This document shows, one piece after another, positions 1 through 64,000 of a stretch of 64,000 bases of DNA. Below the pieces are notes generated by a model. That model was given only the letters and a program-made list of their open reading frames with translations. It was not told the origin of the DNA and did not search any database. The position numbers and the translations under genes are program-made. Positions within the stretch are counted from its first letter, which is position 1, and each line of letters begins with the position of its first letter. The stretch is taken from positions 589 through 64,588 of the IMG/VR virus record IMGVR_UViG_3300047160_021165; one strand, written 5' to 3'. Source of the DNA: a virus.

Positions 1-995
1 GCATGAGTACCGTTGAAAGAAGTGATTACAGTATCACTACCGCCGCTTCTGATTCCAACCCCAATAGTAGTTCCGTTTAGAACGAAATAAACTCCGTCAC
101 TAGAGTCGTAAGCACCCCAACGACGTATGTTGTTGGCTACTCCGGTATCTCCCAATCTCGTAGAACCAACAAAAGCATTAACTGTTCCGGTTAAGAACCT
201 ACCCCTTAATAAAGAGCCCAGAAAAGCCGAAGAGTTAGCTGTAGTTCCAGTGGATAAAGTGTTTTGTCCGGAAGCTACCACCGAGGTTCCACTACCAGTT
301 AAAGTTGTGGACCACATATTAGTATCTAAGAGGGAACCGGTTTGTTCATTTCCGATTAATAAAGTAGCCGAAGTGACCCTAAGTTCATTTCTAGAATCAA
401 TGTTGGCGTATTGATATGTTTGGGGGTCAGCCAAAATCAAGCTACTGCCTACGGTTCCAGATATTTCGGAAGCACGCATAATGGCATTAGCAGTACCACT
501 GGTATAGGAAGTAACAACTACTCTGGCGTTGGATGCTCCACCAGAACACAATACGGCCAAAACTTGCACTGTGTTAGCAGAAGCGAAGGTTATAGTAGAA
601 GTGACGGTTGAACTGGTAACGTTGAAGAAAGAACAGTTAGTCCAAGTAGTTCCGCCATCGATGGAACATTGAGGGGTGATTGTTCCGACTAAAGTACCAG
701 CTGCTAGTTGAAACCCTACGGAGGTCATACCGGCTAGGGATATCGATATAGTAGCGTTTAGCGCGCCCAAGGCAGTACTAGCGGTAGTAGTATCGGGGGT
801 TTGTACGTGAAGTAATTGGTTTCCAGCGTTACCGTTGGAGGAAGAAGTGATTAAATTGCCAGAGCCATCCAAAGTACGAGCGGAAATAGAACCGTCCGTT
901 TGGACTTCCATGAAGTTGTCTTCAACTCCAGTAGAAGGATTAGCTCCGGCTATTTTAACCGGTAGAGATGATTGAACTTCTGTTAGGTCAGCCAT
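1..995 (-). CDS. Putative virion structural protein, partial (runs off window start; absent from ORF track)
   Basis: ATG at 995 with upstream AGGAGGGCT. Frame open to window edge: MADLTEVQSSLPVKIAGANP..., Ser/Thr/Gly-rich. N-terminus resembles the 1018-2121 protein (MAD..SSLPV). Confidence 0.7.
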   Translation of the reverse strand, partial: MADLTEVQSSLPVKIAGANPSTGVEDNFMEVQTDGSISARTLDGSGNLITSSSNGNAGNQLLHVQTPDTTTASTALGALNATISISLAGMTSVGFQLAAGTLVGTITPQCSIDGGTTWTNCSFFNVTSSTVTSTITFASANTVQVLAVLCSGGASNARVVVTSYTSGTANAIMRASEISGTVGSSLILADPQTYQYANIDSRNELRVTSATLLIGNEQTGSLLDTNMWSTTLTGSGTSVVASGQNTLSTGTTANSSAFLGSLLRGRFLTGTVNAFVGSTRLGDTGVANNIRRWGAYDSSDGVYFVLNGTTIGVGIRSGGSDTVITSFNGTH

Positions 996-1017
996 TTAGG
1001 AGCCCTCCTAAAGCCTA

Positions 1018-2121
1018 TTAGACTTCAGTTCCTTCGATGGTTGAATAGATATCGAAGGCTTGTTTATCTTCGTTGGTTACTGTTACACGAACCCTAACAC
1101 CGGCAGCCACTGCTATAACGGAAACTACAGTGATATCGATGTTTGGTGTAGCTGTGGAGTTGAAACCCACGAATTTTGTTGTGAATGTGTTGGTGGCAAC
1201 ACCTGTTTCTACTTGAACTTGGATTTTAATCTTACCAGAACCGGAAGCCCAAATACGAGCTAGGTTCAGAGTTTTACCAGCAGTTACAGTATAATCGTGG
1301 TTATCTGTACCGGCGGCTGCAATAGAGGATGCATCTTTGTAATCCTGGATTGGAGTACCAGGAACTGTGGAAGTTACTATAACTGGCAGAGGGTTGGCAG
1401 TAGAGAAAGCAGTTCCAGTAGCATCGAAAATGTCTACTTTTAATTTACCAGTGGTATCAGTAGATAACGTTCTTAAGTTAGTACCATCACTACCGCCGAC
1501 TTGAACGCTGTCAAATGGTACTGCAGATCCAGTTACACCTTCAGCTGCTAAATCAACATCTAGGCGTTGTTTAGAGTTAACGAGAGTAGAGGTAATGGCG
1601 GTTCCAGCACCATCTTCTGTTCTGGAGTTTACAGAACCGATTAGGTTAGTACCAGCTGGAAGTGGTTGAGTTACATCAACTTTCAGCTCGCCAGCACCAG
1701 TTAAGGACGCTGTGTTTGTTCCGTCAGTTATGAGAATTGGCCATGCGCCACCGATAGCGGCTGCAGTACCCTGAGCTACAGTTGCATTAAGGGCGGATGC
1801 TACAGCCTGGGCTACGATAAGCCTTCCGCTGGAATCCACTTGAACAGCGGCTTGTAGACCAGTTGTAAGTGTAGGTAATGTGGAGTTATATTGACCAGCG
1901 ATTAAACTAGCTTTAGAAGCAGCAGTACCAGGGCTAACTGGACCATCAGAAGCATCCAAAGAATTAACTGGAGCAAGAGTTGTATTGTTTACAAGTACTT
2001 GTTGATTACCGCTGGCATCAACAGCAGCGGCTTGGGATGTCGTTGTTCCGTCTACTAACTTAATGGCCACGTCGCCATTGGTTTCGGTGCGTACTGGTAA
2101 GGAGCTATTAAAGTCAGCCAT
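1018..2121 (-). CDS. Putative virion structural protein (367 aa, Thr/Ala/Gly-rich, internal repeats)
   Basis: Long ORF with beta-rich composition, repeated DG..t...G.LKV units and a C-terminal YTVTAGKT module. Function inferred from composition and context only. Confidence 0.6.
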   Translation of the reverse strand: MADFNSSLPVRTETNGDVAIKLVDGTTTSQAAAVDASGNQQVLVNNTTLAPVNSLDASDGPVSPGTAASKASLIAGQYNSTLPTLTTGLQAAVQVDSSGRLIVAQAVASALNATVAQGTAAAIGGAWPILITDGTNTASLTGAGELKVDVTQPLPAGTNLIGSVNSRTEDGAGTAITSTLVNSKQRLDVDLAAEGVTGSAVPFDSVQVGGSDGTNLRTLSTDTTGKLKVDIFDATGTAFSTANPLPVIVTSTVPGTPIQDYKDASSIAAAGTDNHDYTVTAGKTLNLARIWASGSGKIKIQVQVETGVATNTFTTKFVGFNSTATPNIDITVVSVIAVAAGVRVRVTVTNEDKQAFDIYSTIEGTEV

Positions 2122-2139
2122 TTTAATACCTTAAATGCA

Positions 2140-2331
2140 TTAGAGGGTTTTTAGAGCTTCTTCGATTCTTAATCTGAGTTCTACTTCTTTGTCTGCCTGG
2201 ACTTTGATATTTTCTTGAATTCTTTTGATTTCGCTGTGTCTTTGCTTAATTAAGAATTCCATCTCCGCCTTAGCAGCAGAGACTTTGATCAATTCCAGTT
2301 TCATTCGCTCTATTTCTAGTTCTTTATCCAT
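2140..2331 (-). CDS. Small coiled-coil protein (63 aa), possibly a fibre assembly chaperone
   Basis: MDKELEIERMKLEL...EEALKTL has heptad character. ATG at 2331 lies directly after the upstream stop at 2333. Confidence 0.5.
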   Translation of the reverse strand: MDKELEIERMKLELIKVSAAKAEMEFLIKQRHSEIKRIQENIKVQADKEVELRLRIEEALKTL

Positions 2332-2332
2332 C

Positions 2333-2803
2333 TTATGGCTCCAAGAGTTGAACGCGAGTTTCAAAATCGCCTGGGGTTGGCCTGAAATTGGTGACGTTGA
2401 CCGTAAGAACATCTCCAGAATTAAGGAGGTATCCAGACGTTCCGCAATCAACTCTAGAGCTCAATCCACCGCCAAAATATGTTCGCCCTCTAGCGAATTC
2501 TATGCTATTTATGAGTATATCATAGGTGGCTATATTCGTTCCCGATAGGTCTATGGATTGGATATAATTGGTTTTTCCGGCGGGAACGGTGTAATTTAGG
2601 AGGGTAACTGTGGAGTTTGTGGCTACGGCTGTGGTTTGCTGGAACATGCTTAAAATAGTTCCAGAAGCGGCCTCAGTAATAGAGACAGCCTGAACTCCAG
2701 ATGGGATATTCCTAACAACTAAAGCATTTTCGGTACCAATAGGTGCAGAGCTTTTACGAACGAAAAAGCTAGCAAATACGGCAGCTTTGCTTGCAAATGA
2801 CAT
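2333..2803 (-). CDS. Putative structural protein, paralogue of the C-terminal module of 1018-2121
   Basis: LLNYTVPAGKTNYIQSIDLSG aligns with NHDYTVTAGKTLNLARIWASG. Confidence 0.55.
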   Translation of the reverse strand: MSFASKAAVFASFFVRKSSAPIGTENALVVRNIPSGVQAVSITEAASGTILSMFQQTTAVATNSTVTLLNYTVPAGKTNYIQSIDLSGTNIATYDILINSIEFARGRTYFGGGLSSRVDCGTSGYLLNSGDVLTVNVTNFRPTPGDFETRVQLLEP

Positions 2804-2897
2804 TTTGATTATCGCCCAATTTAACGTACCACAAAGTCAGGTACCAGGAACCCAGGAGGTCCTCTCAGTATGGACGAGACGTCCAACTGCAGTTTAA

Positions 2898-2906
2898 ATT
2901 ATAGCA
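2898..2906 (-). promoter_or_regulatory. Extended -10 promoter TGCTATAAT
   Basis: Intergenic, oriented toward the 2803 structural cluster. One of six TGnTATAAT sites. Confidence 0.65.
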
Positions 2907-2935
2907 TATATAAATTGGGCAATGGGATTGAGGAT

Positions 2936-3121
2936 TTACTTCTTTTTAAGAACAGCTTCCAAGCCTGTCAGCAAAAACAAGATTCCATATAGGAGCTGTA
3001 AAGGACGACTCAAGGCTAAAGTCCACAGGGTTTCCAAAGGCCACAATATGAGGCCTAGACCTAGGTTTAAAAATACCAATAATATTATTATCTTAAAGAA
3101 TAATCTCATTCTAAATTCCAA
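2936..3121 (-). CDS. Small membrane protein
   Basis: 61 aa with two hydrophobic stretches. Overlaps the ung stop. Confidence 0.4.
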   Translation of the reverse strand: MEFRMRLFFKIIILLVFLNLGLGLILWPLETLWTLALSRPLQLLYGILFLLTGLEAVLKKK

Positions 3122-3780
3122 TCTATGGGTTCTTGCCCATTGTCTATTAAGAACTTGTTTATTTTAGAGAAAGGCTTAGAGTCAAAGAATCCTTTACTAG
3201 CAGATAGCGGAGACGGATGAGCTGCTTTTAATATCAGATGCTTGGGATTCCAGAGATGTCTTTCCATAGATTCTGCCCATTTACCCCAGAGAACGAAAAC
3301 CATCGGAGTGTTCTCAGCATTTAACATCTGGACGACAGCTTCCGTGAACGGTTCCCAGCCTTCTCCTCGGTGCGCTCCTGATTTATCCAGTTCTGTTGTA
3401 AGCACCGAATTGAGCAATAGAACACCCTGAGATGCCCAGTAGGATAAATCTCCATGGGAAGCTTTGGGGACGTTTAAATCAGAAGCCAGCTCTTTATAGA
3501 TATTCTTCAGCGTAGGTGGAATGGCCATCCCATCTGGAACTGAAAATGCCATACCGTTGGCTTGGTTTAAGCCCACATAGGGATCTTGTCCCAAAATGAC
3601 CACCCTGACGTTCTCGAGCTCAACCCAGTAGAAAGCTTCGAATACTTTATCCACGGGAGGACATATTATGGTTTTTTGTTCATCTAAGAACTTGGAGATT
3701 TTCTCTAAGGATGGTACATTGGGTCTGGATATCAGCGCCATCCACCAATCATGGGGTAAATCACTTAGATTGATTTTCAT
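3106..3780 (-). CDS. ung: Uracil-DNA glycosylase, family 1
   Basis: Motifs VVILGQDPY, SQGVLLLN, VFVLWG and HPSPLS. ATG at 3780 overlaps the upstream TAA (TAATG coupling). Confidence 0.95.
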   Translation of the reverse strand: MKINLSDLPHDWWMALISRPNVPSLEKISKFLDEQKTIICPPVDKVFEAFYWVELENVRVVILGQDPYVGLNQANGMAFSVPDGMAIPPTLKNIYKELASDLNVPKASHGDLSYWASQGVLLLNSVLTTELDKSGAHRGEGWEPFTEAVVQMLNAENTPMVFVLWGKWAESMERHLWNPKHLILKAAHPSPLSASKGFFDSKPFSKINKFLIDNGQEPIDWNLE

Positions 3781-4181
3781 TAATCCCACCAAGTTTGAAT
3801 GTATTTGGCCATATGCCTAAACAATCTATCTAGATATTCTTGCTTAAGCTTAGAGTCTTTTTCCATAAACTCTACGATTCTTTTGGATTCTTCTGGAGTT
3901 CTGAGAGGTAGTATTTCGTATTTATCCCAGGTAAGAGTATCAGCTAATTCTTCGAATCCCGACTCATCATAATAGCGATCGATAAGGTATATAGCGTATT
4001 TGATTTGCTTGGCTATACGGCGAGCTTCGGAAGGGTCTAAGGGGCAATCCCAGCTAGTGAAATGGCAGTGCATTCGATTGAGCTTAAATCTCAAAAGATT
4101 CAAAATAGAGGCAAAATCGTAGTCTTCATCTTTTATAATTACTGGTAGAAAGTCTTTGATTTTTTTGAAATTATGAAGCAT
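3780..4181 (-). CDS. Hypothetical protein (133 aa)
   Basis: ORF translationally coupled to ung; no motif recognised. Confidence 0.6.
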   Translation of the reverse strand: MLHNFKKIKDFLPVIIKDEDYDFASILNLLRFKLNRMHCHFTSWDCPLDPSEARRIAKQIKYAIYLIDRYYDESGFEELADTLTWDKYEILPLRTPEESKRIVEFMEKDSKLKQEYLDRLFRHMAKYIQTWWD

Positions 4182-4182
4182 T

Positions 4183-4365
4183 TTAGCCCCCTAAAGCAAT
4201 ATAAATTAACATTGCAAATATGACTAAAAGAGATACAGAACCTACAGTAATGCCTAGAGTAACCCACCAAGGAGTTAATGTATGGTTCGAATCCAATTCG
4301 GCTTTCTTCAAAAAGCAAAAAGCGCAAAAGAAAAGAAGTAAGCCAAATAATTGATTATAATGCAT
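4183..4365 (-). CDS. Small membrane protein
   Basis: 60 aa with two hydrophobic segments; packed tightly in the operon. Confidence 0.5.
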   Translation of the reverse strand: MHYNQLFGLLLFFCAFCFLKKAELDSNHTLTPWWVTLGITVGSVSLLVIFAMLIYIALGG

Positions 4366-4374
4366 AAATTTTCT

Positions 4375-4536
4375 CTAGTCCACAAAAGCCATTAACCAGG
4401 CTAGAAAAGTCAGCGCAATTCTAACCAGGACGTACATAACTACGCCCCAAAGCGCGTATAGCAGTATTACGAAGATGATAAAACTAGCCAAAATCAATAT
4501 GAAGGGGGATAATAAAAGTAAGAATATTGCGTTCAT
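4375..4536 (-). CDS. Small hydrophobic protein (53 aa; not in ORF track)
   Basis: AGGAG SD then MNAIFLLLLSPFILILASFIIFVILLYALWGVVMYVLVRIALTFLAWLMAFVD. Confidence 0.55.
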   Translation of the reverse strand: MNAIFLLLLSPFILILASFIIFVILLYALWGVVMYVLVRIALTFLAWLMAFVD

Positions 4537-4541
4537 GATTT

Positions 4542-4709
4542 TTACTCCTTTTCCCTAGCTTCTAAGATTTCTTCTAATTTGAGAATGCAGAGTCCGCATT
4601 TTCTACCTAATTTAGCTTTTTCTATGATTTCCTCAGAATCAGTTATACCAGCTTCTATGAATTTCTGTACGTCTTTTTCAGTTACGCAGCTACAAACACA
4701 TACAAACAT
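4542..4709 (-). CDS. bfd: Bfd-like [2Fe-2S] protein (55 aa; not in ORF track)
   Basis: AGGAG SD then MFVCVCSCVTEKDVQKFIEAGITDSEEIIEKAKLGRKCGLCILKLEEILEAREKE. C4-x-C6-x31-C38-x2-C41 is the Fer2_BFD ligand spacing. Confidence 0.75.
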   Translation of the reverse strand: MFVCVCSCVTEKDVQKFIEAGITDSEEIIEKAKLGRKCGLCILKLEEILEAREKE

Positions 4710-4720
4710 GGTTATCTCCT

Positions 4721-4891
4721 TTATTTTTCCTGGGATTTCTCAGGTTTGTATTGGAGAGCAGCTTTGATTGCTATTGGTTTGAGGTGGTAACCATAAGCTA
4801 TTTCATTTATGGCTTTTTCTTGAGACATTCCACCAGCAACCATAATGGCAACCAAACGTTTTATCGAGGATATTGTTAGTTGGTTTTGCAT
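4721..4891 (-). CDS. Hypothetical protein (56 aa; not in ORF track)
   Basis: GGGAGG SD then MQNQLTISSIKRLVAIMVAGG...; first gene after a sigma28-like site. Confidence 0.55.
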   Translation of the reverse strand: MQNQLTISSIKRLVAIMVAGGMSQEKAINEIAYGYHLKPIAIKAALQYKPEKSQEK

Positions 4892-4921
4892 GATTAAGCC
4901 TCCCTTTGCTTCATATAAAGC

Positions 4922-4949
4922 TTATCGGCTAGGGTTCATCCAATCTTTA
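4922..4949 (-). promoter_or_regulatory. sigma28-like promoter TAAA(GATT)-N16-GCCGATAA
   Basis: Read directly; lies 30 nt upstream of the 4891 ATG. Confidence 0.65.
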
Positions 4950-5115
4950 ATTGTTCTAAAAATAGCTGAGAATTGGGCAGGTTACGCCAATGTCTAGTAT
5001 ATGATTTTTGACGTCTAAGTGCTTTGGATGTCTGAATAGCCTTGAGTTTTCTGCCTTTTTTGGCTCTCTTGGCTTTAGCTTTTGGACCGATTTTAGTATC
5101 TCTTCGTTTTCTCAT
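4936..5115 (-). CDS. Very basic small protein (59 aa)
   Basis: MRKRRDTKIGPKAKAKRAKKGRKLK...; 21 K/R against 2 D/E. GAGGG SD. Confidence 0.55.
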   Translation of the reverse strand: MRKRRDTKIGPKAKAKRAKKGRKLKAIQTSKALRRQKSYTRHWRNLPNSQLFLEQLKIG

Positions 5116-5134
5116 TATGCCCTCTAAATATGAA

Positions 5135-5572
5135 TTAAGCTTGCAAAAACAAGTCTCTTTCTGCATTTCTACGTCTTAAAATACCAGCGCTTACTACGCC
5201 TCCGGCTCTATCCCACTTTGGAAATTCGTCAGCTGCTCCAGCAAAATCTTGCTGATTCACTAACTTAAGCAAAGTGGATTTCTCGAAATTGCCTGGACCA
5301 AGATTATAGGTAAAGCTAACCATGGCTGCGAATTGATTATCGCTCACATCTACGGTAATAGCTCCATCTACTGCTGATTCAAACCGGGCCAAATCACCCC
5401 GTAGGAGGCTTTCAGCTGCAGCCTCATCTATGACTTGCCCATCAAATACATCGGACCCAGTATGGCCGTAACCTACTGTAAGTACGCCCACTTGATCATA
5501 ATAAGCAGTTAAGCGTAAGCCTTCGAAGGATTTGATTAAATCAATCCCAGCTTGGTTTGTTTGTCTAGACAT
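5135..5572 (-). CDS. Endolysin, GH24 phage lysozyme
   Basis: IKSFEGLRLTAYYDQVGVLTVGYGHTG carries the E-x8-D-x5-T catalytic triad; also FTYNLG and RRNAERDLF. Confidence 0.93.
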   Translation of the reverse strand: MSRQTNQAGIDLIKSFEGLRLTAYYDQVGVLTVGYGHTGSDVFDGQVIDEAAAESLLRGDLARFESAVDGAITVDVSDNQFAAMVSFTYNLGPGNFEKSTLLKLVNQQDFAGAADEFPKWDRAGGVVSAGILRRRNAERDLFLQA

Positions 5573-5576
5573 GATT

Positions 5577-6125
5577 TTAACCGTATAAATATAAAGTTCT
5601 TTTATCCCATACTCGGTTGTCGAAGTCTTTCAAAGATAAGTTCTCAATATGGAAAATCAGATCAGATGGAGTAACTGGAGTATTAGTTTCAGCAATGAGA
5701 TTAGGAAGTTGAACCAAAAATTGAGTGGAACTTAAGATTTGAGTGACTAAGTTACCGCCTATGGAATTATTGACAGTACTGAGAAATACTTTATCACCAA
5801 CTGATAGAAGTGTCAAATCCCCACCGATAGCTGTTACTGCAGCGTAACCGGGATAGGAGATCACATCTACGCTGATATTAGTGGCATTGGAAGTGAACCG
5901 ATTGAGGGCAGTCGTAGTGGCTATTATGTTGTAATAGACATCATATTGAATGAAGGTTATATACCATTTGGCTATGTCGGTTGGAGTATTATACTTGGCT
6001 TCCCCAATATAACTAGGCATGCCGTTGGTCAAATGATCTATTAAGGTAACGACGATAGGCTCACCCGTAGGGGAGCCATCGACTACCTGAATCTGACCTT
6101 TATACCGTTTTCCACCATCTGACAT
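5577..6125 (-). CDS. Hypothetical protein (182 aa)
   Basis: ORF in the unit containing the endolysin; no family recognised. Confidence 0.55.
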   Translation of the reverse strand: MSDGGKRYKGQIQVVDGSPTGEPIVVTLIDHLTNGMPSYIGEAKYNTPTDIAKWYITFIQYDVYYNIIATTTALNRFTSNATNISVDVISYPGYAAVTAIGGDLTLLSVGDKVFLSTVNNSIGGNLVTQILSSTQFLVQLPNLIAETNTPVTPSDLIFHIENLSLKDFDNRVWDKRTLYLYG

Positions 6126-6152
6126 ATTAGACCCTCTTATTGGCGCCTAATA

Positions 6153-6527
6153 TTAGGTACCATCATCTGTTACGACTTCAAGTCTGGCAGGAGCTGCAGA
6201 CATTACTAGGAATTCATCTGTGGCTACAACTAGATAGGTTCCGGCATCAAGCATAAGAGCTGGGGAAGTTGTAGAGCTAACCACGGTTACAGATGTATCT
6301 GGGTAGAATGCTAGATAAGTAGTAGCTGCTACTTTGATTCTCAGAACGTTGGCTATACCAACTAGAACGGGAGCTGCAGAGGGGTCAGCAGTAATTACGT
6401 CTCCGGGGATCAGAACTCCACCCATGACCAATTTAGCGCCAGCATTGAATATGTGTTCAACTTGGTTAAGAGTTTCTTGACCAATAGTAACTTTTCTACG
6501 AGCTTTTTTGAGGGCGATTAGATCCAT
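6153..6527 (-). CDS. Hypothetical beta-rich protein (124 aa)
   Basis: ORF with a clean operon fit. Confidence 0.55.
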   Translation of the reverse strand: MDLIALKKARRKVTIGQETLNQVEHIFNAGAKLVMGGVLIPGDVITADPSAAPVLVGIANVLRIKVAATTYLAFYPDTSVTVVSSTTSPALMLDAGTYLVVATDEFLVMSAAPARLEVVTDDGT

Positions 6528-6530
6528 AAT

Positions 6531-6788
6531 TTATAACCCCTTTAAGGTTCTGTGTATTTCTCTAAGTAAGTATTTATGTAAGTCCCTGAATTTCTTGACT
6601 TCTGAGCTCATGAATACTTTCTCTAAGTCTCTAGCTACTTCTTTCTCATCGAAAAAACGCATTAAAACTCGAGGCTTAGATCCAGGAGTTTCGTCTATTT
6701 TGCACTCTATAAATTTTAAGCCCTGCAACATTAAAAATGCTGCTAAATCAACATCATGAGTTGAGAACTCTTTGAGAGGCTTATTCAT
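6531..6788 (-). CDS. Small protein resembling DUF5659
   Basis: FSTHDVDLAAFLMLQG resembles the DUF5659 N-terminal motif (from memory, unverified). Confidence 0.5.
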   Translation of the reverse strand: MNKPLKEFSTHDVDLAAFLMLQGLKFIECKIDETPGSKPRVLMRFFDEKEVARDLEKVFMSSEVKKFRDLHKYLLREIHRTLKGL

Positions 6789-6829
6789 AACGGCTCGTAA
6801 TAGCTAAAAACTTCCTAAGTCCTTAAAAT

Positions 6830-6838
6830 ATTATAACA
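6830..6838 (-). promoter_or_regulatory. Extended -10 promoter TGTTATAAT
   Basis: 2 nt after the NRAMP stop; faces the unit containing the endolysin. Confidence 0.65.
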
Positions 6839-6840
6839 TA

Positions 6841-8121
6841 CTAGCCTGGAAAAAAGATCATCTGTATAATCAGGACTATGGAAAGAATACTCAGCAGGCC
6901 TATAATGCCCCAGTTCACTACGTTATTCCATTTTTTGTTTTGAAATTCAGGACTTATCAGTTTTTTATCTTGGAGAAGTAACTGCAAGAAGATCATAGAA
7001 GTGGGAAGTACCAATCCAGCGAAGATTTGAACTCCGATTATGATCGCCTGGAGTGGAATATGGGGTATAGAAACCACCAAGGCAGCAGCTAAAGTAGCCA
7101 GAATATAGACAAAGTAGAAGGATTTGCCGTCTTTGAAGCTTAGATTGAGACTGCCTGGCTTTTCCATAACTTCAGCATGTGCCCAGGAACTAGCCAAGGA
7201 TATCGCCATGGTACCCAAAATTGCTGAATTCGCGAATAGCAAAAGAAGCAGATTCTTCCAATATACTCCGATGGTTGCTCCTAGATCCCTGGCCATTTGA
7301 GCGGGATCTGAATAAGCTATTCCCTTGGCTTTTAGGAGAGCTCCAGCGTACATCATGCCTCCGGCAACCAGGATAGTGAAAACAGCTCCTATCATGGTAT
7401 CTAGCCTGGAATCGGCCAGGTTCTTAGCTTCTAGCTTTTTATCGACTATACAGCTTTGTTGGAAGAACAGTTGCCAAGGGGCTATGGTTGTTCCCACAAT
7501 GGCTATTATCATAAAAATTAGGTTGGAAAAGCTGCCACTATAGGAAAGTGCAGGAATTACAGCATTCTTTAGATCAGCCCCATTCAGACCGAACTTGTAA
7601 CTGAAAGCCAGCCAAGAAGCATCGCAAACGCATAGGAGTATTGCGATTTTTTCCCAGCTGAAGTAACTTCCGCTAAGAATAATGGCATTTAAAAAAAGAA
7701 CAGCGGGGATCATGACTGCCCAGGCTGGGAGTGATAGCGCCGATGCTATCATGGCTAAAGCTGCGAACTCAGTTAACAGAGTTAAGAAGTTCAGGATATG
7801 GAGATTGGTTATGGAATAACGGCCCCAGAACTTACCGAATTTCTCATAAATAAGAGCTGCATGGCCTTTCCCAGTGCTCAGGGCTAGGCGAATTACCATT
7901 TCTTGGGCTAGATAAGTTATAGGGAGTAATAGAAGGAGAAGCCAGAAAAGCTTGGTACCGTAAATGGCTCCAGCTTGGGTATAGGCGGAAACTGCTCCAG
8001 CATCGTTGTCAGCTTCCATAACGATTAATCCAGGCCCTAAAACCATTAAAAATGTAAGGATTCGTATTATTAATGGGTTTTCGATTATTCTCTTTTTGAG
8101 AGCGAGTATTCTGTTTGCCAT
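6841..8121 (-). CDS. NRAMP-family divalent metal transporter (NRAMP-related subgroup)
   Basis: About 11 TM segments. TM1 region GPGLIVMEADNDAG, AQEMVIRL, and TM6 region GTTIAPWQLFFQQS match the NRAMP-related pattern. Confidence 0.88.
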   Translation of the reverse strand: MANRILALKKRIIENPLIIRILTFLMVLGPGLIVMEADNDAGAVSAYTQAGAIYGTKLFWLLLLLLPITYLAQEMVIRLALSTGKGHAALIYEKFGKFWGRYSITNLHILNFLTLLTEFAALAMIASALSLPAWAVMIPAVLFLNAIILSGSYFSWEKIAILLCVCDASWLAFSYKFGLNGADLKNAVIPALSYSGSFSNLIFMIIAIVGTTIAPWQLFFQQSCIVDKKLEAKNLADSRLDTMIGAVFTILVAGGMMYAGALLKAKGIAYSDPAQMARDLGATIGVYWKNLLLLLFANSAILGTMAISLASSWAHAEVMEKPGSLNLSFKDGKSFYFVYILATLAAALVVSIPHIPLQAIIIGVQIFAGLVLPTSMIFLQLLLQDKKLISPEFQNKKWNNVVNWGIIGLLSILSIVLIIQMIFFPG

Positions 8122-8274
8122 AACAGACCTCCTTTTTACCTGAATTTTAAGTTATTTGATATAAATCCCTTTCATTTCCGCAAGATAAGAACCATTCTTA
8201 AACATTGGGAAATAAACGAAAAGTAACTACCAGAATTCTACCATTTTTGGTAGAAGTTCAGGCAGCTTAAGTGA

Positions 8275-8301
8275 CTATCGGTATTTTGGGGGAAATCTTT
8301 A
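8275..8301 (-). promoter_or_regulatory. sigma28-like promoter TAAA(GATT)-N15-ACCGATAG
   Basis: Intergenic, upstream of the NRAMP gene, exact 15-nt spacer. Confidence 0.65.
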
Positions 8302-8318
8302 GATTATTTGATAAGCAT

Positions 8319-8624
8319 CTAAGATAAGAACTCTTTTAGAAAGTCTTGAAATTCCTCGGAGCTTTTGATCTTTTCCATGCTTTCTTTATACAGAGTTTGG
8401 ACTTTGGAGTTAGATAGCCCTAAAAGGGTGGCTATCTGTTGTTGGGATAGAGGCTGCATCAATCCATTTGAATCTGATTTCCTGGCTAAGTAGGCCCAAA
8501 AACAATATCCATCTTCTGGACTATTAATATAACAATCCTTGAAATGGGAAAAATCCCCAGGTTTCCCTGGAGACTCTTCGTTGGCTAGAGGTAGACAAGA
8601 GTGATTAGTTAAGAAGTTCCGCAC
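8319..8624 (-). CDS. Small protein with a sigma70 region-4-like HTH
   Basis: PLSQQQIATLLGLSNSKVQTLYKESMEKIK resembles the region 4.2 HTH. Start codon uncertain (GTG overlapping the upstream gene). Confidence 0.5.
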   Translation of the reverse strand: MRNFLTNHSCLPLANEESPGKPGDFSHFKDCYINSPEDGYCFWAYLARKSDSNGLMQPLSQQQIATLLGLSNSKVQTLYKESMEKIKSSEEFQDFLKEFLS

Positions 8625-9642
8625 GAGCTTTCATATCCCCAGTGTGTTGTTTCACGAATTCTTGAAGTTTGGCTTGGACGAAATCCACTTGATCCATGGT
8701 TACGTATGACATTTTTTCTTGTAGAACTTCATTCAACTCAGCTTTATTGTTGGGATTAACTGATTTTCCGTTGATTGTCATTTCTACGATCGCACCGGTT
8801 ACCAGAGGGCAATTAGCTGTTGTAATTTTAGCATCAACATTGAAAATAAGGATTTGAATGTGTTTTTCTACTGTTGTGGAACCGGCTAAAGTCGCGTTAC
8901 ATTCTGCAGTTACTACTTGGTCAGCCAATCCCATACTAACAGCTTCTTTACCTGTCATCCAGAGTTCTTCTCGGATCAATTGGAAATATCTATCTTGAGT
9001 GAGTTTACCATTGGTGCGTGCAATCGTATGGGCATCCCCTTCAGCAATCATGCGTTTAGCATATTGAAGGCGAGATTCTAATTGACCTGGGAATTCACCC
9101 ATAAAGCCGCCTTTAGCTCGGTGGGACATCAAAGTGCCGCTGTCTACAATGTAGCGTGTTCCTAAAGCTTCGGCTGTTTGGAAGCCCATAGAAGCCGCGA
9201 ACAAAGTCAACGTATCTACTTGATGGTGAAGACCTTTTAGGTTTTCGATCATATTCAAACCAGCATCGATGGATCCACCAGGAGTATCAAGTACTAAAAC
9301 GATATGTTCCCCAGGAGGCAATTTAGCATCAAGTTCTCTGGCCTTCATCGAAACTACCGCAGTGGAAGCTTCAGTAACTTCAGAATTCAATAGAATTGTA
9401 TTATTAGCATCCAAAACAACATGTCCAGCTACTAAAGACTCTGGAGTTAGAGATGTCAGAGCAGGAGTTGGTTCTATAGCATTTACGGCTTGGGGAGCAG
9501 CTAATACTGGGGGAGCTGTGAATCTTGCATAAATCGTACCCGGATTTGCAGCCTCCACGCTAAGAGCAAGAGCCATAGTGCCAATGCTCACCAACCCCAG
9601 AACGGTCAAAATTCCAAAAATCAATTTTTTCAAAGTTGCCAT
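8605..9642 (-). CDS. ClpP/S49-like serine protease with N-terminal signal or TM anchor
   Basis: VLDTPGGSIDAG, FAASMG (Ser), LMSHRA (His) and ELWMTGKEAVSMGLAD; hydrophobic N-terminus. Confidence 0.8.
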   Translation of the reverse strand: MATLKKLIFGILTVLGLVSIGTMALALSVEAANPGTIYARFTAPPVLAAPQAVNAIEPTPALTSLTPESLVAGHVVLDANNTILLNSEVTEASTAVVSMKARELDAKLPPGEHIVLVLDTPGGSIDAGLNMIENLKGLHHQVDTLTLFAASMGFQTAEALGTRYIVDSGTLMSHRAKGGFMGEFPGQLESRLQYAKRMIAEGDAHTIARTNGKLTQDRYFQLIREELWMTGKEAVSMGLADQVVTAECNATLAGSTTVEKHIQILIFNVDAKITTANCPLVTGAIVEMTINGKSVNPNNKAELNEVLQEKMSYVTMDQVDFVQAKLQEFVKQHTGDMKARAELLN

Positions 9643-9734
9643 GAAGTTTACCCTCTTAGTTTAATTTACCTCTAGCATGATTAAAGTCTACCAGCTGGCC
9701 AGTTAATTGTCAAGCCTGGTATCGATGTTACTTA

Positions 9735-9761
9735 CTATCGGAGAAAAGCTTAATAACTTTA
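9735..9761 (-). promoter_or_regulatory. sigma28-like promoter TAAA(GTTA)-N15-TCCGATAG
   Basis: Intergenic, upstream of the anchored ClpP-like gene, exact 15-nt spacer. Confidence 0.65.
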
Positions 9762-9777
9762 ATCGATTCCATAAGCA

Positions 9778-10602
9778 TCATATTTCATTCCATTCTTTAG
9801 AGCATTTATCCCGGAATGGACAGAAGCTGCATTTATCGGGAGTTTTAGGGGGTAGTTGTTTATTAGCTATAAATTCATTAGCCTTTTGAATTTTTCTATT
9901 CAATTTTGAGATATTGGACTTAACATGGGATTCTTCCAGGGAAAAAACCTTAAGATCCGAGGTATCTTTGTTTATATAAATTACCTTAATGCCTCTGACT
10001 TTAATATCTTGGGATAGTTGTGGAATATGATTAAAATCTCCGGCCTTAATGTGTTCTTTCATGGCTTCGAGATAGATAGAAACTTGATCCAAATGTTCTG
10101 GCAGAGGCTCTTCTAAGCCAGTGAATTTAGTGGCTTTACAGGATTTGATTTCATAGATCCAGAGCTCGTTGTCTAGAATGGCTATATTATCTATAAAACC
10201 CTTGTTTATTCCCCACTTCTTTGAAGATATCGGGAATTGTGGATTGGGAGTTTTTCCATCTCTATCCAGAGGTATTTGGCCAGTAACTGGATCTAAATAA
10301 GGTACATGCTCCCCTAAGGCCTTTATCCACTCCATCACCATGGTTTCATAGTATTTACCGGTTTCGAAGATCTTGGCGCCTTTAGAATCTACAGGGATAT
10401 CTTTATCTACTCTGAAATATTGGTAATAAATCTTGCGATAGCATTTCGTGCCTATGGAGGAGGGGGAATGGCTTGGTTTGGGCTTGGTTTCGGAAGGCTT
10501 ATTATATTCTTTGACTAAGTGCCTATTGATCCTGGAGATTAAAGGATCTCGGGGATTAACCCTTGATTTTTCTAAGAGATCCTTTAATCGTTCTAGGTTC
10601 AT
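9778..10602 (-). CDS. Cas4-like PD-(D/E)XK exonuclease with Fe-S cysteines
   Basis: SPSSIGTKCYRKIYY, GFIDNI..YEIKS and C-terminal CSFCPFRDKC. Confidence 0.85.
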   Translation of the reverse strand: MNLERLKDLLEKSRVNPRDPLISRINRHLVKEYNKPSETKPKPSHSPSSIGTKCYRKIYYQYFRVDKDIPVDSKGAKIFETGKYYETMVMEWIKALGEHVPYLDPVTGQIPLDRDGKTPNPQFPISSKKWGINKGFIDNIAILDNELWIYEIKSCKATKFTGLEEPLPEHLDQVSIYLEAMKEHIKAGDFNHIPQLSQDIKVRGIKVIYINKDTSDLKVFSLEESHVKSNISKLNRKIQKANEFIANKQLPPKTPDKCSFCPFRDKCSKEWNEI

Positions 10603-11171
10603 ATCACTTTGTCCACAATTCCATATTCGAGGAGTTGTTCCGGGTCCCAGTATTTATCTGTGTGTTTGGCTTCTTCTAGATAGAATTTCTTGCTTTTCTT
10701 GGAAAAATCGGCCATCCACTGAGCCCAAAGTTCTTCCATCTTGTCTAGATTGTTCATTTCAGCTTTGATGTAGGAATGTCTACCTTCGAGTTCATAAGAG
10801 GCTTCATGGTGCATAAAACAAGCATAACGAGAAATTAGACGTTCATCTCCGCAGGCTAGAATCAGAGTGGCTGCTGACATTATTCGGCCGTAACCTTCGG
10901 TAATGATTTTACATTTGGTGCGCTTGATTCTTCCAACTATTGCCAAAGCAGCGAAAACATCTCCACCATCAGAAGATATTCGAATGGTTATAGCTGAGCG
11001 ATTATAGCTTTCCATTTCTGAAAGAGCAGCTTCTACAAGTGAAAATACGTCATCGTTAATATCGGAGTTAATTAGGATCGTACGTTCCTTGAAATTTACG
11101 CCTTTTTCGAAAAGATAGTCTAAATGAAGTTGAAATCGTTCAGTATCTTTTTCATTAGCCTTGATTATCAT
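10599..11171 (-). CDS. clpP: ClpP-like protease (peptidase S14)
   Basis: ISSDGGDVFAALAI, IMSAAT (Ser), FMHHEAS (His) and TDKYWDPEQLLEYGIVDKVI (Asp region). Confidence 0.88.
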   Translation of the reverse strand: MIIKANEKDTERFQLHLDYLFEKGVNFKERTILINSDINDDVFSLVEAALSEMESYNRSAITIRISSDGGDVFAALAIVGRIKRTKCKIITEGYGRIMSAATLILACGDERLISRYACFMHHEASYELEGRHSYIKAEMNNLDKMEELWAQWMADFSKKSKKFYLEEAKHTDKYWDPEQLLEYGIVDKVI

Positions 11172-11433
11172 TTGAAGAATCCACCACTTTTGCCCGAATA
11201 TTAGAAACATTCATAACTAATAGGTCGATGCCATCTACGTTCTCTGGGGCAAAATCATTGCCGAATCGAACACTTAGGCCTACTGGATATTCTTCTGAAG
11301 AGGAGAACTTAACCACACCCTCATTTGTGCTGGGGAGTGCAGTCATAAAGGGAGAATCCCCTAGCTTTCTTTTAGCTAATTTATCATTCTTTTCAACGTA
11401 AATAGTGTTGTTTACTGGTATTAAGGTAGTCAT
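11155..11433 (-). CDS. groES: GroES-like co-chaperonin (divergent)
   Basis: 92 aa; LIPVNNTIYVE...EGVV...PVGLSVRF...VDGIDLLVMNVSNIRAKV follows the Cpn10 pattern. Confidence 0.7.
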   Translation of the reverse strand: MTTLIPVNNTIYVEKNDKLAKRKLGDSPFMTALPSTNEGVVKFSSSEEYPVGLSVRFGNDFAPENVDGIDLLVMNVSNIRAKVVDSSNDNQG

Positions 11434-11436
11434 AAA

Positions 11437-12000
11437 TTACGCCTTTTTACGGGAAATTCTTTTGACAGTTACTTTGAGTCCGGGTACATCATCCACGGCG
11501 TCTAGATCTTTGCTTTCACCTACAGACATTCCTACTAAAGCAGCTTCCAAGTGATTAAACGTTTGGACTAAATCCATTTGGTTTTTGCTACCTAATGAAT
11601 TAATTAGGATTTTTTCTAGTGTAGCACCTTCAGTGACAGCTAATACTTCTACCCGGACTTTATCTCCATCTTGAGCTGGTCCAGACAAAGATTCATAACC
11701 CATTGCAGTATCTTCTACATCAGCTACAGCCAATCCTAGAACTTCATCTTTAAACCAATGAGTATGCTCTTTTAGGAGCTTTTCAAAGGCTAACTGACGG
11801 ATCTGGGTTTGGGCTTGGTTTTGCATAACAACTTGGTACACAGTGCTGAAAATCTTATTGGCTAGCTCAGCCATCTTTTGATCTGCGATTTGCTCAACGT
11901 AGGGTTTTAATTGTTCTACCTGAGCTTTGGATACCATTTGAGCAAACGATCCTGTAGCATGTTGACTTCCGCTGGTCATTGATTCTTTTTTACTTGCCAT
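11437..12000 (-). CDS. Protein with helical N-terminus and a degenerate FKBP/trigger-factor-like C-terminal domain
   Basis: GPAQDGDKVRVEV and LEAALVGMSVGESKDL resemble the start and end of trigger factor/SlyD FKBP domains. Confidence 0.55.
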   Translation of the reverse strand: MASKKESMTSGSQHATGSFAQMVSKAQVEQLKPYVEQIADQKMAELANKIFSTVYQVVMQNQAQTQIRQLAFEKLLKEHTHWFKDEVLGLAVADVEDTAMGYESLSGPAQDGDKVRVEVLAVTEGATLEKILINSLGSKNQMDLVQTFNHLEAALVGMSVGESKDLDAVDDVPGLKVTVKRISRKKA

Positions 12001-12012
12001 ATTACCCTCTAT

Positions 12013-12501
12013 TTATTTAGTTTTTATATCTTTAGGACTGATATCCACGGTATAACCCGTATCAGTGAAAACTTTAAGGAAAGGCATTACCATGCCGACT
12101 ACCGTTGCCCCCACTTCACCATCCGGAGAAACTACCGTTACATGTTTCCCGTCTAAATGACGATACTTCATGGCGAATTTGAGTATATCGGTAGGTTCAT
12201 CTGGATCTACTGGAGCTTGGAGAACCGGTGCAGGTTGTGGAGCAGCTTCTACTTTAGCCTGTACTTTTGGGGCTTTAGGTGTATCATCTTCCAGAGTTTG
12301 AAGCTCAGTCATCCTTTGCTTGCAAAACCCTAGAACTTCATTGCAAAAATCGACTAAGAGTCCCGGGAACTCAGATTCAAGAATAGCTTTATCTTCATCT
12401 TTATCAACCTTTTCGGTTTCTAAGGAAACCATAAGTTTCTTATAAAGATCTAATTTAGCTTTTCTTTTCAATAATGTCTTGATTTTATCTTCTAGAAGCA
12501 T
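12013..12501 (-). CDS. Hypothetical protein (coiled-coil N-terminus, small beta C-terminal domain)
   Basis: ORF; no firm family. Confidence 0.55.
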   Translation of the reverse strand: MLLEDKIKTLLKRKAKLDLYKKLMVSLETEKVDKDEDKAILESEFPGLLVDFCNEVLGFCKQRMTELQTLEDDTPKAPKVQAKVEAAPQPAPVLQAPVDPDEPTDILKFAMKYRHLDGKHVTVVSPDGEVGATVVGMVMPFLKVFTDTGYTVDISPKDIKTK

Positions 12502-12509
12502 AGACGAAT

Positions 12510-12557
12510 CCAAAAAAGAAAGTATTCAGATTAGTATGAGTCTACTTTCTTTTTTGG
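12510..12557. repeat. 15-bp perfect inverted repeat with 18-nt loop
   Basis: CCAAAAAAGAAAGTA (12510-12524) and TACTTTCTTTTTTGG (12543-12557), between the portal stop and the next gene. Confidence 0.85.
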
Positions 12558-12563
12558 TTAATG

Positions 12564-14417
12564 TCAAGCTGCGGGAGGGACGCCTTGTTCGGGCTTTTGA
12601 TTTTCTTGGGGATTTTGCATTTGTTGAGCAAGTTCTGGATTTTCTTCCATTTTTTCCTCATTCTTTTCTTGCATATAAGCTTGGAGGAAAATTTGGTTAA
12701 GAATGACATCTCCACCAGTGATTGGTTCTAGGCCGTCTTCGTCTCTGATCTCGTTTACGGTTTTCTTGAAAGTCACTTCTTGGGCTTGACGTTTGACTTT
12801 TTCTTCAGCATCTTCTTCGTGTAGACCAGTCCACTCTAGCATGTAGTCTGGATCTAGTTCATCTACGATATTTTTATTGACGTAAGATTGGATAAACACC
12901 ATCAAAGGCACTAAACCTTTGTCTTTGGAGTTATCCAGCTTTTCTTTGGTGTTATCGCCAGACATGCCAGCTCCACCAACGTCCTTCATTCCATATCCGA
13001 TTTCAGCTGGATCTATTTGGTAAATAGCACAGATCATTCGAATAAGATAGTTCAACCATAGGCCGAATTCCATCTCAGAGTGGTTCTGAGTCAGGGGTAT
13101 CCATTGAACTTCATCCATACCCGCCATGATTGGGGTTTGGAAGGAGTTACGATTACCCTTAACCATATGGTTCCAATGGCGTCTAAGCTCTTCTAATTTG
13201 GAACGGTTAAGGTTAGCTTTAACGTGAAGAATCCCTTTGGCCGAGAATCCTTGGGAAAAATAGGATCGGTTATAGAATTCTGTTTGAAGATGGCTAGTTA
13301 CCAAGGCTACAAGCAGCTCGATTTCAGATATAGCGTAACCATTGGCAAAAATGTCAGTAATGCGGTTACGCATACCGAAGGCTAATTCATCTTCTGTAAA
13401 GGCTCTTTGGATACGCCCGCGGATCAATTGAACGTATTTGTATTCGTTCTTTTCTAGACGCTCATCATTAAGGTCCAGAGTATCCCTACGTTCCATGCCT
13501 TCGATTTCATCCTCGTTATAGAGGATATCAGCACCCATGGCACTCAAGTCAGCAGTTTTATACTTGCTAAGAGCTGGAGAAGCGTAACGGACCGTAGAGG
13601 CATCTATAGGATAGAAGTGGTGGATGTTCATTCTATCGTTGAGTACAGCTGCTTCTTTTGGCACTTTCTCAGTAGCCACTTGGTCAAATACAAGGGAATC
13701 CCAGGTAATAGCTCTGAGGTAGCTATCGAAGTTCCAAACTTTATTGTCAAAAGGACGATCTTTGAGTTCACCACAATTACTGATGAATTCAGCTATGGCT
13801 CTCTTTTTGGCCTTGGTTCTTTTGTTCAGCTCAGCTCTAGCTTGTCTGGTTTTTTCTTCCTCAGTTAAGGGCTTTTCCTTTAATTGGGAATCATCAGCTG
13901 CATTTTCAAGATGTTGCATAAGGCTAGAATCAGCCGTCATTCCTTTACGGACTTCAGCTAGATCGTCGCTAAGAGCATCTTCCTTATCCTGAGCTCCAGA
14001 AGTAGCCGTAGTTTCTTCTTCTCCCTCAAGCCCAAATAGCTCTTCTTTGATCTTATCAAGGGCATCATCTGGGTGTTTTAGCTCGATTTTAAATCCAGGA
14101 TCCGTACCTTCTGGTCTATATTGGGAAAATGCGGCTACTCGGTTTTGGCGGGTCTTTAAAATAGCAGAAATTACAGAGGATTTCAGAGCTATTTGTTTTT
14201 GATATTCGTAACTTATGGCTGTGGGCTTCTCAAAAAAGCCTTGGGAACCCATATAATAGGTTCTATCCCGAGTAATAGCTTTACCGAAGTTAAAGTATTC
14301 TCCGTCTTCACCACTTCCTATAGAAGTTCTGGCTTTATAAAGTTGGGCATCCAACATGGCGGATCCAACATCCAGCATCTTCTTGAAAATATTGTCATTT
14401 TTAGGTTGATCAGCCAT
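12564..14417 (-). CDS. Portal protein
   Basis: YPIDASTVRYA, YVQLIRG, SYFSQGFSAKGILH, ICAIYQIDPAEIG and TVNEIR match the large-myovirus portal pattern; adjacent to terminase. Confidence 0.9.
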   Translation of the reverse strand: MADQPKNDNIFKKMLDVGSAMLDAQLYKARTSIGSGEDGEYFNFGKAITRDRTYYMGSQGFFEKPTAISYEYQKQIALKSSVISAILKTRQNRVAAFSQYRPEGTDPGFKIELKHPDDALDKIKEELFGLEGEEETTATSGAQDKEDALSDDLAEVRKGMTADSSLMQHLENAADDSQLKEKPLTEEEKTRQARAELNKRTKAKKRAIAEFISNCGELKDRPFDNKVWNFDSYLRAITWDSLVFDQVATEKVPKEAAVLNDRMNIHHFYPIDASTVRYASPALSKYKTADLSAMGADILYNEDEIEGMERRDTLDLNDERLEKNEYKYVQLIRGRIQRAFTEDELAFGMRNRITDIFANGYAISEIELLVALVTSHLQTEFYNRSYFSQGFSAKGILHVKANLNRSKLEELRRHWNHMVKGNRNSFQTPIMAGMDEVQWIPLTQNHSEMEFGLWLNYLIRMICAIYQIDPAEIGYGMKDVGGAGMSGDNTKEKLDNSKDKGLVPLMVFIQSYVNKNIVDELDPDYMLEWTGLHEEDAEEKVKRQAQEVTFKKTVNEIRDEDGLEPITGGDVILNQIFLQAYMQEKNEEKMEENPELAQQMQNPQENQKPEQGVPPAA

Positions 14418-14427
14418 CTAAGCCGCC

Positions 14428-14808
14428 TTAATGCGTAGCTATGATTATATCGATGTTCGCTGTAGCCCCTGAACTATTGGAAACGGTCAAAGCAGTAATA
14501 GGGCCGTTGTTGAAGAACACCAGAGTTTTTACTGTATTAGATATTGGAGTTAAAGTCAAAGGTGCTTCAGAACCATTGAGAATTATTGATATAGTTTGGT
14601 CTGCCAGAATCGCCATATACTGAGATTCGTTATCTGGGAGGGTGATGGCTAAATTGCTAGTAGCATCGGCTATTTGAAGCTGTTGTCTGGAAACATTGGC
14701 TATTTTACTATCTACGATTTTGTTTTTTAATCGGATAGAATCGGCTGGATCGTTAGTCGGTGCACCGTCGTATGAAAGCCAGTCCACAATAAGATTAAGA
14801 GTTTTCAT
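14428..14808 (-). CDS. Putative head-associated beta-sandwich protein
   Basis: 126 aa, beta-rich, between terminase and portal. Confidence 0.5.
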   Translation of the reverse strand: MKTLNLIVDWLSYDGAPTNDPADSIRLKNKIVDSKIANVSRQQLQIADATSNLAITLPDNESQYMAILADQTISIILNGSEAPLTLTPISNTVKTLVFFNNGPITALTVSNSSGATANIDIIIATH

Positions 14809-14841
14809 AGGTTACCTAACCCTCTATATAGTTTATGTTTA

Positions 14842-14850
14842 ATTATATCA
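14842..14850 (-). promoter_or_regulatory. Extended -10 promoter TGATATAAT
   Basis: Just after the terL stop, facing the portal unit; no -35 hexamer at 17 bp. Confidence 0.65.
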
Positions 14851-14855
14851 TTGAC

Positions 14856-16676
14856 TTAGAAAAGAAAGTTGGGTCCATCCGTAGGCATATCCTCTTCTTC
14901 CAACTGGCTTTTATGGACCATTTTGCCGGTTTTGGGGTCCTTGGCGTACTCTCCAGAGTTATCTACCGCCCCGCTGAAGCCAGAATATTTATGGAGTAGC
15001 TCTACGGAGGGAGCTGTAAAGGAGCGCCCATACATATCCATGGGTATCCCATAATCAGCATTGCCAGCTATTTCCCCGCCTTCGGCCATATTGGCTGCTC
15101 CTGCCTTCTCCATAGAAAGGAAAGCTGCAGTAGCTATGGCATCTGCCAAGTCGTCAGATCCAGATTGGGGATGTCCTATTCTAATCTGTCCAGTCGCCGT
15201 CTGTTCGACCTGTAATTCCTTGATCTCTTTGGCTAAAAGGGGAACATCTAGGAAATCTATTTGGTGACTATGAATTAAGCGCTTAAGGTTGAAGTAGATT
15301 TTCTTCTTAAACGATACCGTAAAGGTACGTTCTACAAGGTTAACCCCGAATTGGGCGAAGATTTCTCTTAACGGCTGAAAGGAGAACTGGTCAGCTGTTA
15401 CCTGGTTGATTCCATATTCTTTGCAAGCGGAACGAATATAAGCAGCGACTTCAAAAGCCTGGACTGGCTCCTTGCTTGTACCTTCCCAATATTTCATTAC
15501 ATACTGAGTTACCCGCTTTTCGTTGTAACCGGTTATAGTGAAGGTGAATTTATCTCCTCTGAAGGCAGCATCTATAGCAGCTGAATATACTGTGTTTTTA
15601 TCGTCTGTTGGAGGTTGAAATGGTATGCCTTTAAGAACACACATATCCACGAATTCTGGGAGGATGAAGTTGGAAATAGAGTCTACGAAGTCAGCCCTGT
15701 ATTCTGTGGCAAAACCCCTCGAGTCTACCCTAAATTCATTCTTGAACTCTTCTTTAGGGAGGATAGTATTCATCATCCAGGAAGGAGCCTTTAGCTGGAT
15801 GTATTCGTCTTTTAGAGTTTCCCTCTTACTCCACTCATCATACATCACCCCAGCTTTAATTGCGGGGGAGGAAAGCTTAATAATAGTCCCATGTTCCCCG
15901 AACTGTAATAAAGCTGGTCTGATAGCTCGGAAAACTTCCACATCTGGTTCACTGGAATTTTCGTCCAAGTTCCACCAACATGCTTCGTCAGCTACTAAAG
16001 TACAGACGGCTCGTCCCCTGGTTGTTTTCTTAGAGGCAGCACCAATCTTAATACTTACGGTGGAGTATTCGATTTCCCCATCTTCTCCAAAGAAAGGCAC
16101 TTTTAAATGAAACGTGGATTGGGTGTCTTTACGTCCACCATCTTTTAGCCTAGATAGTACAGGGGATTCTTCCACCATAGTTCTGAGAATATCCAAAATT
16201 TCTTGAGAAAACTCTACGGAGTGGGAAAGAATGGCTACAGTGGCTACTGGGGTTTTCTTCAAGAAAGGTTTCCAGTTAAGTTTTATAGCGGAATAAAGAG
16301 CTATGATGGAAGCGCAGGTGGACTTTCCAGCGCGACGTCCGCATAGTAAGTTGATCCTATTGTACTTTTTCCCGGAATAGGTGTACTCCATCCCAGTAAA
16401 GAATTTATAGAGATCGACCTCCGTGAATTCCCGCATTATTAGATCGAAATCCCCCTCCATGTCTTTGGTTTCTACCCATACATCGTGTTTCTTTTGTTCA
16501 TCTAAGGGTTGTCCGAATACGTTTTTAAGAAGAACTATCTGACCTGGAGTGGGGGCAAAGTTGATGAATCCAGGAGCTTTTACGAAGTTTTCCATAGGAT
16601 TTTCCATGATTTTCCTATGAACAGCTCGGAAAAATCTAGCAAATTCAACTTCATTCATGTCAGCTATGGGGGTCAT
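14856..16676 (-). CDS. terL: Terminase large subunit
   Basis: Walker A GRRAGKST, Walker B VADEA, coupling motif LSSP, and nuclease motifs AIDAAFRGD and DDLADA. Confidence 0.93.
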   Translation of the reverse strand: MTPIADMNEVEFARFFRAVHRKIMENPMENFVKAPGFINFAPTPGQIVLLKNVFGQPLDEQKKHDVWVETKDMEGDFDLIMREFTEVDLYKFFTGMEYTYSGKKYNRINLLCGRRAGKSTCASIIALYSAIKLNWKPFLKKTPVATVAILSHSVEFSQEILDILRTMVEESPVLSRLKDGGRKDTQSTFHLKVPFFGEDGEIEYSTVSIKIGAASKKTTRGRAVCTLVADEACWWNLDENSSEPDVEVFRAIRPALLQFGEHGTIIKLSSPAIKAGVMYDEWSKRETLKDEYIQLKAPSWMMNTILPKEEFKNEFRVDSRGFATEYRADFVDSISNFILPEFVDMCVLKGIPFQPPTDDKNTVYSAAIDAAFRGDKFTFTITGYNEKRVTQYVMKYWEGTSKEPVQAFEVAAYIRSACKEYGINQVTADQFSFQPLREIFAQFGVNLVERTFTVSFKKKIYFNLKRLIHSHQIDFLDVPLLAKEIKELQVEQTATGQIRIGHPQSGSDDLADAIATAAFLSMEKAGAANMAEGGEIAGNADYGIPMDMYGRSFTAPSVELLHKYSGFSGAVDNSGEYAKDPKTGKMVHKSQLEEEDMPTDGPNFLF

Positions 16677-16679
16677 GGC

Positions 16680-17234
16680 TTATTCCTTAAAGATCCCGTA
16701 ATCAGATATATCTATGATAGACTCTTCGATGGCTTTAGGGGATTCTGGAGCTTCACTGATACTCTTACGGACATTTTCCTTGGCCTCAGTTTTAAGCTTT
16801 AGCAATCCTTGTAGAGATAGGAGTTCTTTGGGGGAATTGGGGATAGTCAAGGATATAGGCTGCCCTCTACCGTCTAGAAGAACTTCGCCCTCTTTGTTCC
16901 GGGTGTAAAGATCCCCGTGTTCTTTATAATATTTCTTCAGAAAGTTGATTTTGGAGCGAATATCTACAATAGTTATCAGATGAAGCTCTTCCAAGACAGA
17001 CATCAACTCTATCCCGTTATCCTCGGACATTTCCCGGAAATAATCGAGTCTTTCCTTCTTATATTCAGCCTTTAATTGATGCCAGCTCTTTTCTTCTGTA
17101 CGGGCTAGACGTTCTAGTTGGACGATAGGCATGCCAAACTCAGCAGCTATTTGTTCCAAAGTTTCATCGCTGGTTATGTAAAGCTTTCTTAGAATATCAA
17201 CTGGATATTGCTTAGCTTGTTTTTCGTTAGACAT
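16680..17234 (-). CDS. Probable terminase small subunit
   Basis: N-terminal HTH (TLEQIAAEFGMPIVQLERLA), helical, immediately upstream of terL. Confidence 0.6.
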   Translation of the reverse strand: MSNEKQAKQYPVDILRKLYITSDETLEQIAAEFGMPIVQLERLARTEEKSWHQLKAEYKKERLDYFREMSEDNGIELMSVLEELHLITIVDIRSKINFLKKYYKEHGDLYTRNKEGEVLLDGRGQPISLTIPNSPKELLSLQGLLKLKTEAKENVRKSISEAPESPKAIEESIIDISDYGIFKE

Positions 17235-17251
17235 TTTAAGCCTCTAAGTCC

Positions 17252-17599
17252 TTAATATTGTGGATTTTTCATTATTTTAACAGCTCTGTCTAGTAAATTC
17301 CTATCGGAAGTTACCCTTTTCTGGAAATTTGGGAGAACTTGATCAATCATTTCGGCTATTTGCGCTGCAATTTTATCTTTGAAAAACTTTCCATAGTATT
17401 TGGTCGGTTCCCAATAGATGAGGATCTTCTTACCGCGTTCATCAACCACTATTTGGAGGTCTTTGATGCCTTTGGTAGAAGCTATGATGTTCATAACTAT
17501 GGAGTTGAGTAATGCTGGGTTACCGGCTAATTCCATCTCAAAAAGCCACTGAATAGCGGCTCCCTGAGGATTATTCTCCAGTTGATACATATCGGCCAT
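17252..17599 (-). CDS. Hypothetical protein
   Basis: ORF; start placed at MADMYQ after GGAGG. Confidence 0.55.
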   Translation of the reverse strand: MADMYQLENNPQGAAIQWLFEMELAGNPALLNSIVMNIIASTKGIKDLQIVVDERGKKILIYWEPTKYYGKFFKDKIAAQIAEMIDQVLPNFQKRVTSDRNLLDRAVKIMKNPQY

Positions 17600-18206
17600 C
17601 TTCACCTGCCTCCAAATAATATAGGCCAACCATAATTGAATCAGCCATATCCCCATGAGAAGAATTTACTAAGGGATCTAAAGTTAGTTTAAATCTATCA
17701 TTTACAAATCTAGAAGACAAGGTTTTCCAATCGATGATTGGAAGTTTATCTTTGCCTCTAAGTTTCTTGTTTAATTTTTTCCTGTCTGTATTCAGTAACT
17801 TATCCTGAGCACTAAGCTTGATTCCGAAGAAAGGCCTCCATCCATAAGTACCTGAAACATCTACGTAAAAGAGGTCACCTGGGTAGGAAATCAGGCGATC
17901 TACTAGGACAAAGTGTAGACCGTCCAGAACTTTGCCAGTTAGTCTGGATTTATGGGATACAACCTCTTCGATAGCCAATACTTTGGGGTCATACTTCTGA
18001 ATCAATTCAAGTATTTGTTCTACAATGTCTTTGATTTTAAGTGCCTGGAATATAGGATATCTATAAGTGGGCTTCTTTTTAACTATTGGATTTTTAACCC
18101 TAGGTTGTATACACCCGTATTCCAGTAAAGCTTTAGATTCCAGAGAAAACAAGCTCCAGCCCGTGCAAGTGGTCGAAAGGTCCAACGCTAATACTACTTC
18201 TTTCAT
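17571..18206 (-). CDS. RuvC-like Holliday junction resolvase
   Basis: VLALDLSTTCTGW, AIEE and DMADS acidic motifs of the RNase H fold. Confidence 0.8.
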   Translation of the reverse strand: MKEVVLALDLSTTCTGWSLFSLESKALLEYGCIQPRVKNPIVKKKPTYRYPIFQALKIKDIVEQILELIQKYDPKVLAIEEVVSHKSRLTGKVLDGLHFVLVDRLISYPGDLFYVDVSGTYGWRPFFGIKLSAQDKLLNTDRKKLNKKLRGKDKLPIIDWKTLSSRFVNDRFKLTLDPLVNSSHGDMADSIMVGLYYLEAGEDGRYVSTGE

Positions 18207-18517
18207 AAATCGTCTATTGCTCTTCTCTTTTTTCCGTCTTTATCTAGCCAGCCGCTCATATAGGCTGCTTCTGTGGAATTTGTTTCTATGAGATCCCCCA
18301 TTTCCACGTCTCTGGAGTGTTTACGAGCCCTTTCCCTAAGGATCTTTTCTTGACCCACCATTTGGGATATTCCCCGTTCTGCATCCTTCTTTTCCATGAA
18401 CTTAGTCTGAGGACCGGAAATAACCAATTCTGAAGGCACGTCACAATGAGATGGTGTATTCGTCTTGGTTTGATATTCTAATGCGCATTTAGGGCATTTC
18501 CAAGCTTTTAGAGCCAT
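18203..18517 (-). CDS. Zn-ribbon (FmdB-like) protein
   Basis: WKCPKC...HC at the N-terminus. Confidence 0.5.
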   Translation of the reverse strand: MALKAWKCPKCALEYQTKTNTPSHCDVPSELVISGPQTKFMEKKDAERGISQMVGQEKILRERARKHSRDVEMGDLIETNSTEAAYMSGWLDKDGKKRRAIDDL

Positions 18518-20372
18518 GTTTACTTACCCCCTCCCGGTATTCCACATGAAATGTTTCGTTTACTATAGCTTTAGTTACTGGACTGTGTTCTATGATTATG
18601 GTGGTTCCAGGCAATTTTCTTAATAATTCTACCACTTTTTCTTGGCTGGACTCACTCAAATCCTTCATTGGCTCATCTAGAATCCTGAAGCTGATATCTT
18701 TACTGCTTCTAGATTCTATTAAATCCGCCAAAGCTAGGCTAGTTCCTATCTCAATTCTACGCCCTTGACCCCCAGAAAACATAGCCAAAGGTCTGGTTAT
18801 ACCGTCCAGGGTCACTTCAGTTAAGATCTTGGAAACATTACCTTCTTCGTCTTCATTGAAAAATCTAATGCTTATAGGCAGTTCAAACAGTTCCTGAGTA
18901 TATTCGGTGGATTTTCTTGACAATTCTTCAAGAAGTCCTTGAAATATGTGAGATTTAATCTCCTTAAAACCATCCTTGAGAAGTTCCAACTTACTTAATT
19001 CTTTAATTTTTTCCTGCAATTGGAGCTCCAATACATCCAATTTAGAAACTTGACTAGAAAGCATTTCTTCTTTGGAGTTTATAAGATTTTCATCCACGTT
19101 GCATTTTCTATTGGTTTCTAAATTGATTTCAGCTTCCAGGCTCTTTAGATCCCCATACAATCTCATTTTGTCTAGTTCTGCTCGATCTAATCTAGCTATT
19201 TCCTTCTCTATTCTTGACTTCTCCAGTAGTAAAGCTTCTGTTTTTCCAGAACATTCTTGTAAATTTTGTATGAGCTCTGTAGAATCTTTTTCTTTGAAGG
19301 ATTCCAAAGCTTCCATAATCGAAAGCCTATCCTGCATCAGACCCTCCAGCAAAGACATATTTCTAATTCGCATTTCTGATAGCCTGAGTTCCCCTTCTTC
19401 CGTAAGCACTGAATAACAGATGGGGCAATAGTGGTCTGCTACGGTATGAGATTTTATTTCATATTTTACATTCTCTATTTCTTTTTCTACATCTTTGAGA
19501 TTACTGACTATTTTTATCTTTTCGGAATTAGAGAGCTTAATTTCGTTTAAAGCATCATTTAGCTGTTTTCCCAAAAGCCTTAAATCCTTTATAGACTTCT
19601 CTTTTTCTTCCAATTCTATATTTTTGGCCTGAATGTAACTTTGTGTGTCCTGGGAGCCTTCTATAGAAATGAGCTCAACCACGATTTTAGATACTTTATC
19701 CCGTAACCGGCTCACTTTGGAGGCTTTTTCCGAGTCGAAGCTGGACATCATTTTTTTCAGGTTATCGACTATTATGGCATCCGCTTCTATCTGAATTCCT
19801 AGTTTACTGAAATCGCTACCCATTTTAGATATTTCTGAGGAAACTGAGGCTATTAGCTCTAGGGTTCGTTTCCTGGCTTTATCGAATACAGTTAAATCCT
19901 GGATTTCCGAAAGAATGGCTGACTTTTCCAACTCATTGGAAGTTATAAACTTTTTAGGATAGTTTTGGGCAAAATAGATGCTTTGGCAAAAGGCTTCGAA
20001 GTCTAAGCCTATATAAGCATTTATTAGAGTTTGAGTGTCTTTGGCATCTTTACCCTTGATAACCTTTCCGGAGGCATCTTTAAGGTAAAGATCGTTTGGA
20101 TGGCGGGATCGAGTTATAGATCCACCGGATAGAAGAAAGACGGTACTACGACCAGAGTCCGAGCCTTGTCGGATAATATCGTCAATTCGGGCAGACTTGG
20201 GTATTCGTCCGTAAAGAGTCCAACATAGTATGTTAGGGATCGAACTCTTCCCCGATCCCTCACTTGTATTATCATCATAATTGAACCCCGTTATCTGCGT
20301 TACACCGGAACCGATCTGGTAGTCTAAGCGTTCCCAAGAAAATAGATTAGAGGCTGTTATCCTACTAAACAT
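18489..20372 (-). CDS. sbcC: Rad50/SbcC-like (gp46-like) ATPase
   Basis: Walker A GSGKSS, coiled coil with CPIC zinc hook, signature FSGGQ, Walker B ILDEP and H-loop IEHS. Confidence 0.92.
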   Translation of the reverse strand: MFSRITASNLFSWERLDYQIGSGVTQITGFNYDDNTSEGSGKSSIPNILCWTLYGRIPKSARIDDIIRQGSDSGRSTVFLLSGGSITRSRHPNDLYLKDASGKVIKGKDAKDTQTLINAYIGLDFEAFCQSIYFAQNYPKKFITSNELEKSAILSEIQDLTVFDKARKRTLELIASVSSEISKMGSDFSKLGIQIEADAIIVDNLKKMMSSFDSEKASKVSRLRDKVSKIVVELISIEGSQDTQSYIQAKNIELEEKEKSIKDLRLLGKQLNDALNEIKLSNSEKIKIVSNLKDVEKEIENVKYEIKSHTVADHYCPICYSVLTEEGELRLSEMRIRNMSLLEGLMQDRLSIMEALESFKEKDSTELIQNLQECSGKTEALLLEKSRIEKEIARLDRAELDKMRLYGDLKSLEAEINLETNRKCNVDENLINSKEEMLSSQVSKLDVLELQLQEKIKELSKLELLKDGFKEIKSHIFQGLLEELSRKSTEYTQELFELPISIRFFNEDEEGNVSKILTEVTLDGITRPLAMFSGGQGRRIEIGTSLALADLIESRSSKDISFRILDEPMKDLSESSQEKVVELLRKLPGTTIIIEHSPVTKAIVNETFHVEYREGVSKHGSKSLEMP

Positions 20373-21315
20373 TTTTAAGAATCCTTAGGCCTAAGTCAAT
20401 TATATCGTTATTATATTTTTTTACCTCAGAGGCCCATTGGTTGAATTGGACCTCCGGACTTTGAACTTCGTTAATCTCTTTGGATAATTTGGTTAATTCT
20501 GGCTTTTCTATATACTTGATTCCAGGTAACCTGGGGAATTGTTTAAGATCTTCTGGTTTCCCGGTGAGGATGATTCTATTATAATGATAAAGATCTATTC
20601 CTGGATGATTTTTAGTCTGCGAAGCGTCTATTGTGATGGTTTTGTGTCTAGGAAAAGGGGTTTCTAGAAGCTCCAATTCCATGGTATCTGTATCTAAAAT
20701 CCCTAAGTACTTGTCTTGATTGGATTCCCCAAAAGAATGACTAAATGGAGTGCCCAAATAAGTAATATTATTAAGCTTTTGATATTTGTGATAATGCCCT
20801 GATACTATCATGGGATAGTGTGCTAGATCCTCTAGGTCTAAACCCTCTTTGCTCAGTAGGCCATTCCCGTAATCAAAACCCTTAATATCAGCATGGCAGA
20901 ATATTATGTCAGCCTTTTTAACGCTTTCTAGGGCTTCTCTGAGTTTCTTAGGATCATGGATATAGGGGACCATGGCTAGGAATTTACCGTGTTCGTCTTC
21001 GTCCGTGTAAAGGCCTCTGGGGGAATTTACTAGTCTGACATTGGATAGATGGCCTAAAGCTTGTAGAGCGTGTTCTTCGCTATCTAAAGCGAACCGGTCG
21101 TGGTTACCGACCAGTACAGAGAAGAACAACTTGGAGTTTCTCATTCTTTTGAGATATAAGTTAAGGCATTTACCTCGAATCAGCTCTTTAGTATCTAGTA
21201 GATCGCCCAAAATGATACAGTCATTGCCAAGATCTTCAATCATGTCGAATAACTGGTTCATTTTGTCCAGATTATCCAACCTGCAGTGGGGATCTCCAAC
21301 GACTGTAAATTTCAC
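20365..21315 (-). CDS. sbcD: Mre11/SbcD-like (gp47-like) nuclease
   Basis: GDPH, GDLLD, GNHD and GHYH metallophosphoesterase motifs; coupled to sbcC. Confidence 0.9.
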   Translation of the reverse strand: MKFTVVGDPHCRLDNLDKMNQLFDMIEDLGNDCIILGDLLDTKELIRGKCLNLYLKRMRNSKLFFSVLVGNHDRFALDSEEHALQALGHLSNVRLVNSPRGLYTDEDEHGKFLAMVPYIHDPKKLREALESVKKADIIFCHADIKGFDYGNGLLSKEGLDLEDLAHYPMIVSGHYHKYQKLNNITYLGTPFSHSFGESNQDKYLGILDTDTMELELLETPFPRHKTITIDASQTKNHPGIDLYHYNRIILTGKPEDLKQFPRLPGIKYIEKPELTKLSKEINEVQSPEVQFNQWASEVKKYNNDIIDLGLRILKNV

Positions 21316-21317
21316 GA

Positions 21318-22247
21318 CTAATCCTCTTTTTTATCGCTCACTTCTATGCCTTTGGCTGAAATCTTGAAATCCATGCTTTTTGGCAGAGTTCTAGGAGCTC
21401 CTTCTGAATCTACTGCTGACTTTTGGAAGTGATTCTTGAAGGTTGACCAACGAACGAAGGTTCCAGCTTTTACTTTGACTTTGTTGGAATCTCGAACCCA
21501 GTCTCCAGTTCTTTGGGAATGGATACCGATCATAGTATAGAATTTCAACCCTTTACCACCAGCTTCTACTTTTCCAACAGAACCGATATTATCATAGGTA
21601 TAGTTAACAAGCAAGCATGCAATGGGGTGTTGGGCCATGAGAGCTATAAGTCTGCCCAATCCCAGGCGATTTGTCTTGGACGCACCACCCACTTTTTGGT
21701 GTTCTTGGGTAATATCCAGTTCGGCATCTCTCAAAGAAATAGTGTTACCGAAAGAATCGAATACAAACAAGATCTTAGCTTCTGGGTAGCTTTTGAAGAA
21801 CGCTGTAATAGAGCGGAAACTTAAGTCAAAAGCTTCTTCAGTAATGTTGGTTTCGATGATCAAGACGCCGTTAGGATCTACTCCCCAGGCTTCCAGATCT
21901 TCTTTGGAAGTTTTACCTTCGGTTTCTACGTAGATGATTCCATGTCCTTGAGCTTGTGCTGCTTTCATAGCCGCGATACAGAGAGATGTTTTACCGGTAT
22001 CTGAATCCCCGGCGATTTGGACGATCTTGCCGAATGGTAACCCGGGAACACCATAAGCATAATCAAACCATTCTGGCATGATTACGTAATCATTAGGATT
22101 TTTAGAAATAGGGTTCAACTCATTGGCCACTCCAATCTTTGCCCCCTCTAGATCCCTCTTATCTTTTTTAAGAGTTTCCTTGATATCCCCGATAATACTG
22201 GAGAAGTTAAATCCGCCTGCTTTAGGTGCTGTTGGTTCTTTTTTCAT
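21318..22247 (-). CDS. recA: RecA/UvsX-like recombinase
   Basis: GLPFGKIVQIAGDSDTGKT, YVETE and FVFDS. Confidence 0.88.
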   Translation of the reverse strand: MKKEPTAPKAGGFNFSSIIGDIKETLKKDKRDLEGAKIGVANELNPISKNPNDYVIMPEWFDYAYGVPGLPFGKIVQIAGDSDTGKTSLCIAAMKAAQAQGHGIIYVETEGKTSKEDLEAWGVDPNGVLIIETNITEEAFDLSFRSITAFFKSYPEAKILFVFDSFGNTISLRDAELDITQEHQKVGGASKTNRLGLGRLIALMAQHPIACLLVNYTYDNIGSVGKVEAGGKGLKFYTMIGIHSQRTGDWVRDSNKVKVKAGTFVRWSTFKNHFQKSAVDSEGAPRTLPKSMDFKISAKGIEVSDKKED

Positions 22248-22250
22248 TGA

Positions 22251-22628
22251 TTATTCCTTTGCAAAGTTGCGGTAGAGTATATGTGCATTATTGAAAACTT
22301 CTATATAGGCTTTGATCTTAACTATTTCTTGCTCACAACGCTCCAGAGCTTCTCTGAATTCGTTATAAGCCGAATCGCTATCAACTAGGATCTTCTTTTC
22401 CGTAACCTTATTGTCTGGAAGCTTGCCCCAGGCTTGGGCGTGGGATAAAGAGACCATGGTGCTGAGCTTGATTCTATCTTCCTCGCAAGCTCTTCTGGCT
22501 TCGGTCAAGAATGCAACCATTACAAGGAAGGAAGTAGCTCGATCAGCGGCTTCCTTAACAGCCCTTTGGCTGTATTTGATGAGTTCTACGTGTTCATCTA
22601 TTTGGGCTTGAAGTGCTGGGTCTAGCAT
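22251..22628 (-). CDS. Helical protein, possible UvsY-like recombination mediator
   Basis: 125 aa, all-helical, directly upstream of recA; similarity judged by eye only. Confidence 0.4.
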   Translation of the reverse strand: MLDPALQAQIDEHVELIKYSQRAVKEAADRATSFLVMVAFLTEARRACEEDRIKLSTMVSLSHAQAWGKLPDNKVTEKKILVDSDSAYNEFREALERCEQEIVKIKAYIEVFNNAHILYRNFAKE

Positions 22629-22637
22629 AGTTTCGCC

Positions 22638-23411
22638 TTAATGTGGAAGGGGTACTTTAAAGATAATCAGGGATAAGATGGTTCCTGCTACAATTGCGGC
22701 ATCCTTCAGGTAGTTTTCTGGTTCAGCCTTAGTTATGACTTTTTCTTTGGGGTCTACGGAAACTTCACCACCAGTTACTGGAAGCGCGTATTCTTGGCCC
22801 TTCCATTTTTTAAGCGTCGGCTGAGTATCAGCTAATCCGTTTTCTTGTGGAACTAAATAAGCTTTTGAAACTACTCTGACTTTTCCAGTTTTAGCATCTT
22901 GGATTTGGACTGAATCTAACTTTAACTGGAAGGAATAATTGTCCTTTTCTACTTCCCCAGTCTTTTTTACCAAAACATAACCGATTGGAGGGGAATCTTT
23001 TCCTGCTATTCGGAGCTCGTTTATTACATAACCTTTCTTAGCATCTGGAGATAAGAAAGAGTAATCTGAATCCTTTTGAATAGTTTTTGTGTTAGTTACT
23101 GTAATTACTTGACTTTGTTCGGAATTGATCTTTTCCTTCTTAGCCAGCTTTACTTCCTTCCACTTTTTGCCTACTTGAGATTTCAGAGCTCTTTGGCTTT
23201 TGTAAGAAGTTTTAAGTTGAGCTACATCTTTGGTGAGCTGAACATATTTTTGTTGAGTATCTATGAGTTTATCGTATTGCTCTTGAGCTGCCGCTCTTTC
23301 ACTCGTGAGAATTTGGTTCATTCTATAGAACTTATACCCCACGAAGGCTAGGCTCAAAACCGCTACCACCGCTATAAAGTGTGCTAGATAAGTTTTCAAT
23401 AAGGCTAACAT
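22638..23411 (-). CDS. Membrane-anchored coiled-coil protein
   Basis: N-terminal TM, coiled coil and hydrophobic C-terminal tail. Confidence 0.55.
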   Translation of the reverse strand: MLALLKTYLAHFIAVVAVLSLAFVGYKFYRMNQILTSERAAAQEQYDKLIDTQQKYVQLTKDVAQLKTSYKSQRALKSQVGKKWKEVKLAKKEKINSEQSQVITVTNTKTIQKDSDYSFLSPDAKKGYVINELRIAGKDSPPIGYVLVKKTGEVEKDNYSFQLKLDSVQIQDAKTGKVRVVSKAYLVPQENGLADTQPTLKKWKGQEYALPVTGGEVSVDPKEKVITKAEPENYLKDAAIVAGTILSLIIFKVPLPH

Positions 23412-23419
23412 GATGGATC

Positions 23420-23677
23420 CTATTTTTGTTGCGTATTATTGTTTTGGCCTACGCTTGGGGCTGGATTCCCAGCTCTACGAAGTACGTAGATACCGCCTAA
23501 AGCTCCCATAGCTGCTGCATATTCGCTACCGCTGAAAGGGGGGAACATAATGTCTCCCATATGCATCCCAGCAAAAAGAAGCTTTATGTGTACGATTATC
23601 GCACCCATCACGAAGATTGTCAAGGTAGCCGACTTATTACCGGCAGTATCAGTCAATAGAAAATTGGAGAAGTTCAC
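23420..23677 (-). CDS. Small two-TM protein (holin candidate)
   Basis: 85 aa, two TM segments and a polar tail. Confidence 0.45.
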   Translation of the reverse strand: MNFSNFLLTDTAGNKSATLTIFVMGAIIVHIKLLFAGMHMGDIMFPPFSGSEYAAAMGALGGIYVLRRAGNPAPSVGQNNNTQQK

Positions 23678-24326
23678 TTGCTAACCCCCTAGCATAGTTT
23701 TTGATGGCCGCCTCGAACTCTAATAACCCAGCATCATTTACTATTACTTTATCTGCCCTGACTGCCATTTTCTTTAAAAAAGACTCAGATACGTGGGTAT
23801 CTGCTTTGGAGTAATTTTCAGCTCTAAGATTGGAAATATATATGAGTCTTAATCTGGTGGAATTATTGTAAAAATAGTCTAGCTCTTCTGGAAACCGTAA
23901 ATCAGTGATAATACCTACTTTTTTATCTGAAACTGGAACTGCATTCTTGCAATGGATCATTTCGTCTATGGAGCGTAAAATTTCAGTCCCTGCGTATTGG
24001 GCTATTTGTCTGGGAGTATTCAGAATTTTCCCAATATGAACCCTAAAGTGAGTATTGTAGTCCAGACCCTGAATATCTATACCGTAAGCTTTGTAGATTT
24101 GATTTAGGGCTTTTTGACTAATATATACCGGAACTTCTAGATTCTTTTCTTTATACCGATGATCATCGAAATGATCCCTGGGAATAGAGAAAATAGAGGA
24201 GCAAACTTCCTTCAACTTTTTGGCCAAAGTAATTTCTTCAACATCCATCACGGACTGTATGATTTTAAAGGCTGTTGTTTTCCCAGCCCCTTTAGCGCCT
24301 ATTAAGCCTATCAAAATTTCCATCAC
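23649..24326 (-). CDS. Deoxynucleoside monophosphate kinase (T4 gp1-like)
   Basis: IGLIGAKGAGKTT, LAKKLK, PRQIAQYAGTEILR and ITDLRFPEE. Confidence 0.88.
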   Translation of the reverse strand: MMEILIGLIGAKGAGKTTAFKIIQSVMDVEEITLAKKLKEVCSSIFSIPRDHFDDHRYKEKNLEVPVYISQKALNQIYKAYGIDIQGLDYNTHFRVHIGKILNTPRQIAQYAGTEILRSIDEMIHCKNAVPVSDKKVGIITDLRFPEELDYFYNNSTRLRLIYISNLRAENYSKADTHVSESFLKKMAVRADKVIVNDAGLLEFEAAIKNYARGLASELLQFSID

Positions 24327-24340
24327 TCCTCCATCCGAAA

Positions 24341-24369
24341 ACTCTACTATATTTGGGCAAAAAAGTCAA
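24341..24369 (-). promoter_or_regulatory. sigma70-type promoter TTGACT-N17-TAGAGT
   Basis: Intergenic between the polA stop and the dNMP kinase start, exact 17-nt spacer. Confidence 0.5.
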
Positions 24370-24371
24370 GA

Positions 24372-27017
24372 TTATTTAGCATCCCTTAAGGTACTTGCGA
24401 TGAGTGGCTCAGCTATCATGGGGATTTCTACTAATTTGGTGTAAATATTGTGTTCCATCGATTCCTGAATGATAGCAACTACTTCCTTAATTCTAGATTT
24501 TTCCCCATAGACGGTAATCTCATCATGAACTTGGAGGCATACCCATGCTCTCAATCCAGCTTTCTTGAATTTGCGGGTCATATCCAACATGGCTCTGTTG
24601 GTTAAATGTGCTCCTAGAGCCTGGATTGGGAAGTTTTTGGCATTGTTAAGCTCATTCTTATACATGGATCGGACAAAACCCCAATCCCTATATTTCTTCT
24701 TCTTTTCGTCAAAGAGAGAGAATCCTAGTTCCTCGGAGAGTTTAGTCAAGTGAGCCTTAGTTAAACCCCTATAGTTCATTTTCTTAAGCTCTTTATTCTT
24801 CTCATCAAAGAACTCCTCGTAATCCATTCCAACATCTCTAAGAAGTCTGAATACTTTAGGAGCGAATTCGAAATGGCGTCTACGTCCTACAAGGGTTTCC
24901 ACGAATCCGTTGGCATTTGCCTCTGCTTCCTGGCGTAGCATATATTTATGGAGTTCTCGGTAAGTATCCAGATATTTATCCCTAAATGCTTTTCCACGTT
25001 CTACATCTAGAAACTCTTTCGCCTCTCCCTGGAATACCACCTTGACTTTGAAGTCCATTAAGTTAGCCACTTGTGGCGCTCTGGCCCCGTAAGGAATGCC
25101 TAGAACTACCGGTTTGACCATGTCTCTTTTGGATTTATCCATCTTTTTTAAGAAATTAGGAGCATTTGGATCCGCTGAAAATTTACCATCTTTATCTTCC
25201 ATGTCGCAATAAATCTTGGAATATAGATCTAGATTGGCTAGATATACCTCTTTGAGCTTAGGATCCCCCGAAACTTCCGCAAAACAACGGGGTTCAAGAG
25301 AGCTGTAGTCAGCGTTGGCTATATCCATTCCTTCGGGGGATATGAAACCCTCCTTAATGGCGGAAGGGCTTAATATATCGGTGAAATCCGAATTACATGC
25401 GTTGCAATGCATATTTGTAAGTAGTTTTATGCGTTTTGATACATGAATATCTTTACTGCCGCATTTGTAGCATTTATCAGTTTCCTCTACCTTGGGTAGC
25501 GTTTGAAGGTTAAATCCTCCCCCGCAAGCAAAACGGCCGGATATGGTACCGTGTTGCATCATATCCATGTATAAGTAGCCTTTATAATTGAGATTTATGG
25601 CGGGTAATATGTAAGTGCCGTATAGCTTTTCCAATTTCTTATATAAAAGCAATGGTTTGACGAAATCATGCTTTTGAAGGAAATAGGTTTCTAGAACCTC
25701 AGCCTTCATGGAGGGGATTACGTTTTCTGGGGTAGCTGATTCAGTCTGAGGTAATTTGGCTCCATCGTAGCCTAATTTCGAGCAGAAGAGCCATCGGAGA
25801 TGCTGATCGGAGTTTATATTGAACTGGAACCTACGGCCCTCAGAAGCGATATAAAGCTCCTTTTTGATCTCATTCAGCCTATCTTCTGAATATCTGAGCT
25901 CATTGTAACCAAGAATGTATCCCCAAAGCCAATGAGGATCTTTATCGTAAGCATCCTGAACTGCTTTCTTGGCTAGAGATTCCTTACCTTTTTGGATAGG
26001 ATAAGGGAGATTTTCTAGTTCTATGATTCTTTCTATGAGCTTACGTTTGGTAACGGAAGCATCGATAGATTTACCTTTGGTGAAACCTTGCAATAACTGG
26101 CTGGACTCTAAAGCTTTTATGATATCGTGTTCTAGATCTTGGAGTTTTTGATGTGTTTCAGTTTCCATCTCTACGAAATGCTGGACGTTGATTCGAACTC
26201 CATTCCTACGCATGGGAATAACAACTTCTCTACATAATGGCATTACTTCTTCTTCAAAGAACCATTTCCAGCGTTTATCGGATTCTTCTTCAGAGAACTT
26301 CTGCATGCCCACTTCGAATACGCCATAGGTAAGGAAGGTATCCGCAACGGCGTATTTACCCAAAACTTCCAGATCTGCCCTCCAGATATGTTTCTGGGAT
26401 TTGTTATAGGTTCCCCCGTTTTTGATCACGGAATCGCCCATTTCGAGTTGTTCTTGGTTGGCTTCCTGATCAGCAGAAATGCCCAGATCCTTTTGCCAAA
26501 GTTTGGCTATTTCCTTCAATCCAGCCGAAGTGTTCTCATCTAGAACGTGTTTGAGAAGTACAGTATCGCAGAGTACATGGGGGGATAGATCCACTCCAGA
26601 TGCCTTTTCCAGAACCAAGCAGTCGAATGGGGCATTATGCATGAGTAATTTGGTATCAGCTCCAATTATCCAACGCGTCAGGAAATCGGCCAACCATTCA
26701 GGGGGTTTATATTGATCCTGGGTAACATCTTCTGGGTAATAAGCGTCTCTCCAGAAATCCTTGAGTCTACCCTCAGTATAGACTCCCTTGGAGTTCTGAG
26801 AACCGTCGGTAGGAACCCAGTGCAAGAAAGGGATATAAAATCCTGATTTAGAGTCTGTAGAAATAGATAAACCTATAATTACATCTTTCCAGAATGCCAA
26901 GCCGTTAGTTTCGGTATCTACTGAAAGTATCTCGAATCTAGGTTTATCCCCATTCATGAGAAATTCATCCAATTGGAGAATATCCTCAAAGGATCGAATA
27001 ATGTTGTATTTATCCAC
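24372..27017 (-). CDS. polA: Family A DNA polymerase with 3'-5' exonuclease domain
   Basis: Exo motifs DTETNG, HNAPFD and YAVAD; motif A ADYSSLEPR, motif B RDMVKPVVLGIPYG, motif C QVHDEI. Confidence 0.95.
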   Translation of the reverse strand: MDKYNIIRSFEDILQLDEFLMNGDKPRFEILSVDTETNGLAFWKDVIIGLSISTDSKSGFYIPFLHWVPTDGSQNSKGVYTEGRLKDFWRDAYYPEDVTQDQYKPPEWLADFLTRWIIGADTKLLMHNAPFDCLVLEKASGVDLSPHVLCDTVLLKHVLDENTSAGLKEIAKLWQKDLGISADQEANQEQLEMGDSVIKNGGTYNKSQKHIWRADLEVLGKYAVADTFLTYGVFEVGMQKFSEEESDKRWKWFFEEEVMPLCREVVIPMRRNGVRINVQHFVEMETETHQKLQDLEHDIIKALESSQLLQGFTKGKSIDASVTKRKLIERIIELENLPYPIQKGKESLAKKAVQDAYDKDPHWLWGYILGYNELRYSEDRLNEIKKELYIASEGRRFQFNINSDQHLRWLFCSKLGYDGAKLPQTESATPENVIPSMKAEVLETYFLQKHDFVKPLLLYKKLEKLYGTYILPAINLNYKGYLYMDMMQHGTISGRFACGGGFNLQTLPKVEETDKCYKCGSKDIHVSKRIKLLTNMHCNACNSDFTDILSPSAIKEGFISPEGMDIANADYSSLEPRCFAEVSGDPKLKEVYLANLDLYSKIYCDMEDKDGKFSADPNAPNFLKKMDKSKRDMVKPVVLGIPYGARAPQVANLMDFKVKVVFQGEAKEFLDVERGKAFRDKYLDTYRELHKYMLRQEAEANANGFVETLVGRRRHFEFAPKVFRLLRDVGMDYEEFFDEKNKELKKMNYRGLTKAHLTKLSEELGFSLFDEKKKKYRDWGFVRSMYKNELNNAKNFPIQALGAHLTNRAMLDMTRKFKKAGLRAWVCLQVHDEITVYGEKSRIKEVVAIIQESMEHNIYTKLVEIPMIAEPLIASTLRDAK

Positions 27018-27038
27018 TAGGTTGCCCTCCTAGTTAGT

Positions 27039-28673
27039 TTATATGCCGCAGACCCCATTTACGCACTCTTGGGTGCGTTCTTCGTATACTAGGCCTTCTT
27101 GAGTTAATGCAAACTCTAAATCTACCCTAGTTAAAGGCTGTCCGCCCCTACATCCATCGGGATAACAAGTAAACCCCCTTAATCTTTTCGCATATTTCAA
27201 TAATATTTTGGAGTTAGAGTCCAAATTTTGTTCATTATTTTCTTCAGATCCCCATGGAGCCATATTGCAAGTAGAAGATATCGCCATATCTACATACTGT
27301 TGTACATCTGCTTGAAATTTGACTCTTTCTTGAAAAGTTATATCATAAGCATCTTTTATGTCTTCTAGTTTAACGCCTTGTTCTAACAAACGTTTTACTG
27401 TTCCGTCCACTACATATTCAAAATGCCATTCTTTGTCTTTTAAATATCGACGTTTATATGCTTTACAAAATAAGGGTTCTATCCCAGTTGTTGTTTCTGC
27501 TAATATCCCAATCGTTCCATTTGGCGCAATGGCCCGTTTTCCTTTAGGAATTGCCACTCCAAGCTCTTTAGCCCAGATATAAGCAGCCGAATCAGATTCT
27601 CTTTCGTAAAGATTTAGCCATTTATGAAGCTCCGGAGTCACTTCGTAGCCGTATCCCCTAGCCATAAGCCATTCATGCATCCCACCTAATCCTAGGCCGA
27701 TACGGTTGTTTTTAGCCCCTGTTTCACGGATTTTATCGGTAGGTAGATGGGAGTATAAGCCTCCACATAGAAGGAATACAGTAGATACAAAGCATACTCT
27801 AGCGAAATCTTCCTTAGATTCACACCTATTAATCCAAACAGTGCCTAGGTTACACTTATCTGAATCATCGCTGGAGGTTACTTCGGTACAAGCATTTCTC
27901 AGGCTTTCGGAATCTTTACAAAAGTTAAAGGACATTCCTGGTTCGGCCGTGCTAACAGCTTGTTTAAAATTGAGTTTCCAGACTTCCTTAGCATGTTTAT
28001 GCTGAGGGTGTTTTTTATCATCAATGGCTTTGAAGAATTCAGTGTCATAAATTACGCTGATATTTGTACCTTCCATAGGGAGGGCGAAATTGAAGTCTTT
28101 TTCCTTTAAGGTTTTCAGATCCTCATTCCAATCTTTCAATTTCATGAACTTGAATATATCTGGATGGCTCCAGTTCAAGCCGGCCCAAATAGCCGATCTA
28201 CGTTGCCCACCCTGCATAATATGTCTACCAGCTTCGTTGATCATGTTCATGAGGGCTATAGGGCCTGTGGAGTTGCCTCCAGTTTTACGGATAAGAGCAC
28301 CCTCTTCTCTGACTAGAGAATAATCAAATCCAATACCACCACCAGTCATTAGAGCTGAGGTAGCCTTTTGCATCGCATCAGCCCAGCCTTCTCGACTATC
28401 ATCAGCTTTGAATAGAAAGCAGTTGTTGACTTGATGGTATTCTCTTCCAGCAGAGTACAAATACCTTCCGCCTGGAATGAATTTGCGCTGCAGCATTGCT
28501 TGGTAAATTTCTTCTTTAAGTTCTGCTGGTAGGTATTGACCTGTCACCGCATCTACTACCCGCTTGCAGGTATCGGCCCAGGTTTCTTGTCTATTCATTG
28601 AGTACTTTTGCAAATAGATATTTTGAGCAAAAGAGGAAGAAAACACATCTTTTTGTGCCACGGGGATCTCCAA
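27039..28673 (-). CDS. nrdJ: Ribonucleotide reductase, probably class II (B12-dependent)
   Basis: FIPGGRYL, NNCF, GGGIG, RNACTE (radical Cys), CNLG, IAPNGT and C-terminal CVNGVC pair. No beta subunit or activase nearby. Confidence 0.85.
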   Translation of the reverse strand: MEIPVAQKDVFSSSFAQNIYLQKYSMNRQETWADTCKRVVDAVTGQYLPAELKEEIYQAMLQRKFIPGGRYLYSAGREYHQVNNCFLFKADDSREGWADAMQKATSALMTGGGIGFDYSLVREEGALIRKTGGNSTGPIALMNMINEAGRHIMQGGQRRSAIWAGLNWSHPDIFKFMKLKDWNEDLKTLKEKDFNFALPMEGTNISVIYDTEFFKAIDDKKHPQHKHAKEVWKLNFKQAVSTAEPGMSFNFCKDSESLRNACTEVTSSDDSDKCNLGTVWINRCESKEDFARVCFVSTVFLLCGGLYSHLPTDKIRETGAKNNRIGLGLGGMHEWLMARGYGYEVTPELHKWLNLYERESDSAAYIWAKELGVAIPKGKRAIAPNGTIGILAETTTGIEPLFCKAYKRRYLKDKEWHFEYVVDGTVKRLLEQGVKLEDIKDAYDITFQERVKFQADVQQYVDMAISSTCNMAPWGSEENNEQNLDSNSKILLKYAKRLRGFTCYPDGCRGGQPLTRVDLEFALTQEGLVYEERTQECVNGVCGI

Positions 28674-28714
28674 TCAGGAAAGGGTATATTTCTGTAATTA
28701 AACGTCTTTTTAGA

Positions 28715-28723
28715 ATTATATCA
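28715..28723 (-). promoter_or_regulatory. Extended -10 promoter TGATATAAT
   Basis: 2 nt after the dut stop, facing nrdJ-polA. Confidence 0.6.
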
Positions 28724-28725
28724 GA

Positions 28726-29154
28726 TTACTTGCCAGTAGAGCCAAATCCTCCAGAACCTCTAACTGTCTCATTTAATTCAGAAACTTCCTCAATGATTAC
28801 TTTGGGTAATTCCACTATAACTAATTGACCAACTCGATCTCCAACTCTGTATAAATTACCGGATTTCTTAGTTGGTTTGAAGATCAATTTAATTTCACCT
28901 CTATAATCGGAATCTATCACCCCGACACAATTGGCTAATTGTTGATCCATTTTGTACACGGACGATCGGGGGAACAGCAATCCTACATGTCCTTCTGGTA
29001 TTTCTACTGCTAGGCCTGTTTCGTATATAAGAACATTATTTCCAGTCATGTAACCAGAGGAAACTGCTACCAAATCTAACCCGGCCGCTCCAGCTGTTTG
29101 ATATTGGGGGACTACTGCGTTTGGATGCAACTTCTTGAATTTTAAAGAAATCAT
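28726..29154 (-). CDS. dut: Trimeric dUTPase
   Basis: AAGLDL, FPRSS, GVIDSDYRGEI and RGSGGFGSTG. Confidence 0.96.
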   Translation of the reverse strand: MISLKFKKLHPNAVVPQYQTAGAAGLDLVAVSSGYMTGNNVLIYETGLAVEIPEGHVGLLFPRSSVYKMDQQLANCVGVIDSDYRGEIKLIFKPTKKSGNLYRVGDRVGQLVIVELPKVIIEEVSELNETVRGSGGFGSTGK

Positions 29155-31059
29155 TTAATTCGCCTTTTTAACTAGAGAAATAAAATCTTTCACCCTTTCT
29201 ATATCGGCAGAATTTCTATAACCTCCAGATTCTTTCTTTTCCTCTAGTTTTCTCAAGACGTTAGCCTCTTTATTTAATACTATGAATTCCTCAAATTCTC
29301 CGCTGGTCAAACCTCTATATCGTCCGTTATCTAGATCGATATGTAGCACCATGGGTTCGGAAACCTTGATTCTATCTTTCTTGTGAACATATCTATTCTT
29401 TGCATATTGGAATGCCGTAATAGCCAATTCTGTCTTGTTTCTGACCCTTCTCAGAGGCTGCCATATGGTTACTACATAGTCCATATCCCATTCAAATTGG
29501 GCAATCCCGTAAGCAGCATTCAATCCTAGAGCCACGTCTCCCGCATCCGCTTTAGTTTTGGTAGTTTGGGATTGGAGAACTATGAAACAATCCAGTTCTT
29601 TGGCCATGGATTTGATGAATTTGGTCAGTTCTCTATCTGAAATGGTACGGTTATTTCCGAATCCTAGATCATCTCTTTTGCTCAAATTGAAGTCAGGCTT
29701 ACGCTTGATATCGATGGATTTATTGATCAAACCTACGTGATCTATAGCTACGGCTTTGACCCTCTTACCTGTGGATTTGGATATATCCTTGATATAACAA
29801 TGAACATCCTGAAGGTTCAGATATCGGGCATTTCCCTCTTCATCCTCATTAGATACTACATAGAATCTCTCGGCTAAATGAGGTGCATCAAAAGTCAACT
29901 TAGTCCAGGCTTCGATGATCTTATAATCTTCCATTTCCAAGCTGAAAAATATAAAGATATCATCATCTTGGGGATTATTTTTGATCATATTGTAGAACAA
30001 ATCCAGAGTTAAGCTGGTTTTACCTGCACTTGGACTCCCAATTAAACCCAAAACTTCAGAAGTGCGCCATCCATGGTTCATGCCATCGATATAGCTTGGG
30101 CCTTTTAGGAGGCGGCCTTTAGATTCTTTTGTTAATATACCTTTTTGGATTTTTTCTGCTGCGCTTGGTACTGAAAATTTAGCCTTATTCATATAAGCCG
30201 CAGTCACAACATTCACTGCATAACTTTTTCTATGTGGACCCTTGGATAAGGCCTTATTTGTATTCAAGATTACCGCTAAAGCTTCTGATTTTTCGTAATC
30301 TTTATCGTAAAGAATAGCCGCTATCTCGTAGTCCGCTTCGGATCTATCGCCTGTTTCAGCCGACCACAATTCTTGAACTTTTCGACTTTTTTCTAATAAT
30401 TGCAGGAATTTCTCTGGGATGGGAATGTCTTCCCCTAAGCTTTCTAGTTCATCAATCCCGTTTAACTTTTGCAAGTGCATTTCCAACTTCCTTTTATTGT
30501 TAATGCTTAAGTCTGGAAGTATACTCTTCAGATCTTCTATGTTGTATAAATCCTCTGAAATATTCAACTCTTCCACGTATTTGAAGTTATCTTCTTTCTT
30601 GGTATTGTAAAAGCCAGGTAAACGCATCAGTTGTAGTACAGTCCAGATAGATTCGTCAGTTTGGTATTTTTGAATTAGTCTGAGTTGGATTTCCAAATAG
30701 TCTAGGGTGTTTAAATCAGCCAATAACCAGTAAGCATGTACTCCGTTACCCGACAGAACTATCCTATTTGGCTTAACTGGATCGTTCATGAGAAGATCTA
30801 CGAATTCTTCACAAGAAGCATAGATTCCGTCTTTTAGATCCATATCCACGAAACAAGCCGTGAAAACATCCACATCTGAACCCCTTAGAAATGGGTGGTC
30901 GATGGTTTGGCTGTTATAGTTGGGGAAGTAATATACGTTATAGCCTTCTTCATTCTTAGATTTTAGGAACTCAGGGTCGAAATCATCACCCTCTATAACG
31001 GAGGGTCCTGGAATCTTATCTGGTTTACCCCAATCTGGCTTAATTAGGCGATAACGCAT
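29155..31059 (-). CDS. Primase-helicase (AEP/RepB-like primase plus SF4/RecA-fold helicase)
   Basis: FVDMD, SGNGVHAYW and LMRLPG primase motifs; GSPSAGKT, FFSLEM and IDHVG helicase motifs. Confidence 0.88.
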   Translation of the reverse strand: MRYRLIKPDWGKPDKIPGPSVIEGDDFDPEFLKSKNEEGYNVYYFPNYNSQTIDHPFLRGSDVDVFTACFVDMDLKDGIYASCEEFVDLLMNDPVKPNRIVLSGNGVHAYWLLADLNTLDYLEIQLRLIQKYQTDESIWTVLQLMRLPGFYNTKKEDNFKYVEELNISEDLYNIEDLKSILPDLSINNKRKLEMHLQKLNGIDELESLGEDIPIPEKFLQLLEKSRKVQELWSAETGDRSEADYEIAAILYDKDYEKSEALAVILNTNKALSKGPHRKSYAVNVVTAAYMNKAKFSVPSAAEKIQKGILTKESKGRLLKGPSYIDGMNHGWRTSEVLGLIGSPSAGKTSLTLDLFYNMIKNNPQDDDIFIFFSLEMEDYKIIEAWTKLTFDAPHLAERFYVVSNEDEEGNARYLNLQDVHCYIKDISKSTGKRVKAVAIDHVGLINKSIDIKRKPDFNLSKRDDLGFGNNRTISDRELTKFIKSMAKELDCFIVLQSQTTKTKADAGDVALGLNAAYGIAQFEWDMDYVVTIWQPLRRVRNKTELAITAFQYAKNRYVHKKDRIKVSEPMVLHIDLDNGRYRGLTSGEFEEFIVLNKEANVLRKLEEKKESGGYRNSADIERVKDFISLVKKAN

Positions 31060-31079
31060 ATACTTCCCGTTTCTAGGGA

Positions 31080-31325
31080 TTATTTCCCTTTGAATTCAGC
31101 TTGTTCTGGATCTTCCAAATTTATTTCTAAATCAAAAATAACTTCCTGGTGTTCAGAATCTGATGGCTGCAGAGCAACTTGGAGCACTTTGTAATATGTT
31201 TCTGTTTCTTTATCATAAAGAATTAGTTCACATTCTGAGTCATCCAAGACCCCGAGGCATCCGCTAGCTAGGTTCTCGATTACGATACCCAGGTTACGTT
31301 TGCCTCCAACAGATCTATACGCCAT
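31080..31325 (-). CDS. Hypothetical protein
   Basis: 81-aa ORF between SSB and primase. Confidence 0.5.
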   Translation of the reverse strand: MAYRSVGGKRNLGIVIENLASGCLGVLDDSECELILYDKETETYYKVLQVALQPSDSEHQEVIFDLEINLEDPEQAEFKGK

Positions 31326-31844
31326 TTACGCCTTCTTTCTATATTTGGCCAAAATGTCTTGACCAGATAGTTTTTTAGGAGCTTCTTCTGGCTCTGATTG
31401 AACCAGTTTACGCAAGGCTGGTGTTGGCTCCGCTTCTTCATCTTCTTCGAAGGAAGAAGTAGTTTGGGGAGCTACATCTTCTTCATCATATTCATCTGAT
31501 CCGGCTGGAGTTGTATTTACATAATCGGCGTCTTTGAGTACATCGAAATCATGGGCTTCCGTACCAGCGAATTTGCCACGTTTCAGCTTAACTTTGCCCT
31601 TGTAAACGACTCGTACTTTGTCGCCTTTGGATAGATGATTTTCCACCAAATTGTTAAGAATACCGGAACTAGGAAGAACAACTGTGTCCCCGGTTTCCTT
31701 ACGGAAATGATGTTGCAAACTGTCGAATTTACCTGCCCTACGAGATGTTAGGTAAACTCCCTCTACTAAAACTTGACCTGCCTGTGTTTCTTTGTAGTTA
31801 ACGTAGCTGATGCTTCCGCCACCCACTTTTACGAAGTTAGCCAT
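31326..31844 (-). CDS. Probable single-stranded DNA-binding protein
   Basis: OB-like beta N-terminal domain (GDKVRVVYKG) plus a long acidic tail; sits in the replication operon. Confidence 0.6.
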   Translation of the reverse strand: MANFVKVGGGSISYVNYKETQAGQVLVEGVYLTSRRAGKFDSLQHHFRKETGDTVVLPSSGILNNLVENHLSKGDKVRVVYKGKVKLKRGKFAGTEAHDFDVLKDADYVNTTPAGSDEYDEEDVAPQTTSSFEEDEEAEPTPALRKLVQSEPEEAPKKLSGQDILAKYRKKA

Positions 31845-31894
31845 TATTTGCCCTCCAATGACTAGTTTTATGTTTAGACTATGAGTCAATAGTT

Positions 31895-31921
31895 ATATCG
31901 GAACTCACAGTCGAGAACTAA
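31895..31921 (-). promoter_or_regulatory. sigma28-like promoter TTAG-N15-TCCGATAT (weaker match)
   Basis: At the gene boundary upstream of the SSB-primase unit. Confidence 0.45.
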
Positions 31922-33198
31922 AATTTACCTGAGAAAGGTTTGATAATACTGTCATATTTTGCGTTTTTATCCGCAGTTTTGACTTGAATCATCCGAATAT
32001 CGCCCACTGGATGTTCTTTGGTGCATTCAAAGATTACTTGAGTAGGATTACTAGTATAGATCCCAATAGACTGAGCATAAGGGTCTGTTCCACTCAAACA
32101 ACCATTGACTACTATGGCACATCCATTTTCCATTAACTGGGTTGTAGGTACGTGTACGTGGCCTACGGACAATACTGCAATCTTTTCAGCAGCTTGGATA
32201 AGATCAGAGTTATTTACCCTGTTAATTTGGTTACTTATGGAATTCATATTCAATGAATGTCCAGGATTCCCCACGTTTACTACGGTGTCTCCGTGAGTTT
32301 GCATAATATTGTGTCCTTGGACCTTATACACTGCAAATGGGGCCTCTGGGATGATGAACTTGACGTTCTTATGCTTCTGAGCCAGAATCTCTCTAAGAGA
32401 GACGTAGATCATGTTTTCATAAGAATCCCACTTATGGGTGGTCGCTCGCCCTTTATCCGCCTTGCCTACATTCCTACCATGGTTTCCTGGGGTACAGACT
32501 ACTGTAACTTGGGGAAATTTTTGAGCCAAATAACTCAATGCTTGGGATAGAAGATGGATTGTTCCAGAAAATTGAGTAGTTAGCAAATCTACGAACCACT
32601 CTTGGTTATGGATTTGGCCGGCTATGATATCCCCGTTCAACTGAACCACTAGATCTGTATCTTTGCGGTATGCCAGCTTATAATCCGCAATTTGTTCCAT
32701 GTAGAGAGCCATTCTACGAGCTGCTATAGTCCAGGTGAACTCATTAAGGCCGCTAAGCTCTTCTTTGGATATATTAGCCCCAAAGTGAGTATCTGAAATA
32801 GCTGCAACTATGGTCCTCTTTGCGGCTTCTTTCTTGCCCGAAGCTTTAATTGGAGCGTGAACCAGGATTGGATTCTTTTTTAGACTCTCTTTAACCGCGT
32901 TAAATAGTTCTTTCTCAAAGAATCTGGATTCCCCATATTGTTTTTCCAGCCTACTTTTATGGGAGTTTATAAGTTTGGAACCGTATTTGAGGTCCAGATC
33001 TTCCACTTCGTCTGGGAAGAATCTATTTTTTACTACTGTCCAACCCCCTACTTTTCTTAGGGCTTTATCGGTTACTTCCCCTTGAAGTTCTAGGAATTGA
33101 GCTTTGGTGATTTCATTTGGCTTAATCCCAAGCTCTTTAGCTAAATATTTCATTCCGTCGATGAAGGCTAAACATAACTTATCAGTATCTTTGAGCAT
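31918..33198 (-). CDS. Calcineurin-like metallophosphoesterase with N-terminal extension
   Basis: SDTHFG, GDIIAG, GNHG, THGD and GHVH. Confidence 0.8.
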   Translation of the reverse strand: MLKDTDKLCLAFIDGMKYLAKELGIKPNEITKAQFLELQGEVTDKALRKVGGWTVVKNRFFPDEVEDLDLKYGSKLINSHKSRLEKQYGESRFFEKELFNAVKESLKKNPILVHAPIKASGKKEAAKRTIVAAISDTHFGANISKEELSGLNEFTWTIAARRMALYMEQIADYKLAYRKDTDLVVQLNGDIIAGQIHNQEWFVDLLTTQFSGTIHLLSQALSYLAQKFPQVTVVCTPGNHGRNVGKADKGRATTHKWDSYENMIYVSLREILAQKHKNVKFIIPEAPFAVYKVQGHNIMQTHGDTVVNVGNPGHSLNMNSISNQINRVNNSDLIQAAEKIAVLSVGHVHVPTTQLMENGCAIVVNGCLSGTDPYAQSIGIYTSNPTQVIFECTKEHPVGDIRMIQVKTADKNAKYDSIIKPFSGKF

Positions 33199-33217
33199 TT
33201 TTATCTCCTCGTAGGAC

Positions 33218-33766
33218 TTAAGACAACTGGGCTAAAATAAACCCAGCCATATTAAAGATAGTGAATCTTTCATTTTTTGACTTAATTTCGCCCGGATTTT
33301 CGATTATATTTCTATAATTGTTCAGTAAAGTCACGTTGAAATCGTCTAAAAGTGCTTTATTATCCTTGATATAAGAAATCGCGGAATGTATAGAGTTAGA
33401 CAATATCGTAGCAGAGATCTTACCGCACATATTGTAGAGTTCGTTCTTTTGTTTTGTGGTCAAGTCTTTCTTGATCACGAAGTAGAAACACATGGATTCT
33501 AGGTCTGCAGAAATATTATATCCTAGATATTCCTTATGTTTTTTGGCATAAATCAGGCATTTTTCTATGGTACTTTGAAGTGCCGGAAATGCTTGGTTTA
33601 AATCCTCGTCTTTTCTTAAAATCAAGCATTCTGGAGCCAGAGGATGGCTTAAGACCACCTCCCCCTTCACTTTACGCTCGACTTTGTAGGTATTGGAGTG
33701 TTGGCTATGAGTACCTAGGCTCAAAGTAACCAAATCTCCAGCTTTTACTAGCTTCTTGGCTTCCAT
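33218..33766 (-). CDS. Hypothetical protein (182 aa)
   Basis: ORF downstream of groEL. Confidence 0.55.
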   Translation of the reverse strand: MEAKKLVKAGDLVTLSLGTHSQHSNTYKVERKVKGEVVLSHPLAPECLILRKDEDLNQAFPALQSTIEKCLIYAKKHKEYLGYNISADLESMCFYFVIKKDLTTKQKNELYNMCGKISATILSNSIHSAISYIKDNKALLDDFNVTLLNNYRNIIENPGEIKSKNERFTIFNMAGFILAQLS

Positions 33767-33768
33767 GA

Positions 33769-35370
33769 TTACCCCTTCTTAATCGTAATAGCACCACCCG
33801 CTGTAGAAAGCAAGCCTGCTATTGAAACTGCGTTTAAAAGCGCTGTTTTAGTGACTTTTACTGGATCTATGATGCCTGCTTCCAGAGCTTTAACTGGCAT
33901 ATCTTTTCGACCATCCCACGTGGTTTCGTCGCTAGCCAACATATCCAGTTCCATCTCGTGGATTTCTTTAGTATTTTTTCCTAGATTCAGCAAAATCTGC
34001 GTAAAGGGAGCTCTCAAAGCTCTTCTCAGAATTATGTGGCCTACAGTATCTGCTGACAAGCTGTTGGCTATTCTAAGCAAGGTTACGCCCCCTCCAGGTA
34101 TTACCCCTTCAGCGATAGCTGCTCTGGCTGCATTAACTGCATCTTCGATACGGTGGTATTTTTCTTTGACTTCCAAATCAGTTAAACCACCTACTCCGAT
34201 CTTGGCAATACCTTCAGCTAGGGCTGAAATCCTATCTGAAACAATCGCTGCATCATATGGGCTTTCTGCCTCTTCTCGTTGAGCTTTTAGTTGCCCAATT
34301 CTAGCTAAGACAGCCTCTTCTTCTCCAGCTCCCCCAAAGAAAGTAGTGGTGTATTTGTCTACAACGATCTTAGAGGCTACTCCGATATCTTCAAATTCGA
34401 TGTTGTTCAAATTACGGCCACCATTGCCCATACGGCTACCGCCCAAGTAAACCGCCATATCATCCAGAATAGCTGTGGTAACTTTGGTTTGGTGTGGGCT
34501 TTTTACTGCGCATACAGATAGGCCAGATTCTGCTCTATTGATTAAAAATACTTGAAGTACTTCATTGCTGAATTCGTTAGCTATAAACACTACTGGTGGC
34601 ATTTTGCCTTTGTTTTTATCCCATAGAAGTTGCAATACGGGGATAACTTGGGTTGGGCTATTGAGTTTACCGTCGAATAAGATTACGTGGGCATTTTCTG
34701 CTTCGAACTTGGTTTTTTCTGGGTTATTGTAGAATCTGTCTCCACCTTCTCCTCCGCGTCTGATTTGGAACCCATCCACTACAGTCAAGCTATGGTTCGC
34801 ACCGCCACCCTCATCCACAGTGATAATCCCTTCTGGGCCTACGGCTTCGAAAGCACCACGGATAACAGAGCCAATCTCTTTATCTCCGTTGGCTGATATC
34901 GTGGCTACATGTTCGATCATGTCGTAAGATAGGCATGCAGTAGCTTGACCGCTGAGCAGTTCTAGTACTTCTTGGGAAGCTTTTTCCAGAGAAACCCTAA
35001 CTTGTTGTGGATTGAGTTTTTCTTTCTCAATTACGGCCAGGCAGGCATCCAGCAGAGCTTTACCCAGAACGATAGCAGTAGTAGTTCCATCCCCAGCTAC
35101 TCTGTTGGTTTTGGAGCATATATCCTTAACAGCCTGAATAACCACGTCTACAATGGGATCATCTGAGGCGCATTCTCCGGCTACTGTGACCCCGTCTTTG
35201 GTAATCATGGGGCCCAGAGGCTCTCCGTTGAGTTGTTGGCCTACTCGTTCGATCAGGATGGGTAATCCACCTGGTCCAAGGGTTCGACCCACTATGGAAG
35301 CGATTGAGTCGATTCCTTCCTTGATGTGGCCGTACATTTCAGTTTTGTGGGTGATGGTCTTTCTCAGCAT
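33769..35370 (-). CDS. groEL: GroEL-like chaperonin
   Basis: TLGPGG, ITKDGVTVA, AGDGTTTA, GVIPGGG and GIIDPVKV; no GGM tail. Confidence 0.96.
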   Translation of the reverse strand: MLRKTITHKTEMYGHIKEGIDSIASIVGRTLGPGGLPILIERVGQQLNGEPLGPMITKDGVTVAGECASDDPIVDVVIQAVKDICSKTNRVAGDGTTTAIVLGKALLDACLAVIEKEKLNPQQVRVSLEKASQEVLELLSGQATACLSYDMIEHVATISANGDKEIGSVIRGAFEAVGPEGIITVDEGGGANHSLTVVDGFQIRRGGEGGDRFYNNPEKTKFEAENAHVILFDGKLNSPTQVIPVLQLLWDKNKGKMPPVVFIANEFSNEVLQVFLINRAESGLSVCAVKSPHQTKVTTAILDDMAVYLGGSRMGNGGRNLNNIEFEDIGVASKIVVDKYTTTFFGGAGEEEAVLARIGQLKAQREEAESPYDAAIVSDRISALAEGIAKIGVGGLTDLEVKEKYHRIEDAVNAARAAIAEGVIPGGGVTLLRIANSLSADTVGHIILRRALRAPFTQILLNLGKNTKEIHEMELDMLASDETTWDGRKDMPVKALEAGIIDPVKVTKTALLNAVSIAGLLSTAGGAITIKKG

Positions 35371-35381
35371 ATTGCCTCCTA

Positions 35382-35975
35382 TTATTTTCTAAACATTTCA
35401 AATAGTGATTTTTTAAGTCTATTTTGGGGTTTCAAGCCTAAAGGTTCCAAAATCGCAGCTGCTTCATTCAGAGTTGCTTCAGCTGAATCAATATCGATTA
35501 TGGTTTCTTTATTGACTTCCACTTCGATGAATTTACCCAAAAGTTCCATATTTTCATCAAAAACCAAGTAAAAAACATAGTTTACTTGTTCCAACTTATA
35601 TATAAAACAGACTTTGAATATTTGGAAATTACGTTCAAAGCCTATCAAAGTGGCGAAATCGTTGATAATTTGTTCTGTGATTCTAAAGACATCCAGAGGC
35701 AAATCAACTTCAATACGATCCCAGTTATTGGATGCTTTGTGCTTGATTTTGATAGTTAGTTCTGGATCTGAGCTGATTCTATATCGGAGAAATTTATCCT
35801 CAGAAGTCAAGGACTTAAAGTAGACATCTGGAGATGATATTTCTAGGGTTTGTTCTACGGTCAGAGAGCTCATTAAGTTCTTGAAATCAGATAAATTAAT
35901 GGCATCCGCTTTGTATTTGTACTCTAGTTCTCTAGAGACGTTTTTATCTAATGCGTTCAGGTGTATTTTACCCAT
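35382..35975 (-). CDS. CYTH / triphosphate tunnel metalloenzyme
   Basis: ELEYKY (ExExK), DVYF, LRYR, ELTIK, RIEVDL and FIEVEV. Confidence 0.75.
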   Translation of the reverse strand: MGKIHLNALDKNVSRELEYKYKADAINLSDFKNLMSSLTVEQTLEISSPDVYFKSLTSEDKFLRYRISSDPELTIKIKHKASNNWDRIEVDLPLDVFRITEQIINDFATLIGFERNFQIFKVCFIYKLEQVNYVFYLVFDENMELLGKFIEVEVNKETIIDIDSAEATLNEAAAILEPLGLKPQNRLKKSLFEMFRK

Positions 35976-36019
35976 TTCAACCTCTTGGTTATTGCTCGAA
36001 AAGTATCTCATGCAAAGGG

Positions 36020-36463
36020 CTAAAAGTCAACTTTCTTCTTGAAAAACTGATCCGGAGTATATAGCTTGCAGCCTTCGGAGTGGAATTGTGGGAAGCTAGT
36101 ATGAAAAGCTCCACAACCGCAGGCAGAGGCATCTATTTCCAAAAAATCCTCTATTGGAGCTATTTCTGGCTTATCAGCTAGGCATTGAGTGTAAAGATCG
36201 TGGTGTTTAGATACGAGCACGATGGTGTCGATCACATCATCCACGTTGGCGAATTTGGCGATCGGGAAGTAAGTTCCGTAATCATAGGCCAAATGTCCAT
36301 AAATGACCAAATCTGCCCTGAAGTAGTTGTTTCCGACGTATTCCACTAGGCCAGCGTTCCCAATCTTATATGTTGAGTTTTCAAGCCTCATGTGGTCCAG
36401 GATTCTCCTGGTACCTTCTGGCTTATAAATTAAAACGCTTTTATAATGTTTTTCGTCATCCAT
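36020..36463 (-). CDS. Hypothetical protein with C-terminal Cys/His cluster
   Basis: CGCGA...HSEGC is a putative Zn site; first gene of the leftward block. Confidence 0.55.
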   Translation of the reverse strand: MDDEKHYKSVLIYKPEGTRRILDHMRLENSTYKIGNAGLVEYVGNNYFRADLVIYGHLAYDYGTYFPIAKFANVDDVIDTIVLVSKHHDLYTQCLADKPEIAPIEDFLEIDASACGCGAFHTSFPQFHSEGCKLYTPDQFFKKKVDF

Positions 36464-36503
36464 GGAAGAAATCCTTTTTCAGGGTTTTTTCGTCGATAAC
36501 ATC

Positions 36504-36531
36504 TAATCGGCTACAAACTCGGAAAACTTTA
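36504..36531 (-). promoter_or_regulatory. sigma28-like promoter TAAA(GTTT)-N16-GCCGATTA
   Basis: 40 nt upstream of the 36463 ATG. Confidence 0.65.
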
Positions 36532-36758
36532 GATCTTCCCAAAAAAGCTAAGGCTTTTAAACTTTTAAAATTTGCCTTACTCTAGTAATCTATAGATTCT
36601 GTACAACAATGTTAACTAAATATAACTACAAAATATACAAGGTTCTAAACTTGAAAAAATTAGTTAACTTTTTAAAGTATTAAACAAAGTAAACTTTTTA
36701 ACTATTTAAAATTATTAACTATAAATACTATATCTTTAACTCGTTATCTATAGATTCT

Positions 36759-36787
36759 AGTATACGGCGAAAAATATTCTTTGTCAA
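36759..36787 (-). promoter_or_regulatory. Near-consensus sigma70 promoter TTGACA-N17-TATACT
   Basis: Read directly; the predicted start site falls in the ATCTATAGAT palindrome. Confidence 0.75.
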
Positions 36788-36863
36788 GTCTGGAAATTTC
36801 CGTTAAGTTAAGTAAAAAGAATTACTATAAGTCTTCAATTTTATTGGTATTTAAAAAAAGAAC

Positions 36864-36890
36864 TTAAGTTAAACGGAAAAGTACCGATAA
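36864..36890 (+). promoter_or_regulatory. sigma28-like promoter TTAA(GTTA)-N15-ACCGATAA
   Basis: 37 nt upstream of the 36928 ATG. Confidence 0.6.
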
Positions 36891-36927
36891 GTTTTAAGTA
36901 AGCAAAAAATGCTTAGGAGGTCAAATC

Positions 36928-37227
36928 ATGAGAAATTTTAATGAATTCATAGAGTTAGAAGTTCTTAATGAAGATGAAGAAATCCAATATTTGGAAGTGT
37001 TTTTCCAGGGTTATCTGGGAACCGGGTCTGCAATGTCTGACGATCCTACTGATATTGATATCGTTCAAGTAATTGATATTACTGACGATAATAATCACAT
37101 TAAACTGAGTTTAAAGCAGTTAAAACCTGAAGTCGTCGAGCATATCCATGAAATTGCTTACGAAGCCATGTTAGTGGCCGAAGAAAGAAATAGAGAATTA
37201 GCCTTTTATCACGATATTGATGCCTAA
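36928..37227 (+). CDS. Acidic hypothetical protein
   Basis: AGGAGG SD; 99 aa, D/E-rich. Confidence 0.65.
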   Translation: MRNFNEFIELEVLNEDEEIQYLEVFFQGYLGTGSAMSDDPTDIDIVQVIDITDDNNHIKLSLKQLKPEVVEHIHEIAYEAMLVAEERNRELAFYHDIDA

Positions 37228-37239
37228 CAAGGAGAAATC

Positions 37240-37578
37240 ATGAAACTTTACAATATCCGAGTAATTGAAAAAGCAGTCCACGAAACAATCCAAATCAACG
37301 AAGTTAATATGTTCGTAGAACCAGTTAGGACTTTGGACGATTTAGTCGAGTGGGAAGAACGCCTATCTGATTTGCACATTGACTACTCAATAGCCGAATT
37401 TGAAACAGGTTATATGAAAGTCAGCGATGATGCTCCCAGAAACTTTAAGGATTCTGGCTTGACTTCTGCCTACGGAAAGTTCTATAGTATATTCGTGAAC
37501 CCAGAAAATTTTGATTCTGCTTCCGAAGATACTCAACACGGAGTCGAAGATTCTGTTTATACTGAAGATGATATTTAA
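37240..37578 (+). CDS. Acidic hypothetical protein
   Basis: AGGAG SD; 112 aa. Confidence 0.65.
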   Translation: MKLYNIRVIEKAVHETIQINEVNMFVEPVRTLDDLVEWEERLSDLHIDYSIAEFETGYMKVSDDAPRNFKDSGLTSAYGKFYSIFVNPENFDSASEDTQHGVEDSVYTEDDI

Positions 37579-37588
37579 GAGATTTTAG

Positions 37589-39067
37589 ATGAATAAAACC
37601 CCTTACTTAGAAATCCATAATAGTTTTTCTTACTTAAGGGGTTTCCCTAAAACTGCAGTAGATGCAGTCCAAGAAGCGTTAACTTACGAAAATCAGGAGG
37701 TTACGTTTCTAATCCAGCAAATCAAGATCCAGATGACTATGGCTTATCGCCGTAAATTCTACCAAAAGGTCCATTTTTTCAAAGGTAGATTGGCTGAATT
37801 AGAGAATCAGAAGACAGTTTGCTGGCTCAAAAAGGATTCTTTTCCCACAGGCCACCTAGAGCTCGTAATTGGGGCTTTAGACAGTTTGGGTATTAAGTTC
37901 GAAGCTAAAGACCTCCGAGAAAACAAAGCCCGTCAAATCGCCTATAAATTGATTACAGACCTGCCCCCTAATCGATACTACCAAAAAGAAATGCTTGAAC
38001 TGGCAAAAATCCATCATCGAGGCGTTTTCGAGGCTGCCGTGGGTTCCGGTAAAACCAATGTGATTCATAACTTAATCAAAGAATTCCAGGTTCCAGCTTT
38101 GATAGTGGCTCCATCTAAGGATTTGGCTGCACAACTGGCTGATAGTACTGCTACTTTTTTTGGTAAAAAATACGTGGAGTTAGTAGACGGTGCCAAAAAG
38201 ATTAAGAGCGATAAACCCATTAGAATCGTAACCATTCAGACTCTAACGTCTTTATTGAAGAAGGACGGGTTGAAGGCCTTTTTGGAGTCAGTAGGATTGA
38301 TTTGTTGGGACGAAGCCCACCATATGGGGAGCGCTAGTGCCGTGGCTTTGCTGCCCTATTTTGACCATGTTTACTATCGATTCTCCTTTTCCGGCACATT
38401 CATGCGAAATGATTCTAAAACCTTGGATATGTGGGGGTTTGCTTCCACTGTCCTGTACCGATATCCAGCCTCTAAAGCTACCAAAGACGGCTTTTTGACT
38501 CCTTTAAAAACAATTGTCCATGATGTTAGAGGTTTTAAGGGCGGAACGTATCAGAGTGAATATACTAAGAATTATTGTAATAACCCCGAATTGTTGTTAA
38601 AAATAAAAGAAATTCTAGAAGATTTTGTCACAAAAAATGATCAATTATTGATATTGGTTGGACGTAAGGATGGTACGGGAAAAGTAATCTACGATTTTAT
38701 AGATAAGCTTGGATATTCAGCAGTTTATATAGATGGAGATAGTGATAGAGCTTTGGTCAAGGAAAGCCTATCAGCCTTCAATAATAAAAAAATCCAAATA
38801 CTTATAGGCTCTTCCATAATTGGAGAGGGTATAGATATTAGGTCCACGGACCATTTAATCATGGCTCAGGGAGGTAAATCGGAGATAGCAGTAACCCAAG
38901 CCGTAGGTAGGGCAGTCAGACTCTATCCGGGAAAAGAGGTGGCTTTTCTCCATGATTTCAAGTTCCTTAACACAAAATATTTAGAAAAGCACCTGAATAG
39001 CCGATTAGATATTTATGCCAAAAATTTCGATAGTGAAATAATCCTCTGCGGAGAAGATGATGTTTAA
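37589..39067 (+). CDS. SF2 helicase (UvsW-like)
   Basis: AVGSGKT, WDEAHH, FSGT, GEGIDI and QAVGRAVR. Confidence 0.9.
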   Translation: MNKTPYLEIHNSFSYLRGFPKTAVDAVQEALTYENQEVTFLIQQIKIQMTMAYRRKFYQKVHFFKGRLAELENQKTVCWLKKDSFPTGHLELVIGALDSLGIKFEAKDLRENKARQIAYKLITDLPPNRYYQKEMLELAKIHHRGVFEAAVGSGKTNVIHNLIKEFQVPALIVAPSKDLAAQLADSTATFFGKKYVELVDGAKKIKSDKPIRIVTIQTLTSLLKKDGLKAFLESVGLICWDEAHHMGSASAVALLPYFDHVYYRFSFSGTFMRNDSKTLDMWGFASTVLYRYPASKATKDGFLTPLKTIVHDVRGFKGGTYQSEYTKNYCNNPELLLKIKEILEDFVTKNDQLLILVGRKDGTGKVIYDFIDKLGYSAVYIDGDSDRALVKESLSAFNNKKIQILIGSSIIGEGIDIRSTDHLIMAQGGKSEIAVTQAVGRAVRLYPGKEVAFLHDFKFLNTKYLEKHLNSRLDIYAKNFDSEIILCGEDDV

Positions 39068-39482
39068 GTTGTCCGTTTCAGTTCCACAAAGCAATTCCAA
39101 AGTACTGATCCTGAAAGGATACAGCGAACAGCTTCCAAATCAGCAAGAGAATTTCTCACTAATGATGTATCGAGATTTTTGTAAAATAATCATTGACTTC
39201 GGCAAAGTCTACAATGTTAAAACCATTGGGTCTGAACTATTACTGGTTCAGGCAGAACATGCCGTAGTCGAAATAGAAATCTTACAGGGAGAATTGAATG
39301 AAAATTCCGGAAAAGTCTATGATTTTTTGAAGGCTAAAAACTCCAGAAAATCTAAGCAGAAGAAGTCCGAAGGTGTTTCACCAGCATCCAAGGAAGAACT
39401 CATTAAAATGGTGAAAGATATAGTCAAGGAGATGGATCAAGAGGTCGCAGACCCTCCGACTCTGAAACTAATCAAGGAGTAA
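39057..39482 (+). CDS. Hypothetical protein
   Basis: ORF coupled to the helicase. Confidence 0.55.
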   Translation: MMFKLSVSVPQSNSKVLILKGYSEQLPNQQENFSLMMYRDFCKIIIDFGKVYNVKTIGSELLLVQAEHAVVEIEILQGELNENSGKVYDFLKAKNSRKSKQKKSEGVSPASKEELIKMVKDIVKEMDQEVADPPTLKLIKE

Positions 39483-39484
39483 AA

Positions 39485-40072
39485 ATGTTACGTAAAATAC
39501 TATTCGGGCTATTTATTGTAAGCATGCTTTTCGGCCCAGCCGTAGCAGCTACAGCGAAACCAGCCCATGAGACTCAAGAATCCGTAGATCAGGCCTTTGA
39601 TAGAGCCGCCTCGGAGGAAGGAGTTCCAGTCAAGTTGCTCAGAGCTATATGCTGGGCAGAATCCCGCCACAACCCCTTAGCTTATGCCTACGGCGACGGA
39701 AGAGGAGATAACCACTCTTTCGGACTATGCCAAATCCTTCACAGTACTGCCAAACAATTTGGATTCAAAGACGACAAATGCTACGGAGATTTCTCCGATC
39801 TATCCTCTAGATCGTACAAAGGATGCAAACTCTTCGGATCCTACACAAATGCGAAATATGCGGCTAGATACATTAGGTCCATCATGGATAAATACGATGA
39901 TAGTTACAGCTCAACCATAGCCGTATATAACGCGGGTTCCTTGAAGACCTGTACTACCGGGAAGGTCTATAGAGCGAAGGATCATTCATTTCTGTATAGA
40001 TGCCATAAAGGCGGATTAATTAATCAAATTTATATAGATAGGGTTCTAAAAGCTATGGAAGAAGGCAAATAA
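39485..40072 (+). CDS. Secreted lytic transglycosylase (SLT domain)
   Basis: Signal peptide; AICWAES (catalytic Glu), SFGLCQI and AVYNAG. Confidence 0.82.
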   Translation: MLRKILFGLFIVSMLFGPAVAATAKPAHETQESVDQAFDRAASEEGVPVKLLRAICWAESRHNPLAYAYGDGRGDNHSFGLCQILHSTAKQFGFKDDKCYGDFSDLSSRSYKGCKLFGSYTNAKYAARYIRSIMDKYDDSYSSTIAVYNAGSLKTCTTGKVYRAKDHSFLYRCHKGGLINQIYIDRVLKAMEEGK

Positions 40073-40110
40073 ATTAAGTAGGTTACTAGGAATAACCCTT
40101 TAATTTATTT
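40068..40110 (+). terminator. Long imperfect hairpin after the SLT gene
   Basis: AAATAAATTAA..GGTTA-loop-TAACC..TTAATTTATTT. Confidence 0.45.
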
Positions 40111-40127
40111 ATCTTTTAAAATATTCC

Positions 40128-40154
40128 TAAGGTTTTATGGTGAAACTCCGACAA
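40128..40154 (+). promoter_or_regulatory. sigma28-like promoter TAAG(GTTT)-N15-TCCGACAA
   Basis: Intergenic, 31 nt upstream of the 40186 ATG. Confidence 0.6.
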
Positions 40155-40185
40155 GTATATTGAAAGTAGCTTGGAGGAGCTAATC

Positions 40186-40395
40186 ATGGTTAAGAGTTAC
40201 AAAATAATCTACAAACAGATAACCCTATATAATATTGAATATTATGTGGGTGTTATCTTGGATGAAGAATCCAGAGTAGCTGTTTATACAACCAAAGCCT
40301 TGTCTGAAATCAGCATCAAACAAAGATTGCAGAACAAAATCAGATGGTTAGAATACCAAGAAAGAAAAAACAAAGGAGAAACATCATGGGAATAG
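40186..40395 (+). CDS. Hypothetical protein
   Basis: GGAGGAG SD; 69 aa. Confidence 0.55.
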   Translation: MVKSYKIIYKQITLYNIEYYVGVILDEESRVAVYTTKALSEISIKQRLQNKIRWLEYQERKNKGETSWE

Positions 40396-40707
40396 CTTTA
40401 TTAATAGTATCTTGCGGTTACGCCTTATGCTTATATAATCAGCATAAAAATCATGAAGATCTAAAACGTTGCATAAAGCAAATTAGCCGTAAATAGGTAA
40501 TTACAATGAGTAATAAAGTTAAATTTTCTAATCTATTAGAGCCTATAAAAAATAATGACTGAGTTTAGTAAGTTACTGTCTAATAAGATTAGTTCTTCTC
40601 TAATCCCAGATGCTAAGGGTGATTGGGAAGATTTTACCGAAGATGACTTATTAAAAGTATTATTAGACGAGGAACCCAAGGATAAATCAACCTTACACTA
40701 AGGAGAG

Positions 40708-41163
40708 ATGCTCATGGAATACCTTCCAATTTCTCAAAAAGAACTAAATTCTTTGATAGAAGAGCATGAACTTTGGATTAAATCTAATGGTAAAGCGGGA
40801 AAAAACTTAAATTTGGTTAAGCGGTCCCTGAATAACCTAAATATCACTGGGAATCTGGCCCATTCTAACTGGTTTGATCTGCAAATCACGGATATCATGA
40901 TTTCTGAGGCCGATTTAACAAGGTCGGTTTGGGAACATATAATCGGGGACCATATATTATCTAATGGTTCGAATTTGACAGGTTTAAAGGGCTATGATAT
41001 AAACTGTACTCAGTTGAAGTTTATGAGATCTATAATCCTAGATTTAGGTATCTATAGATCTTCCATAGATTCGATCACAACCATAGGGTGCGATATGCCT
41101 ACTAAACCCTTTGAAAAACTTGAACAAAATAAATACGTTGAATTTAAAGTGAAGGCTAAATAA
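40708..41163 (+). CDS. Degenerate pentapeptide-repeat-like protein
   Basis: The N-terminus LIEEHELWIKSNGKAGKNLNL matches the cap of pentapeptide-repeat proteins and is followed by eroded 5-residue periodicity. Confidence 0.5.
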   Translation: MLMEYLPISQKELNSLIEEHELWIKSNGKAGKNLNLVKRSLNNLNITGNLAHSNWFDLQITDIMISEADLTRSVWEHIIGDHILSNGSNLTGLKGYDINCTQLKFMRSIILDLGIYRSSIDSITTIGCDMPTKPFEKLEQNKYVEFKVKAK

Positions 41164-41480
41164 TGGAAAAAGATAGCAAATCCGTGATCTTAGAGATATC
41201 TTCTGATGGATATGCTCTTTACTATGCAGCTGATCATAAAAATATAGTGTCCATGACTATGTTGAAAGCCGCCCAAGGTAAAGCTTACGATGTGAATAGA
41301 ATGCTAGTAGCACTAGAAAATGCTGCTGATCACCTTAATAACTTTAAATTCTTGCTAGAAACTAATACGGTAACTTTGAAAGTAGTTCCATCCACTATGG
41401 CTTTGGAATTATTGAATAATGCTGCGAGATCTAAGGGTTTAAAACTCCTAAAAAAATTAGGTGTATTACTGCCACAATAA
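41163..41480 (+). CDS. Hypothetical protein
   Basis: TAATG-coupled ORF. Confidence 0.55.
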   Translation: MEKDSKSVILEISSDGYALYYAADHKNIVSMTMLKAAQGKAYDVNRMLVALENAADHLNNFKFLLETNTVTLKVVPSTMALELLNNAARSKGLKLLKKLGVLLPQ

Positions 41481-41489
41481 GGAGATAAA

Positions 41490-41873
41490 ATGGTCATTGA
41501 ATTAGAACATGCTTTTTCTGGGACTCACGTATTTGGTGAATTTTACGGAGTAGACGGCCATTTATTGAACGATTATGATCGTTTGGAAAGCGCCTTGTTG
41601 GCTGCAATCCAAAAGAGTGGGGCTACAGTCTGCAATATCCAAGGTAAGCTATTTTCCCCCAACGGGATAACTATCCTTGCTCTATTGGAAGAATCCCATG
41701 CAAGTTTGCATACTTACCCCGAAGAAGGAGCGGTATTCTTTGATGTATTTACCTGCGGGAATAAGTGTAATCCTTTAGAAGCGGTGGAAATGCTCAGGGC
41801 CGCATTCCGTCCAACTGAAGAAAAAGTCAAGGTAAATCAAAGGGGTAGAAAAAAAGCTAAAGTTTTAGAATAA
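41490..41873 (+). CDS. speD: S-adenosylmethionine decarboxylase proenzyme (class 1B)
   Basis: GTHV, FSPNG, LLEE|SHASLHTYPE self-cleavage motif and DVFTCG. Confidence 0.92.
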   Translation: MVIELEHAFSGTHVFGEFYGVDGHLLNDYDRLESALLAAIQKSGATVCNIQGKLFSPNGITILALLEESHASLHTYPEEGAVFFDVFTCGNKCNPLEAVEMLRAAFRPTEEKVKVNQRGRKKAKVLE

Positions 41874-41884
41874 AGCCCCGATAA
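41858..41884 (+). promoter_or_regulatory. sigma28-like promoter TAAA(GTTT)-N15-CCCGATAA
   Basis: Spans the speD stop; 41 nt upstream of the 41926 ATG. Confidence 0.7.
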
Positions 41885-41925
41885 GTATTTTGTGAATAAT
41901 AAATCTCTATGAGAGGAAAATTATC

Positions 41926-42099
41926 ATGAAAAATTACGATTGGATCAAAAAAGAACTAGAACAAATCCCAAGAACCCTTCATATCAACGTTGAAGAATTC
42001 GAAGACGAAGAAAACCCAGCTCTTTACCTAGACGAGGAAGAACTGGTGGATGATGATGAAGGCGTAGATTTCGCAGACGATTATGCCTTTGATGAGTAG
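41926..42099 (+). CDS. Very acidic small protein (57 aa; not in ORF track)
   Basis: GAGG SD; MKNYDWIKKELEQIPRTLHINVEEFEDEENPALYLDEEELVDDDEGVDFADDYAFDE has 22 D/E. Confidence 0.6.
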   Translation: MKNYDWIKKELEQIPRTLHINVEEFEDEENPALYLDEEELVDDDEGVDFADDYAFDE

Positions 42100-42104
42100 G
42101 ATAT

Positions 42105-42560
42105 ATGGACTTAAGAGATAAGAAAATAGATAAAACTTACGACATCCCTTATACTGCTGGATATAGTAAAGATGGCAAAACGATCTACATAGATCGAAAA
42201 ATGCCAGAATTCCTGACTTCCAGGTATTATGATAATCAGGTAATGGATGTTCATAAATATTTAGTCCATCACGAAGTAACCGAGAAAACATTTATGGATA
42301 CTTTTGGCTATAGCTATATAAAAGCTCATAGCCTGGCCTTGGCAGTAGAAGCAGCTTTAATGGCTCAGGATGGAGTCATGATAGATGAATATTACGGTCT
42401 ATCAGAAAGCTACTATATAGCCAATGAAAGATTAGATGCCATAAACTTAGTGCCCCTAGATTTGGATATAACCCCCTATCTAGATGACGGTAGAGAAGAT
42501 CTAGTGGGGCGTATTCTAGAATGCCAAGTAGCCCAAAGAAAAGGGCTGCAAACCCCTTAA
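42105..42560 (+). CDS. Conserved hypothetical protein with HExxE...H motif (possible Zn hydrolase)
   Basis: DIPYTAGYSKDGKTIYIDR, HHEVTEK and AHSLA. Confidence 0.55.
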   Translation: MDLRDKKIDKTYDIPYTAGYSKDGKTIYIDRKMPEFLTSRYYDNQVMDVHKYLVHHEVTEKTFMDTFGYSYIKAHSLALAVEAALMAQDGVMIDEYYGLSESYYIANERLDAINLVPLDLDITPYLDDGREDLVGRILECQVAQRKGLQTP

Positions 42561-42580
42561 TTTCCTATTAGGAGAAAATC

Positions 42581-43132
42581 ATGAAAAAGAAGTTTGAATT
42601 AGACCGAGTATATAAACCAGTAAACCCCAAATCTGAAGTCAGCTTTGCTGAAGTTGTTTATAAGCTTCCAGAAAAAGCTACCGGAATTGAAGGGCTTTTT
42701 ATAGCCAGAATCTATCTCAAATCAGGACAAACCCTATTAGCCCCTTATACTACCGATGGTATCCTAGTTTCCGATAGACCCATGTCTGATTTAGAGAAAA
42801 AAGGCTTGGCTTTGAGCACTGAAGAGTTCAACATAGCGGAAAGCAATAAAGCTATGACTCGAATTTTCCAGGAATATCAAGAAGATAAAAAACCCATATT
42901 TGAACATGAAATAGCTATCCATTATAAGAATAAATATCATTTTGAAGATGAAATTTCAATGGCTCCGGAATACATAGTCCCTTATGTTAAATTAGACGGT
43001 CAATTAGATAAATATGGGAAAAATTTGATAGCTCTATTGAAATTCCGGGGTAAAAAGGAAGTCAAGGTTCTTCTTTTCAATCCGGAAGAATTCTACAACT
43101 TTACTGAAACTCTTTGTAAATCAGAGATTTAA
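42581..43132 (+). CDS. Hypothetical protein
   Basis: AGGAG SD; 183 aa. Confidence 0.6.
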   Translation: MKKKFELDRVYKPVNPKSEVSFAEVVYKLPEKATGIEGLFIARIYLKSGQTLLAPYTTDGILVSDRPMSDLEKKGLALSTEEFNIAESNKAMTRIFQEYQEDKKPIFEHEIAIHYKNKYHFEDEISMAPEYIVPYVKLDGQLDKYGKNLIALLKFRGKKEVKVLLFNPEEFYNFTETLCKSEI

Positions 43133-43140
43133 GGCGTATC

Positions 43141-43553
43141 ATGAGTAAATTAGTTTCAACTTTAAAATTTTGGTGGAGTGTAGTGGTTTACTGCGCCGTC
43201 TGGCTATGGCTAGTTCCTCCACTTTTGTTCAAACTAGCCAAAGGATTGATAAAAGATCTTATTCTTTTCATCCAAAATGGCGGAAGGTTGAAATAATATG
43301 AATCTCGTTGTAAGCTATTTAATGTTTATAGGAATTATTTGTGGAAGCGTCATTTATGGCATCCATATAATAATAGAAAAAGAAAAAAACAATAAAGATG
43401 AGGATAAATAAGATGTTACAAGAACTTACATTCAAAACCGTGCTTAAATTGACACTTTACTTCTACATCGCCCAAGTTACTTTGTATGGAGCTGCTTTGT
43501 TGGTTATCCATTTGGCAGCTTTTGCTGCAGCTGCTTTAGGGTATGGTGGTTAA
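43141..43553 (+). CDS. Three consecutive micro membrane proteins (43141-43296, 43298-43411, 43413-43553)
   Basis: 51, 37 and 46 aa, each with one hydrophobic segment; stops and starts separated by 1 nt. Confidence 0.5.
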
Positions 43554-43554
43554 T

Positions 43555-43896
43555 ATGAAAAAGCTATTATTACTTGCTTTGATGGGAGGCTTGGGAGCTT
43601 GTACCGTGTCGGAGACGGTATCTTTGGGTGTTGGAGTGGATAGTCAACCCACGCAAACAACTAAACATATGTCCTTGGTTAAGCCCACCTACTATACCAT
43701 GCAAACCGGGTGCTTAGTTTGGGTTCCAAATCTGGAGCATTATCAAAATGTTGCAATTAAAACTTGCGCGGATAAAGGAATGACTCCAGTTGATGCAGGA
43801 ATTACCAATTACAGAGAATGTAAAGCTGATGCCTCTGGAACCCCACTCTATAGTTACACTGTGACTTTTTCTTGCCAACCAAAACAAGGAAAATAA
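43555..43896 (+). CDS. Lipoprotein with paired cysteines
   Basis: MKKLLLLALMGGLGA-C lipobox; four further Cys. Confidence 0.65.
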   Translation: MKKLLLLALMGGLGACTVSETVSLGVGVDSQPTQTTKHMSLVKPTYYTMQTGCLVWVPNLEHYQNVAIKTCADKGMTPVDAGITNYRECKADASGTPLYSYTVTFSCQPKQGK

Positions 43897-43899
43897 AAA

Positions 43900-44346
43900 A
43901 TGGCTAAACCTCTATATGTGTTGTTTGATGCTCAGAATCAGATCTTATTGGGACTAGCTGATAGCTTCGAAACAACCCTCAATATAGCCCATGAATACTG
44001 CGTTATTTGCGATGCAGATTTCGATGTTCTAGATTCTGACGATGGCAGATGGGTAGTTGAGATAGAAGGGGGCTATAAGTACTGGAAATTCAAACTCAAA
44101 AACGACCAGACCATGTTCATGATTTCTGCTGCTGAAATAAATAAGCCTCTATGGAACAAAGAACCGGCATACGATTATGGCCCCACATATGGGGATGATG
44201 GCACAGACGAAGAAGTTCTATTGCCGGAATGGCTAGGAACAGCTTCAACTGGAACCTACACAGTAGCTAATTTATTCTTTCCTGGTATGGGCATAGTAAA
44301 TAAAAGAGATCCAGAAGAAGAAATCCGTCCAGGTAGAGAACTTTAA
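43900..44346 (+). CDS. Hypothetical protein
   Basis: 148-aa ORF ending the plus block. Confidence 0.6.
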   Translation: MAKPLYVLFDAQNQILLGLADSFETTLNIAHEYCVICDADFDVLDSDDGRWVVEIEGGYKYWKFKLKNDQTMFMISAAEINKPLWNKEPAYDYGPTYGDDGTDEEVLLPEWLGTASTGTYTVANLFFPGMGIVNKRDPEEEIRPGREL

Positions 44347-44507
44347 CGATTTCTTCTCAATCTTTCTATTCTGGAACAAAATACTAGAAACTCAAGGGGC
44401 GTAACAGCCCCTGTTTTTATTGATGCCTCTTTTAAGGCCCTTAATGATGGTTCTAAAGAGCTTTCCACTAAAGCCCTTACTTCTGGTCTATCTTCGAACT
44501 TAACCAT
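44343..44507 (-). CDS. Small hypothetical protein (54 aa; not in ORF track)
   Basis: MVKFEDRPEVRALVESSLEP...; stop overlaps the convergent plus-strand stop. Confidence 0.35.
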   Translation of the reverse strand: MVKFEDRPEVRALVESSLEPSLRALKEASIKTGAVTPLEFLVFCSRIERLRRNR

Positions 44508-44645
44508 GGCTAAAACCCCTATTTTGAGGTTTATGGGAAGGTTGCCAACCCTATATAAACGAATTATACTCCCGCCTCAGAAATAGAAAGGGGCCGCTAA
44601 AAGCAACCCCCTGAATAACCCTATATATTTATTTAACCTTTAGTT

Positions 44646-45629
44646 TTAGTGAATTACCAGCTCATTGATAACCATTAACTCAAATCCCTTATTATCTCCA
44701 GGACCTGCAGTGTTTATACAGGGATTAGTATCTCCGGATCCATAAGTGGTTTCTGGAAGCCAAATGGAACAGTAGTTGGAGTTATTTGGTAAGTGATCTT
44801 GTGGATACCATTGAGTATTATGGTTTAATTCATCCATAGCTTCTTGGAAGTTCCCATCAGTATATTTGTGGTAAGCTGCTGAAAACAAAGGATTACCATG
44901 ATTCGAATTATAAATGGTAGTCAACACGTTTAATTCATCTTGGCTTATATAACCTCTTATATCCCCTTCTAGGAGGATATGCCATACGGTTAAATGACTT
45001 ATATATCCGGGGGTAGTATCCCAGCTAACTGGAAGTAAAGTCATGGCCTCCATATCAGGAACGCTACCCCCCATTCTCTGAATCATTAAAGCTAGTTCAG
45101 ACATTTCTGTGGAACTCAAAAGTAATTCTCCTGGAGTTCCAGTTCCCGTCATCAGCCAGTTATTGTTATACCAAGTATTATATATAGAAATCGCTAACTT
45201 GAGATCCTGGTGTTTCCAAATAAACCAATATAATCCCAGGATTTGATCTCTAGAAATCGTGGAACGACTATTACCCCATTGAGGTCCACAATCATGATTG
45301 GGCCTGCGGAACCATTGACCATTAGATTCAGCAGTTTGGATATTCACGTTAACTGCTGGATCTGCAGCACTGACTAAACCGGTCCAAAGCAGGGAGTCAC
45401 AAGTATCCGTAAATATAAACCCATTCTCGTCCATTTCTCCAGGAAGAGCTTGCTTATACAAGTCTGAGGTAGCCTGGAGATTTCCATAAGCCTCAATACT
45501 AACATGAGTAGCCACTTTAGCGTAAACTTTCTTAATTAAATCAACAACATAGTCTTGTCCACATCCTACGCCCTGAGTCAAGATTCCCAATAACAATAAA
45601 TATTTAATGATTTTAGATTTACTGAACAT
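44646..45629 (-). CDS. Putative lipoprotein of unknown function (327 aa)
   Basis: Lipobox-like TQGVG-C; GGAGG SD; helical body rich in W/Y. Confidence 0.6.
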   Translation of the reverse strand: MFSKSKIIKYLLLLGILTQGVGCGQDYVVDLIKKVYAKVATHVSIEAYGNLQATSDLYKQALPGEMDENGFIFTDTCDSLLWTGLVSAADPAVNVNIQTAESNGQWFRRPNHDCGPQWGNSRSTISRDQILGLYWFIWKHQDLKLAISIYNTWYNNNWLMTGTGTPGELLLSSTEMSELALMIQRMGGSVPDMEAMTLLPVSWDTTPGYISHLTVWHILLEGDIRGYISQDELNVLTTIYNSNHGNPLFSAAYHKYTDGNFQEAMDELNHNTQWYPQDHLPNNSNYCSIWLPETTYGSGDTNPCINTAGPGDNKGFELMVINELVIH

Positions 45630-45656
45630 AATGAACCCTCCAATGTTCTATTAATC

Positions 45657-45664
45657 TTATCGGA
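45657..45664 (-). promoter_or_regulatory. sigma28-like -10 element TCCGATAA (no clear -35)
   Basis: 27 nt upstream of the 45629 ATG, just downstream of a terminator. Confidence 0.35.
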
Positions 45665-45673
45665 ATTCCAGAT

Positions 45674-45704
45674 AAAAAAATAAAGGCTTCCGAAAAAGCC
45701 TTTA
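45674..45704 (-). terminator. Rho-independent terminator
   Basis: TAAAGGCTT-TTTCGG-AAGCCTTTA followed by a T7 run on the minus strand, after the tail fibre gene. Confidence 0.75.
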
Positions 45705-45729
45705 TCTTCAAAATCTTATGAATAAATTA

Positions 45730-47640
45730 TTAGGTGTTTGTTCTATAGGTCATAGTACATTGAACCTGACCACTAGCATTCAACTGAGCTTGTGTCAAAC
45801 TTGAAGGGCTACCGCCAGGAGTTATTACCGTAAATCCGGCGTTGGAAGCGTTACCGCCACCACCCACAGTTACCACGTTACCGGAACTTACGTTAAATGC
45901 GGAGTTGAAGTTGAATGATCCAGAAAACCTATAGTTAGTATCATTCAGGGAGTTTACAGGAATAGTAATACCGATGTTACCAGTACCAGTGAAAGAGGAG
46001 TAAGATACGAAAGCGGTTATATGTATTAAAGATCCTATTTTTACATAATACCCAGCTTGGGTAGTGTATGTGCCTGTAACACCTGTCAATGCTGGGGTAT
46101 AAGTACCCTCTTTATAGTCATCTAAGGTGTTTACGTTAGATGAAGCATTTTGAGAGGATGGGAAGTTCAATTGTCCAGTTATCAGACTCACTACTCCAGC
46201 AGAGTCTACTCTTAAGCGTTCAGCTGGGGTACCTGCAGAACCGGATCCAGCTGTGTAAATACTAAGTCTTCCTTGGAGGTTACCAGATGTAGGAGCAGCA
46301 TCCGCAAAACCCCTGATCCAAGCAGCAGATTGCATGAAAGTACCGTCAGCTCCTTGGAAGTTTAAGGTTCCAAGTTCATCTCCAGATTGAACCGCAGTGA
46401 CAGATCCCGCTGTAGTACCTCTACTTTTACCTAGCAAAATATTCAAACTAAAGTTATCAGCGGAGTTATGGGCTAAACCTATATGGAAGCTTCCCCAAGC
46501 ACTACCTGAACCCAAAGATTCCAATTGAAGCGCAGGGTTAATGGTAGATAAGCCAGACCAGCTAGTTCTAGTGGCCGTTGTGCCCCCTATTAAGAAGTTA
46601 CCTAAGTTGGTTAATCTCATTCTTTCAGAAGCAGAAGTCGATCCGCTGGGGGTAGTAGAGAAGGTTAGGGCGGTTGGCATACTGGAACTGCTGGGAGATA
46701 TTCCATCAATCTGAGCAAGTATGGAGGCACCTGTAGCGAAGACAGAACCGGTGTTACCTGCAAAACGAATGGCACCCAAAATATCAGTACTGCTCACCAG
46801 AGTATTGGTGCCTATGGTATTGGATGATGATTTACCGAAAACTATCAGAGGAAATGCAGCAGTAGCAGATGTACTGTAAGATAAAAAGTTGGTTGTAGGG
46901 GACGTTCCGTTATTGTTTATATTCAATTGAGCCGTAGAACCGGTTAGGCTAGGAGTATTGACCCAAGCCATAGCACTTGAACTAGAGGAGTTCAACATAT
47001 AACCAGTAGCTGTTGGGTTCGGTAATCTGGTAGGAGCCCCAGAAACACCACCATAAATCATGTCCCCAGCAGTAGTCATAGGGTTGGTCAAAACGTTATC
47101 TGAGGGGTTGGAGTACTGAAATATCGAAGCTCCGGTAAGGTTTTGTATAGTACCACCAACGTTATTTAGCAGTACATACCCCACGTTAAGGGCTCCAGAA
47201 GACATCGGAGGTATGGTGGCGTTGGCTGCAGTATTTCCTTGAACACCAGTAGTAAGTACGATTTGGGCGCTTGTGTTGATGGCTATACCAACTTTAAGGA
47301 AGTCCCCAGAAGTAATGGTAATAGTGATGTTGGACCCGCTGGAAACAGTAGTAGAACCCCCACTAGAGCTTGGGAAAATTACCGATCCAGAAGTGAAACC
47401 GATATCACTTCCTTGGATTGGAATTGGAACTGAACTGATAGAAGTTGAAGGGTTAGAAACCGTCCTAGAACCTAAGTCTACTTTCAATAAGTTTATTGAA
47501 TCCACAGACATAGCTACTGGAGGGGTGATTGCAGAATCTAGAGCAGTAAGGATAGTATCCAATTGGGATCCTGCTGCTCCAGTTGTTCTGGTCAGAGTAT
47601 TTCTATCTACTGCCTGACGTACATCTAGTTTAGTTGCCAT
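45730..47640 (-). CDS. Tail fibre / receptor-binding protein
   Basis: NPMTTAGDMIYGG motif, two ERMRL/ERLRV-ending repeat modules and C-terminal LDDYKEGTYTP module. Confidence 0.75.
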   Translation of the reverse strand: MATKLDVRQAVDRNTLTRTTGAAGSQLDTILTALDSAITPPVAMSVDSINLLKVDLGSRTVSNPSTSISSVPIPIQGSDIGFTSGSVIFPSSSGGSTTVSSGSNITITITSGDFLKVGIAINTSAQIVLTTGVQGNTAANATIPPMSSGALNVGYVLLNNVGGTIQNLTGASIFQYSNPSDNVLTNPMTTAGDMIYGGVSGAPTRLPNPTATGYMLNSSSSSAMAWVNTPSLTGSTAQLNINNNGTSPTTNFLSYSTSATAAFPLIVFGKSSSNTIGTNTLVSSTDILGAIRFAGNTGSVFATGASILAQIDGISPSSSSMPTALTFSTTPSGSTSASERMRLTNLGNFLIGGTTATRTSWSGLSTINPALQLESLGSGSAWGSFHIGLAHNSADNFSLNILLGKSRGTTAGSVTAVQSGDELGTLNFQGADGTFMQSAAWIRGFADAAPTSGNLQGRLSIYTAGSGSAGTPAERLRVDSAGVVSLITGQLNFPSSQNASSNVNTLDDYKEGTYTPALTGVTGTYTTQAGYYVKIGSLIHITAFVSYSSFTGTGNIGITIPVNSLNDTNYRFSGSFNFNSAFNVSSGNVVTVGGGGNASNAGFTVITPGGSPSSLTQAQLNASGQVQCTMTYRTNT

Positions 47641-47652
47641 GAATTATAGTCC

Positions 47653-47943
47653 TTATTGAAGTATTCTAAATCTTAATTGATCGGTTGTTACCAAGTCTAT
47701 AGTGAAAGTCACTTGAGTTCTGGGAGCTGAGCCCACGTAGCTATAATCTACGCTAGGTTCCTGAAAAATCCCATTCAAGTATACTTGCAATTCGACATTG
47801 GTATAAGTCTGACTCGCTGGGAGAGTTATAGCGGTACCGGCAGTAATAGTACCGCCGATAGTGTATAGCTGATCGTAGCTAGCCGTTCCCAAAGTGACAG
47901 CTCTAGGGATCCCAACACTAAGTTGTAGGTAACGGCCAGCCAT
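47653..47943 (-). CDS. Small tail/baseplate-associated protein
   Basis: VYLNG..DY..G..VTF..D.L.FR module shared with 51691-54273. Confidence 0.55.
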   Translation of the reverse strand: MAGRYLQLSVGIPRAVTLGTASYDQLYTIGGTITAGTAITLPASQTYTNVELQVYLNGIFQEPSVDYSYVGSAPRTQVTFTIDLVTTDQLRFRILQ

Positions 47944-47945
47944 GA

Positions 47946-50453
47946 TTAGTTAACTCCCATTATTTTGGCAGGAACTACGTCAATAATTGCAGTAGTTTCT
48001 GCGTATCCAACGATAACACTAGCAGTAGAGGCAGCAGATGGAGGAGTAAGAGTGAAAGCACCACTAGAACCTAAGTAGATTGGTCCACCAGCATTAGCGA
48101 ATGCAGAGTCGTTAGAAGCTAAAGCTAATTGACCCATTCTATACATAGTTGCAGTATTTCCAGCACTTAGAGAACTTGCGCCAGTTTGAATCAATCCGAT
48201 CACGTGGAAGTTGTCAGTAGTTGCGGCATTATTATCAGCAGCATAGACTCTACCGGCTGTTTCACTGTTGGCTGTTTGACCCCATCTTACGGCGTATGTT
48301 GTGTTAGCAGAGAAGCTAGCACCAACGATAACACTAGTAACAATAGCAGGTACTTGGACCGCTGTCAAGGCTGAACCGTTACCGCCAGTGATGGTTACTC
48401 CGTCAACAGCACTTGTAGCGATTTTAGCAGCAGTTACGGCTTGGGAAGCTAATTGGGAAGTTCCTACTCCGCCTGTTTTGATTTCTATAGTAGCTCCGGA
48501 ACCGCTTTGGTCCAAAGTTACACCATCAGTAACAGATCCTAATTTAGCTGGAGTTACAGCAGCTGAAGCCAACTGAGTAGTACCAATTCCGCCAGATTTA
48601 ACTTCTAGAGTCGATCCAGCTCCAGATTGGTCAAGAGTAACACCATCAGTGATTGTTCCAAGTTTAGCAGTAGTTACAGAAGCCGCTGCCAGTTGTGTTG
48701 TACCAACACCAGCAGATTTGATTTCGATTGTAGAACCCGCTCCAGATTGATCCAGAGTGATCCCATCAGTAACTGATCCAAGAATAGTGGCAGTTACGGC
48801 TCCGGTGGCCAATTTAGCAGTAGTTACAGAAGCGGCGGCTAATTGAGTGGTTCCAACTCCACCTGATTTAATCTCGAGCGTAGATCCAGCACCACTTTGA
48901 TCTAAAGTAATACCGTCTGTAACGGTAGCTAATTTAGCAGCAGTTACGGAGGCAGAAGCCAATTGTGTAGTTCCGATTCCCGCAGCTTTGACTTCTAACT
49001 GACTAGAACCATTGAGATCGATAGTAGAACCATCAACGCTAGCACTAACTGTGTTTCCGCTTTGGGAAAGACCGTTAGTAAATACTAAGGCAGTTCCTTG
49101 AGTTACGTTTGTGAAAGCTACGTTATCTGTTCCAAGTGTTACTACATCATCAGATTCTCTAAAGATATAACCAGCTTGAGTAGAAGCGTCGGCTCCAACT
49201 TGAACTGTAGCCCAAGTCAGTTCTGCAGCAGTAGAAACGTCAATCGCACGAGTAAGTACGAACGGGTTAGAACCGTCTCCAGTTGCTGTTACAACGTAAA
49301 CACCGTTAAATGGTTGATTTGCTCCAGTTTCATTTTTAACAAGTAAGCGATCATTAACACTGAGAGTCACACCGTCTTGAGCAGTTAAGGCACCATTGGA
49401 AGTAGCTGTAATTACACCACTTACATAGTTATAAGCTGGTAGAGTCGTTGTAGTAGCGGATCTAACTACGTTTTTCCAACTCAAACCTTGAGCCAAGTTA
49501 TCTACGTAATGTTTAGTTGCCGCATCTTGAGCAGATGTAGGATCCGCTAAGTTGTTGATTTGGTTGGAACCCATATTGATGGCACCAGACATAGTGCCGC
49601 CAGTTAGGCTCAGTTTTCCGCTGAATTGAGTTTGAATTGAAGATGTTACACCGCTAACATAACCAAGTTCTGTAGGAGTTACTGCACTAGAAGTAAGAAC
49701 TTTACCAGAGCTCAGGTAAGGTACTGTGGATGCAGTTAATTGGTTGAATTCAACACCAGAAGCTGACCAAGATAATTGGATAGCTGCAGCTGAATCTTTT
49801 AAAGCTCGGTTTTGATAATCAACAGATACGTTTCCACCGGCATCTTCTAATAAACGGTTTGCCCAGTCGATAGATATGCCGTTAGAGGCATCCTGTAAAC
49901 GGGAATTACTAAAGTCAACTACAGTAGCTCCAGTGCCGATAGTCAACAGTCCAGTATCTAAACGGAAATCTAATTGACTTGGGTAAAGAAGTTCTTTAAC
50001 CCACATAGCAGACCAAACATCACTAACAGAACCCATAGTACGGGTTAAGTTACCGCTAGGAATCAAGTCCTGGTTGATGGAGGTTGGGCTGGTTAAGTTG
50101 CTTAAGCTTTTATTAGCAGAAGTAGAAGCAGATAAGGCAGTATCAATTCCGGATAATGCACCCTTAACAGTGGCGGATGTAGGCGTGAAATTGGTATAAG
50201 TATTACCGTCACCAATGTTAGCCGATCCCGCAGTACTGATCAGGGTAGAAGTTCTTGTATATACCGTATCATGCGTGTGATAAGAAGTATCTACGTCAGT
50301 GCCATTTTGGAGTGCAATAAAACGCCCCAAAACAGTTTCTGTCAAGTTAGTAGATCCAATAGTCAGGGATCCTACCACGAAGGTGTTGGTGGATGTATCT
50401 ACGCCACGCATCGCACCGTCTAATAAAGCTTGTATTCTGGTAATGATTGTCAT
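47946..50453 (-). CDS. Fibre-like virion protein with tandem ~40-aa repeats
   Basis: DAATKHYVD, DRLLVKNE..NGVY module, repeats and a C-terminal beta module. Confidence 0.75.
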   Translation of the reverse strand: MTIITRIQALLDGAMRGVDTSTNTFVVGSLTIGSTNLTETVLGRFIALQNGTDVDTSYHTHDTVYTRTSTLISTAGSANIGDGNTYTNFTPTSATVKGALSGIDTALSASTSANKSLSNLTSPTSINQDLIPSGNLTRTMGSVSDVWSAMWVKELLYPSQLDFRLDTGLLTIGTGATVVDFSNSRLQDASNGISIDWANRLLEDAGGNVSVDYQNRALKDSAAAIQLSWSASGVEFNQLTASTVPYLSSGKVLTSSAVTPTELGYVSGVTSSIQTQFSGKLSLTGGTMSGAINMGSNQINNLADPTSAQDAATKHYVDNLAQGLSWKNVVRSATTTTLPAYNYVSGVITATSNGALTAQDGVTLSVNDRLLVKNETGANQPFNGVYVVTATGDGSNPFVLTRAIDVSTAAELTWATVQVGADASTQAGYIFRESDDVVTLGTDNVAFTNVTQGTALVFTNGLSQSGNTVSASVDGSTIDLNGSSQLEVKAAGIGTTQLASASVTAAKLATVTDGITLDQSGAGSTLEIKSGGVGTTQLAAASVTTAKLATGAVTATILGSVTDGITLDQSGAGSTIEIKSAGVGTTQLAAASVTTAKLGTITDGVTLDQSGAGSTLEVKSGGIGTTQLASAAVTPAKLGSVTDGVTLDQSGSGATIEIKTGGVGTSQLASQAVTAAKIATSAVDGVTITGGNGSALTAVQVPAIVTSVIVGASFSANTTYAVRWGQTANSETAGRVYAADNNAATTDNFHVIGLIQTGASSLSAGNTATMYRMGQLALASNDSAFANAGGPIYLGSSGAFTLTPPSAASTASVIVGYAETTAIIDVVPAKIMGVN
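48390..49040 (-). repeat. About five in-frame ~120-bp coding repeats (VTDGxTLDQSGxGxTxExKxxGxGTxQLAxxxVTxAKL)
   Basis: Seen in both protein and DNA, with synonymous divergence. Confidence 0.9.
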
Positions 50454-50467
50454 GCTTTATGACTTTC

Positions 50468-50677
50468 TTAAGTTAAAGGTTCGCCTGTTTTAGCATCTAT
50501 TAGCTGAATCAAAACACGTGTTTTGATTCCGTAGGCTTCAGTTATTTTGTTTGCTTTTTCGGAGGTGGCATCTCCTAGAGCACCAAGTTTCTTACCTAAT
50601 TCCGTTCCAATCTCAGTCGCTTCTTCTAAAGACAGTGAATCTACATCTATTTCTTTTTTTGCTTTACTCTTTGTCAT
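50468..50677 (-). CDS. Small hypothetical protein
   Basis: 69 aa, in the fibre operon. Confidence 0.5.
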   Translation of the reverse strand: MTKSKAKKEIDVDSLSLEEATEIGTELGKKLGALGDATSEKANKITEAYGIKTRVLIQLIDAKTGEPLT

Positions 50678-50686
50678 TTTGCCCTC

Positions 50687-51673
50687 TTAAAGTTGTCCAA
50701 CCACTTCAATTTCCACGAAAAAATCCTGGTTTGACGGATTGGAAGCGTTCACTGTAATTTTACCAACTTTGACGGCAAAATCCCCGGCTACATAGTGAGA
50801 ATGGCTAATATCTGGGGTGGTAGTAGTTAATTGTCCAAGATTATTGAGAAAAATCACATCTCCTGGATTAAATCCAGAAGTTACGTTTGGTATCAATCCA
50901 GACAAAATTACTGAGCCGGAGGCAGAATTGGAAATCGAAGCAGGTGTAACTCCTAAAATTCCTTGAACTTTAGTTTCATTGGATATATCCGTGACAGCTA
51001 AATTACCGCTTGAGTCTTGGGAAACTAAAGTAAGGGCTGCAATACTACTACCAGTTCCGTTTGTAAAAGTACCAGTTATGGCAGATCCAGTACCGCCTCC
51101 GGAAGAGTTCTCATTGGTCCAGTAACTATGTACTGAGTCCCAGGTCAATACCTGCCCGTTTGAGGGGGCAATATAGTGAACATCGGAATGGGTATTTACG
51201 GTTCCACTAGCTGAAACTTTGGCAGTGTTGGCTACTACTGCGGAGTTTGCGGCAACTCTGGCATCTGTATAGTATAAATTGGAAACACCTTCGGGTAGTT
51301 GGTCTGTACTAGTTAATCCTCCAGCGCTTACGTTGAAGGTTATAAAAGTTCCATTATCGGTGATTGTAATCCCCGTACCGGCTACTAAGGACTTGAAATT
51401 TAAAGTAATTCCCGTTTTATTGGCGAATACCCCAACGCCAGCTCCTAGGTTAGCTCCAGTATTTTTTTCCCCAGTACCGCCCTGACCAACAATATTCAGA
51501 ATTGCTTGATTGACCCTAAGAGCGGTCATCATTTGCATATTGTCTACGCCGGCTAAAGCAACAGCCTGGCTGGCAATAGTTGGATTTGGCTCAGCATTAG
51601 GCATAACCGTCTGTAAAACTGCTTTATCTGCAGCTGTGAACGGTACGAGTAACTGATTGGAATTTATGGACAT
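50687..51673 (-). CDS. Fibre/decoration-like structural protein
   Basis: LNFKSLVAG, STDQLPEGVSNLYYT, NGQVLTWD and a C-terminal module like that of 47946-50453. Confidence 0.65.
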   Translation of the reverse strand: MSINSNQLLVPFTAADKAVLQTVMPNAEPNPTIASQAVALAGVDNMQMMTALRVNQAILNIVGQGGTGEKNTGANLGAGVGVFANKTGITLNFKSLVAGTGITITDNGTFITFNVSAGGLTSTDQLPEGVSNLYYTDARVAANSAVVANTAKVSASGTVNTHSDVHYIAPSNGQVLTWDSVHSYWTNENSSGGGTGSAITGTFTNGTGSSIAALTLVSQDSSGNLAVTDISNETKVQGILGVTPASISNSASGSVILSGLIPNVTSGFNPGDVIFLNNLGQLTTTTPDISHSHYVAGDFAVKVGKITVNASNPSNQDFFVEIEVVGQL

Positions 51674-51690
51674 TTTTAAGCCTTAAACTC

Positions 51691-54273
51691 TTATACGTAA
51701 ATAAATTCGAACAAGTCCGTAGAAACTGCCGCAACCTGGAGAGTTATAGTATTGGTGCTTGCTTGTTGATACTGGCTAGTTATGTCCCCGATAACCGTCG
51801 AATTTACCATCAATACACCGTTCCTGAATACTAGGAGGTGGTTATCCCCCAGAGTATAGGTATATGTAGGAATTGTAACAGTTGTTCCGGTGATGCCAGT
51901 AGTAGCTATACGCCAAGCCGGCACAGTTCCTGCGATATATATTTCGAAGACGTCACTAGTCTGAGCCGCAAGTGCCAATGTCACAGAAGTGGTAGTACTT
52001 TCAGTATATTTCAAATCTGCTGGAGCTGAACCATTTGTGCTTAAGAGAACGCCGTTTCTGTAGATTTGTAAAGTACCGTTACCAATAGTATAAGTTGGGA
52101 TAGTTAAAGTTGTACCAATTTGGCCAGTCATATATACTATGCTTGGGTTTGGGGTGGTCCAGTTCACGAATTGGAAAACTTCACTAGTATTAGCTGCTTG
52201 GGACAAAGTAATTGAATTAGCAGTAGCTTCTTGATATTGATCGATCGCACTACCAACGGAGAGACTATTTACAGAAGCCAAACCATTCCTGTAAACTGCC
52301 AAACGCCCTGTGGCCATGTTATATAGGTGGCCTACTGGAATATCAGTTCCGTTTTGGCCGGTTATGTAGTTTACAAACCAAGGCTGATTATTAGCGGCTG
52401 TACCAAAGATTTGTGGGTTAAACAATCTGAATTCCAGCAAATCCCCTACTACAAGTGTTTGTAATATTTGGATTTGACTGGATAAAGTTCCAGAAGTTCC
52501 TACCTCAGTATAGTCTGCACCTAATCGTAAAGCTTGACCGTTCAAAATTACGAGTAAACATCCTGAATTTACTAGATATTGTTTCTGAACACTAGCATTT
52601 CGACTATCCAAGGGGATCGTGATGTTAGTACTGCTGGTGATCGGTCCGTGAAGGTTATTACCGCTGGTAGACCCAGAAATAATCGTGTAAGCTTCATCGT
52701 AAGAAGTTAACAATCCAGAAACAATGTCATTAATGTTAGCAGCATTGATGGAAATTGCTTGCGTCAATGAATCGTTGTTGGTGAACTGGTTAGACAAAGA
52801 AACACTAGGAGTCGTCGTGTAGGGGGGATTGGTGGAAGTCTCGCTCGGACTACCAATAAAAGCCAATAATTGTCGAGATATAGGATTGCCGATTGGGGAA
52901 GTTTCACCACTAGAAAGATCTCCAATACCAGTTACGGTCAGGATGCTTCCTTCTCGGTATGCCAGGATATAATTACTATCGGTTGGGACAAAGGAAGCTC
53001 TTGGAACTACTTGGTAATTTGTTACCCCAGAACCAGACTCAGAAAAAGTACGATCAGAACCAGCCGCAGGCAATTGTACAAATAGTACGGAACCGTCGGC
53101 TATCCCTAGTGGAGCAGATCCGCCAGTACCGTCTTGACGGGTCATATAGATGTTGGAGCCTAAACCAGGAACCCTAACAGCTCCTATAACATCTGCCAAA
53201 GTTTGGCCTGTAGTCTTATTATCGGTAATATATAGGGATGTTCCATCCCACATATATTTAGCACCAGAAGATATTGGAGTGGTTATAGTATTTACTAAGT
53301 TTAAAAGGCTCAAAACGGAAACTACTGGTCCAGTTTGGTACCAATAAGGAGTTCCTTTTAGTCCTTTAATTTCAGTCATTAAGGCTGAGAACATGGATTG
53401 ATATGTTGTGATATCTTTGTCTGCACCACTAAAAGCTTCATAATATGTGAAGAGAGCGGCGCTAGCGTTAGATGTAGCGCCTAAAACAACATCCCCAGGA
53501 AGGAAATCCGGGTTGCTAAAGTTGTATACGGTGATATTGTTGGTTCCGCCAGTTTGAACTATGGCTGTGGCCCCGGAAGTGAAAGAGACTGTTTCTCCGG
53601 CCAGGAAAGTTCCAGAGGCTATACCAGTAAATGTAAGAGTTACAGCGGGTTCTATTCTCGTATTCCAAGCAAAGCTACCAGTAGAATCATCTGGGGAGCC
53701 CAAGCGGAACAAAAGATTTCTTTGATCTTGTATCCCCACGATAACATTGGAGTTATTCAGATCGATGATGGCTAGAGGAATTAAAGCTGTATTTCCACCA
53801 TCAAAACCGGATTGGCTAACAACTGCTTTGGTGAATAATTCGGTAACTGTGTTTACTGATTGGGAAAATTCAGACCCAGCCCCAGAATTGGCTGTAGGAT
53901 CCCAGAATGCCCTTTGTAAAGGGGTTCCGTTTTGGGCATAGATTTCTAGGGATACGTAGTTACGCCCCGGTTGTAGGCCGTTATTGCCAACAGGAATGGC
54001 TAGGGGGCTAGCACCTACTGGAGCTGCCCACCAGGAAAAGTCACTCGGACTATTGCCATTGATTAGAACTGAATTGGTTAGGATAATAGAAGCGCTGGTC
54101 TGACCTATGGTACTTTGGGGAATTACGAAACCGGCCAATATATAAGACGTAGGAGCTATAAAGCCTTTAGTATAGTATTGAGAATCGGACCTAAGTGCCG
54201 ATAATGCAAGGTTAAAATCTTCAAGATCATAACGTTCTTGTGGGAAAAGAAGCGGTCTGGTTAATATAGACAA
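51691..54273 (-). CDS. Baseplate/tail fibre-proximal structural protein (860 aa)
   Basis: Four xxNG..DY/QY..T.TL...D.FEF repeats at the C-terminus; follows the baseplate genes. Confidence 0.7.
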   Translation of the reverse strand: MSILTRPLLFPQERYDLEDFNLALSALRSDSQYYTKGFIAPTSYILAGFVIPQSTIGQTSASIILTNSVLINGNSPSDFSWWAAPVGASPLAIPVGNNGLQPGRNYVSLEIYAQNGTPLQRAFWDPTANSGAGSEFSQSVNTVTELFTKAVVSQSGFDGGNTALIPLAIIDLNNSNVIVGIQDQRNLLFRLGSPDDSTGSFAWNTRIEPAVTLTFTGIASGTFLAGETVSFTSGATAIVQTGGTNNITVYNFSNPDFLPGDVVLGATSNASAALFTYYEAFSGADKDITTYQSMFSALMTEIKGLKGTPYWYQTGPVVSVLSLLNLVNTITTPISSGAKYMWDGTSLYITDNKTTGQTLADVIGAVRVPGLGSNIYMTRQDGTGGSAPLGIADGSVLFVQLPAAGSDRTFSESGSGVTNYQVVPRASFVPTDSNYILAYREGSILTVTGIGDLSSGETSPIGNPISRQLLAFIGSPSETSTNPPYTTTPSVSLSNQFTNNDSLTQAISINAANINDIVSGLLTSYDEAYTIISGSTSGNNLHGPITSSTNITIPLDSRNASVQKQYLVNSGCLLVILNGQALRLGADYTEVGTSGTLSSQIQILQTLVVGDLLEFRLFNPQIFGTAANNQPWFVNYITGQNGTDIPVGHLYNMATGRLAVYRNGLASVNSLSVGSAIDQYQEATANSITLSQAANTSEVFQFVNWTTPNPSIVYMTGQIGTTLTIPTYTIGNGTLQIYRNGVLLSTNGSAPADLKYTESTTTSVTLALAAQTSDVFEIYIAGTVPAWRIATTGITGTTVTIPTYTYTLGDNHLLVFRNGVLMVNSTVIGDITSQYQQASTNTITLQVAAVSTDLFEFIYV

Positions 54274-54302
54274 GGCAGAATCTCCTGATATTAATCTGTT
54301 AA

Positions 54303-54311
54303 ATTATATCA
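54303..54311 (-). promoter_or_regulatory. Extended -10 promoter TGATATAAT
   Basis: 2 nt after the stop of 54314-55615, facing the fibre operon. Confidence 0.65.
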
Positions 54312-54313
54312 TT

Positions 54314-55615
54314 CTAGTCGTTATAGGGGTTGTCGACCTCTGGTATATATGTGTATTCTGGTAATAAAACTAAGAAATTAACTATAATACCGGCAGCAGC
54401 CAATGAGCTCAAAATTCCTTGAACTATAGCTCTAGAATCTGCAGGGGAAGTCAGATATATAGCCAAATCGCTTCCGTTAATTCTAGGGGCATATGGAGTG
54501 TTCTGGCCGGGTGCCAGTAAGTTTACCGAAGCCCCAGAAAGATGGTTGTGTTGGAATATATGCCCCGGGTCGATCAACAAGGTATTCATGTTGGGTACCG
54601 AGAAATACTTTACAGGGTATTCCTGGGAATCTGTGCCAAAATCAAATATAAGGCTCCCAGAAGTAGGGAAGGCTGAAGAATCAGATACAGTTATCTCGCT
54701 CATTACGGATCCTTCAGTAATAGGTGCCGTAAGGGAGGTTGAAGTTTTAGTGAGTACAAAGGGGTTAGAAGTTCTGGAATAAAAGAAAGATCCCTGCCAT
54801 ATTCCATCTGCAGGAGGTACCGGAGATGCCAAAGTGGCGTCGGTGTGGAAATGATGAGATCCAAGCAATGTACGCCTTAAGGTAGGTACAACTGCTGGTA
54901 ATTCTATGATTATTTCCCCAGCATTAACTTGGTATAAAACAGTTCTCTGAGCTAAATCGGCTACTATAAATTTATAGTTTAAAGTTAATCCTAATTTATC
55001 GAAACCGGCTAAAAAAGTTATAGATCCTCTAGGCCCAGGAGTATCTGTTCTGAGGTTGATGCTGATAGTATTGGTGGAAGTATTTAATATCGAACTAGCT
55101 GTAACCCCAGTAAATCGTTTAAGAATATTCAATATTTCTTGAGCAGTAGCCGCTCCCTGAAGCTGTATATCACCAGTCAGAACGTTAACGGTTTGAATAT
55201 CCCCGTTATCTACGATTAACTGGAATACATCTCCATTACTTACATTAAACGGTTCAGCTAAGCTACCAGTTTGATTAGCTCTTGAGAAAGTAGGACCCCA
55301 AAACACATCCATCGTATTGTAGAAGCTTTGAACCACTTGTCTTTGCTTGAAGGATAAGTTGGGGATAAGTTGTTGAAAATCTCCATCGAGTAGACCTAAA
55401 GCGGAAGGTCTGGATACTCCCACGTTGGATGCAACTCTATCCAGATAAGTCCCCCCAGCTGTTTTTACGAACAATTGAGCTTTAGTGTTATTTAGCTGGG
55501 TAATGATAGTATCATCTTCGCTAGCCCAAGCAGTGAGCAAAGCCAGTAACATGGGGTTAGTGCTGGCTTTTAACTCTGGGGGCATGAAATTTAAATATCT
55601 ATCTAATTTAGTCAT
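54314..55615 (-). CDS. Baseplate wedge protein (gpI-like position)
   Basis: YLDRVASNVGVSRP N-terminus and AAGI C-terminus; directly after baseplate J. Confidence 0.6.
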   Translation of the reverse strand: MTKLDRYLNFMPPELKASTNPMLLALLTAWASEDDTIITQLNNTKAQLFVKTAGGTYLDRVASNVGVSRPSALGLLDGDFQQLIPNLSFKQRQVVQSFYNTMDVFWGPTFSRANQTGSLAEPFNVSNGDVFQLIVDNGDIQTVNVLTGDIQLQGAATAQEILNILKRFTGVTASSILNTSTNTISINLRTDTPGPRGSITFLAGFDKLGLTLNYKFIVADLAQRTVLYQVNAGEIIIELPAVVPTLRRTLLGSHHFHTDATLASPVPPADGIWQGSFFYSRTSNPFVLTKTSTSLTAPITEGSVMSEITVSDSSAFPTSGSLIFDFGTDSQEYPVKYFSVPNMNTLLIDPGHIFQHNHLSGASVNLLAPGQNTPYAPRINGSDLAIYLTSPADSRAIVQGILSSLAAAGIIVNFLVLLPEYTYIPEVDNPYND

Positions 55616-55617
55616 GA

Positions 55618-58600
55618 TTAGCTCAATACGTTGAGGGTTATCAACGAGGCCTTAGTACGGGCCAATTCGATATCGGAAACTACTACGTTAGCGCTTGGGG
55701 TAGTGATTTGTACGTCAGTAATACCCTGAATCCCCATGATATCTTCGATTATGGCAGCCAATACTATTTCTTTACCGATTCCCAAGCTGTTAACATAAGC
55801 GATAACAGCCGTCTGAATTTGGTTAGTAACGTTGTTTAAGGCAATACCAGGAGCCAAGCCTACATTGATTACAAATTCAGCTTCCAGAACTAATGGAGGT
55901 AGAATCTCGAATTTAACTCCGGCAGCTCCAACTCCAGGATACGTAGTTAAATTGGTTTCGTCCCCATAGATAGTACTATGAACAGTTTTAATTAGTCCGG
56001 TATAGTATGAGTAAGCTTGGAGCCCGTTAATCAAAGTATTGGAAAACTCCAGCAAATTATTGGCTTTACCACCAGTAACTTGAACATAACCATCAGATCC
56101 GTTTTGGAGAGAGGCTATTTGGATCCTAGAATCGTTTTCAGCCAAAACTACTTCAGCATAAGAAGCCAAGGACGTGATTTGGTTGTTATTAAAGTAAGAA
56201 ACCACGTTCTCTTTAGTTCCTGGAATCACTACGAAAGTATCAGCCGGGCTAGGAGTATGAGTTACTGGGTTAGCTAAAGTTATAGCACCACTTACATTAT
56301 TCCAATCGCTTATTTGTCTTCTTTGGCCTACTAAACCGCTACCACTAGCCGTAGAGGCTTCGATAACACCATTTGCATTAGTTACCTTAACCCAGAAAGT
56401 AAACGGTATCCAAGAAGTACCATTATATTGATATGTTGCTGATAACGCAGTAATGATGACGGTATCGTTAGTAGATGGTATTTCATATGTCCAGGAAGAT
56501 CCAGTCCATTGAGCTATTTCATTAGCTTTACCACCCCATACGTTGGCAGTCCAAGTATTAGTGTTGAGTGAGTATTGGTACAAAGAGGCTACATCCAATA
56601 CATCTCTTACTTCTTCATCTTGGGAATGGGTAAATACCCAAATAGAGCCATTCCATGTAGCTACTTCTCCTGCTTTACCGCCCCAATCGTTCTCAATCCA
56701 AGTTCCGCTACCACCATCAAATTGGTAAAAATGCATGGAATGCTCATCATATACGACATCTCCAGCACTAGGGGTAATGAATAACCAGCCAGGAGTTCCA
56801 ATCCCGTTATAGTAAGCTATTTGGTTGTTGTGGCCAGTCCAAGCGCCTACACCGGAACCATTTACTATATATCGGTATCCATTGATTTCGGATACTCCAG
56901 GGCTGCTAGGATCGGTGTACAAGCCTTTGACATCTGGTTGGGTTACGCTGTTAGCTGCTGCAGCTACGATCCAGGCTTGACCTACAGATGGGGTTAAAGC
57001 ACTAGGATTCGATACACTTGCGCTTTGGATATTAACGCCATTGACCACAGTATTAGCTGCCACAGCGATTAAATGTCTATCACCAGTTGTAGGAGTTAAA
57101 GCGCTGGGATTAGAGACGGTATTATCGATTACTGGACTATGAACAGTATTTATGCTAGTAATTCCAGTGACTAGGAAGTTACCGTCGTTGTTCAAGCTAT
57201 TCATATTGCTGAAAGAAGCCTGATCTCCAACAGCAAAGTTCTGGAATCCGCTAGGGACACTTGTGAAGTTATATTGGAAAGTTGTTCCAGTTGGGTTAGT
57301 TACATTAGCCACAGCCCCAGATATTGTGTTAGCCCCAGTTTTAAAGACTAGCCAGAAGTTTTCTAGAATTTCATCTATAGAGAAAGTGGAAGTTAGACCA
57401 GAAGCCCCGAATAAAGTTGTACTAGATCCGGAAGTTACGGTTCCTGGATAACTCATAGTTATGGTGAATGTTTCCCCAGAGGTATTTTGATCCATAACTA
57501 CGACTAAGGTATCGCCCTCTATGAAGGAGTAAGGCCCAGAAGTACCAGATAAAATATAAGCAGTATGAGGCAAAATACTGTGGACAGTGGTATTTGTGGT
57601 GAAGCCAAAGATGGTATTGGATGTAGAACTAGAGCTTATGGAAATGCTTCCAGCTCCAGTATCGTAGGAATTAGTTCTTATTTCCAAGTAACTTCTGGAA
57701 TTTACGGTTCTAGTAACCGCTGTTCCGCCAACCAGAGTAGTATTAATGGTGGCAGCTACTTGAGCAGCTGATTGGTTCAAAGCAGCAGAGAAAGTGATAG
57801 TCTGAGGACTGCCCCCATCCACTGTAACTACTAGAGTTTCCCCACCAGAAAAACTATAGTTGCCTGGGTTAGCCGCGGTTAAGAAAGCTCTGGTCAAAGC
57901 CGTCCCAGCAGTTACTTTATCTCCAGAAACGAGAGGGTTATTTAGTTGGATAACTCCCAAATCAGCGTTCAGAATGTAGTCAGAATTGACACCAGTTACT
58001 GGTGTTAAGGAGAAGCCCAAAGTGGTAGCAGCTGTAGATGAATTTATTTGTATAGAGCTCAATGAAGAAAGGCCGGTGTTAGACACCAAGCGTACTTTAC
58101 CGTTAGCATCTGAAGCAGTGGCTCCTGCTAATTGGGCGTTGATAACAGCGGCCACTTGGGTAGCTGTAGCGGAGGCTGGAGTAGGGAAGTCTGCAGCATG
58201 GAAAGTAATCGTTTGTTGGTTGGCAGATTTACCGTCTACAACCACCAACAGTGTTTGTGTCGAGGAGAAGTTGTAAGGCTCGATATTTCCGGAATCTAGA
58301 AGAGCTGTTTCCCCATCCTTGGATAATAACTGGTCATTTTTATACAAATAAAACGTATATACGGTTTCAGTTGGGAATTCTAGAATGGAGTTAGCAGTTC
58401 CGCCGGTTACTGTTATTTGTTCGTTAGTATCGGCTTTGGCAGTAATAACTAAAGCAGTACCAACATCAGCTGTTCTAGCCTCTACCAAAGTGCTTACATT
58501 GTTGATGGCATTTACTACTTCGAGAGCCGTAGCAGCGCTAGGTATAGCGAAATCATTTGTGAAAAAGGTTATAGTTTCAGCCTGATTGCCCACATTGATG

Positions 58601-59784
58601 GTCAAAGTCAGGTCATTAGTTGACATATCATAAGGAGCAAAAGCTAAAGTTGCGACTTGAGCCTTAACTATTGGGAAAAACTCAGTTTGAAGCCTTTGTT
58701 CTCCGCCCAGAGCAGAAGCTATAATTACTTCTTCCCCTTGGTTGGCATAGCTTGGCTCAAAGCCAGTACCATCATCGATGTAGATTTTTACAGGCAATCC
58801 TACACTGTTAGGTTGGAGTATATTGGCTGATACAACACTTTTAGCGGAAGCTGGATCTGTCAAACCCAAGATAGCATTTTGAATACCGGAGGTTGTGGAC
58901 TGAGCCAAACCTTGGATAAAAGATCTGATTCTGTTTCGAAGTGAAGTATCGGTTTCTAGATCCTGACCATTAGAGAAAGCCAAATCGTTAGTAGCTCTTG
59001 CACCTGAGAATGGAGGATTTATGAAAGCGGAAGTACCTGTTATTGCACCTACTGCTATATTCCCAACAGTTCCGACCTGAGTACATTGGACGTCTACGTT
59101 ATCTACTTCAGACGTACCCGCCAAAAGTACCGCATCTGCAGTGGTGGTAAAGGTAACTTGTTGGGAAATTCCCACTGCTGGAACCTGAACTATTGTTCCA
59201 GCTGGTATTAATATATCCGCATTTTGTTTTAAAATAACAAGCTCAGAAGCCGCGTGATCATGAGTTAGAGGAACATCTAGAGTTATTTTGTAGTAATTTG
59301 TGAAGTTTTGAGGGTTATTAACACCAGGAGTATATGTAACTTGTTCCTGATTAACGGTGCCACTACCAACAATTAGACTTTGTTGAGCACCAGATGTAGG
59401 GAATCCTACTCCGTTATTGATATAAATGACAGTGTCGCCAGCTATAGCAGATCTAAAACCAGTATAGAAAGAACTAGAAATCTCAACAAAAGAAGCGGCC
59501 TGTTGTATAGTAATACGGCCCGTGGCAGCTGTAGCTTGGTTTCTAGTCAAACCATATTCGAAAGCCCGGTTATCCAGATCAGTCCCTGTAGTAGTGTCCA
59601 GGTTGTAATTACGGACAATTTGGAGCATTTGGTAATATTGAGCAAAATCTTCCTGAGCTGCAGCTTGCAGTAAAGTCAGTAGGATAGAGCCTGGGTTTAA
59701 ATCGTTTAAACCAGTTTGAGCCAGAATGGTTCTGGCCATACTACCTACAATTTGTTGTTCGCTTTTCAGGGTTAGATTTGACAT
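55618..59784 (-). CDS. Baseplate J-like wedge protein, enlarged by insertions (1388 aa)
   Basis: ATGTDLD-like TTGTDLD, GTVGN, GQDLETDTSLRNRI and C-terminal IAYVNSLGIG..IQGITDVQI motifs. Confidence 0.85.
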   Translation of the reverse strand: MSNLTLKSEQQIVGSMARTILAQTGLNDLNPGSILLTLLQAAAQEDFAQYYQMLQIVRNYNLDTTTGTDLDNRAFEYGLTRNQATAATGRITIQQAASFVEISSSFYTGFRSAIAGDTVIYINNGVGFPTSGAQQSLIVGSGTVNQEQVTYTPGVNNPQNFTNYYKITLDVPLTHDHAASELVILKQNADILIPAGTIVQVPAVGISQQVTFTTTADAVLLAGTSEVDNVDVQCTQVGTVGNIAVGAITGTSAFINPPFSGARATNDLAFSNGQDLETDTSLRNRIRSFIQGLAQSTTSGIQNAILGLTDPASAKSVVSANILQPNSVGLPVKIYIDDGTGFEPSYANQGEEVIIASALGGEQRLQTEFFPIVKAQVATLAFAPYDMSTNDLTLTINVGNQAETITFFTNDFAIPSAATALEVVNAINNVSTLVEARTADVGTALVITAKADTNEQITVTGGTANSILEFPTETVYTFYLYKNDQLLSKDGETALLDSGNIEPYNFSSTQTLLVVVDGKSANQQTITFHAADFPTPASATATQVAAVINAQLAGATASDANGKVRLVSNTGLSSLSSIQINSSTAATTLGFSLTPVTGVNSDYILNADLGVIQLNNPLVSGDKVTAGTALTRAFLTAANPGNYSFSGGETLVVTVDGGSPQTITFSAALNQSAAQVAATINTTLVGGTAVTRTVNSRSYLEIRTNSYDTGAGSISISSSSTSNTIFGFTTNTTVHSILPHTAYILSGTSGPYSFIEGDTLVVVMDQNTSGETFTITMSYPGTVTSGSSTTLFGASGLTSTFSIDEILENFWLVFKTGANTISGAVANVTNPTGTTFQYNFTSVPSGFQNFAVGDQASFSNMNSLNNDGNFLVTGITSINTVHSPVIDNTVSNPSALTPTTGDRHLIAVAANTVVNGVNIQSASVSNPSALTPSVGQAWIVAAAANSVTQPDVKGLYTDPSSPGVSEINGYRYIVNGSGVGAWTGHNNQIAYYNGIGTPGWLFITPSAGDVVYDEHSMHFYQFDGGSGTWIENDWGGKAGEVATWNGSIWVFTHSQDEEVRDVLDVASLYQYSLNTNTWTANVWGGKANEIAQWTGSSWTYEIPSTNDTVIITALSATYQYNGTSWIPFTFWVKVTNANGVIEASTASGSGLVGQRRQISDWNNVSGAITLANPVTHTPSPADTFVVIPGTKENVVSYFNNNQITSLASYAEVVLAENDSRIQIASLQNGSDGYVQVTGGKANNLLEFSNTLINGLQAYSYYTGLIKTVHSTIYGDETNLTTYPGVGAAGVKFEILPPLVLEAEFVINVGLAPGIALNNVTNQIQTAVIAYVNSLGIGKEIVLAAIIEDIMGIQGITDVQITTPSANVVVSDIELARTKASLITLNVLS

Positions 59785-59788
59785 ATTA

Positions 59789-59818
59789 ATCTCACACTAT
59801 CTCACATAATCTCACACT
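59789..59818. repeat. 3 x 10-bp tandem repeat ATCTCACA(CT/TA)
   Basis: ATCTCACACT ATCTCACATA ATCTCACACT fills the intergenic gap. Confidence 0.85.
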
Positions 59819-62333
59819 ACACTGGGATGGTAATGGGGACTGGTTGTTGAATGTTATTAAAGAAAACTGAGAACGATAACGTAAGAGTTCCACCCTCTTG
59901 GACTATATTGATTTTGGTTACATCGTTGATCCTAGAATCTTGCAACAAAGAAGCCGTGATATCCGATCTCAAAGATGCTAAATCTGGCACTTTTTTACCA
60001 GGATTCAAACTAGATCCAATGGTAGGAAATTTCTTTAAGCTACCTTTACTATACAACAATTTCAGCACAATTGCCTGCGCAGCGTTGATATATCCCGCCG
60101 CTACATTGAGATCTCCGCTTGGTAGAAGATCTAAGTCCATGTTACTATTGAGTTTTAAGTCAACATCTAGACTTTTTTGTATATAAGGAAGGCTATTTGT
60201 ATAAGGGTTGTCTCTTGGCCCGTAAGAACTAGAAGCTGTAGGCGCAGTAGTATCAGCAGGAATCTTAATATTATCGCCAGGTTTCAGAACTCCATCCGTA
60301 GAGAATGTGGACGGGTCCAGAACAACCCAAGAACCATTGTCATATTGGAGATAGGTTTGATCCGCCAAAGAATACACGATCATTCCGGATTCTGGGAAAA
60401 TAAACTGCCAATTAGAAGCGTTGGATACTAACCCACCAAGGTATTTGGCAATATAATTACTCTTACCTGCAAAAGCCCCAGCAGGAGTGGGGGCGGCGGG
60501 GATTAAATAGGTATAACCTATGTTAATTACACGGATATCTGCGGAATTGCTATATTTCTCAGATTGGACGTTAAACGCAGGAGCTAGAGCATCTTGGAGA
60601 CTTATTATATATGGGGCTTTCAAGCCGTTTAAATCGGCAATTTCGGTCCATCTAGAGGTATCTCCGAGTTCCTTAAGAGCTATGTCCTCCAGAGTCATAT
60701 TGGCCGGCAATGGACCTTCTTTGATCCCCGTATTAGGATCCAATACACTGAAGATTCCCTGACCGATTGTATCAGCGCCGTTATTTGAGCCTGCAGTGGT
60801 ATAAATCTGAGAATTCGTATCAAAAAGGGTATCGCTGCTCACTAAACCATTAGCACTATTGATCAATTGACTCATCGCATAGAGCATTTCGAATTGATCA
60901 TCGCTGAACTGAGTTTGGCTGTTAGCTACAGAAGTTTGGGTGGTGTTGAAAATACTGTTGTAAGTAGGATCGGTTAGACCTACTCCGTTAGCTAATAAAT
61001 CATAAGTACTTTTAATTTGTTCTTTGATTACTTCAACTTCTGCTTTGGAAATAGTTGCTGCAGATTGTTGTAGGGATTGAATATCAGAAGATATACTAGC
61101 TGGAAGTTGTCCAGCTGAAATAGAGGTCATTAAGGGAGCTTCCGTATCCAAAAGCTGACCAATTAAATTACTCACGGCTTGTGGACTAATGCTTCCTGGA
61201 TTTTTCGCCGTGTTTATATAACTCAACCCCGTTTTAACAGGAGTGGCGTTTCTAGGAGATGTATTTGAGCTTTCAGAATTCCTAGTATTGGTGGCTGATT
61301 GCACCATACTATTACCGATGGTATTCAACAATGCGAAGGAATCTCTGTTGGAAAGCTTCTTGACTGTGGCAATAGTTAAATCACCCAAGTTTAGGGGGGC
61401 GAAAATAGAAGCTTTAGAGGCTAATTTCAAACGATTTATGGAGTCTGAAAGAGCTGATAAATCTCCAGTAATTTGCTTAGAAGCGTCTGTATTCAGTTTG
61501 AAGAGCAAATGAGTATTGTTTAGTTCGGTGGCGATATCGTTGATTTTATTGACTACCAGCTCGAACAATGGTTTGTCTATGGTTTTGGCGCCGATGACCC
61601 TGAATTGTATGTTGTAGTCATACAAAAGAGGTCTTTGGGCATTCCTGCGCATAGTAAATTTGCGAGGTTCTACATACAAGAATTCCCAATCCTTGTAGTT
61701 TTTCCACAACATACGAATGTCAGTGGTTCCAGCTTTGGATTTAGCTTCATGATAAGCTTTGATCCATTGGCGGAAATGTTGGAACACTTCGTAACCACTA
61801 CGATATTGTAGATCATCTGGATTGCCAAGGGATAGACCAGTATATTTGTCCACACCTAGAGTTCCACGATAAGGAGCTACGCCGGTTGTTCCGGCTATGA
61901 TCAAGGTTTTATATTTATTGCCGGAATGGTTAACAACTGTGCCGCCTTGAGTAGGATTGAAGGATACAGCGAATTCTTCATCCTGATTAATTTCTTGAGG
62001 AGTTATAGGTAGATCGAACTCTCCAAAAGAAGTATCCACTTTTCCAATATTGGCTAATGAGTTGAACGTGGAATAAATATTCTGAATAAATTGAGGAAAT
62101 TCACTAACTAAGGAAGATCCGGAGCCTACTGGTTCAACAGAAAGAGCATAAAGGCCTTGAGATGGAGTTTGATACCAATTTTGTCTTTGAAAATCATTAG
62201 TTATGGATTGATCTGGATAAGTAGGAAAATGGGGTTCTGGACTGATTAGACCGAAAGTAGATGCTAACCCCCTAGTTGCACTAGCGATATTATTTATTAA
62301 ATCGGCAGTATCGGCTATGGTGATCTTTGACAT
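59817..62333 (-). CDS. Multi-domain baseplate protein (tube-initiator-like N-terminus, LysM-like, gp25-like C-terminus)
   Basis: TLEDIALKELGDTSRWTEIADLN (LysM/gpX-like); DLKL..GDL..AQAI..L..KGSL..P.IG (gp25/gpW-like). Confidence 0.65.
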   Translation of the reverse strand: MSKITIADTADLINNIASATRGLASTFGLISPEPHFPTYPDQSITNDFQRQNWYQTPSQGLYALSVEPVGSGSSLVSEFPQFIQNIYSTFNSLANIGKVDTSFGEFDLPITPQEINQDEEFAVSFNPTQGGTVVNHSGNKYKTLIIAGTTGVAPYRGTLGVDKYTGLSLGNPDDLQYRSGYEVFQHFRQWIKAYHEAKSKAGTTDIRMLWKNYKDWEFLYVEPRKFTMRRNAQRPLLYDYNIQFRVIGAKTIDKPLFELVVNKINDIATELNNTHLLFKLNTDASKQITGDLSALSDSINRLKLASKASIFAPLNLGDLTIATVKKLSNRDSFALLNTIGNSMVQSATNTRNSESSNTSPRNATPVKTGLSYINTAKNPGSISPQAVSNLIGQLLDTEAPLMTSISAGQLPASISSDIQSLQQSAATISKAEVEVIKEQIKSTYDLLANGVGLTDPTYNSIFNTTQTSVANSQTQFSDDQFEMLYAMSQLINSANGLVSSDTLFDTNSQIYTTAGSNNGADTIGQGIFSVLDPNTGIKEGPLPANMTLEDIALKELGDTSRWTEIADLNGLKAPYIISLQDALAPAFNVQSEKYSNSADIRVINIGYTYLIPAAPTPAGAFAGKSNYIAKYLGGLVSNASNWQFIFPESGMIVYSLADQTYLQYDNGSWVVLDPSTFSTDGVLKPGDNIKIPADTTAPTASSSYGPRDNPYTNSLPYIQKSLDVDLKLNSNMDLDLLPSGDLNVAAGYINAAQAIVLKLLYSKGSLKKFPTIGSSLNPGKKVPDLASLRSDITASLLQDSRINDVTKINIVQEGGTLTLSFSVFFNNIQQPVPITIPV

Positions 62334-62369
62334 CTAAATCTTCCACTTAAAGAGAAAATACATATCTAA

Positions 62370-62378
62370 ATTATATCA
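62370..62378 (-). promoter_or_regulatory. Extended -10 promoter TGATATAAT
   Basis: Immediately after the TAG of 62379-63005. Confidence 0.6.
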
Positions 62379-63005
62379 CTAAGCTATAGTGCCCCCGGCT
62401 CCAGTTCCGTTGGCGAGAGGACCCCCTCCTGGAGGGCAAGTACCCGTAATTGTTCCAGTTGCGTAGCTAACGGAGGCATTAGCCATTATGTAATTGCACA
62501 AAGCCGTATAGAAGCCTATAGCCATCGGTCCAGTAGCTCCTACGGCTGCTGCAGCCGCTGCACCGCTTAAACCCGTTATCATACCGCCTGTACCCGCTCC
62601 AGCAACCAGAGGACCCGGACTAGTGGGAGTGTTGGTACAATTCCCAACAATACTACCAGGTTGGAACACGACTAGACCGGTAGATATGTAAGAAATAATA
62701 CCTACATTTTCTTTCGAAATTCCTGGGGAAGTAGCAAAGGCTGGGAGGGTTTGCGCTAGCATTGGACCTGGGGTAACCACCATCACCCCACCAGTCCCAG
62801 CACCAGCCACCAGAGGCGCTCCAGACACGGTAGTACCCACGATAGTGTTTGGGGGGTTAGAAACCGTTCCAGCCTGCAGAGCAGCCACGATACCAGCTGC
62901 ATATGCAGTAGTCTGGTTGGGGCTGGATAGTGGCCCTCCCTGGCTATTTATATGGACGGGGAAGGTTTGAATCAGCATGTTTGCTAAATCATTGGAACTT
63001 AACAT
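62379..63005 (-). CDS. Gly-rich three-repeat protein, spike-tip candidate
   Basis: Three G.PL.(A/N)G.G.GG repeats; directly downstream of the spike gene. Confidence 0.55.
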   Translation of the reverse strand: MLSSNDLANMLIQTFPVHINSQGGPLSSPNQTTAYAAGIVAALQAGTVSNPPNTIVGTTVSGAPLVAGAGTGGVMVVTPGPMLAQTLPAFATSPGISKENVGIISYISTGLVVFQPGSIVGNCTNTPTSPGPLVAGAGTGGMITGLSGAAAAAAVGATGPMAIGFYTALCNYIMANASVSYATGTITGTCPPGGGPLANGTGAGGTIA

Positions 63006-63006
63006 A

Positions 63007-64000
63007 TTAGCCCCCAGTTATCAGTTGGATCTGGGTCAAAAGTTGAATGTATTGTGCCACGTTAGTTAATGGAGCACCAAATCCGGCCGCAGTGTCAGTG
63101 CTCAGGGTCTGAATTAGGGTTTGAAGAATTTGAAGAGCATCTCCACTAGCATTCCCCAGCTTTATGAACCCTGTAGCATCGAAACTTAGGTTAGCCCCAT
63201 TTAAACTCTTCAATGAAATGGCCCCATTACTTATGGATAGCGCATCTCCAGCTAAATCTTTCAGACTTACAGATCCATTGCTTAAATCCAAGGCATCTCC
63301 GCCCGTGTTTTTAAGAGATATAGCATTAGAGCCTATGGAAAAGGAATCCCCAGTAGCAGTAGCTAGCTTAAAGCCAGAACTTGTGCTCAAGGCAAGAGAA
63401 CTCCCACCAATTGTAGATACTTTGAACGTATCTGTAGGCCCGTCTATGCTCCAAGATGTTCCTATGGCAGTTGCTACAGATACAGTGTCTTTCAGGCCAT
63501 CTGCTGTTACAGTTAATCCTGGTAGGAAGCTGAGCTTTAGGTTGTATTCGTTGTTGAGGGTTACAGATACGGCTTCTTCTTGTCCAGGTAATGGGGCGAA
63601 TTGATTAACGAATGGAGCTAGAGGATTTTCCGGATTTGGGAAATATGGGACGTAAGCTCCGTTATCTTTTGTCCAGCTGAACTCCCCATTCTTATCTATA
63701 TCGGTAGCAATACCGTTGAATCTATGGGCATAAAGAGGCCCTTCTAGGGTACTAGCGTCTCTAGGAGCTTGTTGATGGTTGCCTAAACCCACGATTACGG
63801 GCATGTGGGGGTCGCCATTTAGGAATTGAATATAAACTACGTCTCCACCGAGAGTTGGAATAGATCTCAGAGAAGGATCGGCTGCAGCCACGATTTCGGT
63901 GATATCAGCGTTAGAAATACCTTGGGTTGCCTTAAGGGAGATTTCCTCATAGTTGTCAAAACCACCTAAAGTTCTCAGAACTCTGGCGTTATTGAAGATT
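63007..64000 (-). CDS. Baseplate central spike (gp5/gpV-like), partial (5' end beyond window)
   Basis: OB-fold PTLGGDVVYIQFLNGDPHMPVIVG followed by beta-helix-like S/L/D-G repeats; frame open to the window edge. Confidence 0.75.
   Translation of the reverse strand, partial: IFNNARVLRTLGGFDNYEEISLKATQGISNADITEIVAAADPSLRSIPTLGGDVVYIQFLNGDPHMPVIVGLGNHQQAPRDASTLEGPLYAHRFNGIATDIDKNGEFSWTKDNGAYVPYFPNPENPLAPFVNQFAPLPGQEEAVSVTLNNEYNLKLSFLPGLTVTADGLKDTVSVATAIGTSWSIDGPTDTFKVSTIGGSSLALSTSSGFKLATATGDSFSIGSNAISLKNTGGDALDLSNGSVSLKDLAGDALSISNGAISLKSLNGANLSFDATGFIKLGNASGDALQILQTLIQTLSTDTAAGFGAPLTNVAQYIQLLTQIQLITGG

What the first reader, a model, noticed from the sequence alone, without database searches (positions are those of the whole stretch)
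4922..45664. Phage non-structural genes appear wired to flagellar sigma28 (FliA)-type promoters
Seen: eight sites, each at an intergenic gap or gene boundary and facing the next ATG, share T(A/T)A(A/G)-N15/16-nCCGA(T/C)(A/T)(A/G/T). They are 4922-4949, 8275-8301, 9735-9761, 31895-31921 and 36504-36531 on minus, and 36864-36890, 40128-40154 and 41858-41884 on plus; a -10-only site lies at 45657. Seven continue G(A/T)T after the -35 tetramer. They head the bfd-ung, NRAMP, anchored ClpP, SSB-primase, CYTH-groEL and right-hand early units; none was found before a structural gene. Knowledge: the sigma28/FliA/SigD consensus is TAAAGTTT-N11-GCCGATAA. Inference: the phage hijacks the host motility sigma for early/middle transcription, so expression is tied to a motile state. 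This would suit a host whose free-swimming phase is FliA-driven, as reported for Bdellovibrio attack phase. Alternatively, a sigma28-like factor is encoded elsewhere in the phage genome.
Basis: partly seen in the sequence, partly recalled or inferred. Interest (0 to 1): 0.9.

Follow-up and report, generated by a model that had tools for sequence, protein, structure and literature searches.

The report
Flagellar-sigma promoters in a soil phage
A 109-kb uncultivated soil phage drives its small accessory and other non-structural gene blocks from about 15 promoters that match the bacterial flagellar sigma-28 consensus, and comparison with related phages suggests the host's own motility sigma factor reads them, a transcription strategy I could not find described for phages.

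Summary
Seven of the eight listed sites are strong members of one motif family, TAAAGTTT-N11/12-(A/G)CCGATAAGT. Site 31895-31921 is weak, and 45657 has a good -10 element only.

- **Enrichment.** The strict pattern occurs 7 times in the window against 0.19 in shuffles. The whole 108,914-bp phage has 15 sites against 0.1-0.5 expected.
- **Placement.** All 15 lie outside ORFs of at least 75 aa (two overlap a 3' end), and each faces a same-strand start, for 10 of them 23-53 nt away.
- **Control.** A matrix built from the phage sites ranks the E. coli tar, fliD and motA promoters as its top three hits in 49 kb.
- **Phage sigma.** The phage encodes one sigma factor outside the window. It is RpoD-like, not FliA-like, and sits behind a canonical TTGACA-N17 promoter.
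- **Relatives.** A syntenic relative with the same kind of sigma has no such sites. A complete, more distant relative with no sigma gene has nine. An unrelated phage sharing only two proteins has six or seven.

Structural genes instead use -35-less TGnTATAAT promoters.

Host, timing and the link to motility remain inference. The scan had noted similar promoters on other phage DNA.

The parts
4920..4949 (-). Sigma-28-type promoter, TAAAGATT-N12-GCCGATAAGC. It lies 28 nt before a 56-aa ORF (4721-4891), which is followed by the Bfd-like 55-aa ORF, small membrane ORFs and a UDG-family gene.
   Evidence: score 24.2
8273..8301 (-). Sigma-28-type promoter, TAAAGATT-N11-ACCGATAGTC, 151 nt before the NRAMP gene (6841-8121). 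A TGGTAGAAT extended -10-like box lies in between, at 8235-8243.
   Evidence: score 21.7
9733..9761 (-). Sigma-28-type promoter, TAAAGTTA-N11-TCCGATAGTA, before the ClpP-like gene (8605-9642). It stands in tandem with a canonical TTGACA-N17-TAGACT promoter at 9685-9713.
   Evidence: score 19.8
36502..36531 (-). Sigma-28-type promoter, TAAAGTTT-N12-GCCGATTAGA, 38 nt before the 147-aa gene that heads the GroEL unit. A TTGACA-N17-TATACT promoter lies further upstream at 36759-36787.
   Evidence: score 22.7. In relative G001 the orthologous GroEL unit also has such a site.
36864..36892 (+). Sigma-28-type promoter, TTAAGTTA-N11-ACCGATAAGT, 35 nt before the first rightward gene. The unit it heads includes the 492-aa helicase.
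   Evidence: score 23.7
40128..40156 (+). Sigma-28-type promoter, TAAGGTTT-N11-TCCGACAAGT, 29 nt before a small-gene cassette.
   Evidence: score 23.1
41858..41886 (+). Sigma-28-type promoter, TAAAGTTT-N11-CCCGATAAGT. It overlaps the end of the upstream gene and lies 39 nt before the next start.
   Evidence: score 27.1
31895..31921 (-). Not counted as a member.
45657..45664 (-). A -10-like TCCGATAA (half-score 12.8) with no -35 box at the proper distance. Status uncertain.
9685..9713 (-). Canonical sigma-70-type promoter, TTGACA-N17-TAGACT. It belongs to a class of four intergenic sites. One of these lies 49 nt before the phage sigma gene, outside the window at genome 99045-99073.
   Evidence: The same arrangement precedes the sigma gene in relatives L005 and L006.
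12539..12567 (-). Canonical TTGACA-N17-TAGACT promoter, intergenic.
36759..36787 (-). Canonical TTGACA-N17-TATACT promoter in the divergent region.
14842..14850 (-). A -35-less extended -10 promoter, TGATATAAT, before the 126-aa gene and portal. It is one of six such sites in the window (also 2898, 6830, 28715, 54303, 62370). All are on the minus strand, and most precede structural units.

Best explanation
The sites are promoters read by the host's flagellar-type sigma factor (sigma-28, FliA/SigD family) bound to host core RNA polymerase.

The phage has three promoter classes:
- **Class A.** A few canonical sigma-70 promoters (TTGACA-N17-TAnnnT). One of them turns on the phage's own RpoD-like sigma gene.
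- **Class B.** -35-less TGnTATAAT promoters before the morphogenesis units. These are probably served by the phage sigma or by host sigma-70.
- **Class C.** About 15 sigma-28-type promoters, 7 of them in the window. They head the NRAMP, ClpP-like, GroEL and helicase units and most cassettes of small lineage-specific genes, including every plus-strand unit.

What is shown: the motif, its enrichment, placement and orientation; its identity to the sigma-28 consensus; the absence of a phage FliA homologue; and the same promoters in phages that have no sigma gene.

For: 1. Motif statistics and placement are as given in the observation check.

2. The consensus TAAAGTTT-N11-(A/G)CCGATAA equals the textbook sigma-28 consensus in both boxes and in spacing. 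A matrix built only from phage sites was run over 49 kb of E. coli K-12. Its three best hits are the promoters of tar, fliD and motA, and the fliC promoter ranks fifth.

3. The complete phage genome has a single sigma-70-family gene.
- Its best family matches are RpoD models.
- It aligns to RpoD/SigA structures across regions 2-4, with the group-1 signature YATWW...PVHM and region 4.2 reading TRENVRQ.

4. Relative G002 is syntenic, with 55 of 158 proteins shared. Its sigma has the same WWIDQxxGR region 2.4. It has no sigma-28-type site at all and uses TTGACA/TTTACA-type promoters for non-structural genes.

5. Relative G003 has terminal repeats, is rated 100% complete and shares 36 proteins. 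It has nine sites with the same extended consensus. It has no sigma-70-family gene by Pfam r2, by the FliA model or by a profile built from this phage's sigma clade.

6. G004 shares only a reductase and a helicase with this phage, yet has six or seven strong sites. No shared phage protein can therefore be the common reader.

7. Region 4.2 of the sigma differs among the phages that carry the motif: TRENVRQ, TRQRVSQ, SKERVQQ and TKERIRQ. The -35 box they would have to read stays constant.

8. Tandem sigma-70-type and sigma-28-type promoters stand before the ClpP-like and GroEL units, which fits two different holoenzymes.
Against: - There are no transcript data. No RNA run was listed, so neither start sites nor sigma dependence are shown.
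- The host is unknown, so it is not shown that it is flagellated or has FliA.
- The phage sigma clade has unusual residues at the -12-recognition positions (R436D and T440G in E. coli numbering), so an altered specificity is not excluded by sequence alone.
- G003 is only a distant relative, and G004 and G006 are incomplete records that could hide a factor.
- G006 has about 20 sites and also a very divergent sigma-like ORF.
- The conserved 'GT' after CCGATAA is not part of the E. coli consensus.
Confidence: 0.7

Rival explanations
1. The phage's own RpoD-like sigma (genome 97749-98996) has evolved to read the TAAAGTTT/CCGATAA promoters. On this reading they are a phage-autonomous middle class switched on after host sigma-70 expresses the sigma gene.
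For: - The sigma gene has a canonical sigma-70 promoter, and a sigma-28-type site follows directly after its stop codon.
- The clade carries conserved changes at the positions that read -12 in sigma-70 (WWIDQALGR).
- G001's region 4.2 reads RVSQ. From memory, this resembles FliA.
Against: - G002 and L012 have the same region 2.4 but no such promoters.
- G003 has the promoters and no sigma gene.
- Region 4.2 is not conserved among phages that carry the motif. In this phage it keeps the four sigma-70 base-contact residues R584, E585, R588 and Q589.
- The sigma scores far higher on RpoD models than on the FliA model: 275 against 85 bits.
Confidence: 0.12
2. An unrecognised phage factor reads the motif, or redirects host polymerase to it, in the manner of T4 MotA/AsiA or gp55. 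It could be a very divergent sigma, an appropriator, or the stand-alone region-4-like HTH protein at 8319-8624.
For: - Many phage ORFs have no recognisable family.
- A 101-aa region-4-like HTH is conserved in G000-G003.
- G006 has a barely recognisable sigma-like ORF.
Against: - The HTH protein is also present in G002, which lacks the motif.
- G004 shares only two enzymes with this phage yet uses the same promoter.
- An unrelated factor arriving by chance at the full sigma-28 consensus in both boxes and in spacing is very unlikely.
Confidence: 0.1
3. The motif is not a promoter. It would instead be a binding site for a repressor or replication protein, or a repeat spread by recombination of gene cassettes.
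For: - Some sites share spacer bases, for example ...GCTAGCAAT at genome 90956 and 94594, which hints at cassette duplication.
- In G001 one -10 box forms half of a terminator-like hairpin.
Against: - The motif is two-part with fixed spacing and strict orientation towards a start 23-53 nt away.
- The spacers are variable.
- Sites recur at non-homologous positions in phages of unrelated lineages.
- The phage matrix cross-recognises genuine E. coli sigma-28 promoters.
Confidence: 0.04

Closest known systems
Class 3 flagellar promoters of E. coli and Salmonella (sigma-28/FliA: tar, fliC, fliD, motA), and the FliA-type attack-phase promoters of Bdellovibrio bacteriovorus (TTAAG-N16-CCGATA in 92 of 140 mapped promoters; PMC3627812)
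   Same: The -35 box TAAAGTTT, the 11-nt spacer and the -10 box GCCGATAA are the same. The phage-derived matrix ranks tar, fliD and motA first in 49 kb of E. coli DNA. As in Bdellovibrio, the motif drives many non-flagellar genes.
   Different: The promoters lie in a lytic-type phage genome, before phage accessory, chaperone, transporter and helicase genes. The -10 box is extended by a conserved G(T/A). No experimental link to sigma-28 exists here.
Phage programmes built on sigma factors: T4 (host sigma-70 early, MotA/AsiA middle, gp55 late), SPO1 (gp28, gp33/34) and phiEco32 (gp36 sigma with gp79; PMC12276001, PMC8948821)
   Same: Several promoter classes divide the genome into gene sets. A phage-encoded sigma is expressed from a host sigma-70 promoter. 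-35-less promoters precede the structural genes.
   Different: In those systems every non-sigma-70 class is read by a phage-encoded sigma or co-factor. Here one large class matches a host alternative sigma, and it persists in a relative with no sigma gene.
Phage-encoded RpoD-like sigma factors of large phages, as annotated in Microcystis phage MaAM05 and Acinetobacter phage MD-2021a
   Same: The phage sigma has regions 1.2, 2, 3 and 4 and is about 40-44% identical to these and to bacterial RpoD.
   Different: It belongs to a separate clade of about 400-440 aa, found so far only on metagenomic contigs. That clade has conserved R436D and T440G changes.

Membership tests
sigma-28 (FliA/SigD/WhiG)-dependent promoter | -35 element TAAA(GTTT) | tested here: met
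   Among the 12 strict sites, 6 read TAAAGTTT. The other 6 differ from it at one position, or at two in the case of TTAAGTTA.
sigma-28 (FliA/SigD/WhiG)-dependent promoter | -10 element (G)CCGATAA | tested here: met
   nCCGATAA is present in 7 of the 12 strict sites. The others differ at one or two positions: CCGATAG twice, CCGACAA, CCGATAT and CCGATTA.
sigma-28 (FliA/SigD/WhiG)-dependent promoter | Spacer of 11 nt between the 8-mers (15 between TAAA and GCCGATAA) | tested here: met
   The spacer is 11 nt in 9 and 12 nt in 6 of the 15 sites scoring 18 or more.
sigma-28 (FliA/SigD/WhiG)-dependent promoter | Resemblance to experimentally defined sigma-28 promoters | tested here: met
   In E. coli K-12 1,960,000-2,009,000 the phage matrix ranks the sites upstream of tar (21.1), fliD (16.6) and motA (15.8) as hits 1-3, and fliC (10.5) as hit 5. 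That these four are FliA-dependent is established knowledge.
sigma-28 (FliA/SigD/WhiG)-dependent promoter | Transcription start about 6-10 nt downstream of the -10 box, and dependence on sigma-28 holoenzyme | not testable with these tools
   No RNA run was listed for the window. The host is unknown.
Phage-encoded FliA/WhiG-type sigma | A protein reaching the FliA_WhiG model (TIGR02479) cut-off of 189.6 bits | tested here: not met
   The only hit in the complete genome is the RpoD-like sigma, at 85.1 bits. No FlgM-like protein was found either.
Group-1/RpoD-like sigma (the phage sigma, outside the window) | Regions 1.2, 2, 3 and 4 with the YATWW and PVHM motifs | tested here: met
   Pfam PF00140, PF04542, PF04539 and PF04545 all match. 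The best NCBIfam match is RpoD at 275 bits, below the equivalog cut-off because the N-terminal half is missing. The protein aligns to RpoD/SigA structures.
T4-type middle promoter (sigma appropriation by MotA/AsiA) | A sigma-70-type -10 box (TAnnnT) with a replaced -35 box | tested here: not met
   The -10 box is CCGATAA, not TAnnnT.

The most novel reading that the evidence does not exclude
Wiring early or accessory genes to the host's flagellar sigma-28 may be a widespread, unrecognised phage strategy. Within this phage family it would have replaced sigma-70-type promoters (G002-like state versus G000, G001 and G003). It would also have arisen independently in unrelated tailed phages. Part of the infection programme would then be gated by whether the host is motile, with FlgM exported and sigma-28 free, as expected for phages that meet swimming cells.
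Probability: 0.45. Interest if true: 0.8.

Novelty: new variant of a known kind. Interest (0 to 1): 0.7.

Why it matters
Phage transcription programmes are described as host sigma-70 first, followed by phage-made factors. A large promoter class addressed to a host alternative sigma would tie phage gene expression to a particular host physiological state, namely motility. That would bear on flagellotropic infection, on phage-host range and on the choice of hosts for cultivation.

The consensus is so well conserved that the prediction can be tested in E. coli or Salmonella with existing fliA and flgM mutants, without the natural host. The family also offers a natural comparison. G002 has a phage sigma and no such promoters. 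G003 has the promoters and no phage sigma. G000 and G001 have both.

Tried and rejected
**Host identification failed.**
- There are no tRNA genes in G000, G001 or G002.
- The sample is a soil metagenome.
- The nearest NRAMP homologues are 52-57% identical and spread over many phyla.
- The Bdellovibrio suggestion can therefore be neither supported nor rejected. Its published motif, TTAAG-N16-CCGATA, is compatible but not specific.

**Searches that gave nothing.**
- INPHARED phages hold no near-identical DNA.
- A single-protein scan of IMG/VR with the sigma found nothing. The alignment-based scan did work.
- No RNA runs were listed.

**Ideas considered and dropped.**
- The R436D/T440G changes in the sigma as an explanation for CCGATAA recognition. 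G002 and L012 share these changes and lack the motif.
- The region-4-like HTH protein as the determinant. It is also present in G002.

**Literature.** Six full-text searches found no paper describing sets of phage genes under sigma-28 promoters. The library does not cover most subscription journals.


Full report
**Setting.** The window is bases 589-64588 of a 108,914-bp IMG/VR virus record with 97-bp direct terminal repeats, rated complete. It is about 41% G+C and comes from soil metagenomes. It is a contractile-tailed phage.
- Genes found inside the window: portal, large terminase, SbcC-like nuclease, DNA polymerase, ribonucleotide reductase, DnaB-like helicase, GroEL, a second helicase, tail fibre, baseplate, NRAMP, two ClpP-family proteins, a T4-type lysozyme and a UDG-family protein.
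- Outside the window lie the tail sheath, major head protein and head protease.
- INPHARED holds no close relative.

**The observation.** All listed sites read as stated.
- Over the whole genome the strict pattern finds 12 sites.
- A matrix built from those 12 finds 15 distinct sites at score 18 or more, against 0.11 in 100 shuffles.
- All 15 lie outside ORFs of at least 75 aa (88% of the DNA), two of them overlapping an upstream 3' end. Each faces a same-strand start.
- Three of the 15 were not used for training.
- The consensus is TAAAGTTT-N11(12)-(A/G)CCGATAAGT.
- Site 31895-31921 scores 6.0 and should be dropped. 45657 is a -10 box without a -35 box.

**Is it a sigma-28-type promoter?** The consensus equals the textbook TAAAGTTT-N11-GCCGATAA. 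As a control I scanned 49 kb of E. coli K-12 around the che/mot/fli genes with the phage matrix. The three best hits lie directly upstream of tar, fliD and motA. The fliC promoter is fifth.

**Three promoter classes.** Following a lead from another note on this genome, I checked two further patterns.
- TGNTATAAT occurs 11 times. Ten are intergenic, all on the minus strand, and most precede morphogenesis units: portal, baseplate, tail, sheath and the protease-capsid unit. One precedes the reductase.
- Canonical TTGACA-N17-TAnnnT occurs at four intergenic places. One lies 49 nt before the phage sigma gene. Two stand in tandem with sigma-28-type sites, before the ClpP-like gene and before the GroEL unit.
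- The sigma-28-type class heads every plus-strand unit and the cassettes of small genes at 87-98 kb.

**The phage sigma.**
- One sigma-70-family gene exists, at genome 97749-98996 on the minus strand, encoding 415 aa.
- It is RpoD-like. RpoD models score about 275 bits and the FliA model 85 bits, against a FliA cut-off of 189.6.
- It aligns with RpoD/SigA structures through regions 2-4. The base-contact residues of region 4.2 are kept (TRENVRQ against TRERIRQ). Region 2.4 carries two unusual changes (WWIDQALGR).
- No FlgM-like protein was found.

**Relatives.** The sigma defines a clade of proteins of about 400-440 aa on contigs of up to 120 kb.
- In two such contigs (L005, L006) the sigma gene again has a TTGACA-N17 promoter. 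TGnTATAAT sites follow the structural direction, and a sigma-28-type site heads a block of small genes.
- G001 (64 of 158 proteins shared) has about 14 sigma-28-type sites.
- G002 (55 shared, syntenic, sigma with the same region 2.4 and a canonical region 4.2) has none. It uses TTGACA/TTTACA-N17-TAnAAT for non-structural genes and TGnTATAAT for structural ones.
Of these, 31 hold two or more strong sites and one holds nine in 11 kb.
- G003 came from that scan. It is 117,954 bp with terminal repeats, rated 100% complete, and shares 36 proteins with this phage, including a 73% identical reductase. It has nine sites with the same extended consensus. It has no sigma-70-family gene by three independent searches.
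- G004 shares only two enzymes with this phage and has six or seven strong sites and no sigma. G006 has about 20 sites and only a barely recognisable sigma-like ORF.
- In the relatives the sites mostly precede small genes with no homologue in this phage.

**Reading.**
- The motif persists where the phage sigma is absent (G003).
- It is absent where an equivalent sigma is present (G002).
- It is shared by phages with no common candidate factor (G004).
- Region 4.2 of the sigma varies among carriers while the -35 box does not.

The common reader is therefore most likely cellular, and the only known cellular factor with this specificity is sigma-28. The phage sigma more plausibly serves the TGnTATAAT class or replaces sigma-70, but I did not test this.

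**Not established.** Timing (early or middle), the link to motility and the host itself are all open. Every attempt to identify the host failed. No RNA data were listed.

**Novelty.** Six full-text searches found no report of phage gene sets under sigma-28 promoters. This scan had already noted sigma-28-type promoters on other phage DNA, such as e1-3035394. The phenomenon therefore recurs within the scan and is not unique to this window.

Noticed in passing
window 2898-2906, 6830-6838, 14842-14850, 28715-28723, 54303-54311, 62370-62378 (all minus strand): TGnTATAAT(T) boxes with no -35 element sit directly before structural units, and one before the reductase. Genome-wide, 10 of the 11 exact matches are intergenic and all are on the minus strand. 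The raw count is near what base composition predicts, so only placement and orientation are significant. G001 has 15 and G002 has 19 such boxes. G003, which lacks a sigma gene, has 3.
   Followed up: partly
L001:970-2217 (genome 97749-98996, minus strand), outside the window: The phage sigma belongs to a clade of about 400-440 aa known only from metagenomic contigs. In this clade R436D and T440G (E. coli sigma-70 numbering, the positions that read -12) are nearly invariant. Its gene is preceded by TTGACA-N17-TAnnnT in three phages.
   Followed up: partly
window 8319-8624 (minus strand): A stand-alone 101-aa protein has a weak sigma region-4-like helix-turn-helix. It is conserved in G001, G002 and G003, always near the ClpP-like or head-protease genes, and is present whether or not the phage has sigma-28-type promoters.
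   Followed up: partly
window 8605-9642 and 10599-11171 (minus strand): Two separate ClpP-family proteins lie downstream of the portal. Neither is the head maturation protease, which lies elsewhere (genome 84753-85643, phrog_1028).
   Followed up: no
G001:C1:44622-44680 (plus strand): Here the -10 box TCCGATAAG pairs with CTTATCGGA 9 nt downstream, followed by a T-run. The same bases could therefore act as a promoter or as half of a terminator hairpin. This is also the one site that precedes homologues of probable virion genes.
   Followed up: no
window 8235-8243 (minus strand): A TGGTAGAAT extended -10-like box lies between the sigma-28-type site and the NRAMP start. The long NRAMP leader may therefore hold a second promoter.
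   Followed up: no
L191, L131, L139, L141 (IMG/VR stretches): Other viral contigs of 29-38% G+C hold 6-9 strong sigma-28-type sites within 9-14 kb. Their gene content and relatedness were not examined.
   Followed up: no

Follow-up and report, generated by a model that had tools for sequence, protein, structure and literature searches.

An NRMT-like NRAMP-superfamily transporter gene in a soil phage, a candidate auxiliary importer of Mg2+ and/or Mn2+

Why would a soil phage carry a full-length gene for a divalent-cation importer? Phages are well known to carry auxiliary genes for the metabolism of phosphate, carbon and sulfur; to our knowledge, divalent-cation importers are barely documented among such genes. 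The gene considered here, an NRMT-like member of the NRAMP superfamily, lies at 6841..8121 on the minus strand of a 64,000-nucleotide stretch (the window, G000:C1:589-64588) of a 108,914-bp soil phage record (G000), which has direct terminal repeats and is rated 100% complete. A first-pass annotation, made from the sequence alone, had read its product as a full-length NRAMP-family metal transporter lacking the selectivity methionine. We consider it probable that this is a phage auxiliary importer of Mg2+ (and/or Mn2+), i.e. a predicted functional secondary transporter on the NRMT side of the family, driven by a phage promoter and aiding infection.

The gene is of a typically cellular kind and the data are metagenomic, which raises the matter of an assembly chimera or bacterial contamination, against which the first-pass annotation had also cautioned. 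Contigs assembled independently from four soil metagenome runs match the transporter region without differences and cover both of its junctions: one covers 6049-8100 and others overlap over 7955-8445, with no joints or loose ends. The related 108-kb phage G001, which has about 75 ORFs in common with G000, carries its transporter gene between the same neighbours and in the same order. The composition also fits the phage, with a GC content of 43.2% for the transporter gene and 41.7 ± 3.1% for the phage ORFs, as against 59.5% on average for the cellular homologues. The chimera is by now largely refuted and its probability is close to nil; the transporter is a genuine phage gene and not an assembly artefact. 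Its neighbours in the phage include genes for portal, TerL, DNA polymerase, ribonucleotide reductase (RNR), GroEL and an endolysin, and it is located three genes upstream of the last of these.

The reading frame is intact and encodes 426 aa with 11 predicted transmembrane (TM) helices. Its ATG start (8121-8119) is preceded at a distance of 6 nt by the Shine-Dalgarno sequence AAGGAGG (8128..8134, minus strand), which is unpaired in the predicted RNA fold. Residues 45-390 match the Pfam family Nramp (PF01566) with an E-value of 1.2e-47 and 163 bits (cut-off 29.8), which bears out the reading as a full-length transporter of the NRAMP superfamily. In the AlphaFold2 model (pLDDT 88.2) helices are interrupted at residues 38-40 and 213-214, with TM1 unwound at D40 and TM6 unwound at T211-A214. 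When this model was compared with the PDB by Foldseek, the best match was 7QIA, the structure of EleNRMT from Eggerthella lenta (TM-scores 0.81/0.86), and each of the top 29 matches was either an NRAMP-family protein or a YcsG model. As modelled, the protein has the LeuT-type fold that defines the PF01566 superfamily, in which TM1 and TM6 are both unwound where the ion binds.

Alignment with EleNRMT sets the register of the binding site: D40-A-G-A43 corresponds to the canonical DPGN of TM1, and T211-T-I-A214-P-W216 to A-x-x-M-P-H of TM6. The site of the phage transporter is therefore DxxA-TxxA, and A214 occupies the place of the selectivity Met, whose absence from TM6 had been proposed beforehand. 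The motif strings DNDAG and TTIAPW noted in the first-pass annotation are both present. Its TM1 register was shifted by two residues, DAGA and not DNDAG being the counterpart of DPGN; in TM6 the replacements of Met by Ala and of His by Trp stand, and the exchange of Ala for Thr has to be added to them. In TM1, Asn to Ala is a further addition, and neither of the motifs of MntH/Slc11 proteins (DPGN and A/CxxM-P-H) occurs in the transporter. The key residues D40 (TM1), E118 (TM3), T211 and A214 (TM6) and Q365 (TM10) are identical to D55, E133, T224, A227 and Q379 of EleNRMT, respectively; A43 in TM1 and W216 and Q221 in TM6 complete the set, the latter two standing where H+-coupled NRAMPs have the two TM6b histidines.

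NRMTs as defined by Ramanadane et al. in 2022 transport Mg2+ (and Mn2+), exclude Ca2+ and work without H+ coupling, and their published signature, DxxG-TxxA/T, differs by one residue from the phage site. The TM6 half is present (T211-T-I-A214 in the phage protein, T224-T-I-A227 in EleNRMT), and the proton pathway is altered in the NRMT manner at the residues mapped, with W216 and Q221 replacing the TM6b histidines and E118 and Q365 retained. The TM1 half is DxxA instead of DxxG in G000, in G001 and in all 120 nearest cellular homologues. In EleNRMT, the equivalents of D40, E118, T211, A214 and Q365 matter experimentally, Mg2+ transport requires the Thr at position 224, Mn2+ is also transported, and transport is electrogenic and uncoupled from H+; the Gly of the TM1 signature gives space for hydrated Mg2+ (PMC8806188).

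Sequence comparison points the same way as the fold. The phage protein matches EleNRMT (7QIA) with an E-value of 2.9e-45 and 158 bits, as against 3.6e-13 and 52 bits for ScaDMT, and it falls short of the curated MntH models (62.6 bits with a cut-off of 430 for the NCBIfam model NF001923, and 36.7 with a cut-off of 272.5 for TIGR01197). EleNRMT, and not a canonical MntH, is the nearest solved structure both by sequence and by predicted fold, which agrees with the NRMT affiliation raised in the first-pass annotation. Proteins of EleNRMT's own clade reach 334-351 bits against the same structure, and the 158 bits of the phage protein therefore put it in a sister clade. Judged from sequence, it is on the NRMT side of PF01566, in a separate DxxA-TxxA clade that is not EleNRMT's own.

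Upstream of the gene, at 8301-8276 (8276..8301, minus strand), there is a site resembling sigma28/FliA-type promoters, TAAAG-N15-CCGATA (TAAAGATTTCCCCCAAAATACCGATA). It lies 18 nt past the stop of the upstream gene and 155 nt before the ATG. This site, already pointed out as the gene's own, belongs to a class: the phage genome has 14 copies of the motif TAAA-N14-17-CCGATA, compared with 1.6 expected (maximum 5) in shuffled sequences, and all of these copies read TAAAG, are intergenic and face an ORF 11-155 nt away. Another of them precedes the gene for a Bfd-like [2Fe-2S] protein. The phage also encodes an RpoD-like sigma factor of its own. The motif was not found upstream of the transporter gene of G001. 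The leader of roughly 147 nt is predicted to be strongly folded (MFE -40.7 kcal/mol, z = -3.6), none of 200 shuffles being as stable. Its 8-bp hairpin at 8236-8255, described earlier, is confirmed (8255-8248 pairs with 8243-8236 around a 4-nt loop) and forms the core of a larger predicted stem-loop at 8225..8267 on the minus strand, where the mRNA is predicted to begin, with 18 bp in three segments and a U-rich tract after it. A second stem-loop is predicted at 8166..8221 on the same strand. The stem-loop at 8225..8267 matches no Rfam family and is not conserved in G001, and a search of the phage leader against Rfam at E <= 10 returned chance-level matches only and no M-box.

Directly 3' of the transporter stop, an extended -10-like element, TGTTATAAT (6830..6838, minus strand), faces the next gene (6531-6788); for this reason the transporter gene looks like a separate transcription unit. 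A consensus scan of this strand found no terminator-like site, and none of the RNA runs contains the stretch. The arrangement bears on a role in membrane effects rather than nutrition, in which an uncoupled flow of cations, by depolarising the membrane, would serve to exclude superinfecting phages, to time lysis or to disturb defence signalling in the host. The endolysin gene three genes downstream, the electrogenic, uncoupled transport of EleNRMT and the modulation of CBASS defence by metal levels would all suit such a role. The transporter gene, however, is preceded by a promoter of its own, a further one lies between it and the lysis gene, and the conserved ion-binding residues of the protein indicate selective transport rather than a leak, so that we consider this role very improbable.

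A guide to the substrate is found in the cellular relatives, which are uncharacterised proteins. All of the nearest 120 have DAGA...TT[IV]APW, and the DxxA-TxxA signature marks a large cellular clade of soil bacteria, with which the phage proteins form one clade at 99% support. Of about 46 loci examined, at least 9, all of the DAGA type, have an M-box Mg2+ riboswitch (RF00380, 107-145 bits) upstream on the same strand; it was the sole Rfam family detected in those loci, and no Mn2+ riboswitch was seen. By analogy with these relatives, Mg2+ is the favoured substrate over Mn2+. A partner gene of 80-100 aa with the motif HPLxDxPE lies up- or downstream of the cellular transporter in 29 of 43 loci; no homologue of it was found in G000, G001 or the contigs of an AT-rich phage lineage that also has the transporter. 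Capture of a two-gene cassette was considered and set aside, the 85-aa gene downstream of the phage transporter not being homologous to the cellular partner. Nor can a donor lineage be named, because the phage proteins show about the same distance (50-59% identity) to homologues in many phyla and, on long branches, fall outside the crown group formed by the cellular proteins. Among 151 genomes of the family of Granulicella sp. (Acidobacteriaceae), 141 have a homologue, mostly only about 30% identical, and 8 have the DAGA type; this tally takes in the unpublished genomes G005 and G028, on which the conclusion does not depend.

Some features stand as counterpoints to the reading as an NRMT-type auxiliary importer. 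At the TM1 position where the published signature has Gly, leaving space for hydrated Mg2+, the phage protein has Ala; identity to proteins of the EleNRMT clade is about 29%, and the clade is another one; the M-box and the partner are missing in the phage; and the copy in G001 has no sigma28-like motif before it. In addition, Acp2977 of A. capsulatum, a relative of NrmT, fully rescued Mn2+ uptake and rescued Mg2+ uptake only at millimolar levels (PMC4072509), and clade membership by itself therefore does not fix the substrate.

The protein could be mainly an importer of Mn2+ or another transition metal, feeding Mn2+-dependent phage enzymes such as an Mre11/SbcD-type nuclease, or belonging to a metal-mobilising programme with the Bfd-like ferredoxin. 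Besides Acp2977 and the Mn2+ transport of EleNRMT, this would be in keeping with a site that is narrower with Ala43 than with Gly58, with the presence in the phage of a Metallophos SbcD-like exonuclease, an SbcC-like ATPase and the Bfd-like protein behind the same promoter class, and with the rise in cellular Mn2+ of E. coli on phage infection (PMC12802263). On the other side, transition metals are favoured by a soft Met ligand, which the protein lacks; Thr211 is present at the position specifically required for Mg2+ in EleNRMT, and nine DAGA-type relatives are under Mg2+ and none under Mn2+ riboswitches. A predominantly Mn2+-importing role thus seems rather unlikely to us, and an importer in which Mg2+ is favoured remains the preferred reading.

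Such transporters are rare in catalogued phages, in line with what had been supposed from the start: the type is absent from 50,697 GenBank phage records, has no PHROG family and occurs in only two contigs of IMG/VR, that of G000 and one other. For the wider family of GroEL-encoding phages of roughly 100-120 kb, a scan with TerL returned G001 alone, and a pattern scan of IMG/VR with GroEL gave only generic GroELs of 32-37% identity. The transporters of G000 and G001 are 51% identical, similar to portal (47%), TerL (55%) and polymerase (52%), and are sisters in one tree (SH-aLRT 92) and unresolved in another; the loose synteny favours a single capture over two. The second, unrelated lineage of AT-rich phages (with PurZ-like, ThyX and GH108 endolysin genes) is represented by copies P0123 and P0126, which had no match in IMG/VR. 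This distribution, restricted to two IMG/VR contigs and lacking among catalogued phages, could be that of a passenger gene without a role in lytic growth, whether a captured gene in decay or a moron useful only to a lysogen, and the long branches and the loss of the cellular partner and riboswitch could be taken in the same sense. A passenger would hardly be expected, though, to keep an intact frame in two phages whose core genes have diverged to about 50% identity. Nor does such a reading agree with the retention in both of all binding-site residues and all family-invariant ones (68 columns are invariant in the alignment of cellular and phage copies), with a base composition near the phage's own, with a strong Shine-Dalgarno sequence, with a promoter from a class that recurs through the phage genome, or with independent possession by a separate lineage. 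We therefore judge a passenger gene improbable.

Taken as an auxiliary importer, the transporter would be expressed from the phage promoter in the course of infection and take its place in the cytoplasmic membrane of the host. There, hydrated Mg2+, and probably Mn2+, would flow inwards, driven by the membrane potential and not coupled to protons. The larger supply of divalent cations would serve the phage polymerase, nucleases, terminase and nucleotide enzymes. The substrate, the uncoupled uniport, the timing of expression and the benefit to the phage are inferred, and the purpose may be to support replication or to counter metal starvation, as the first-pass annotation had proposed. Overall, the data suggest that the phage tops up host divalent cations during infection. 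More tentatively, the copies in G000, G001 and the AT-rich PurZ phages might constitute a phage-borne NRMT-like lineage of its own, an undescribed class of viral auxiliary genes working without partner and riboswitch; in G000 the transporter and the Bfd-like ferredoxin would both belong to an early programme, driven by sigma28-type promoters, that rewires divalent-metal homeostasis of the host. We hold this broader view to be possible, with odds clearly against it.

If the protein works as predicted, the supply of Mg2+/Mn2+ can limit the reproduction of soil phages, strongly enough that phages retain an importer of their own over long evolutionary spans, and at least two unrelated phage lineages would have done so. 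The protein is also a compact, partner-free natural DxxA variant of the little-studied Mg2+-type branch of NRAMPs, and could be used to probe how the Gly/Ala position in TM1 and the small partner affect selectivity.

Among known systems, the closest in structure is EleNRMT (PDB 7QIA/7QIC/7QJI/7QJJ; PMC8806188), which is of the same length class and similar fold. Both proteins have Asp in TM1, Glu in TM3, Thr and Ala in TM6 and Gln in TM10, and in both Trp replaces the first TM6b His. They differ in clade (about 25-30% identity to EleNRMT and its relatives), in the TM1 residue (Gly58 in EleNRMT, Ala43 here), in the position of the second TM6b His (Asn in EleNRMT, Gln here), and in that the present protein is phage-encoded. 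The CabNRMT/NrmT proteins of Clostridium acetobutylicum (Ca_c0685 and Ca_c3329; Shin et al. 2014, PMC4072509), compared here by description, are likewise Met-less and NRAMP-related, and their Mg2+ role was inferred from the M-box, which also controls cellular relatives of the phage protein (9 loci); unlike NrmT operons, the phage locus has neither an M-box nor an adjacent gene for an MgtE-like fragment, its neighbours being unrelated. ScaDMT, DraNramp and EcoDMT, H+-coupled Mn2+/Fe2+ transporters of the MntH/NRAMP (Slc11) type, share the Pfam family, the LeuT-type fold and the TM1 Asp with the phage protein, which lacks their proton-pathway histidines and has both of their motifs replaced. Other virus-borne importers of divalent cations, the CorA-family Mg2+ transporters of two Nitrosospira phages (bioRxiv 10.64898/2026.05.02.722434) and the auxiliary Mg/Fe transporters of giant viruses (PMC9270025), belong to unrelated protein families. 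We found no report in the literature of a virus-borne NRAMP or NRMT. The nearest relatives of all are the cellular DAGA...TTIAPW proteins of soil Acidobacteriota, Armatimonadota, Chloroflexota, Bacteroidota and Bacillota, with 50-59% identity and an identical site signature, most of which have the partner gene and many the M-box that the phage copies do without. The phage transporter is a new member of a known family, in a phage context not previously reported.

The transporter gene is an intact frame of 426 aa at 6841..8121 on the minus strand (ATG 8121-8119), preceded by the Shine-Dalgarno sequence AAGGAGG 6 nt before the ATG. Its product matches PF01566 (Pfam Nramp) over the whole transporter core (E 1.2e-47), in agreement with the full-length NRAMP-family protein described in the first-pass annotation, and scores well under the cut-offs of the NCBI curated MntH models (62.6 vs 430 bits and 36.7 vs 272.5). 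The window covers 589-64588 of the parent record, a 108,914-bp IMG/VR virus (G000) with direct terminal repeats and a completeness rated 100%. The genes around the transporter are clearly phage genes, among them an endolysin (5135-5572), a portal (12564-14417), a large terminase (14856-16676) and a DNA polymerase (24372-27017); a class II-like RNR, a primase-helicase, SbcC- and SbcD-like nucleases, GroEL and two ClpP-like proteins are also encoded. The two ClpP-fold genes lie at 8605-9642 and 10599-11210 on the minus strand, the former with a hydrophobic N-terminal segment, a long C-terminal extension and a sigma28-like promoter in front. The GroEL gene (33769-35370, minus strand) has >100 relatives (P0273-P0391, 54-77% identity), many on contigs of ~100-122 kb, suggesting that GroEL-encoding phages form a large family, most of it uncatalogued; a few of the related GroELs contain intein-like insertions (PF14528).

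The claim that this is a real phage gene was checked against a chimeric assembly. The stretch is present in four soil-metagenome runs, whose separately assembled contigs are identical to it with zero differing letters and cover both junctions; neither joints nor loose ends were seen among the matching contigs of these runs. One contig (6049-8100) runs through two downstream genes and the 3' junction and takes in almost the entire transporter gene, and the 3' junction is bridged by further contigs at 6771-7148 and 6778-6928. Across the 5' junction, contigs 7955-8158 and 8118-8445, from separate runs, overlap. A related phage, G001 (IMGVR_UViG_3300021405_000007, 108,106 bp), has ~75 ORFs in common with G000 at 27-76% amino acid identity, mostly 35-60%, and carries a transporter copy that is 51% identical, comparable to the portal (47%), TerL (55%) and polymerase (52%). 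In both phages PD-(D/E)XK, ClpP-like and sigma-region-4-like genes lie upstream of the transporter and a DUF5659-like gene downstream; in G001, intervening genes spanning ~10 kb and 2.3 kb separate it from these common neighbours. The GC content of the gene (43.2%) is inside the spread of the phage ORFs (41.7 +- 3.1%), the mean of cellular homologues being 59.5%. Given the identical junction-spanning contigs, the G001 copy and the phage-like GC, a chimera or contamination is very unlikely.

In a collection of 5.8 billion proteins, the nearest 120 (52-57% identity) read DAGA in TM1, one of them DVGA, and TT[IV]APW in TM6 in 118 of 120; among their sources are soil Acidobacteriota, Armatimonadota, Chloroflexota, Bacteroidota and Bacillota. 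A tree of 92 diverse family members places the G000 and G001 proteins as sisters (SH-aLRT 92) within a 35-protein DxxA clade (support 99%). The Eggerthella lenta Mg2+/Mn2+ transporter EleNRMT (PDB 7QIA) falls in another clade, whose representatives score 334-351 bits against 7QIA, the phage protein scoring 158 bits; identity between the phage protein and one such representative is 29%. Further clades have other signatures, e.g. DxxS-AxxM and DxxG-NxxA, in agreement with the division of PF01566 into Slc11, outgroup and NRMT (Cellier, PMC9606685). Among 151 Acidobacteriaceae genomes (Granulicella sp. G002 and G004-G153, including the unpublished G005 and G028, which bear on no claim made here), 141 have a homologue, mostly only ~30% identical, and 8 have the DAGA type at 51-54% identity, which argues that the two types are distinct paralogues.

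Rarity in phages, as had been proposed, was borne out for catalogued phages: tblastn found no match in 50,697 GenBank phage records, no PHROG family matched (both E <= 1e-5), and the clade's two most conserved peptides retrieved only G001 from 2.9 million IMG/VR contigs. No closer phage copies were found among the 5.8 billion proteins, and the best non-self match of the G001 protein (59% identical) is cellular-looking. A 50%-cluster library yielded two deep-branching relatives, P0123 (41% identity) and P0126 (40%), from AT-rich phage-like metagenome contigs (L098-L102; 30-32% GC for those of P0123 and P0126), where the NRMT-like gene adjoins genes for a PurZ-like adenylosuccinate synthetase of the 2-aminoadenine pathway (phrog_1211, E 5.7e-61), ThyX, dNMP kinase and a GH108 endolysin, among many ORFans. 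One of these copies has TTTTTW in TM6, the other Gln at the TM3 Glu position. In the contig stretches compared, no gene besides the NRMT-like one is common to these contigs and G000/G001, and they are a second phage lineage with such a gene. One tree has a branch with 99% support that keeps all four phage-borne proteins on the same side; long branches and a common AT-driven composition may be partly responsible for this grouping. We found no literature report of a virus-borne NRAMP or NRMT; what has been described are CorA-type Mg2+ transporters of two Nitrosospira phages and giant-virus Mg/Fe transporters.

The sigma28-like site attributed to the gene, TAAAGATTTCCCCCAAAATACCGATA at 8301-8276 on the minus strand, fits the sigma28/FliA/SigD consensus and is one of 14 sites of the relaxed pattern TAAA-N14-17-CCGATA in the 108.9-kb genome, where shuffles give 1.6 (maximum 5). 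Each of the 14 has TAAAG and is intergenic, facing an ORF 11-155 nt downstream: 4923-4949, 8276-8301 and 9736-9761 (minus), 41858-41883 (plus), and ten outside the window at G000:C1 69.7-95.6 kb (class form TAAAG-N14-16-CCGATA). This excess and consistent orientation argue for a real promoter class of the phage lineage, into which the transporter is wired. The class also precedes the exported ClpP-like gene, an operon with a 55-aa Bfd-like [2Fe-2S] protein (4542-4709, minus strand; PF04324 E 8.7e-10, above cut-off), and a small-ORF cluster at ~86-95 kb in window coordinates, past the window end, that looks like an early region. Two small hydrophobic ORFs follow the Bfd-like gene, which is 2.1 kb away from the transporter. 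In G001 the class has nine intergenic, correctly oriented sites, none in front of the G001 transporter, which is preceded instead by the extended -10-like element TGGTATAAC. Many sites of the class in the two phages precede small ORFs resembling an early region. G000 encodes a full-length sigma-70 family factor of 415 aa (G000:C1:97749-98996, minus strand; L103:750-1997; region 2 78.7 bits, region 4 39.6 bits) with best NCBIfam matches of RpoD type, not FliA type, and a 37% identical homologue in G001.

The transporter leader is the longest of the promoter class (~147 nt from a predicted start near 8268). The 8-bp hairpin noted at 8236-8255 is the core of a larger, segmented 18-bp stem-loop at the predicted mRNA 5' end (8267-8225, minus strand), followed by a second predicted hairpin (8221-8166, minus strand). 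The predicted fold leaves the Shine-Dalgarno free (MFE -40.7 kcal/mol, z = -3.6, equalled by 0/200 shuffles); no Rfam family matched the leader, and its conservation was not found in G001. The stem-loop would most simply be a 5'-terminal stabilising element, and attenuation is possible given the U-rich tract after it. An extended -10-like element, TGTTATAAT (6830-6838, minus strand), looks like a second promoter class; as it starts two bases past the transporter stop and faces the next gene, the transporter looks like a transcription unit of its own. The gene it faces is the 85-aa DUF5659-like gene.

The sole Rfam family found in 63 loci of cellular relatives was the M-box Mg2+ riboswitch (RF00380), on the coding strand upstream of nine DAGA-type genes at 107-145 bits (Sporolactobacillus L013, L022, L023, L027, L031, L032, L038, L039, L043) and of two longer TTVAPW-type relatives (L065, DAGG, and L076); an Rfam scan found none in the phage leader. 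In L027 the order is M-box, transporter, small gene. Such an 80-100-aa neighbour, with an HPLxDxPE motif, more fully (V/I)HPLxDxPExK, and a hydrophobic C-terminal helix, is conserved in 29 of 43 GTDB loci (L018-L060) and lies at L013:5351-5590, L015:5391-5639, L027:2798-3049 and L012:3588-3884; it has no precomputed Pfam match in the three loci with gene calls listed, and no homologue was found in the phages. Mg2+ transport by Clostridium NRMTs was predicted from M-box association and then demonstrated, and an A. capsulatum relative lacking the riboswitch fully rescued Mn2+ uptake, with weak Mg2+ rescue (Shin et al. 2014, PMC4072509). From the M-boxes of the DAGA-type relatives and these results, Mg2+ is the better-supported substrate of the phage protein's clade, Mn2+ being also possible.

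EleNRMT is the best sequence match among solved structures (7QIA, E 2.9e-45), ahead of ScaDMT (3.6e-13) and the still weaker human NRAMPs. It also leads the Foldseek search (E 2.2e-17, TM 0.81/0.86), followed by DraNramp, human NRAMP1, ScaDMT and other canonical NRAMPs, for an AlphaFold model built from 33 sequences (mean pLDDT 88.2, pTM 0.87) whose helices are interrupted where TM1 (residues 38-40) and TM6 (213-214) unwind at their centres. By residue alignment, canonical A-x-x-M-P-H of TM6 corresponds to T211-T-I-A214-P-W216 in the phage protein and T224-T-I-A227-P-W229 in EleNRMT, so the reported loss of the selectivity Met stands (A214); the TM1 register needed correction, the counterpart of D-P-G-N being D40-A-G-A43 (EleNRMT D55-A-G-G58) and not DNDAG. 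E118 (= E133) and Q365 (= Q379) are kept, and the second TM6b His position is Q221, Asn in EleNRMT. Essential residues of EleNRMT are Asp55 and Gln379, with Thr224 required for Mg2+ specifically; the soft ligand is lost with the Met, Gly58 enlarges the site with room for a hydrated ion, and H+-uncoupled transport accompanies replaced histidines and replaced TM3/TM9 charges (Ramanadane et al. 2022, PMC8806188).

The evidence thus supports the identification of the protein as an NRMT-like NRAMP relative without the Met, encoded by a genuine phage. As to substrate and purpose, we infer that it would most likely import Mg2+ (and/or Mn2+) during infection, driven by membrane potential and uncoupled from H+. 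The result, of moderate interest, adds a new member to a known family in a phage context unreported before. Compared with the published NRMT signature, DxxG-TxxA/T (Ramanadane et al. 2022, PMC8806188), the phage protein reads DxxA-TxxA, and therefore shares every NRMT feature tested except the Gly.

Follow-up and report, generated by a model that had tools for sequence, protein, structure and literature searches.

A putative three-level nest of DUF2793 domains within a phage baseplate J-like wedge protein

The baseplate locus

The window (the 64,000-nucleotide stretch of DNA that was analysed) encodes on its minus strand a baseplate J/gp6-like wedge protein of 1388 residues, P0001, and, upstream of it, a second baseplate protein, P0002 (Table 1). 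The source contig of P0001 belongs to a phage and is 108,914 bp (~109 kb) long. Conserved wedge domains of the PF04865 class were found in P0001 by both Pfam and PHROG matches, and residues 1301–1379 at the C-terminus match the baseplate PHROGs 1608 and 4226. P0001 is alike in PF04865 to the wedge proteins baseplate J, T4 gp6, P2 gpJ and Mu gp47, and its gene follows a gp25-like gene. Of the genes expected in a contractile-tail baseplate module, the surroundings show gp25-like and tube-initiator-like parts in the upstream gene and a tail-fibre-like gene at 45730–47640; the remaining neighbours have no family match.

More than 300 homologues of P0001 were found. The baseplate J-like protein of Myxococcus phage Mx1 is homologous to residues 7–659 (33% identity) and 1245–1364 (32.5%). 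The middle part of this J protein is a variable cassette. Unlike P0001, the Mx1 protein (1925 residues) and an IMG/VR relative (2075 residues) carry other middle inserts that lack DUF2793 halves, and a sister clade of ~1135 residues has only a turn at the corresponding position.

In P0001 the cassette includes an array at residues 879–1128 (56401–57150 in the window) that reads N1-N2-N3-C3-C2-C1. The preliminary description had named motifs for three N-halves and three C-halves of DUF2793, and all are present in the 1388-residue product, at residues 887–907 (N1), 921–941 (N2), 955–976 (N3), 982–1031 (C3), 1034–1080 (C2) and 1083–1128 (C1). The linkers that lead on the C-side from each inner copy to the host halves consist of only 1–4 residues. 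Sequence comparison places the whole array as an insertion at a hairpin turn that belongs to a further accessory domain of P0001: in three aligned relatives of ~1135 residues, GSSP or a similar four-residue turn occupies the place of the array.

Table 1. Features of the baseplate locus, with positions in the window.
Feature	Position	Strand	Basis
P0001, baseplate J/gp6-like wedge protein, 1388 residues	55618..59784	(-)	PF04865 E 9e-16; phrog_6 (baseplate wedge subunit) E 5e-33
Return strand of host hairpin, FWVKVTNANG, residues 1130–1139	56368..56397	(-)	aligns with YWVEITNAVG directly after the four-residue turn of zero-copy homologues
C1, C-half of outermost copy, residues 1082–1128	56401..56541	(-)	hmm 25–72, 38 bits; Pfam profile 43–86; 17/17 structural ranges from N1 end in C1
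C2, C-half of middle copy, residues 1033–1080	56545..56688	(-)	hmm 26–71, 25 bits; Pfam profile 42–81; 15/15 structural ranges from N2 end in C2
Copy 3 (N3 + C3), innermost contiguous DUF2793, residues 949–1031	56692..56940	(-)	Pfam E 3e-10 alone; 77 bits with own HMM; fold matches 8gtc and 8rk3
N2, N-half of middle copy, residues 915–946	56947..57042	(-)	hmm 8–25; 9.8 bits, second N-half match in genome; 49% identical to N1 (family average)
N1, N-half of outermost copy, residues 884–912	57049..57135	(-)	hmm 3–25; top N-half match in genome, 10.2 bits; pLDDT falls without C1
Outgoing strand of host hairpin, GNFLVTGITS, residues 868–877, just ahead of array	57154..57183	(-)	joined to return strand by a four-residue turn in ~1135-residue homologues
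P0002, upstream baseplate protein, 838 residues: tube-initiator-like N-part, LysM-like domain, gp25/sheath-initiator-like C-end	59817..62333	(-)	PF23980 E 1e-5; phrog_975 E 5e-22; PF10934 weak
Single contiguous DUF2793 in P0002, residues 605–670, inside LysM-like domain	60324..60521	(-)	Pfam E 8e-7, profile 20–87; own HMM hmm 14–72, 43 bits

P0002 had been described as holding a further C-half-like segment. A DUF2793 match is indeed present there, but it is a complete and contiguous copy rather than a mere C-half, and it lies in the LysM domain, which is unbroken in the ~700-residue homologues of P0002. All 32 long-form P0002-type proteins found carry the DUF2793 copy, and for 15 of the 32 an identical contig size suggests that they share a contig with a nest-bearing J protein. 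Together with three IMG/VR loci, these putative contig pairs associate the nest with that form of the neighbouring protein which carries DUF2793.

Split DUF2793 halves in the array

The Pfam profile of DUF2793 (PF10983) matched whole P0001 with 50.8 bits, against a cut-off of 27. When the segments were scanned alone, the contiguous N3C3 gave an E-value of 3e-10 (40.2 bits, profile positions 24–84), and C2 and C1 gave 0.008 and 1.3e-4, respectively; N1 and N2, which are too short, gave no Pfam match. An independent HMM, trained on 264 ordinary DUF2793 units from proteins outside this J family, resolved the array region into five matches, namely N1, N2, C2 and C1 over the ranges listed in Table 1 and N3C3 over hmm 4–71. 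The N-halves stop and the C-halves start at a common break point, position 25/26 of this HMM, so that the split halves of each outer copy together cover the whole domain (hmm 3–25 and 25–72 for copy 1; 8–25 and 26–71 for copy 2). A split-HMM comparison had been proposed in the preliminary description, and its outcome is that the halves match DUF2793 and are complementary at this position. The profile matches also bear out the order that had been read from the sequence, with only the innermost copy contiguous, and the order is kept in the full-length relatives that carry the array.

Profiles of the separate halves were compared with six-frame ORF pieces of the whole 108,914-bp genome. With the N-half-only HMM, N1, N2 and N3 (9.4 bits) were the top three matches among 599 pieces, followed by one at 6.0 bits, the copy of the neighbouring gene at 4.7 bits, and others at no more than 3.3 bits. 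With the C-half-only HMM, the scores were 57 bits for C3, 44 for C1, 38 for the neighbour's copy and 24 for C2, and all else was at or below 7 bits. Since the halves outrank every other ORF piece of the genome (the neighbour's own DUF2793 copy aside), the half-domain pattern is far beyond chance. Chimeric sequences of N1+C1 and N2+C2 scored 53.8 and 38.6 bits, and both aligned end to end; the profile scores of such N_i+C_j chimeras are additive and are not informative as to which N pairs with which C.

Of 146 ordinary DUF2793 proteins, 137 are built as NC, NCNC or a longer tandem series. Self-BLAST of entire P0001 gave no off-diagonal rows, and the halves were instead compared segment by segment. 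N1 and N2 are 49% identical to each other and ~21% identical to N3, while C1 and C2 share 41% identity, against 33–35% with C3.

Predicted structure and pairing of the halves

The array segment was modelled with AlphaFold2 with a pLDDT of 91.2 and a pTM of 0.80, from a shallow alignment of 23–24 sequences. In the model, one strand pattern is common to N1, N2 and N3 and another to C1, C2 and C3. Copy 3 (model residues 85–168/169) superposes on residues 34–110/111 of 8gtc with a Z-score of 8.6–8.7 and an rmsd of 2.0–2.2 Å for 76–77 residues, and on residues 37–119 of 8rk3 with a Z-score of 5.7–5.8 (28% identity); this match to the solved DUF2793 fold concerns copy 3 only and a predicted model. 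In 8gtc the matching domain is the knob of the phage R4C tail fibre, and in 8rk3 it is the thigh of gp54, the receptor-binding protein of phage JBD30; both domains are of the DUF2793 type (PMC10276861, PMC11445458). These solved relatives were found by fold comparison only: when the 261-residue segment was compared with PDB sequences by phmmer, nothing relevant came up, the best match being a thioredoxin with an E-value of 1.1. In BFVD, no viral model spans more than one copy, and the best query-normalised TM-score is 0.28.

A wide structure search with the model gave 50 alignment ranges, each of which starts in one N_i and ends in the matching C_i; copies 1, 2 and 3 account for 17, 15 and 18 of them. 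Crossed ranges, such as 22..189 or 62..237, were absent among the 50, and the same small FnI-type folds match 95..140, 62..189 and 28..237. When C1 was removed, the pLDDT of model residues 11–50 changed from 86/96/97/96 to 67/75/82/75, a loss of 15–21 points that is confined to N1, with N2 and N3 staying at or above 91. The N1 strands still form in the truncated model, and this drop is suggestive rather than decisive support for N1/C1 pairing. Contacts of N1 with C1 and of N2 with C2 are predicted from the alignment ranges, the strand patterns and the truncation together. The expectation that a confident model would pair N1/C1, N2/C2 and N3/C3 is favoured by the 50 ranges and the truncation.

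Other readings of the array were weighed against nesting. Residues 879–1128 might form two separate tandem arrays, of three 34-residue repeats and three 49-residue beta-meander repeats, in a solenoid- or propeller-like fold without N_i/C_i pairing, the likeness to DUF2793 being partial or convergent. Such a reading would accommodate the failure of Pfam to detect N1 and N2 alone, their scores of only ~10 bits on our own N-half profile, and the beta-propeller and lectin repeats (tectonin, kelch and designed propellers) listed by Foldseek against the PDB at E-values of 1e-3 to 1e-2. The propeller matches, however, have rmsd values of 16–21 Å and TM-scores of 0.08–0.14 and were rejected as repeat texture. 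The same reading could draw on P0052, an unrelated protein whose S/T/G-rich repeat of 34 residues is aligned by phmmer to N1–N2 without a C-half; this repeat was rejected as the origin of N1 and N2, as it contains no N-half by the canonical profile. Tandem arrays are also at odds with the meeting of N- and C-halves at a single profile position, with the outer N-halves of relatives, which match all 25 positions at 17–23 bits, with the confinement of all 50 structural ranges to matching N_i..C_i, and with the presence, in three relatives, of a whole fourth copy exactly between N3 and C3. We regard this explanation as very unlikely.

Alternatively, the DUF2793 halves may be real but paired otherwise in the assembled baseplate, either crosswise (N1-C2 and N2-C1) or swapped between wedge subunits to give an interlocking device. 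Gp6-type wedge proteins of T4-type baseplates form dimers and rings, split domains tend to swap, and the monomer model is compatible with strand exchange between adjacent subunits. After training on 260 ordinary units, a covariation score recovered N3-C3 in 17–20 of 22 proteins, and for copies 1 and 2 gave 10–15 of 22, which does not separate nested from crossed pairing. DUF2793 is moreover homotrimeric in the R4C and JBD30 fibres (PMC10276861, PMC11445458). The absence of any crossed range among the alignments, the effect of C1 removal on N1 and not on N2, and C-side linkers of 1–4 residues, which fit closure within one chain, speak against other pairings, and these appear improbable. A chance or compositional resemblance, or an artefact of assembly or annotation, has practically no likelihood, and nothing was found in its favour: the ORF is uninterrupted, at least 27 full-length relatives (41–62% identity) keep the same order, and the halves lie far above all other ORF pieces of the genome, a control by which this explanation is refuted.

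Nesting of DUF2793 within itself is the preferred reading, and it is highly probable that residues 879–1128 form a three-level nest on a hairpin turn of the wedge protein. DUF2793 is a small beta domain of ~72–87 residues. Each inner copy would sit in that loop of the next-outer copy which follows strand 1 (..GD.YIV) and precedes the W.G....IA.W strand, and the chain N1-N2-N3-C3-C2-C1 would fold into three compact units, N1+C1, N2+C2 and N3+C3. That each copy occupies the same loop of the previous one, as had been suggested at the outset, is supported by the split HMM, the AlphaFold2 model, the alignment ranges, the truncation and the homologues. Because nesting returns the chain to its point of departure, a multi-domain protrusion could emerge from a loop while the core domains at the N- and C-termini of the wedge stay in place. 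Such a protrusion may have the telescoping shape envisaged at the outset.

Relatives, precedents and proposed role

Every full-length relative with the array keeps this order of halves. Among 96 further relatives, 89, of ~1135 residues, lack DUF2793 halves, two of these 89 having one weak 7-bit N-half match each. Uninterrupted hosts at the insertion point therefore exist, both as these ~1135-residue relatives with their four-residue turn and as contiguous ordinary DUF2793 units. In three relatives (P0023, P0176 and P0177) the innermost loop, between N3 and C3, holds a fourth copy, which is contiguous; all 25 positions of the N-half profile are matched, at 17–23 bits, by the outer N-halves of P0176 and P0177 (e.g. 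LDKDLDTPPASPSVGDRYIVAETAN). Two unrelated proteins, P0163 and P0076, contain two-level nests at the same loop, broken at hmm 21–25. Homologues with zero, one or two nested copies had been anticipated. Zero-copy forms were found, but one- or two-level forms were not seen within the J family, which shows only 0, 3 or 4 levels, and two levels occur only in the unrelated proteins; four copies came in addition. Single-sequence pattern scans of genome contigs and viral contigs detected no relatives, and an alignment-based scan detected one IMG/VR contig with a relative and no genome contig.

Since intermediates of one or two levels are missing from the J family, the order of insertion is one that we infer. 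Most likely, copies were added from the outside to the inside: copies 1 and 2 would be sisters, copy 3 appears closer to ordinary DUF2793, and the fourth copy of some relatives is innermost.

Known DUF2793 domains, which further include RcGTA Rcc00171 and DMS3 gp49, are contiguous, and are located near the N-terminus of homotrimeric siphophage fibres or arranged as tandem NC-NC (PMC10276861, PMC11445458, bioRxiv 10.1101/150227). Those of R4C and JBD30 share with P0001 the Pfam family, the fold of the inner copy and a place in the phage host-contact apparatus. In P0001, in contrast, DUF2793 is split, nested three deep and internal (879–1128 of 1388) to a baseplate J wedge protein, whose module is probably of the contractile-tail type. 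Its setting beside a gp25/sheath-initiator-like gene departs from the usual one, in which the domain lies near the N-terminus of a trimeric protein, a tail fibre or receptor-binding protein, on a non-contractile tail. Nesting is not mentioned in the DUF2793 literature found.

Recursive self-nesting is already known from SI3 of the cyanobacterial RNA polymerase beta' subunit, in which sandwich-barrel hybrid motif (SBHM) domains are inserted recursively, up to six levels (PMC13114784), and the P0001 array resembles it in architecture. In both, copies of one domain type act as insert and as host for each other (A1-B1-C-B2-A2), a large host protein bears the module as a protrusion from one of its loops, and the number of levels is lower or zero in relatives. 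For P0001, this order comes from profile matches, and the compact units are predicted from the AlphaFold2 model and the truncation. The two differ in that fold and host are unrelated and in that the P0001 nest, which belongs to a virion structural protein, is strictly linear, each host taking a single insert and always in the same loop; SI3 also rests on experimental structures, whereas the P0001 nest rests on prediction. The structural matches listed for the array include neither RNA polymerase nor SBHM chains, and a common architecture is claimed rather than SBHM/HABAS membership.

The nest most likely serves as a rigid, dispensable peripheral decoration of the baseplate whose three or four knob domains would contact the host surface or dock fibres, probably acting jointly with the single DUF2793 that the adjacent sheath-initiator fusion, P0002, carries inside its LysM domain. 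A wider proposal is tentative and less likely than not: DUF2793 would be a self-hosting insertion module that repeatedly uses its strand1-strand2 loop, has formed nests of 2, 3 and 4 levels across at least three protein lineages, and also enters a LysM domain and a baseplate hairpin, and the wedge stack and the copy in the sheath-initiator fusion would have been gained together in this phage clade, forming a new peripheral baseplate structure. One possibility is that this structure is a single-chain stand-in for a trimeric fibre knob, docking fibres or binding the host surface.

For protein evolution, the array is an apparently rare, clean natural case of repeated self-insertion at one loop, with 0, 3 and 4 levels in relatives and two levels arising independently elsewhere; SI3 (PMC13114784) is the one precedent found for recursive self-insertion. 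The rule is simple: nesting returns the chain to its start, and a protrusion can thereby grow from a loop. Nested DUF2793 copies are undercounted, because profile tools detect only the inner copy plus 'partial' matches, and outer halves readily pass for fragments. For the phage, the nest would be a dispensable, modular decoration of the wedge that may affect adsorption or fibre attachment.

Split DUF2793 halves in a baseplate wedge protein

The window corresponds to bases 589–64588 of one 108,914-bp contig. P0001, the baseplate protein that carries the DUF2793 array, matches PF04865 (Baseplate_J) in Pfam at E 9e-16 and phrog_6, a 'baseplate wedge subunit' PHROG, at E 5e-33, and baseplate PHROGs match again at its C-terminal end. 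Among relatives from named phages, the closest to P0001 is the J-like baseplate protein of Myxococcus phage Mx1. The neighbouring baseplate protein, P0002, consists of a tube-initiator-like N-terminal part (PF23980), a LysM-like stretch and a gp25/sheath-initiator-like C-terminal end. Neither Pfam nor PHROG profiles matched the ORFs beside the two baseplate genes (294, 208, 433, 860 and 327 residues) at the cut-offs applied. Ahead of the domain that hosts the nest, P0001 contains four related modules of ~100 residues in tandem (BLAST E 8e-7 to 7e-11 between neighbours), with no Pfam family match; phrog_15814 matches residues 491–599 within this stretch.

Locations of the genes, modules and DUF2793 halves discussed in the text
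Feature	Location	Strand	Remarks
P0001 gene	55618–59784	minus	1388-residue ORF; Baseplate_J and wedge PHROG matches
P0002 gene	59817–62333	minus	838 residues; upstream of P0001 gene; Pfam/PHROG
Tail-fibre-like gene	45730–47640		downstream of P0001 gene
ORFs without Pfam/PHROG match	62379–63891, 44646–45629, 51691–55615	minus
Four ~100-residue modules	P0001 385–850 (window ~57235–58632)	minus
N1	P0001 887–907		quoted motif
N2	P0001 921–941		quoted motif
N3	P0001 955–976		quoted motif
C3	P0001 982–1031		quoted motif
C2	P0001 1034–1080		quoted motif
C1	P0001 1083–1128		quoted motif
Contiguous DUF2793 copy	P0002 605–670		hmm 14–72, 43 bits; Pfam E 8e-7
Two-level nest	P0163 997–1134		exhaustive-search protein unrelated to baseplate J
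Two-level nest	P0076 68–191		exhaustive-search protein unrelated to baseplate J
Mx1 (L001)	5977–11754		baseplate J-like protein, 1925 residues
L005	9929–16153		baseplate J-like protein, 2075 residues

The preliminary description had read P0001 as carrying N- and C-halves of three DUF2793 copies, from outermost (1) to innermost (3), and all of the motifs it quoted were found. P0001 scores 50.8 bits for DUF2793 in Pfam. Taken singly, the contiguous N3C3 (E 3e-10, profile positions 24–84), C2 (E 0.008, 42–81) and C1 (E 1.3e-4, 43–86) match the Pfam profile, and N1 and N2 are too short to be detected by it. The split-profile scan proposed earlier bore out the division: an independent 72-position profile, built from 264 ordinary DUF2793 units of 144 exhaustive-search proteins outside the J family, gave five matches, N1 (positions 3–25), N2 (8–25), N3C3 (4–71, 77 bits), C2 (26–71, 25 bits) and C1 (25–72, 38 bits), with the N-pieces ending where the C-pieces begin. 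When N-half and C-half profiles were scanned against every ORF piece from a six-frame translation of the genome, N1, N2 and N3 were the top three N-half matches (10.2, 9.8 and 9.4 bits), followed by matches at 6.0 and 4.7 bits (the latter the P0002 copy) and a remainder of at most 3.3 bits; the C-half matches were only C3, C1, the P0002 copy and C2, with a remainder of at most 7 bits. At the level of sequence, the split pattern is real and beyond chance; the proteins show directly how the halves are ordered, that they belong to DUF2793 and which indels separate the relatives.

Predicted structure and pairing of the halves

An AlphaFold2 model of P0001 residues 865–1145, calculated with 22 homologues (a shallow alignment), has a mean pLDDT of 91.2 and pTM of 0.80. 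BFVD held no model spanning more than one copy of the array. All N-halves share a turn-strand-turn pattern and all C-halves a five-strand pattern, and the three compact split domains are predicted to form a single rigid body. Copy 3 is modelled with a true DUF2793 fold; model residues 85–168 superpose on residues 34–110 of the R4C tail fibre (8gtc; Z 8.7, rmsd 2.2 Å, 76 residues) and 37–119 of JBD30 gp54 (8rk3; Z 5.7), and both matches were recovered in a second, wider structure search. Residues 36–117 of the R4C fibre form its knob domain (PMC10276861) and residues 1–118 of gp54 its thigh domain (PMC11445458); both proteins are homotrimeric.

The search against 48,161 chains also gave 48 weak alignment rows, to compact folds that are small (30–59 residues). 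All 17 rows that begin in N1 (model residues 8–29) end in C1 (237 or 264–274), all 15 that begin in N2 (50–73) end in C2 (189–217), and all 18 that begin in N3/C3, the two strong matches included, end in C3 (139–169); none of the rows has a crossed range. The same FnI-type modules match model residues 95 to 140, 62 to 189 and 28 to 237, corresponding to copies 3, 2 and 1, and these ranges cover strand 1 together with the hairpin that opens the matching C-half. When C1 was left out of a second model (P0001 residues 865–1081), N2, N3, C3 and C2 stayed at pLDDT 89–97, and model residues 11–50 (N1) fell from 86/96/97/96 to 67/75/82/75 with altered strands. Covariation did not tell nested from crossed pairing for copies 1 and 2. 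Together, the copy-3 fold match, the nested ranges and the effect of deleting C1 favour the pairing N1+C1, N2+C2 and N3+C3 in the model, as the preliminary description had expected.

Relatives and the order of insertion

A search with the array region returned 23 proteins of 1373–1480 residues (P0001 and 22 relatives, 41–62% identity), and the order N1-N2-N3-C3-C2-C1 is kept in every one. The N-terminal 400 residues retrieved 318 relatives; 89 of the 96 newly listed lack DUF2793 halves (~1133–1148 residues, one of 1351), two of them showing a single weak N-half match of 7 bits each. Because four residues join the flanking strands (...NNGSFLITAINS and YWVEITN...) in three zero-copy relatives aligned with P0001, the whole nest is an insert in a hairpin turn. 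P0023, P0176 and P0177 carry a fourth, contiguous copy precisely between N3 and C3, and the outer N-halves of P0176 and P0177 are textbook (17–23 bits, all 25 positions). Among the forms anticipated earlier (zero, one or two nested copies), the J family contains the first, together with three- and four-copy forms; one- and two-level nests were not seen there. In four relatives (P0014, P0017, P0019 and P0020; 1476–1480 residues), an unrelated ~85-residue domain reading ..HGL..G.PV.F...G.LPTGL..G.TYYV.., without a Pfam match, splits N2 between its ANP and TP..GD parts, a further insertion inside the nest.

The Mx1 protein and the 2075-residue IMG/VR relative have no DUF2793 and resemble P0001 in their two terminal parts only; the central part of the J-like family is therefore a swappable cassette. 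In Mx1, the gene next after the J-like gene encodes a kelch-repeat protein.

Outside the J family, 137 of 146 DUF2793 proteins have NC or tandem NC arrays, and two unrelated proteins, P0163 and P0076, carry independent two-level nests in which the break falls at the profile position where the P0001 copies are split. P0163 also bears two ordinary DUF2793 copies and a PPC domain. In P0052 (932 residues), also from the exhaustive search, a unit of 34 residues, VSAPSGITGATGSFTVIAASGNAVVSGTSTLTGL, is repeated in tandem about ten times, and phmmer aligned it to N1-N2; the canonical profile found no DUF2793 half in it, and the likeness is probably compositional.

Copies 1 and 2 appear to be sisters in both halves, since N1 and N2 are 49% identical (either to N3, ~21%) and C1 and C2 41% (either to C3, 33–35%). 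Copy 3 scores highest against ordinary DUF2793 units, and the fourth copy of P0023 (TPP...GNRYIVGTSPTGVW) looks still closer to them. A history of successive insertions, each into the innermost loop, fits these sequences.

The neighbouring copy and a possible role

The further C-half-like segment noted earlier in P0002 is DUF2793, in the form of a whole contiguous copy rather than a C-half. It is present in all 32 homologues of 822–871 residues and absent from all 10 of 692–728 residues; in the alignment it interrupts the LysM-like domain (~547–692), which is intact in the ~700-residue homologues. Source contigs of equal size matched 15 nest-bearing J proteins to a long-form neighbour and one zero-copy J protein to a short form. 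The IMG/VR locus L002 has a three-copy J protein with the long form, and in L003 and L004 a zero-copy J protein accompanies the short form, with DUF2793 absent throughout. Because of these pairings, the two gains are seen to go together, and they may reflect one evolutionary event.

Domain insertion is common, and DUF2793 and its fold are already known. Recursive self-nesting of one domain type has a precedent in SI3 of cyanobacterial RNA polymerase, which reaches up to six levels (PMC13114784). No description of DUF2793 nesting was found in those parts of the DUF2793 literature examined.

Nesting would carry several domains out of a loop and back, so the core of the wedge protein would be left undisturbed; the 'telescoping arm' of the preliminary description is a plausible candidate shape. 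The array would be a dispensable peripheral decoration of the baseplate that probably serves to contact surfaces or dock fibres, and it may act together with the P0002 DUF2793 copy.
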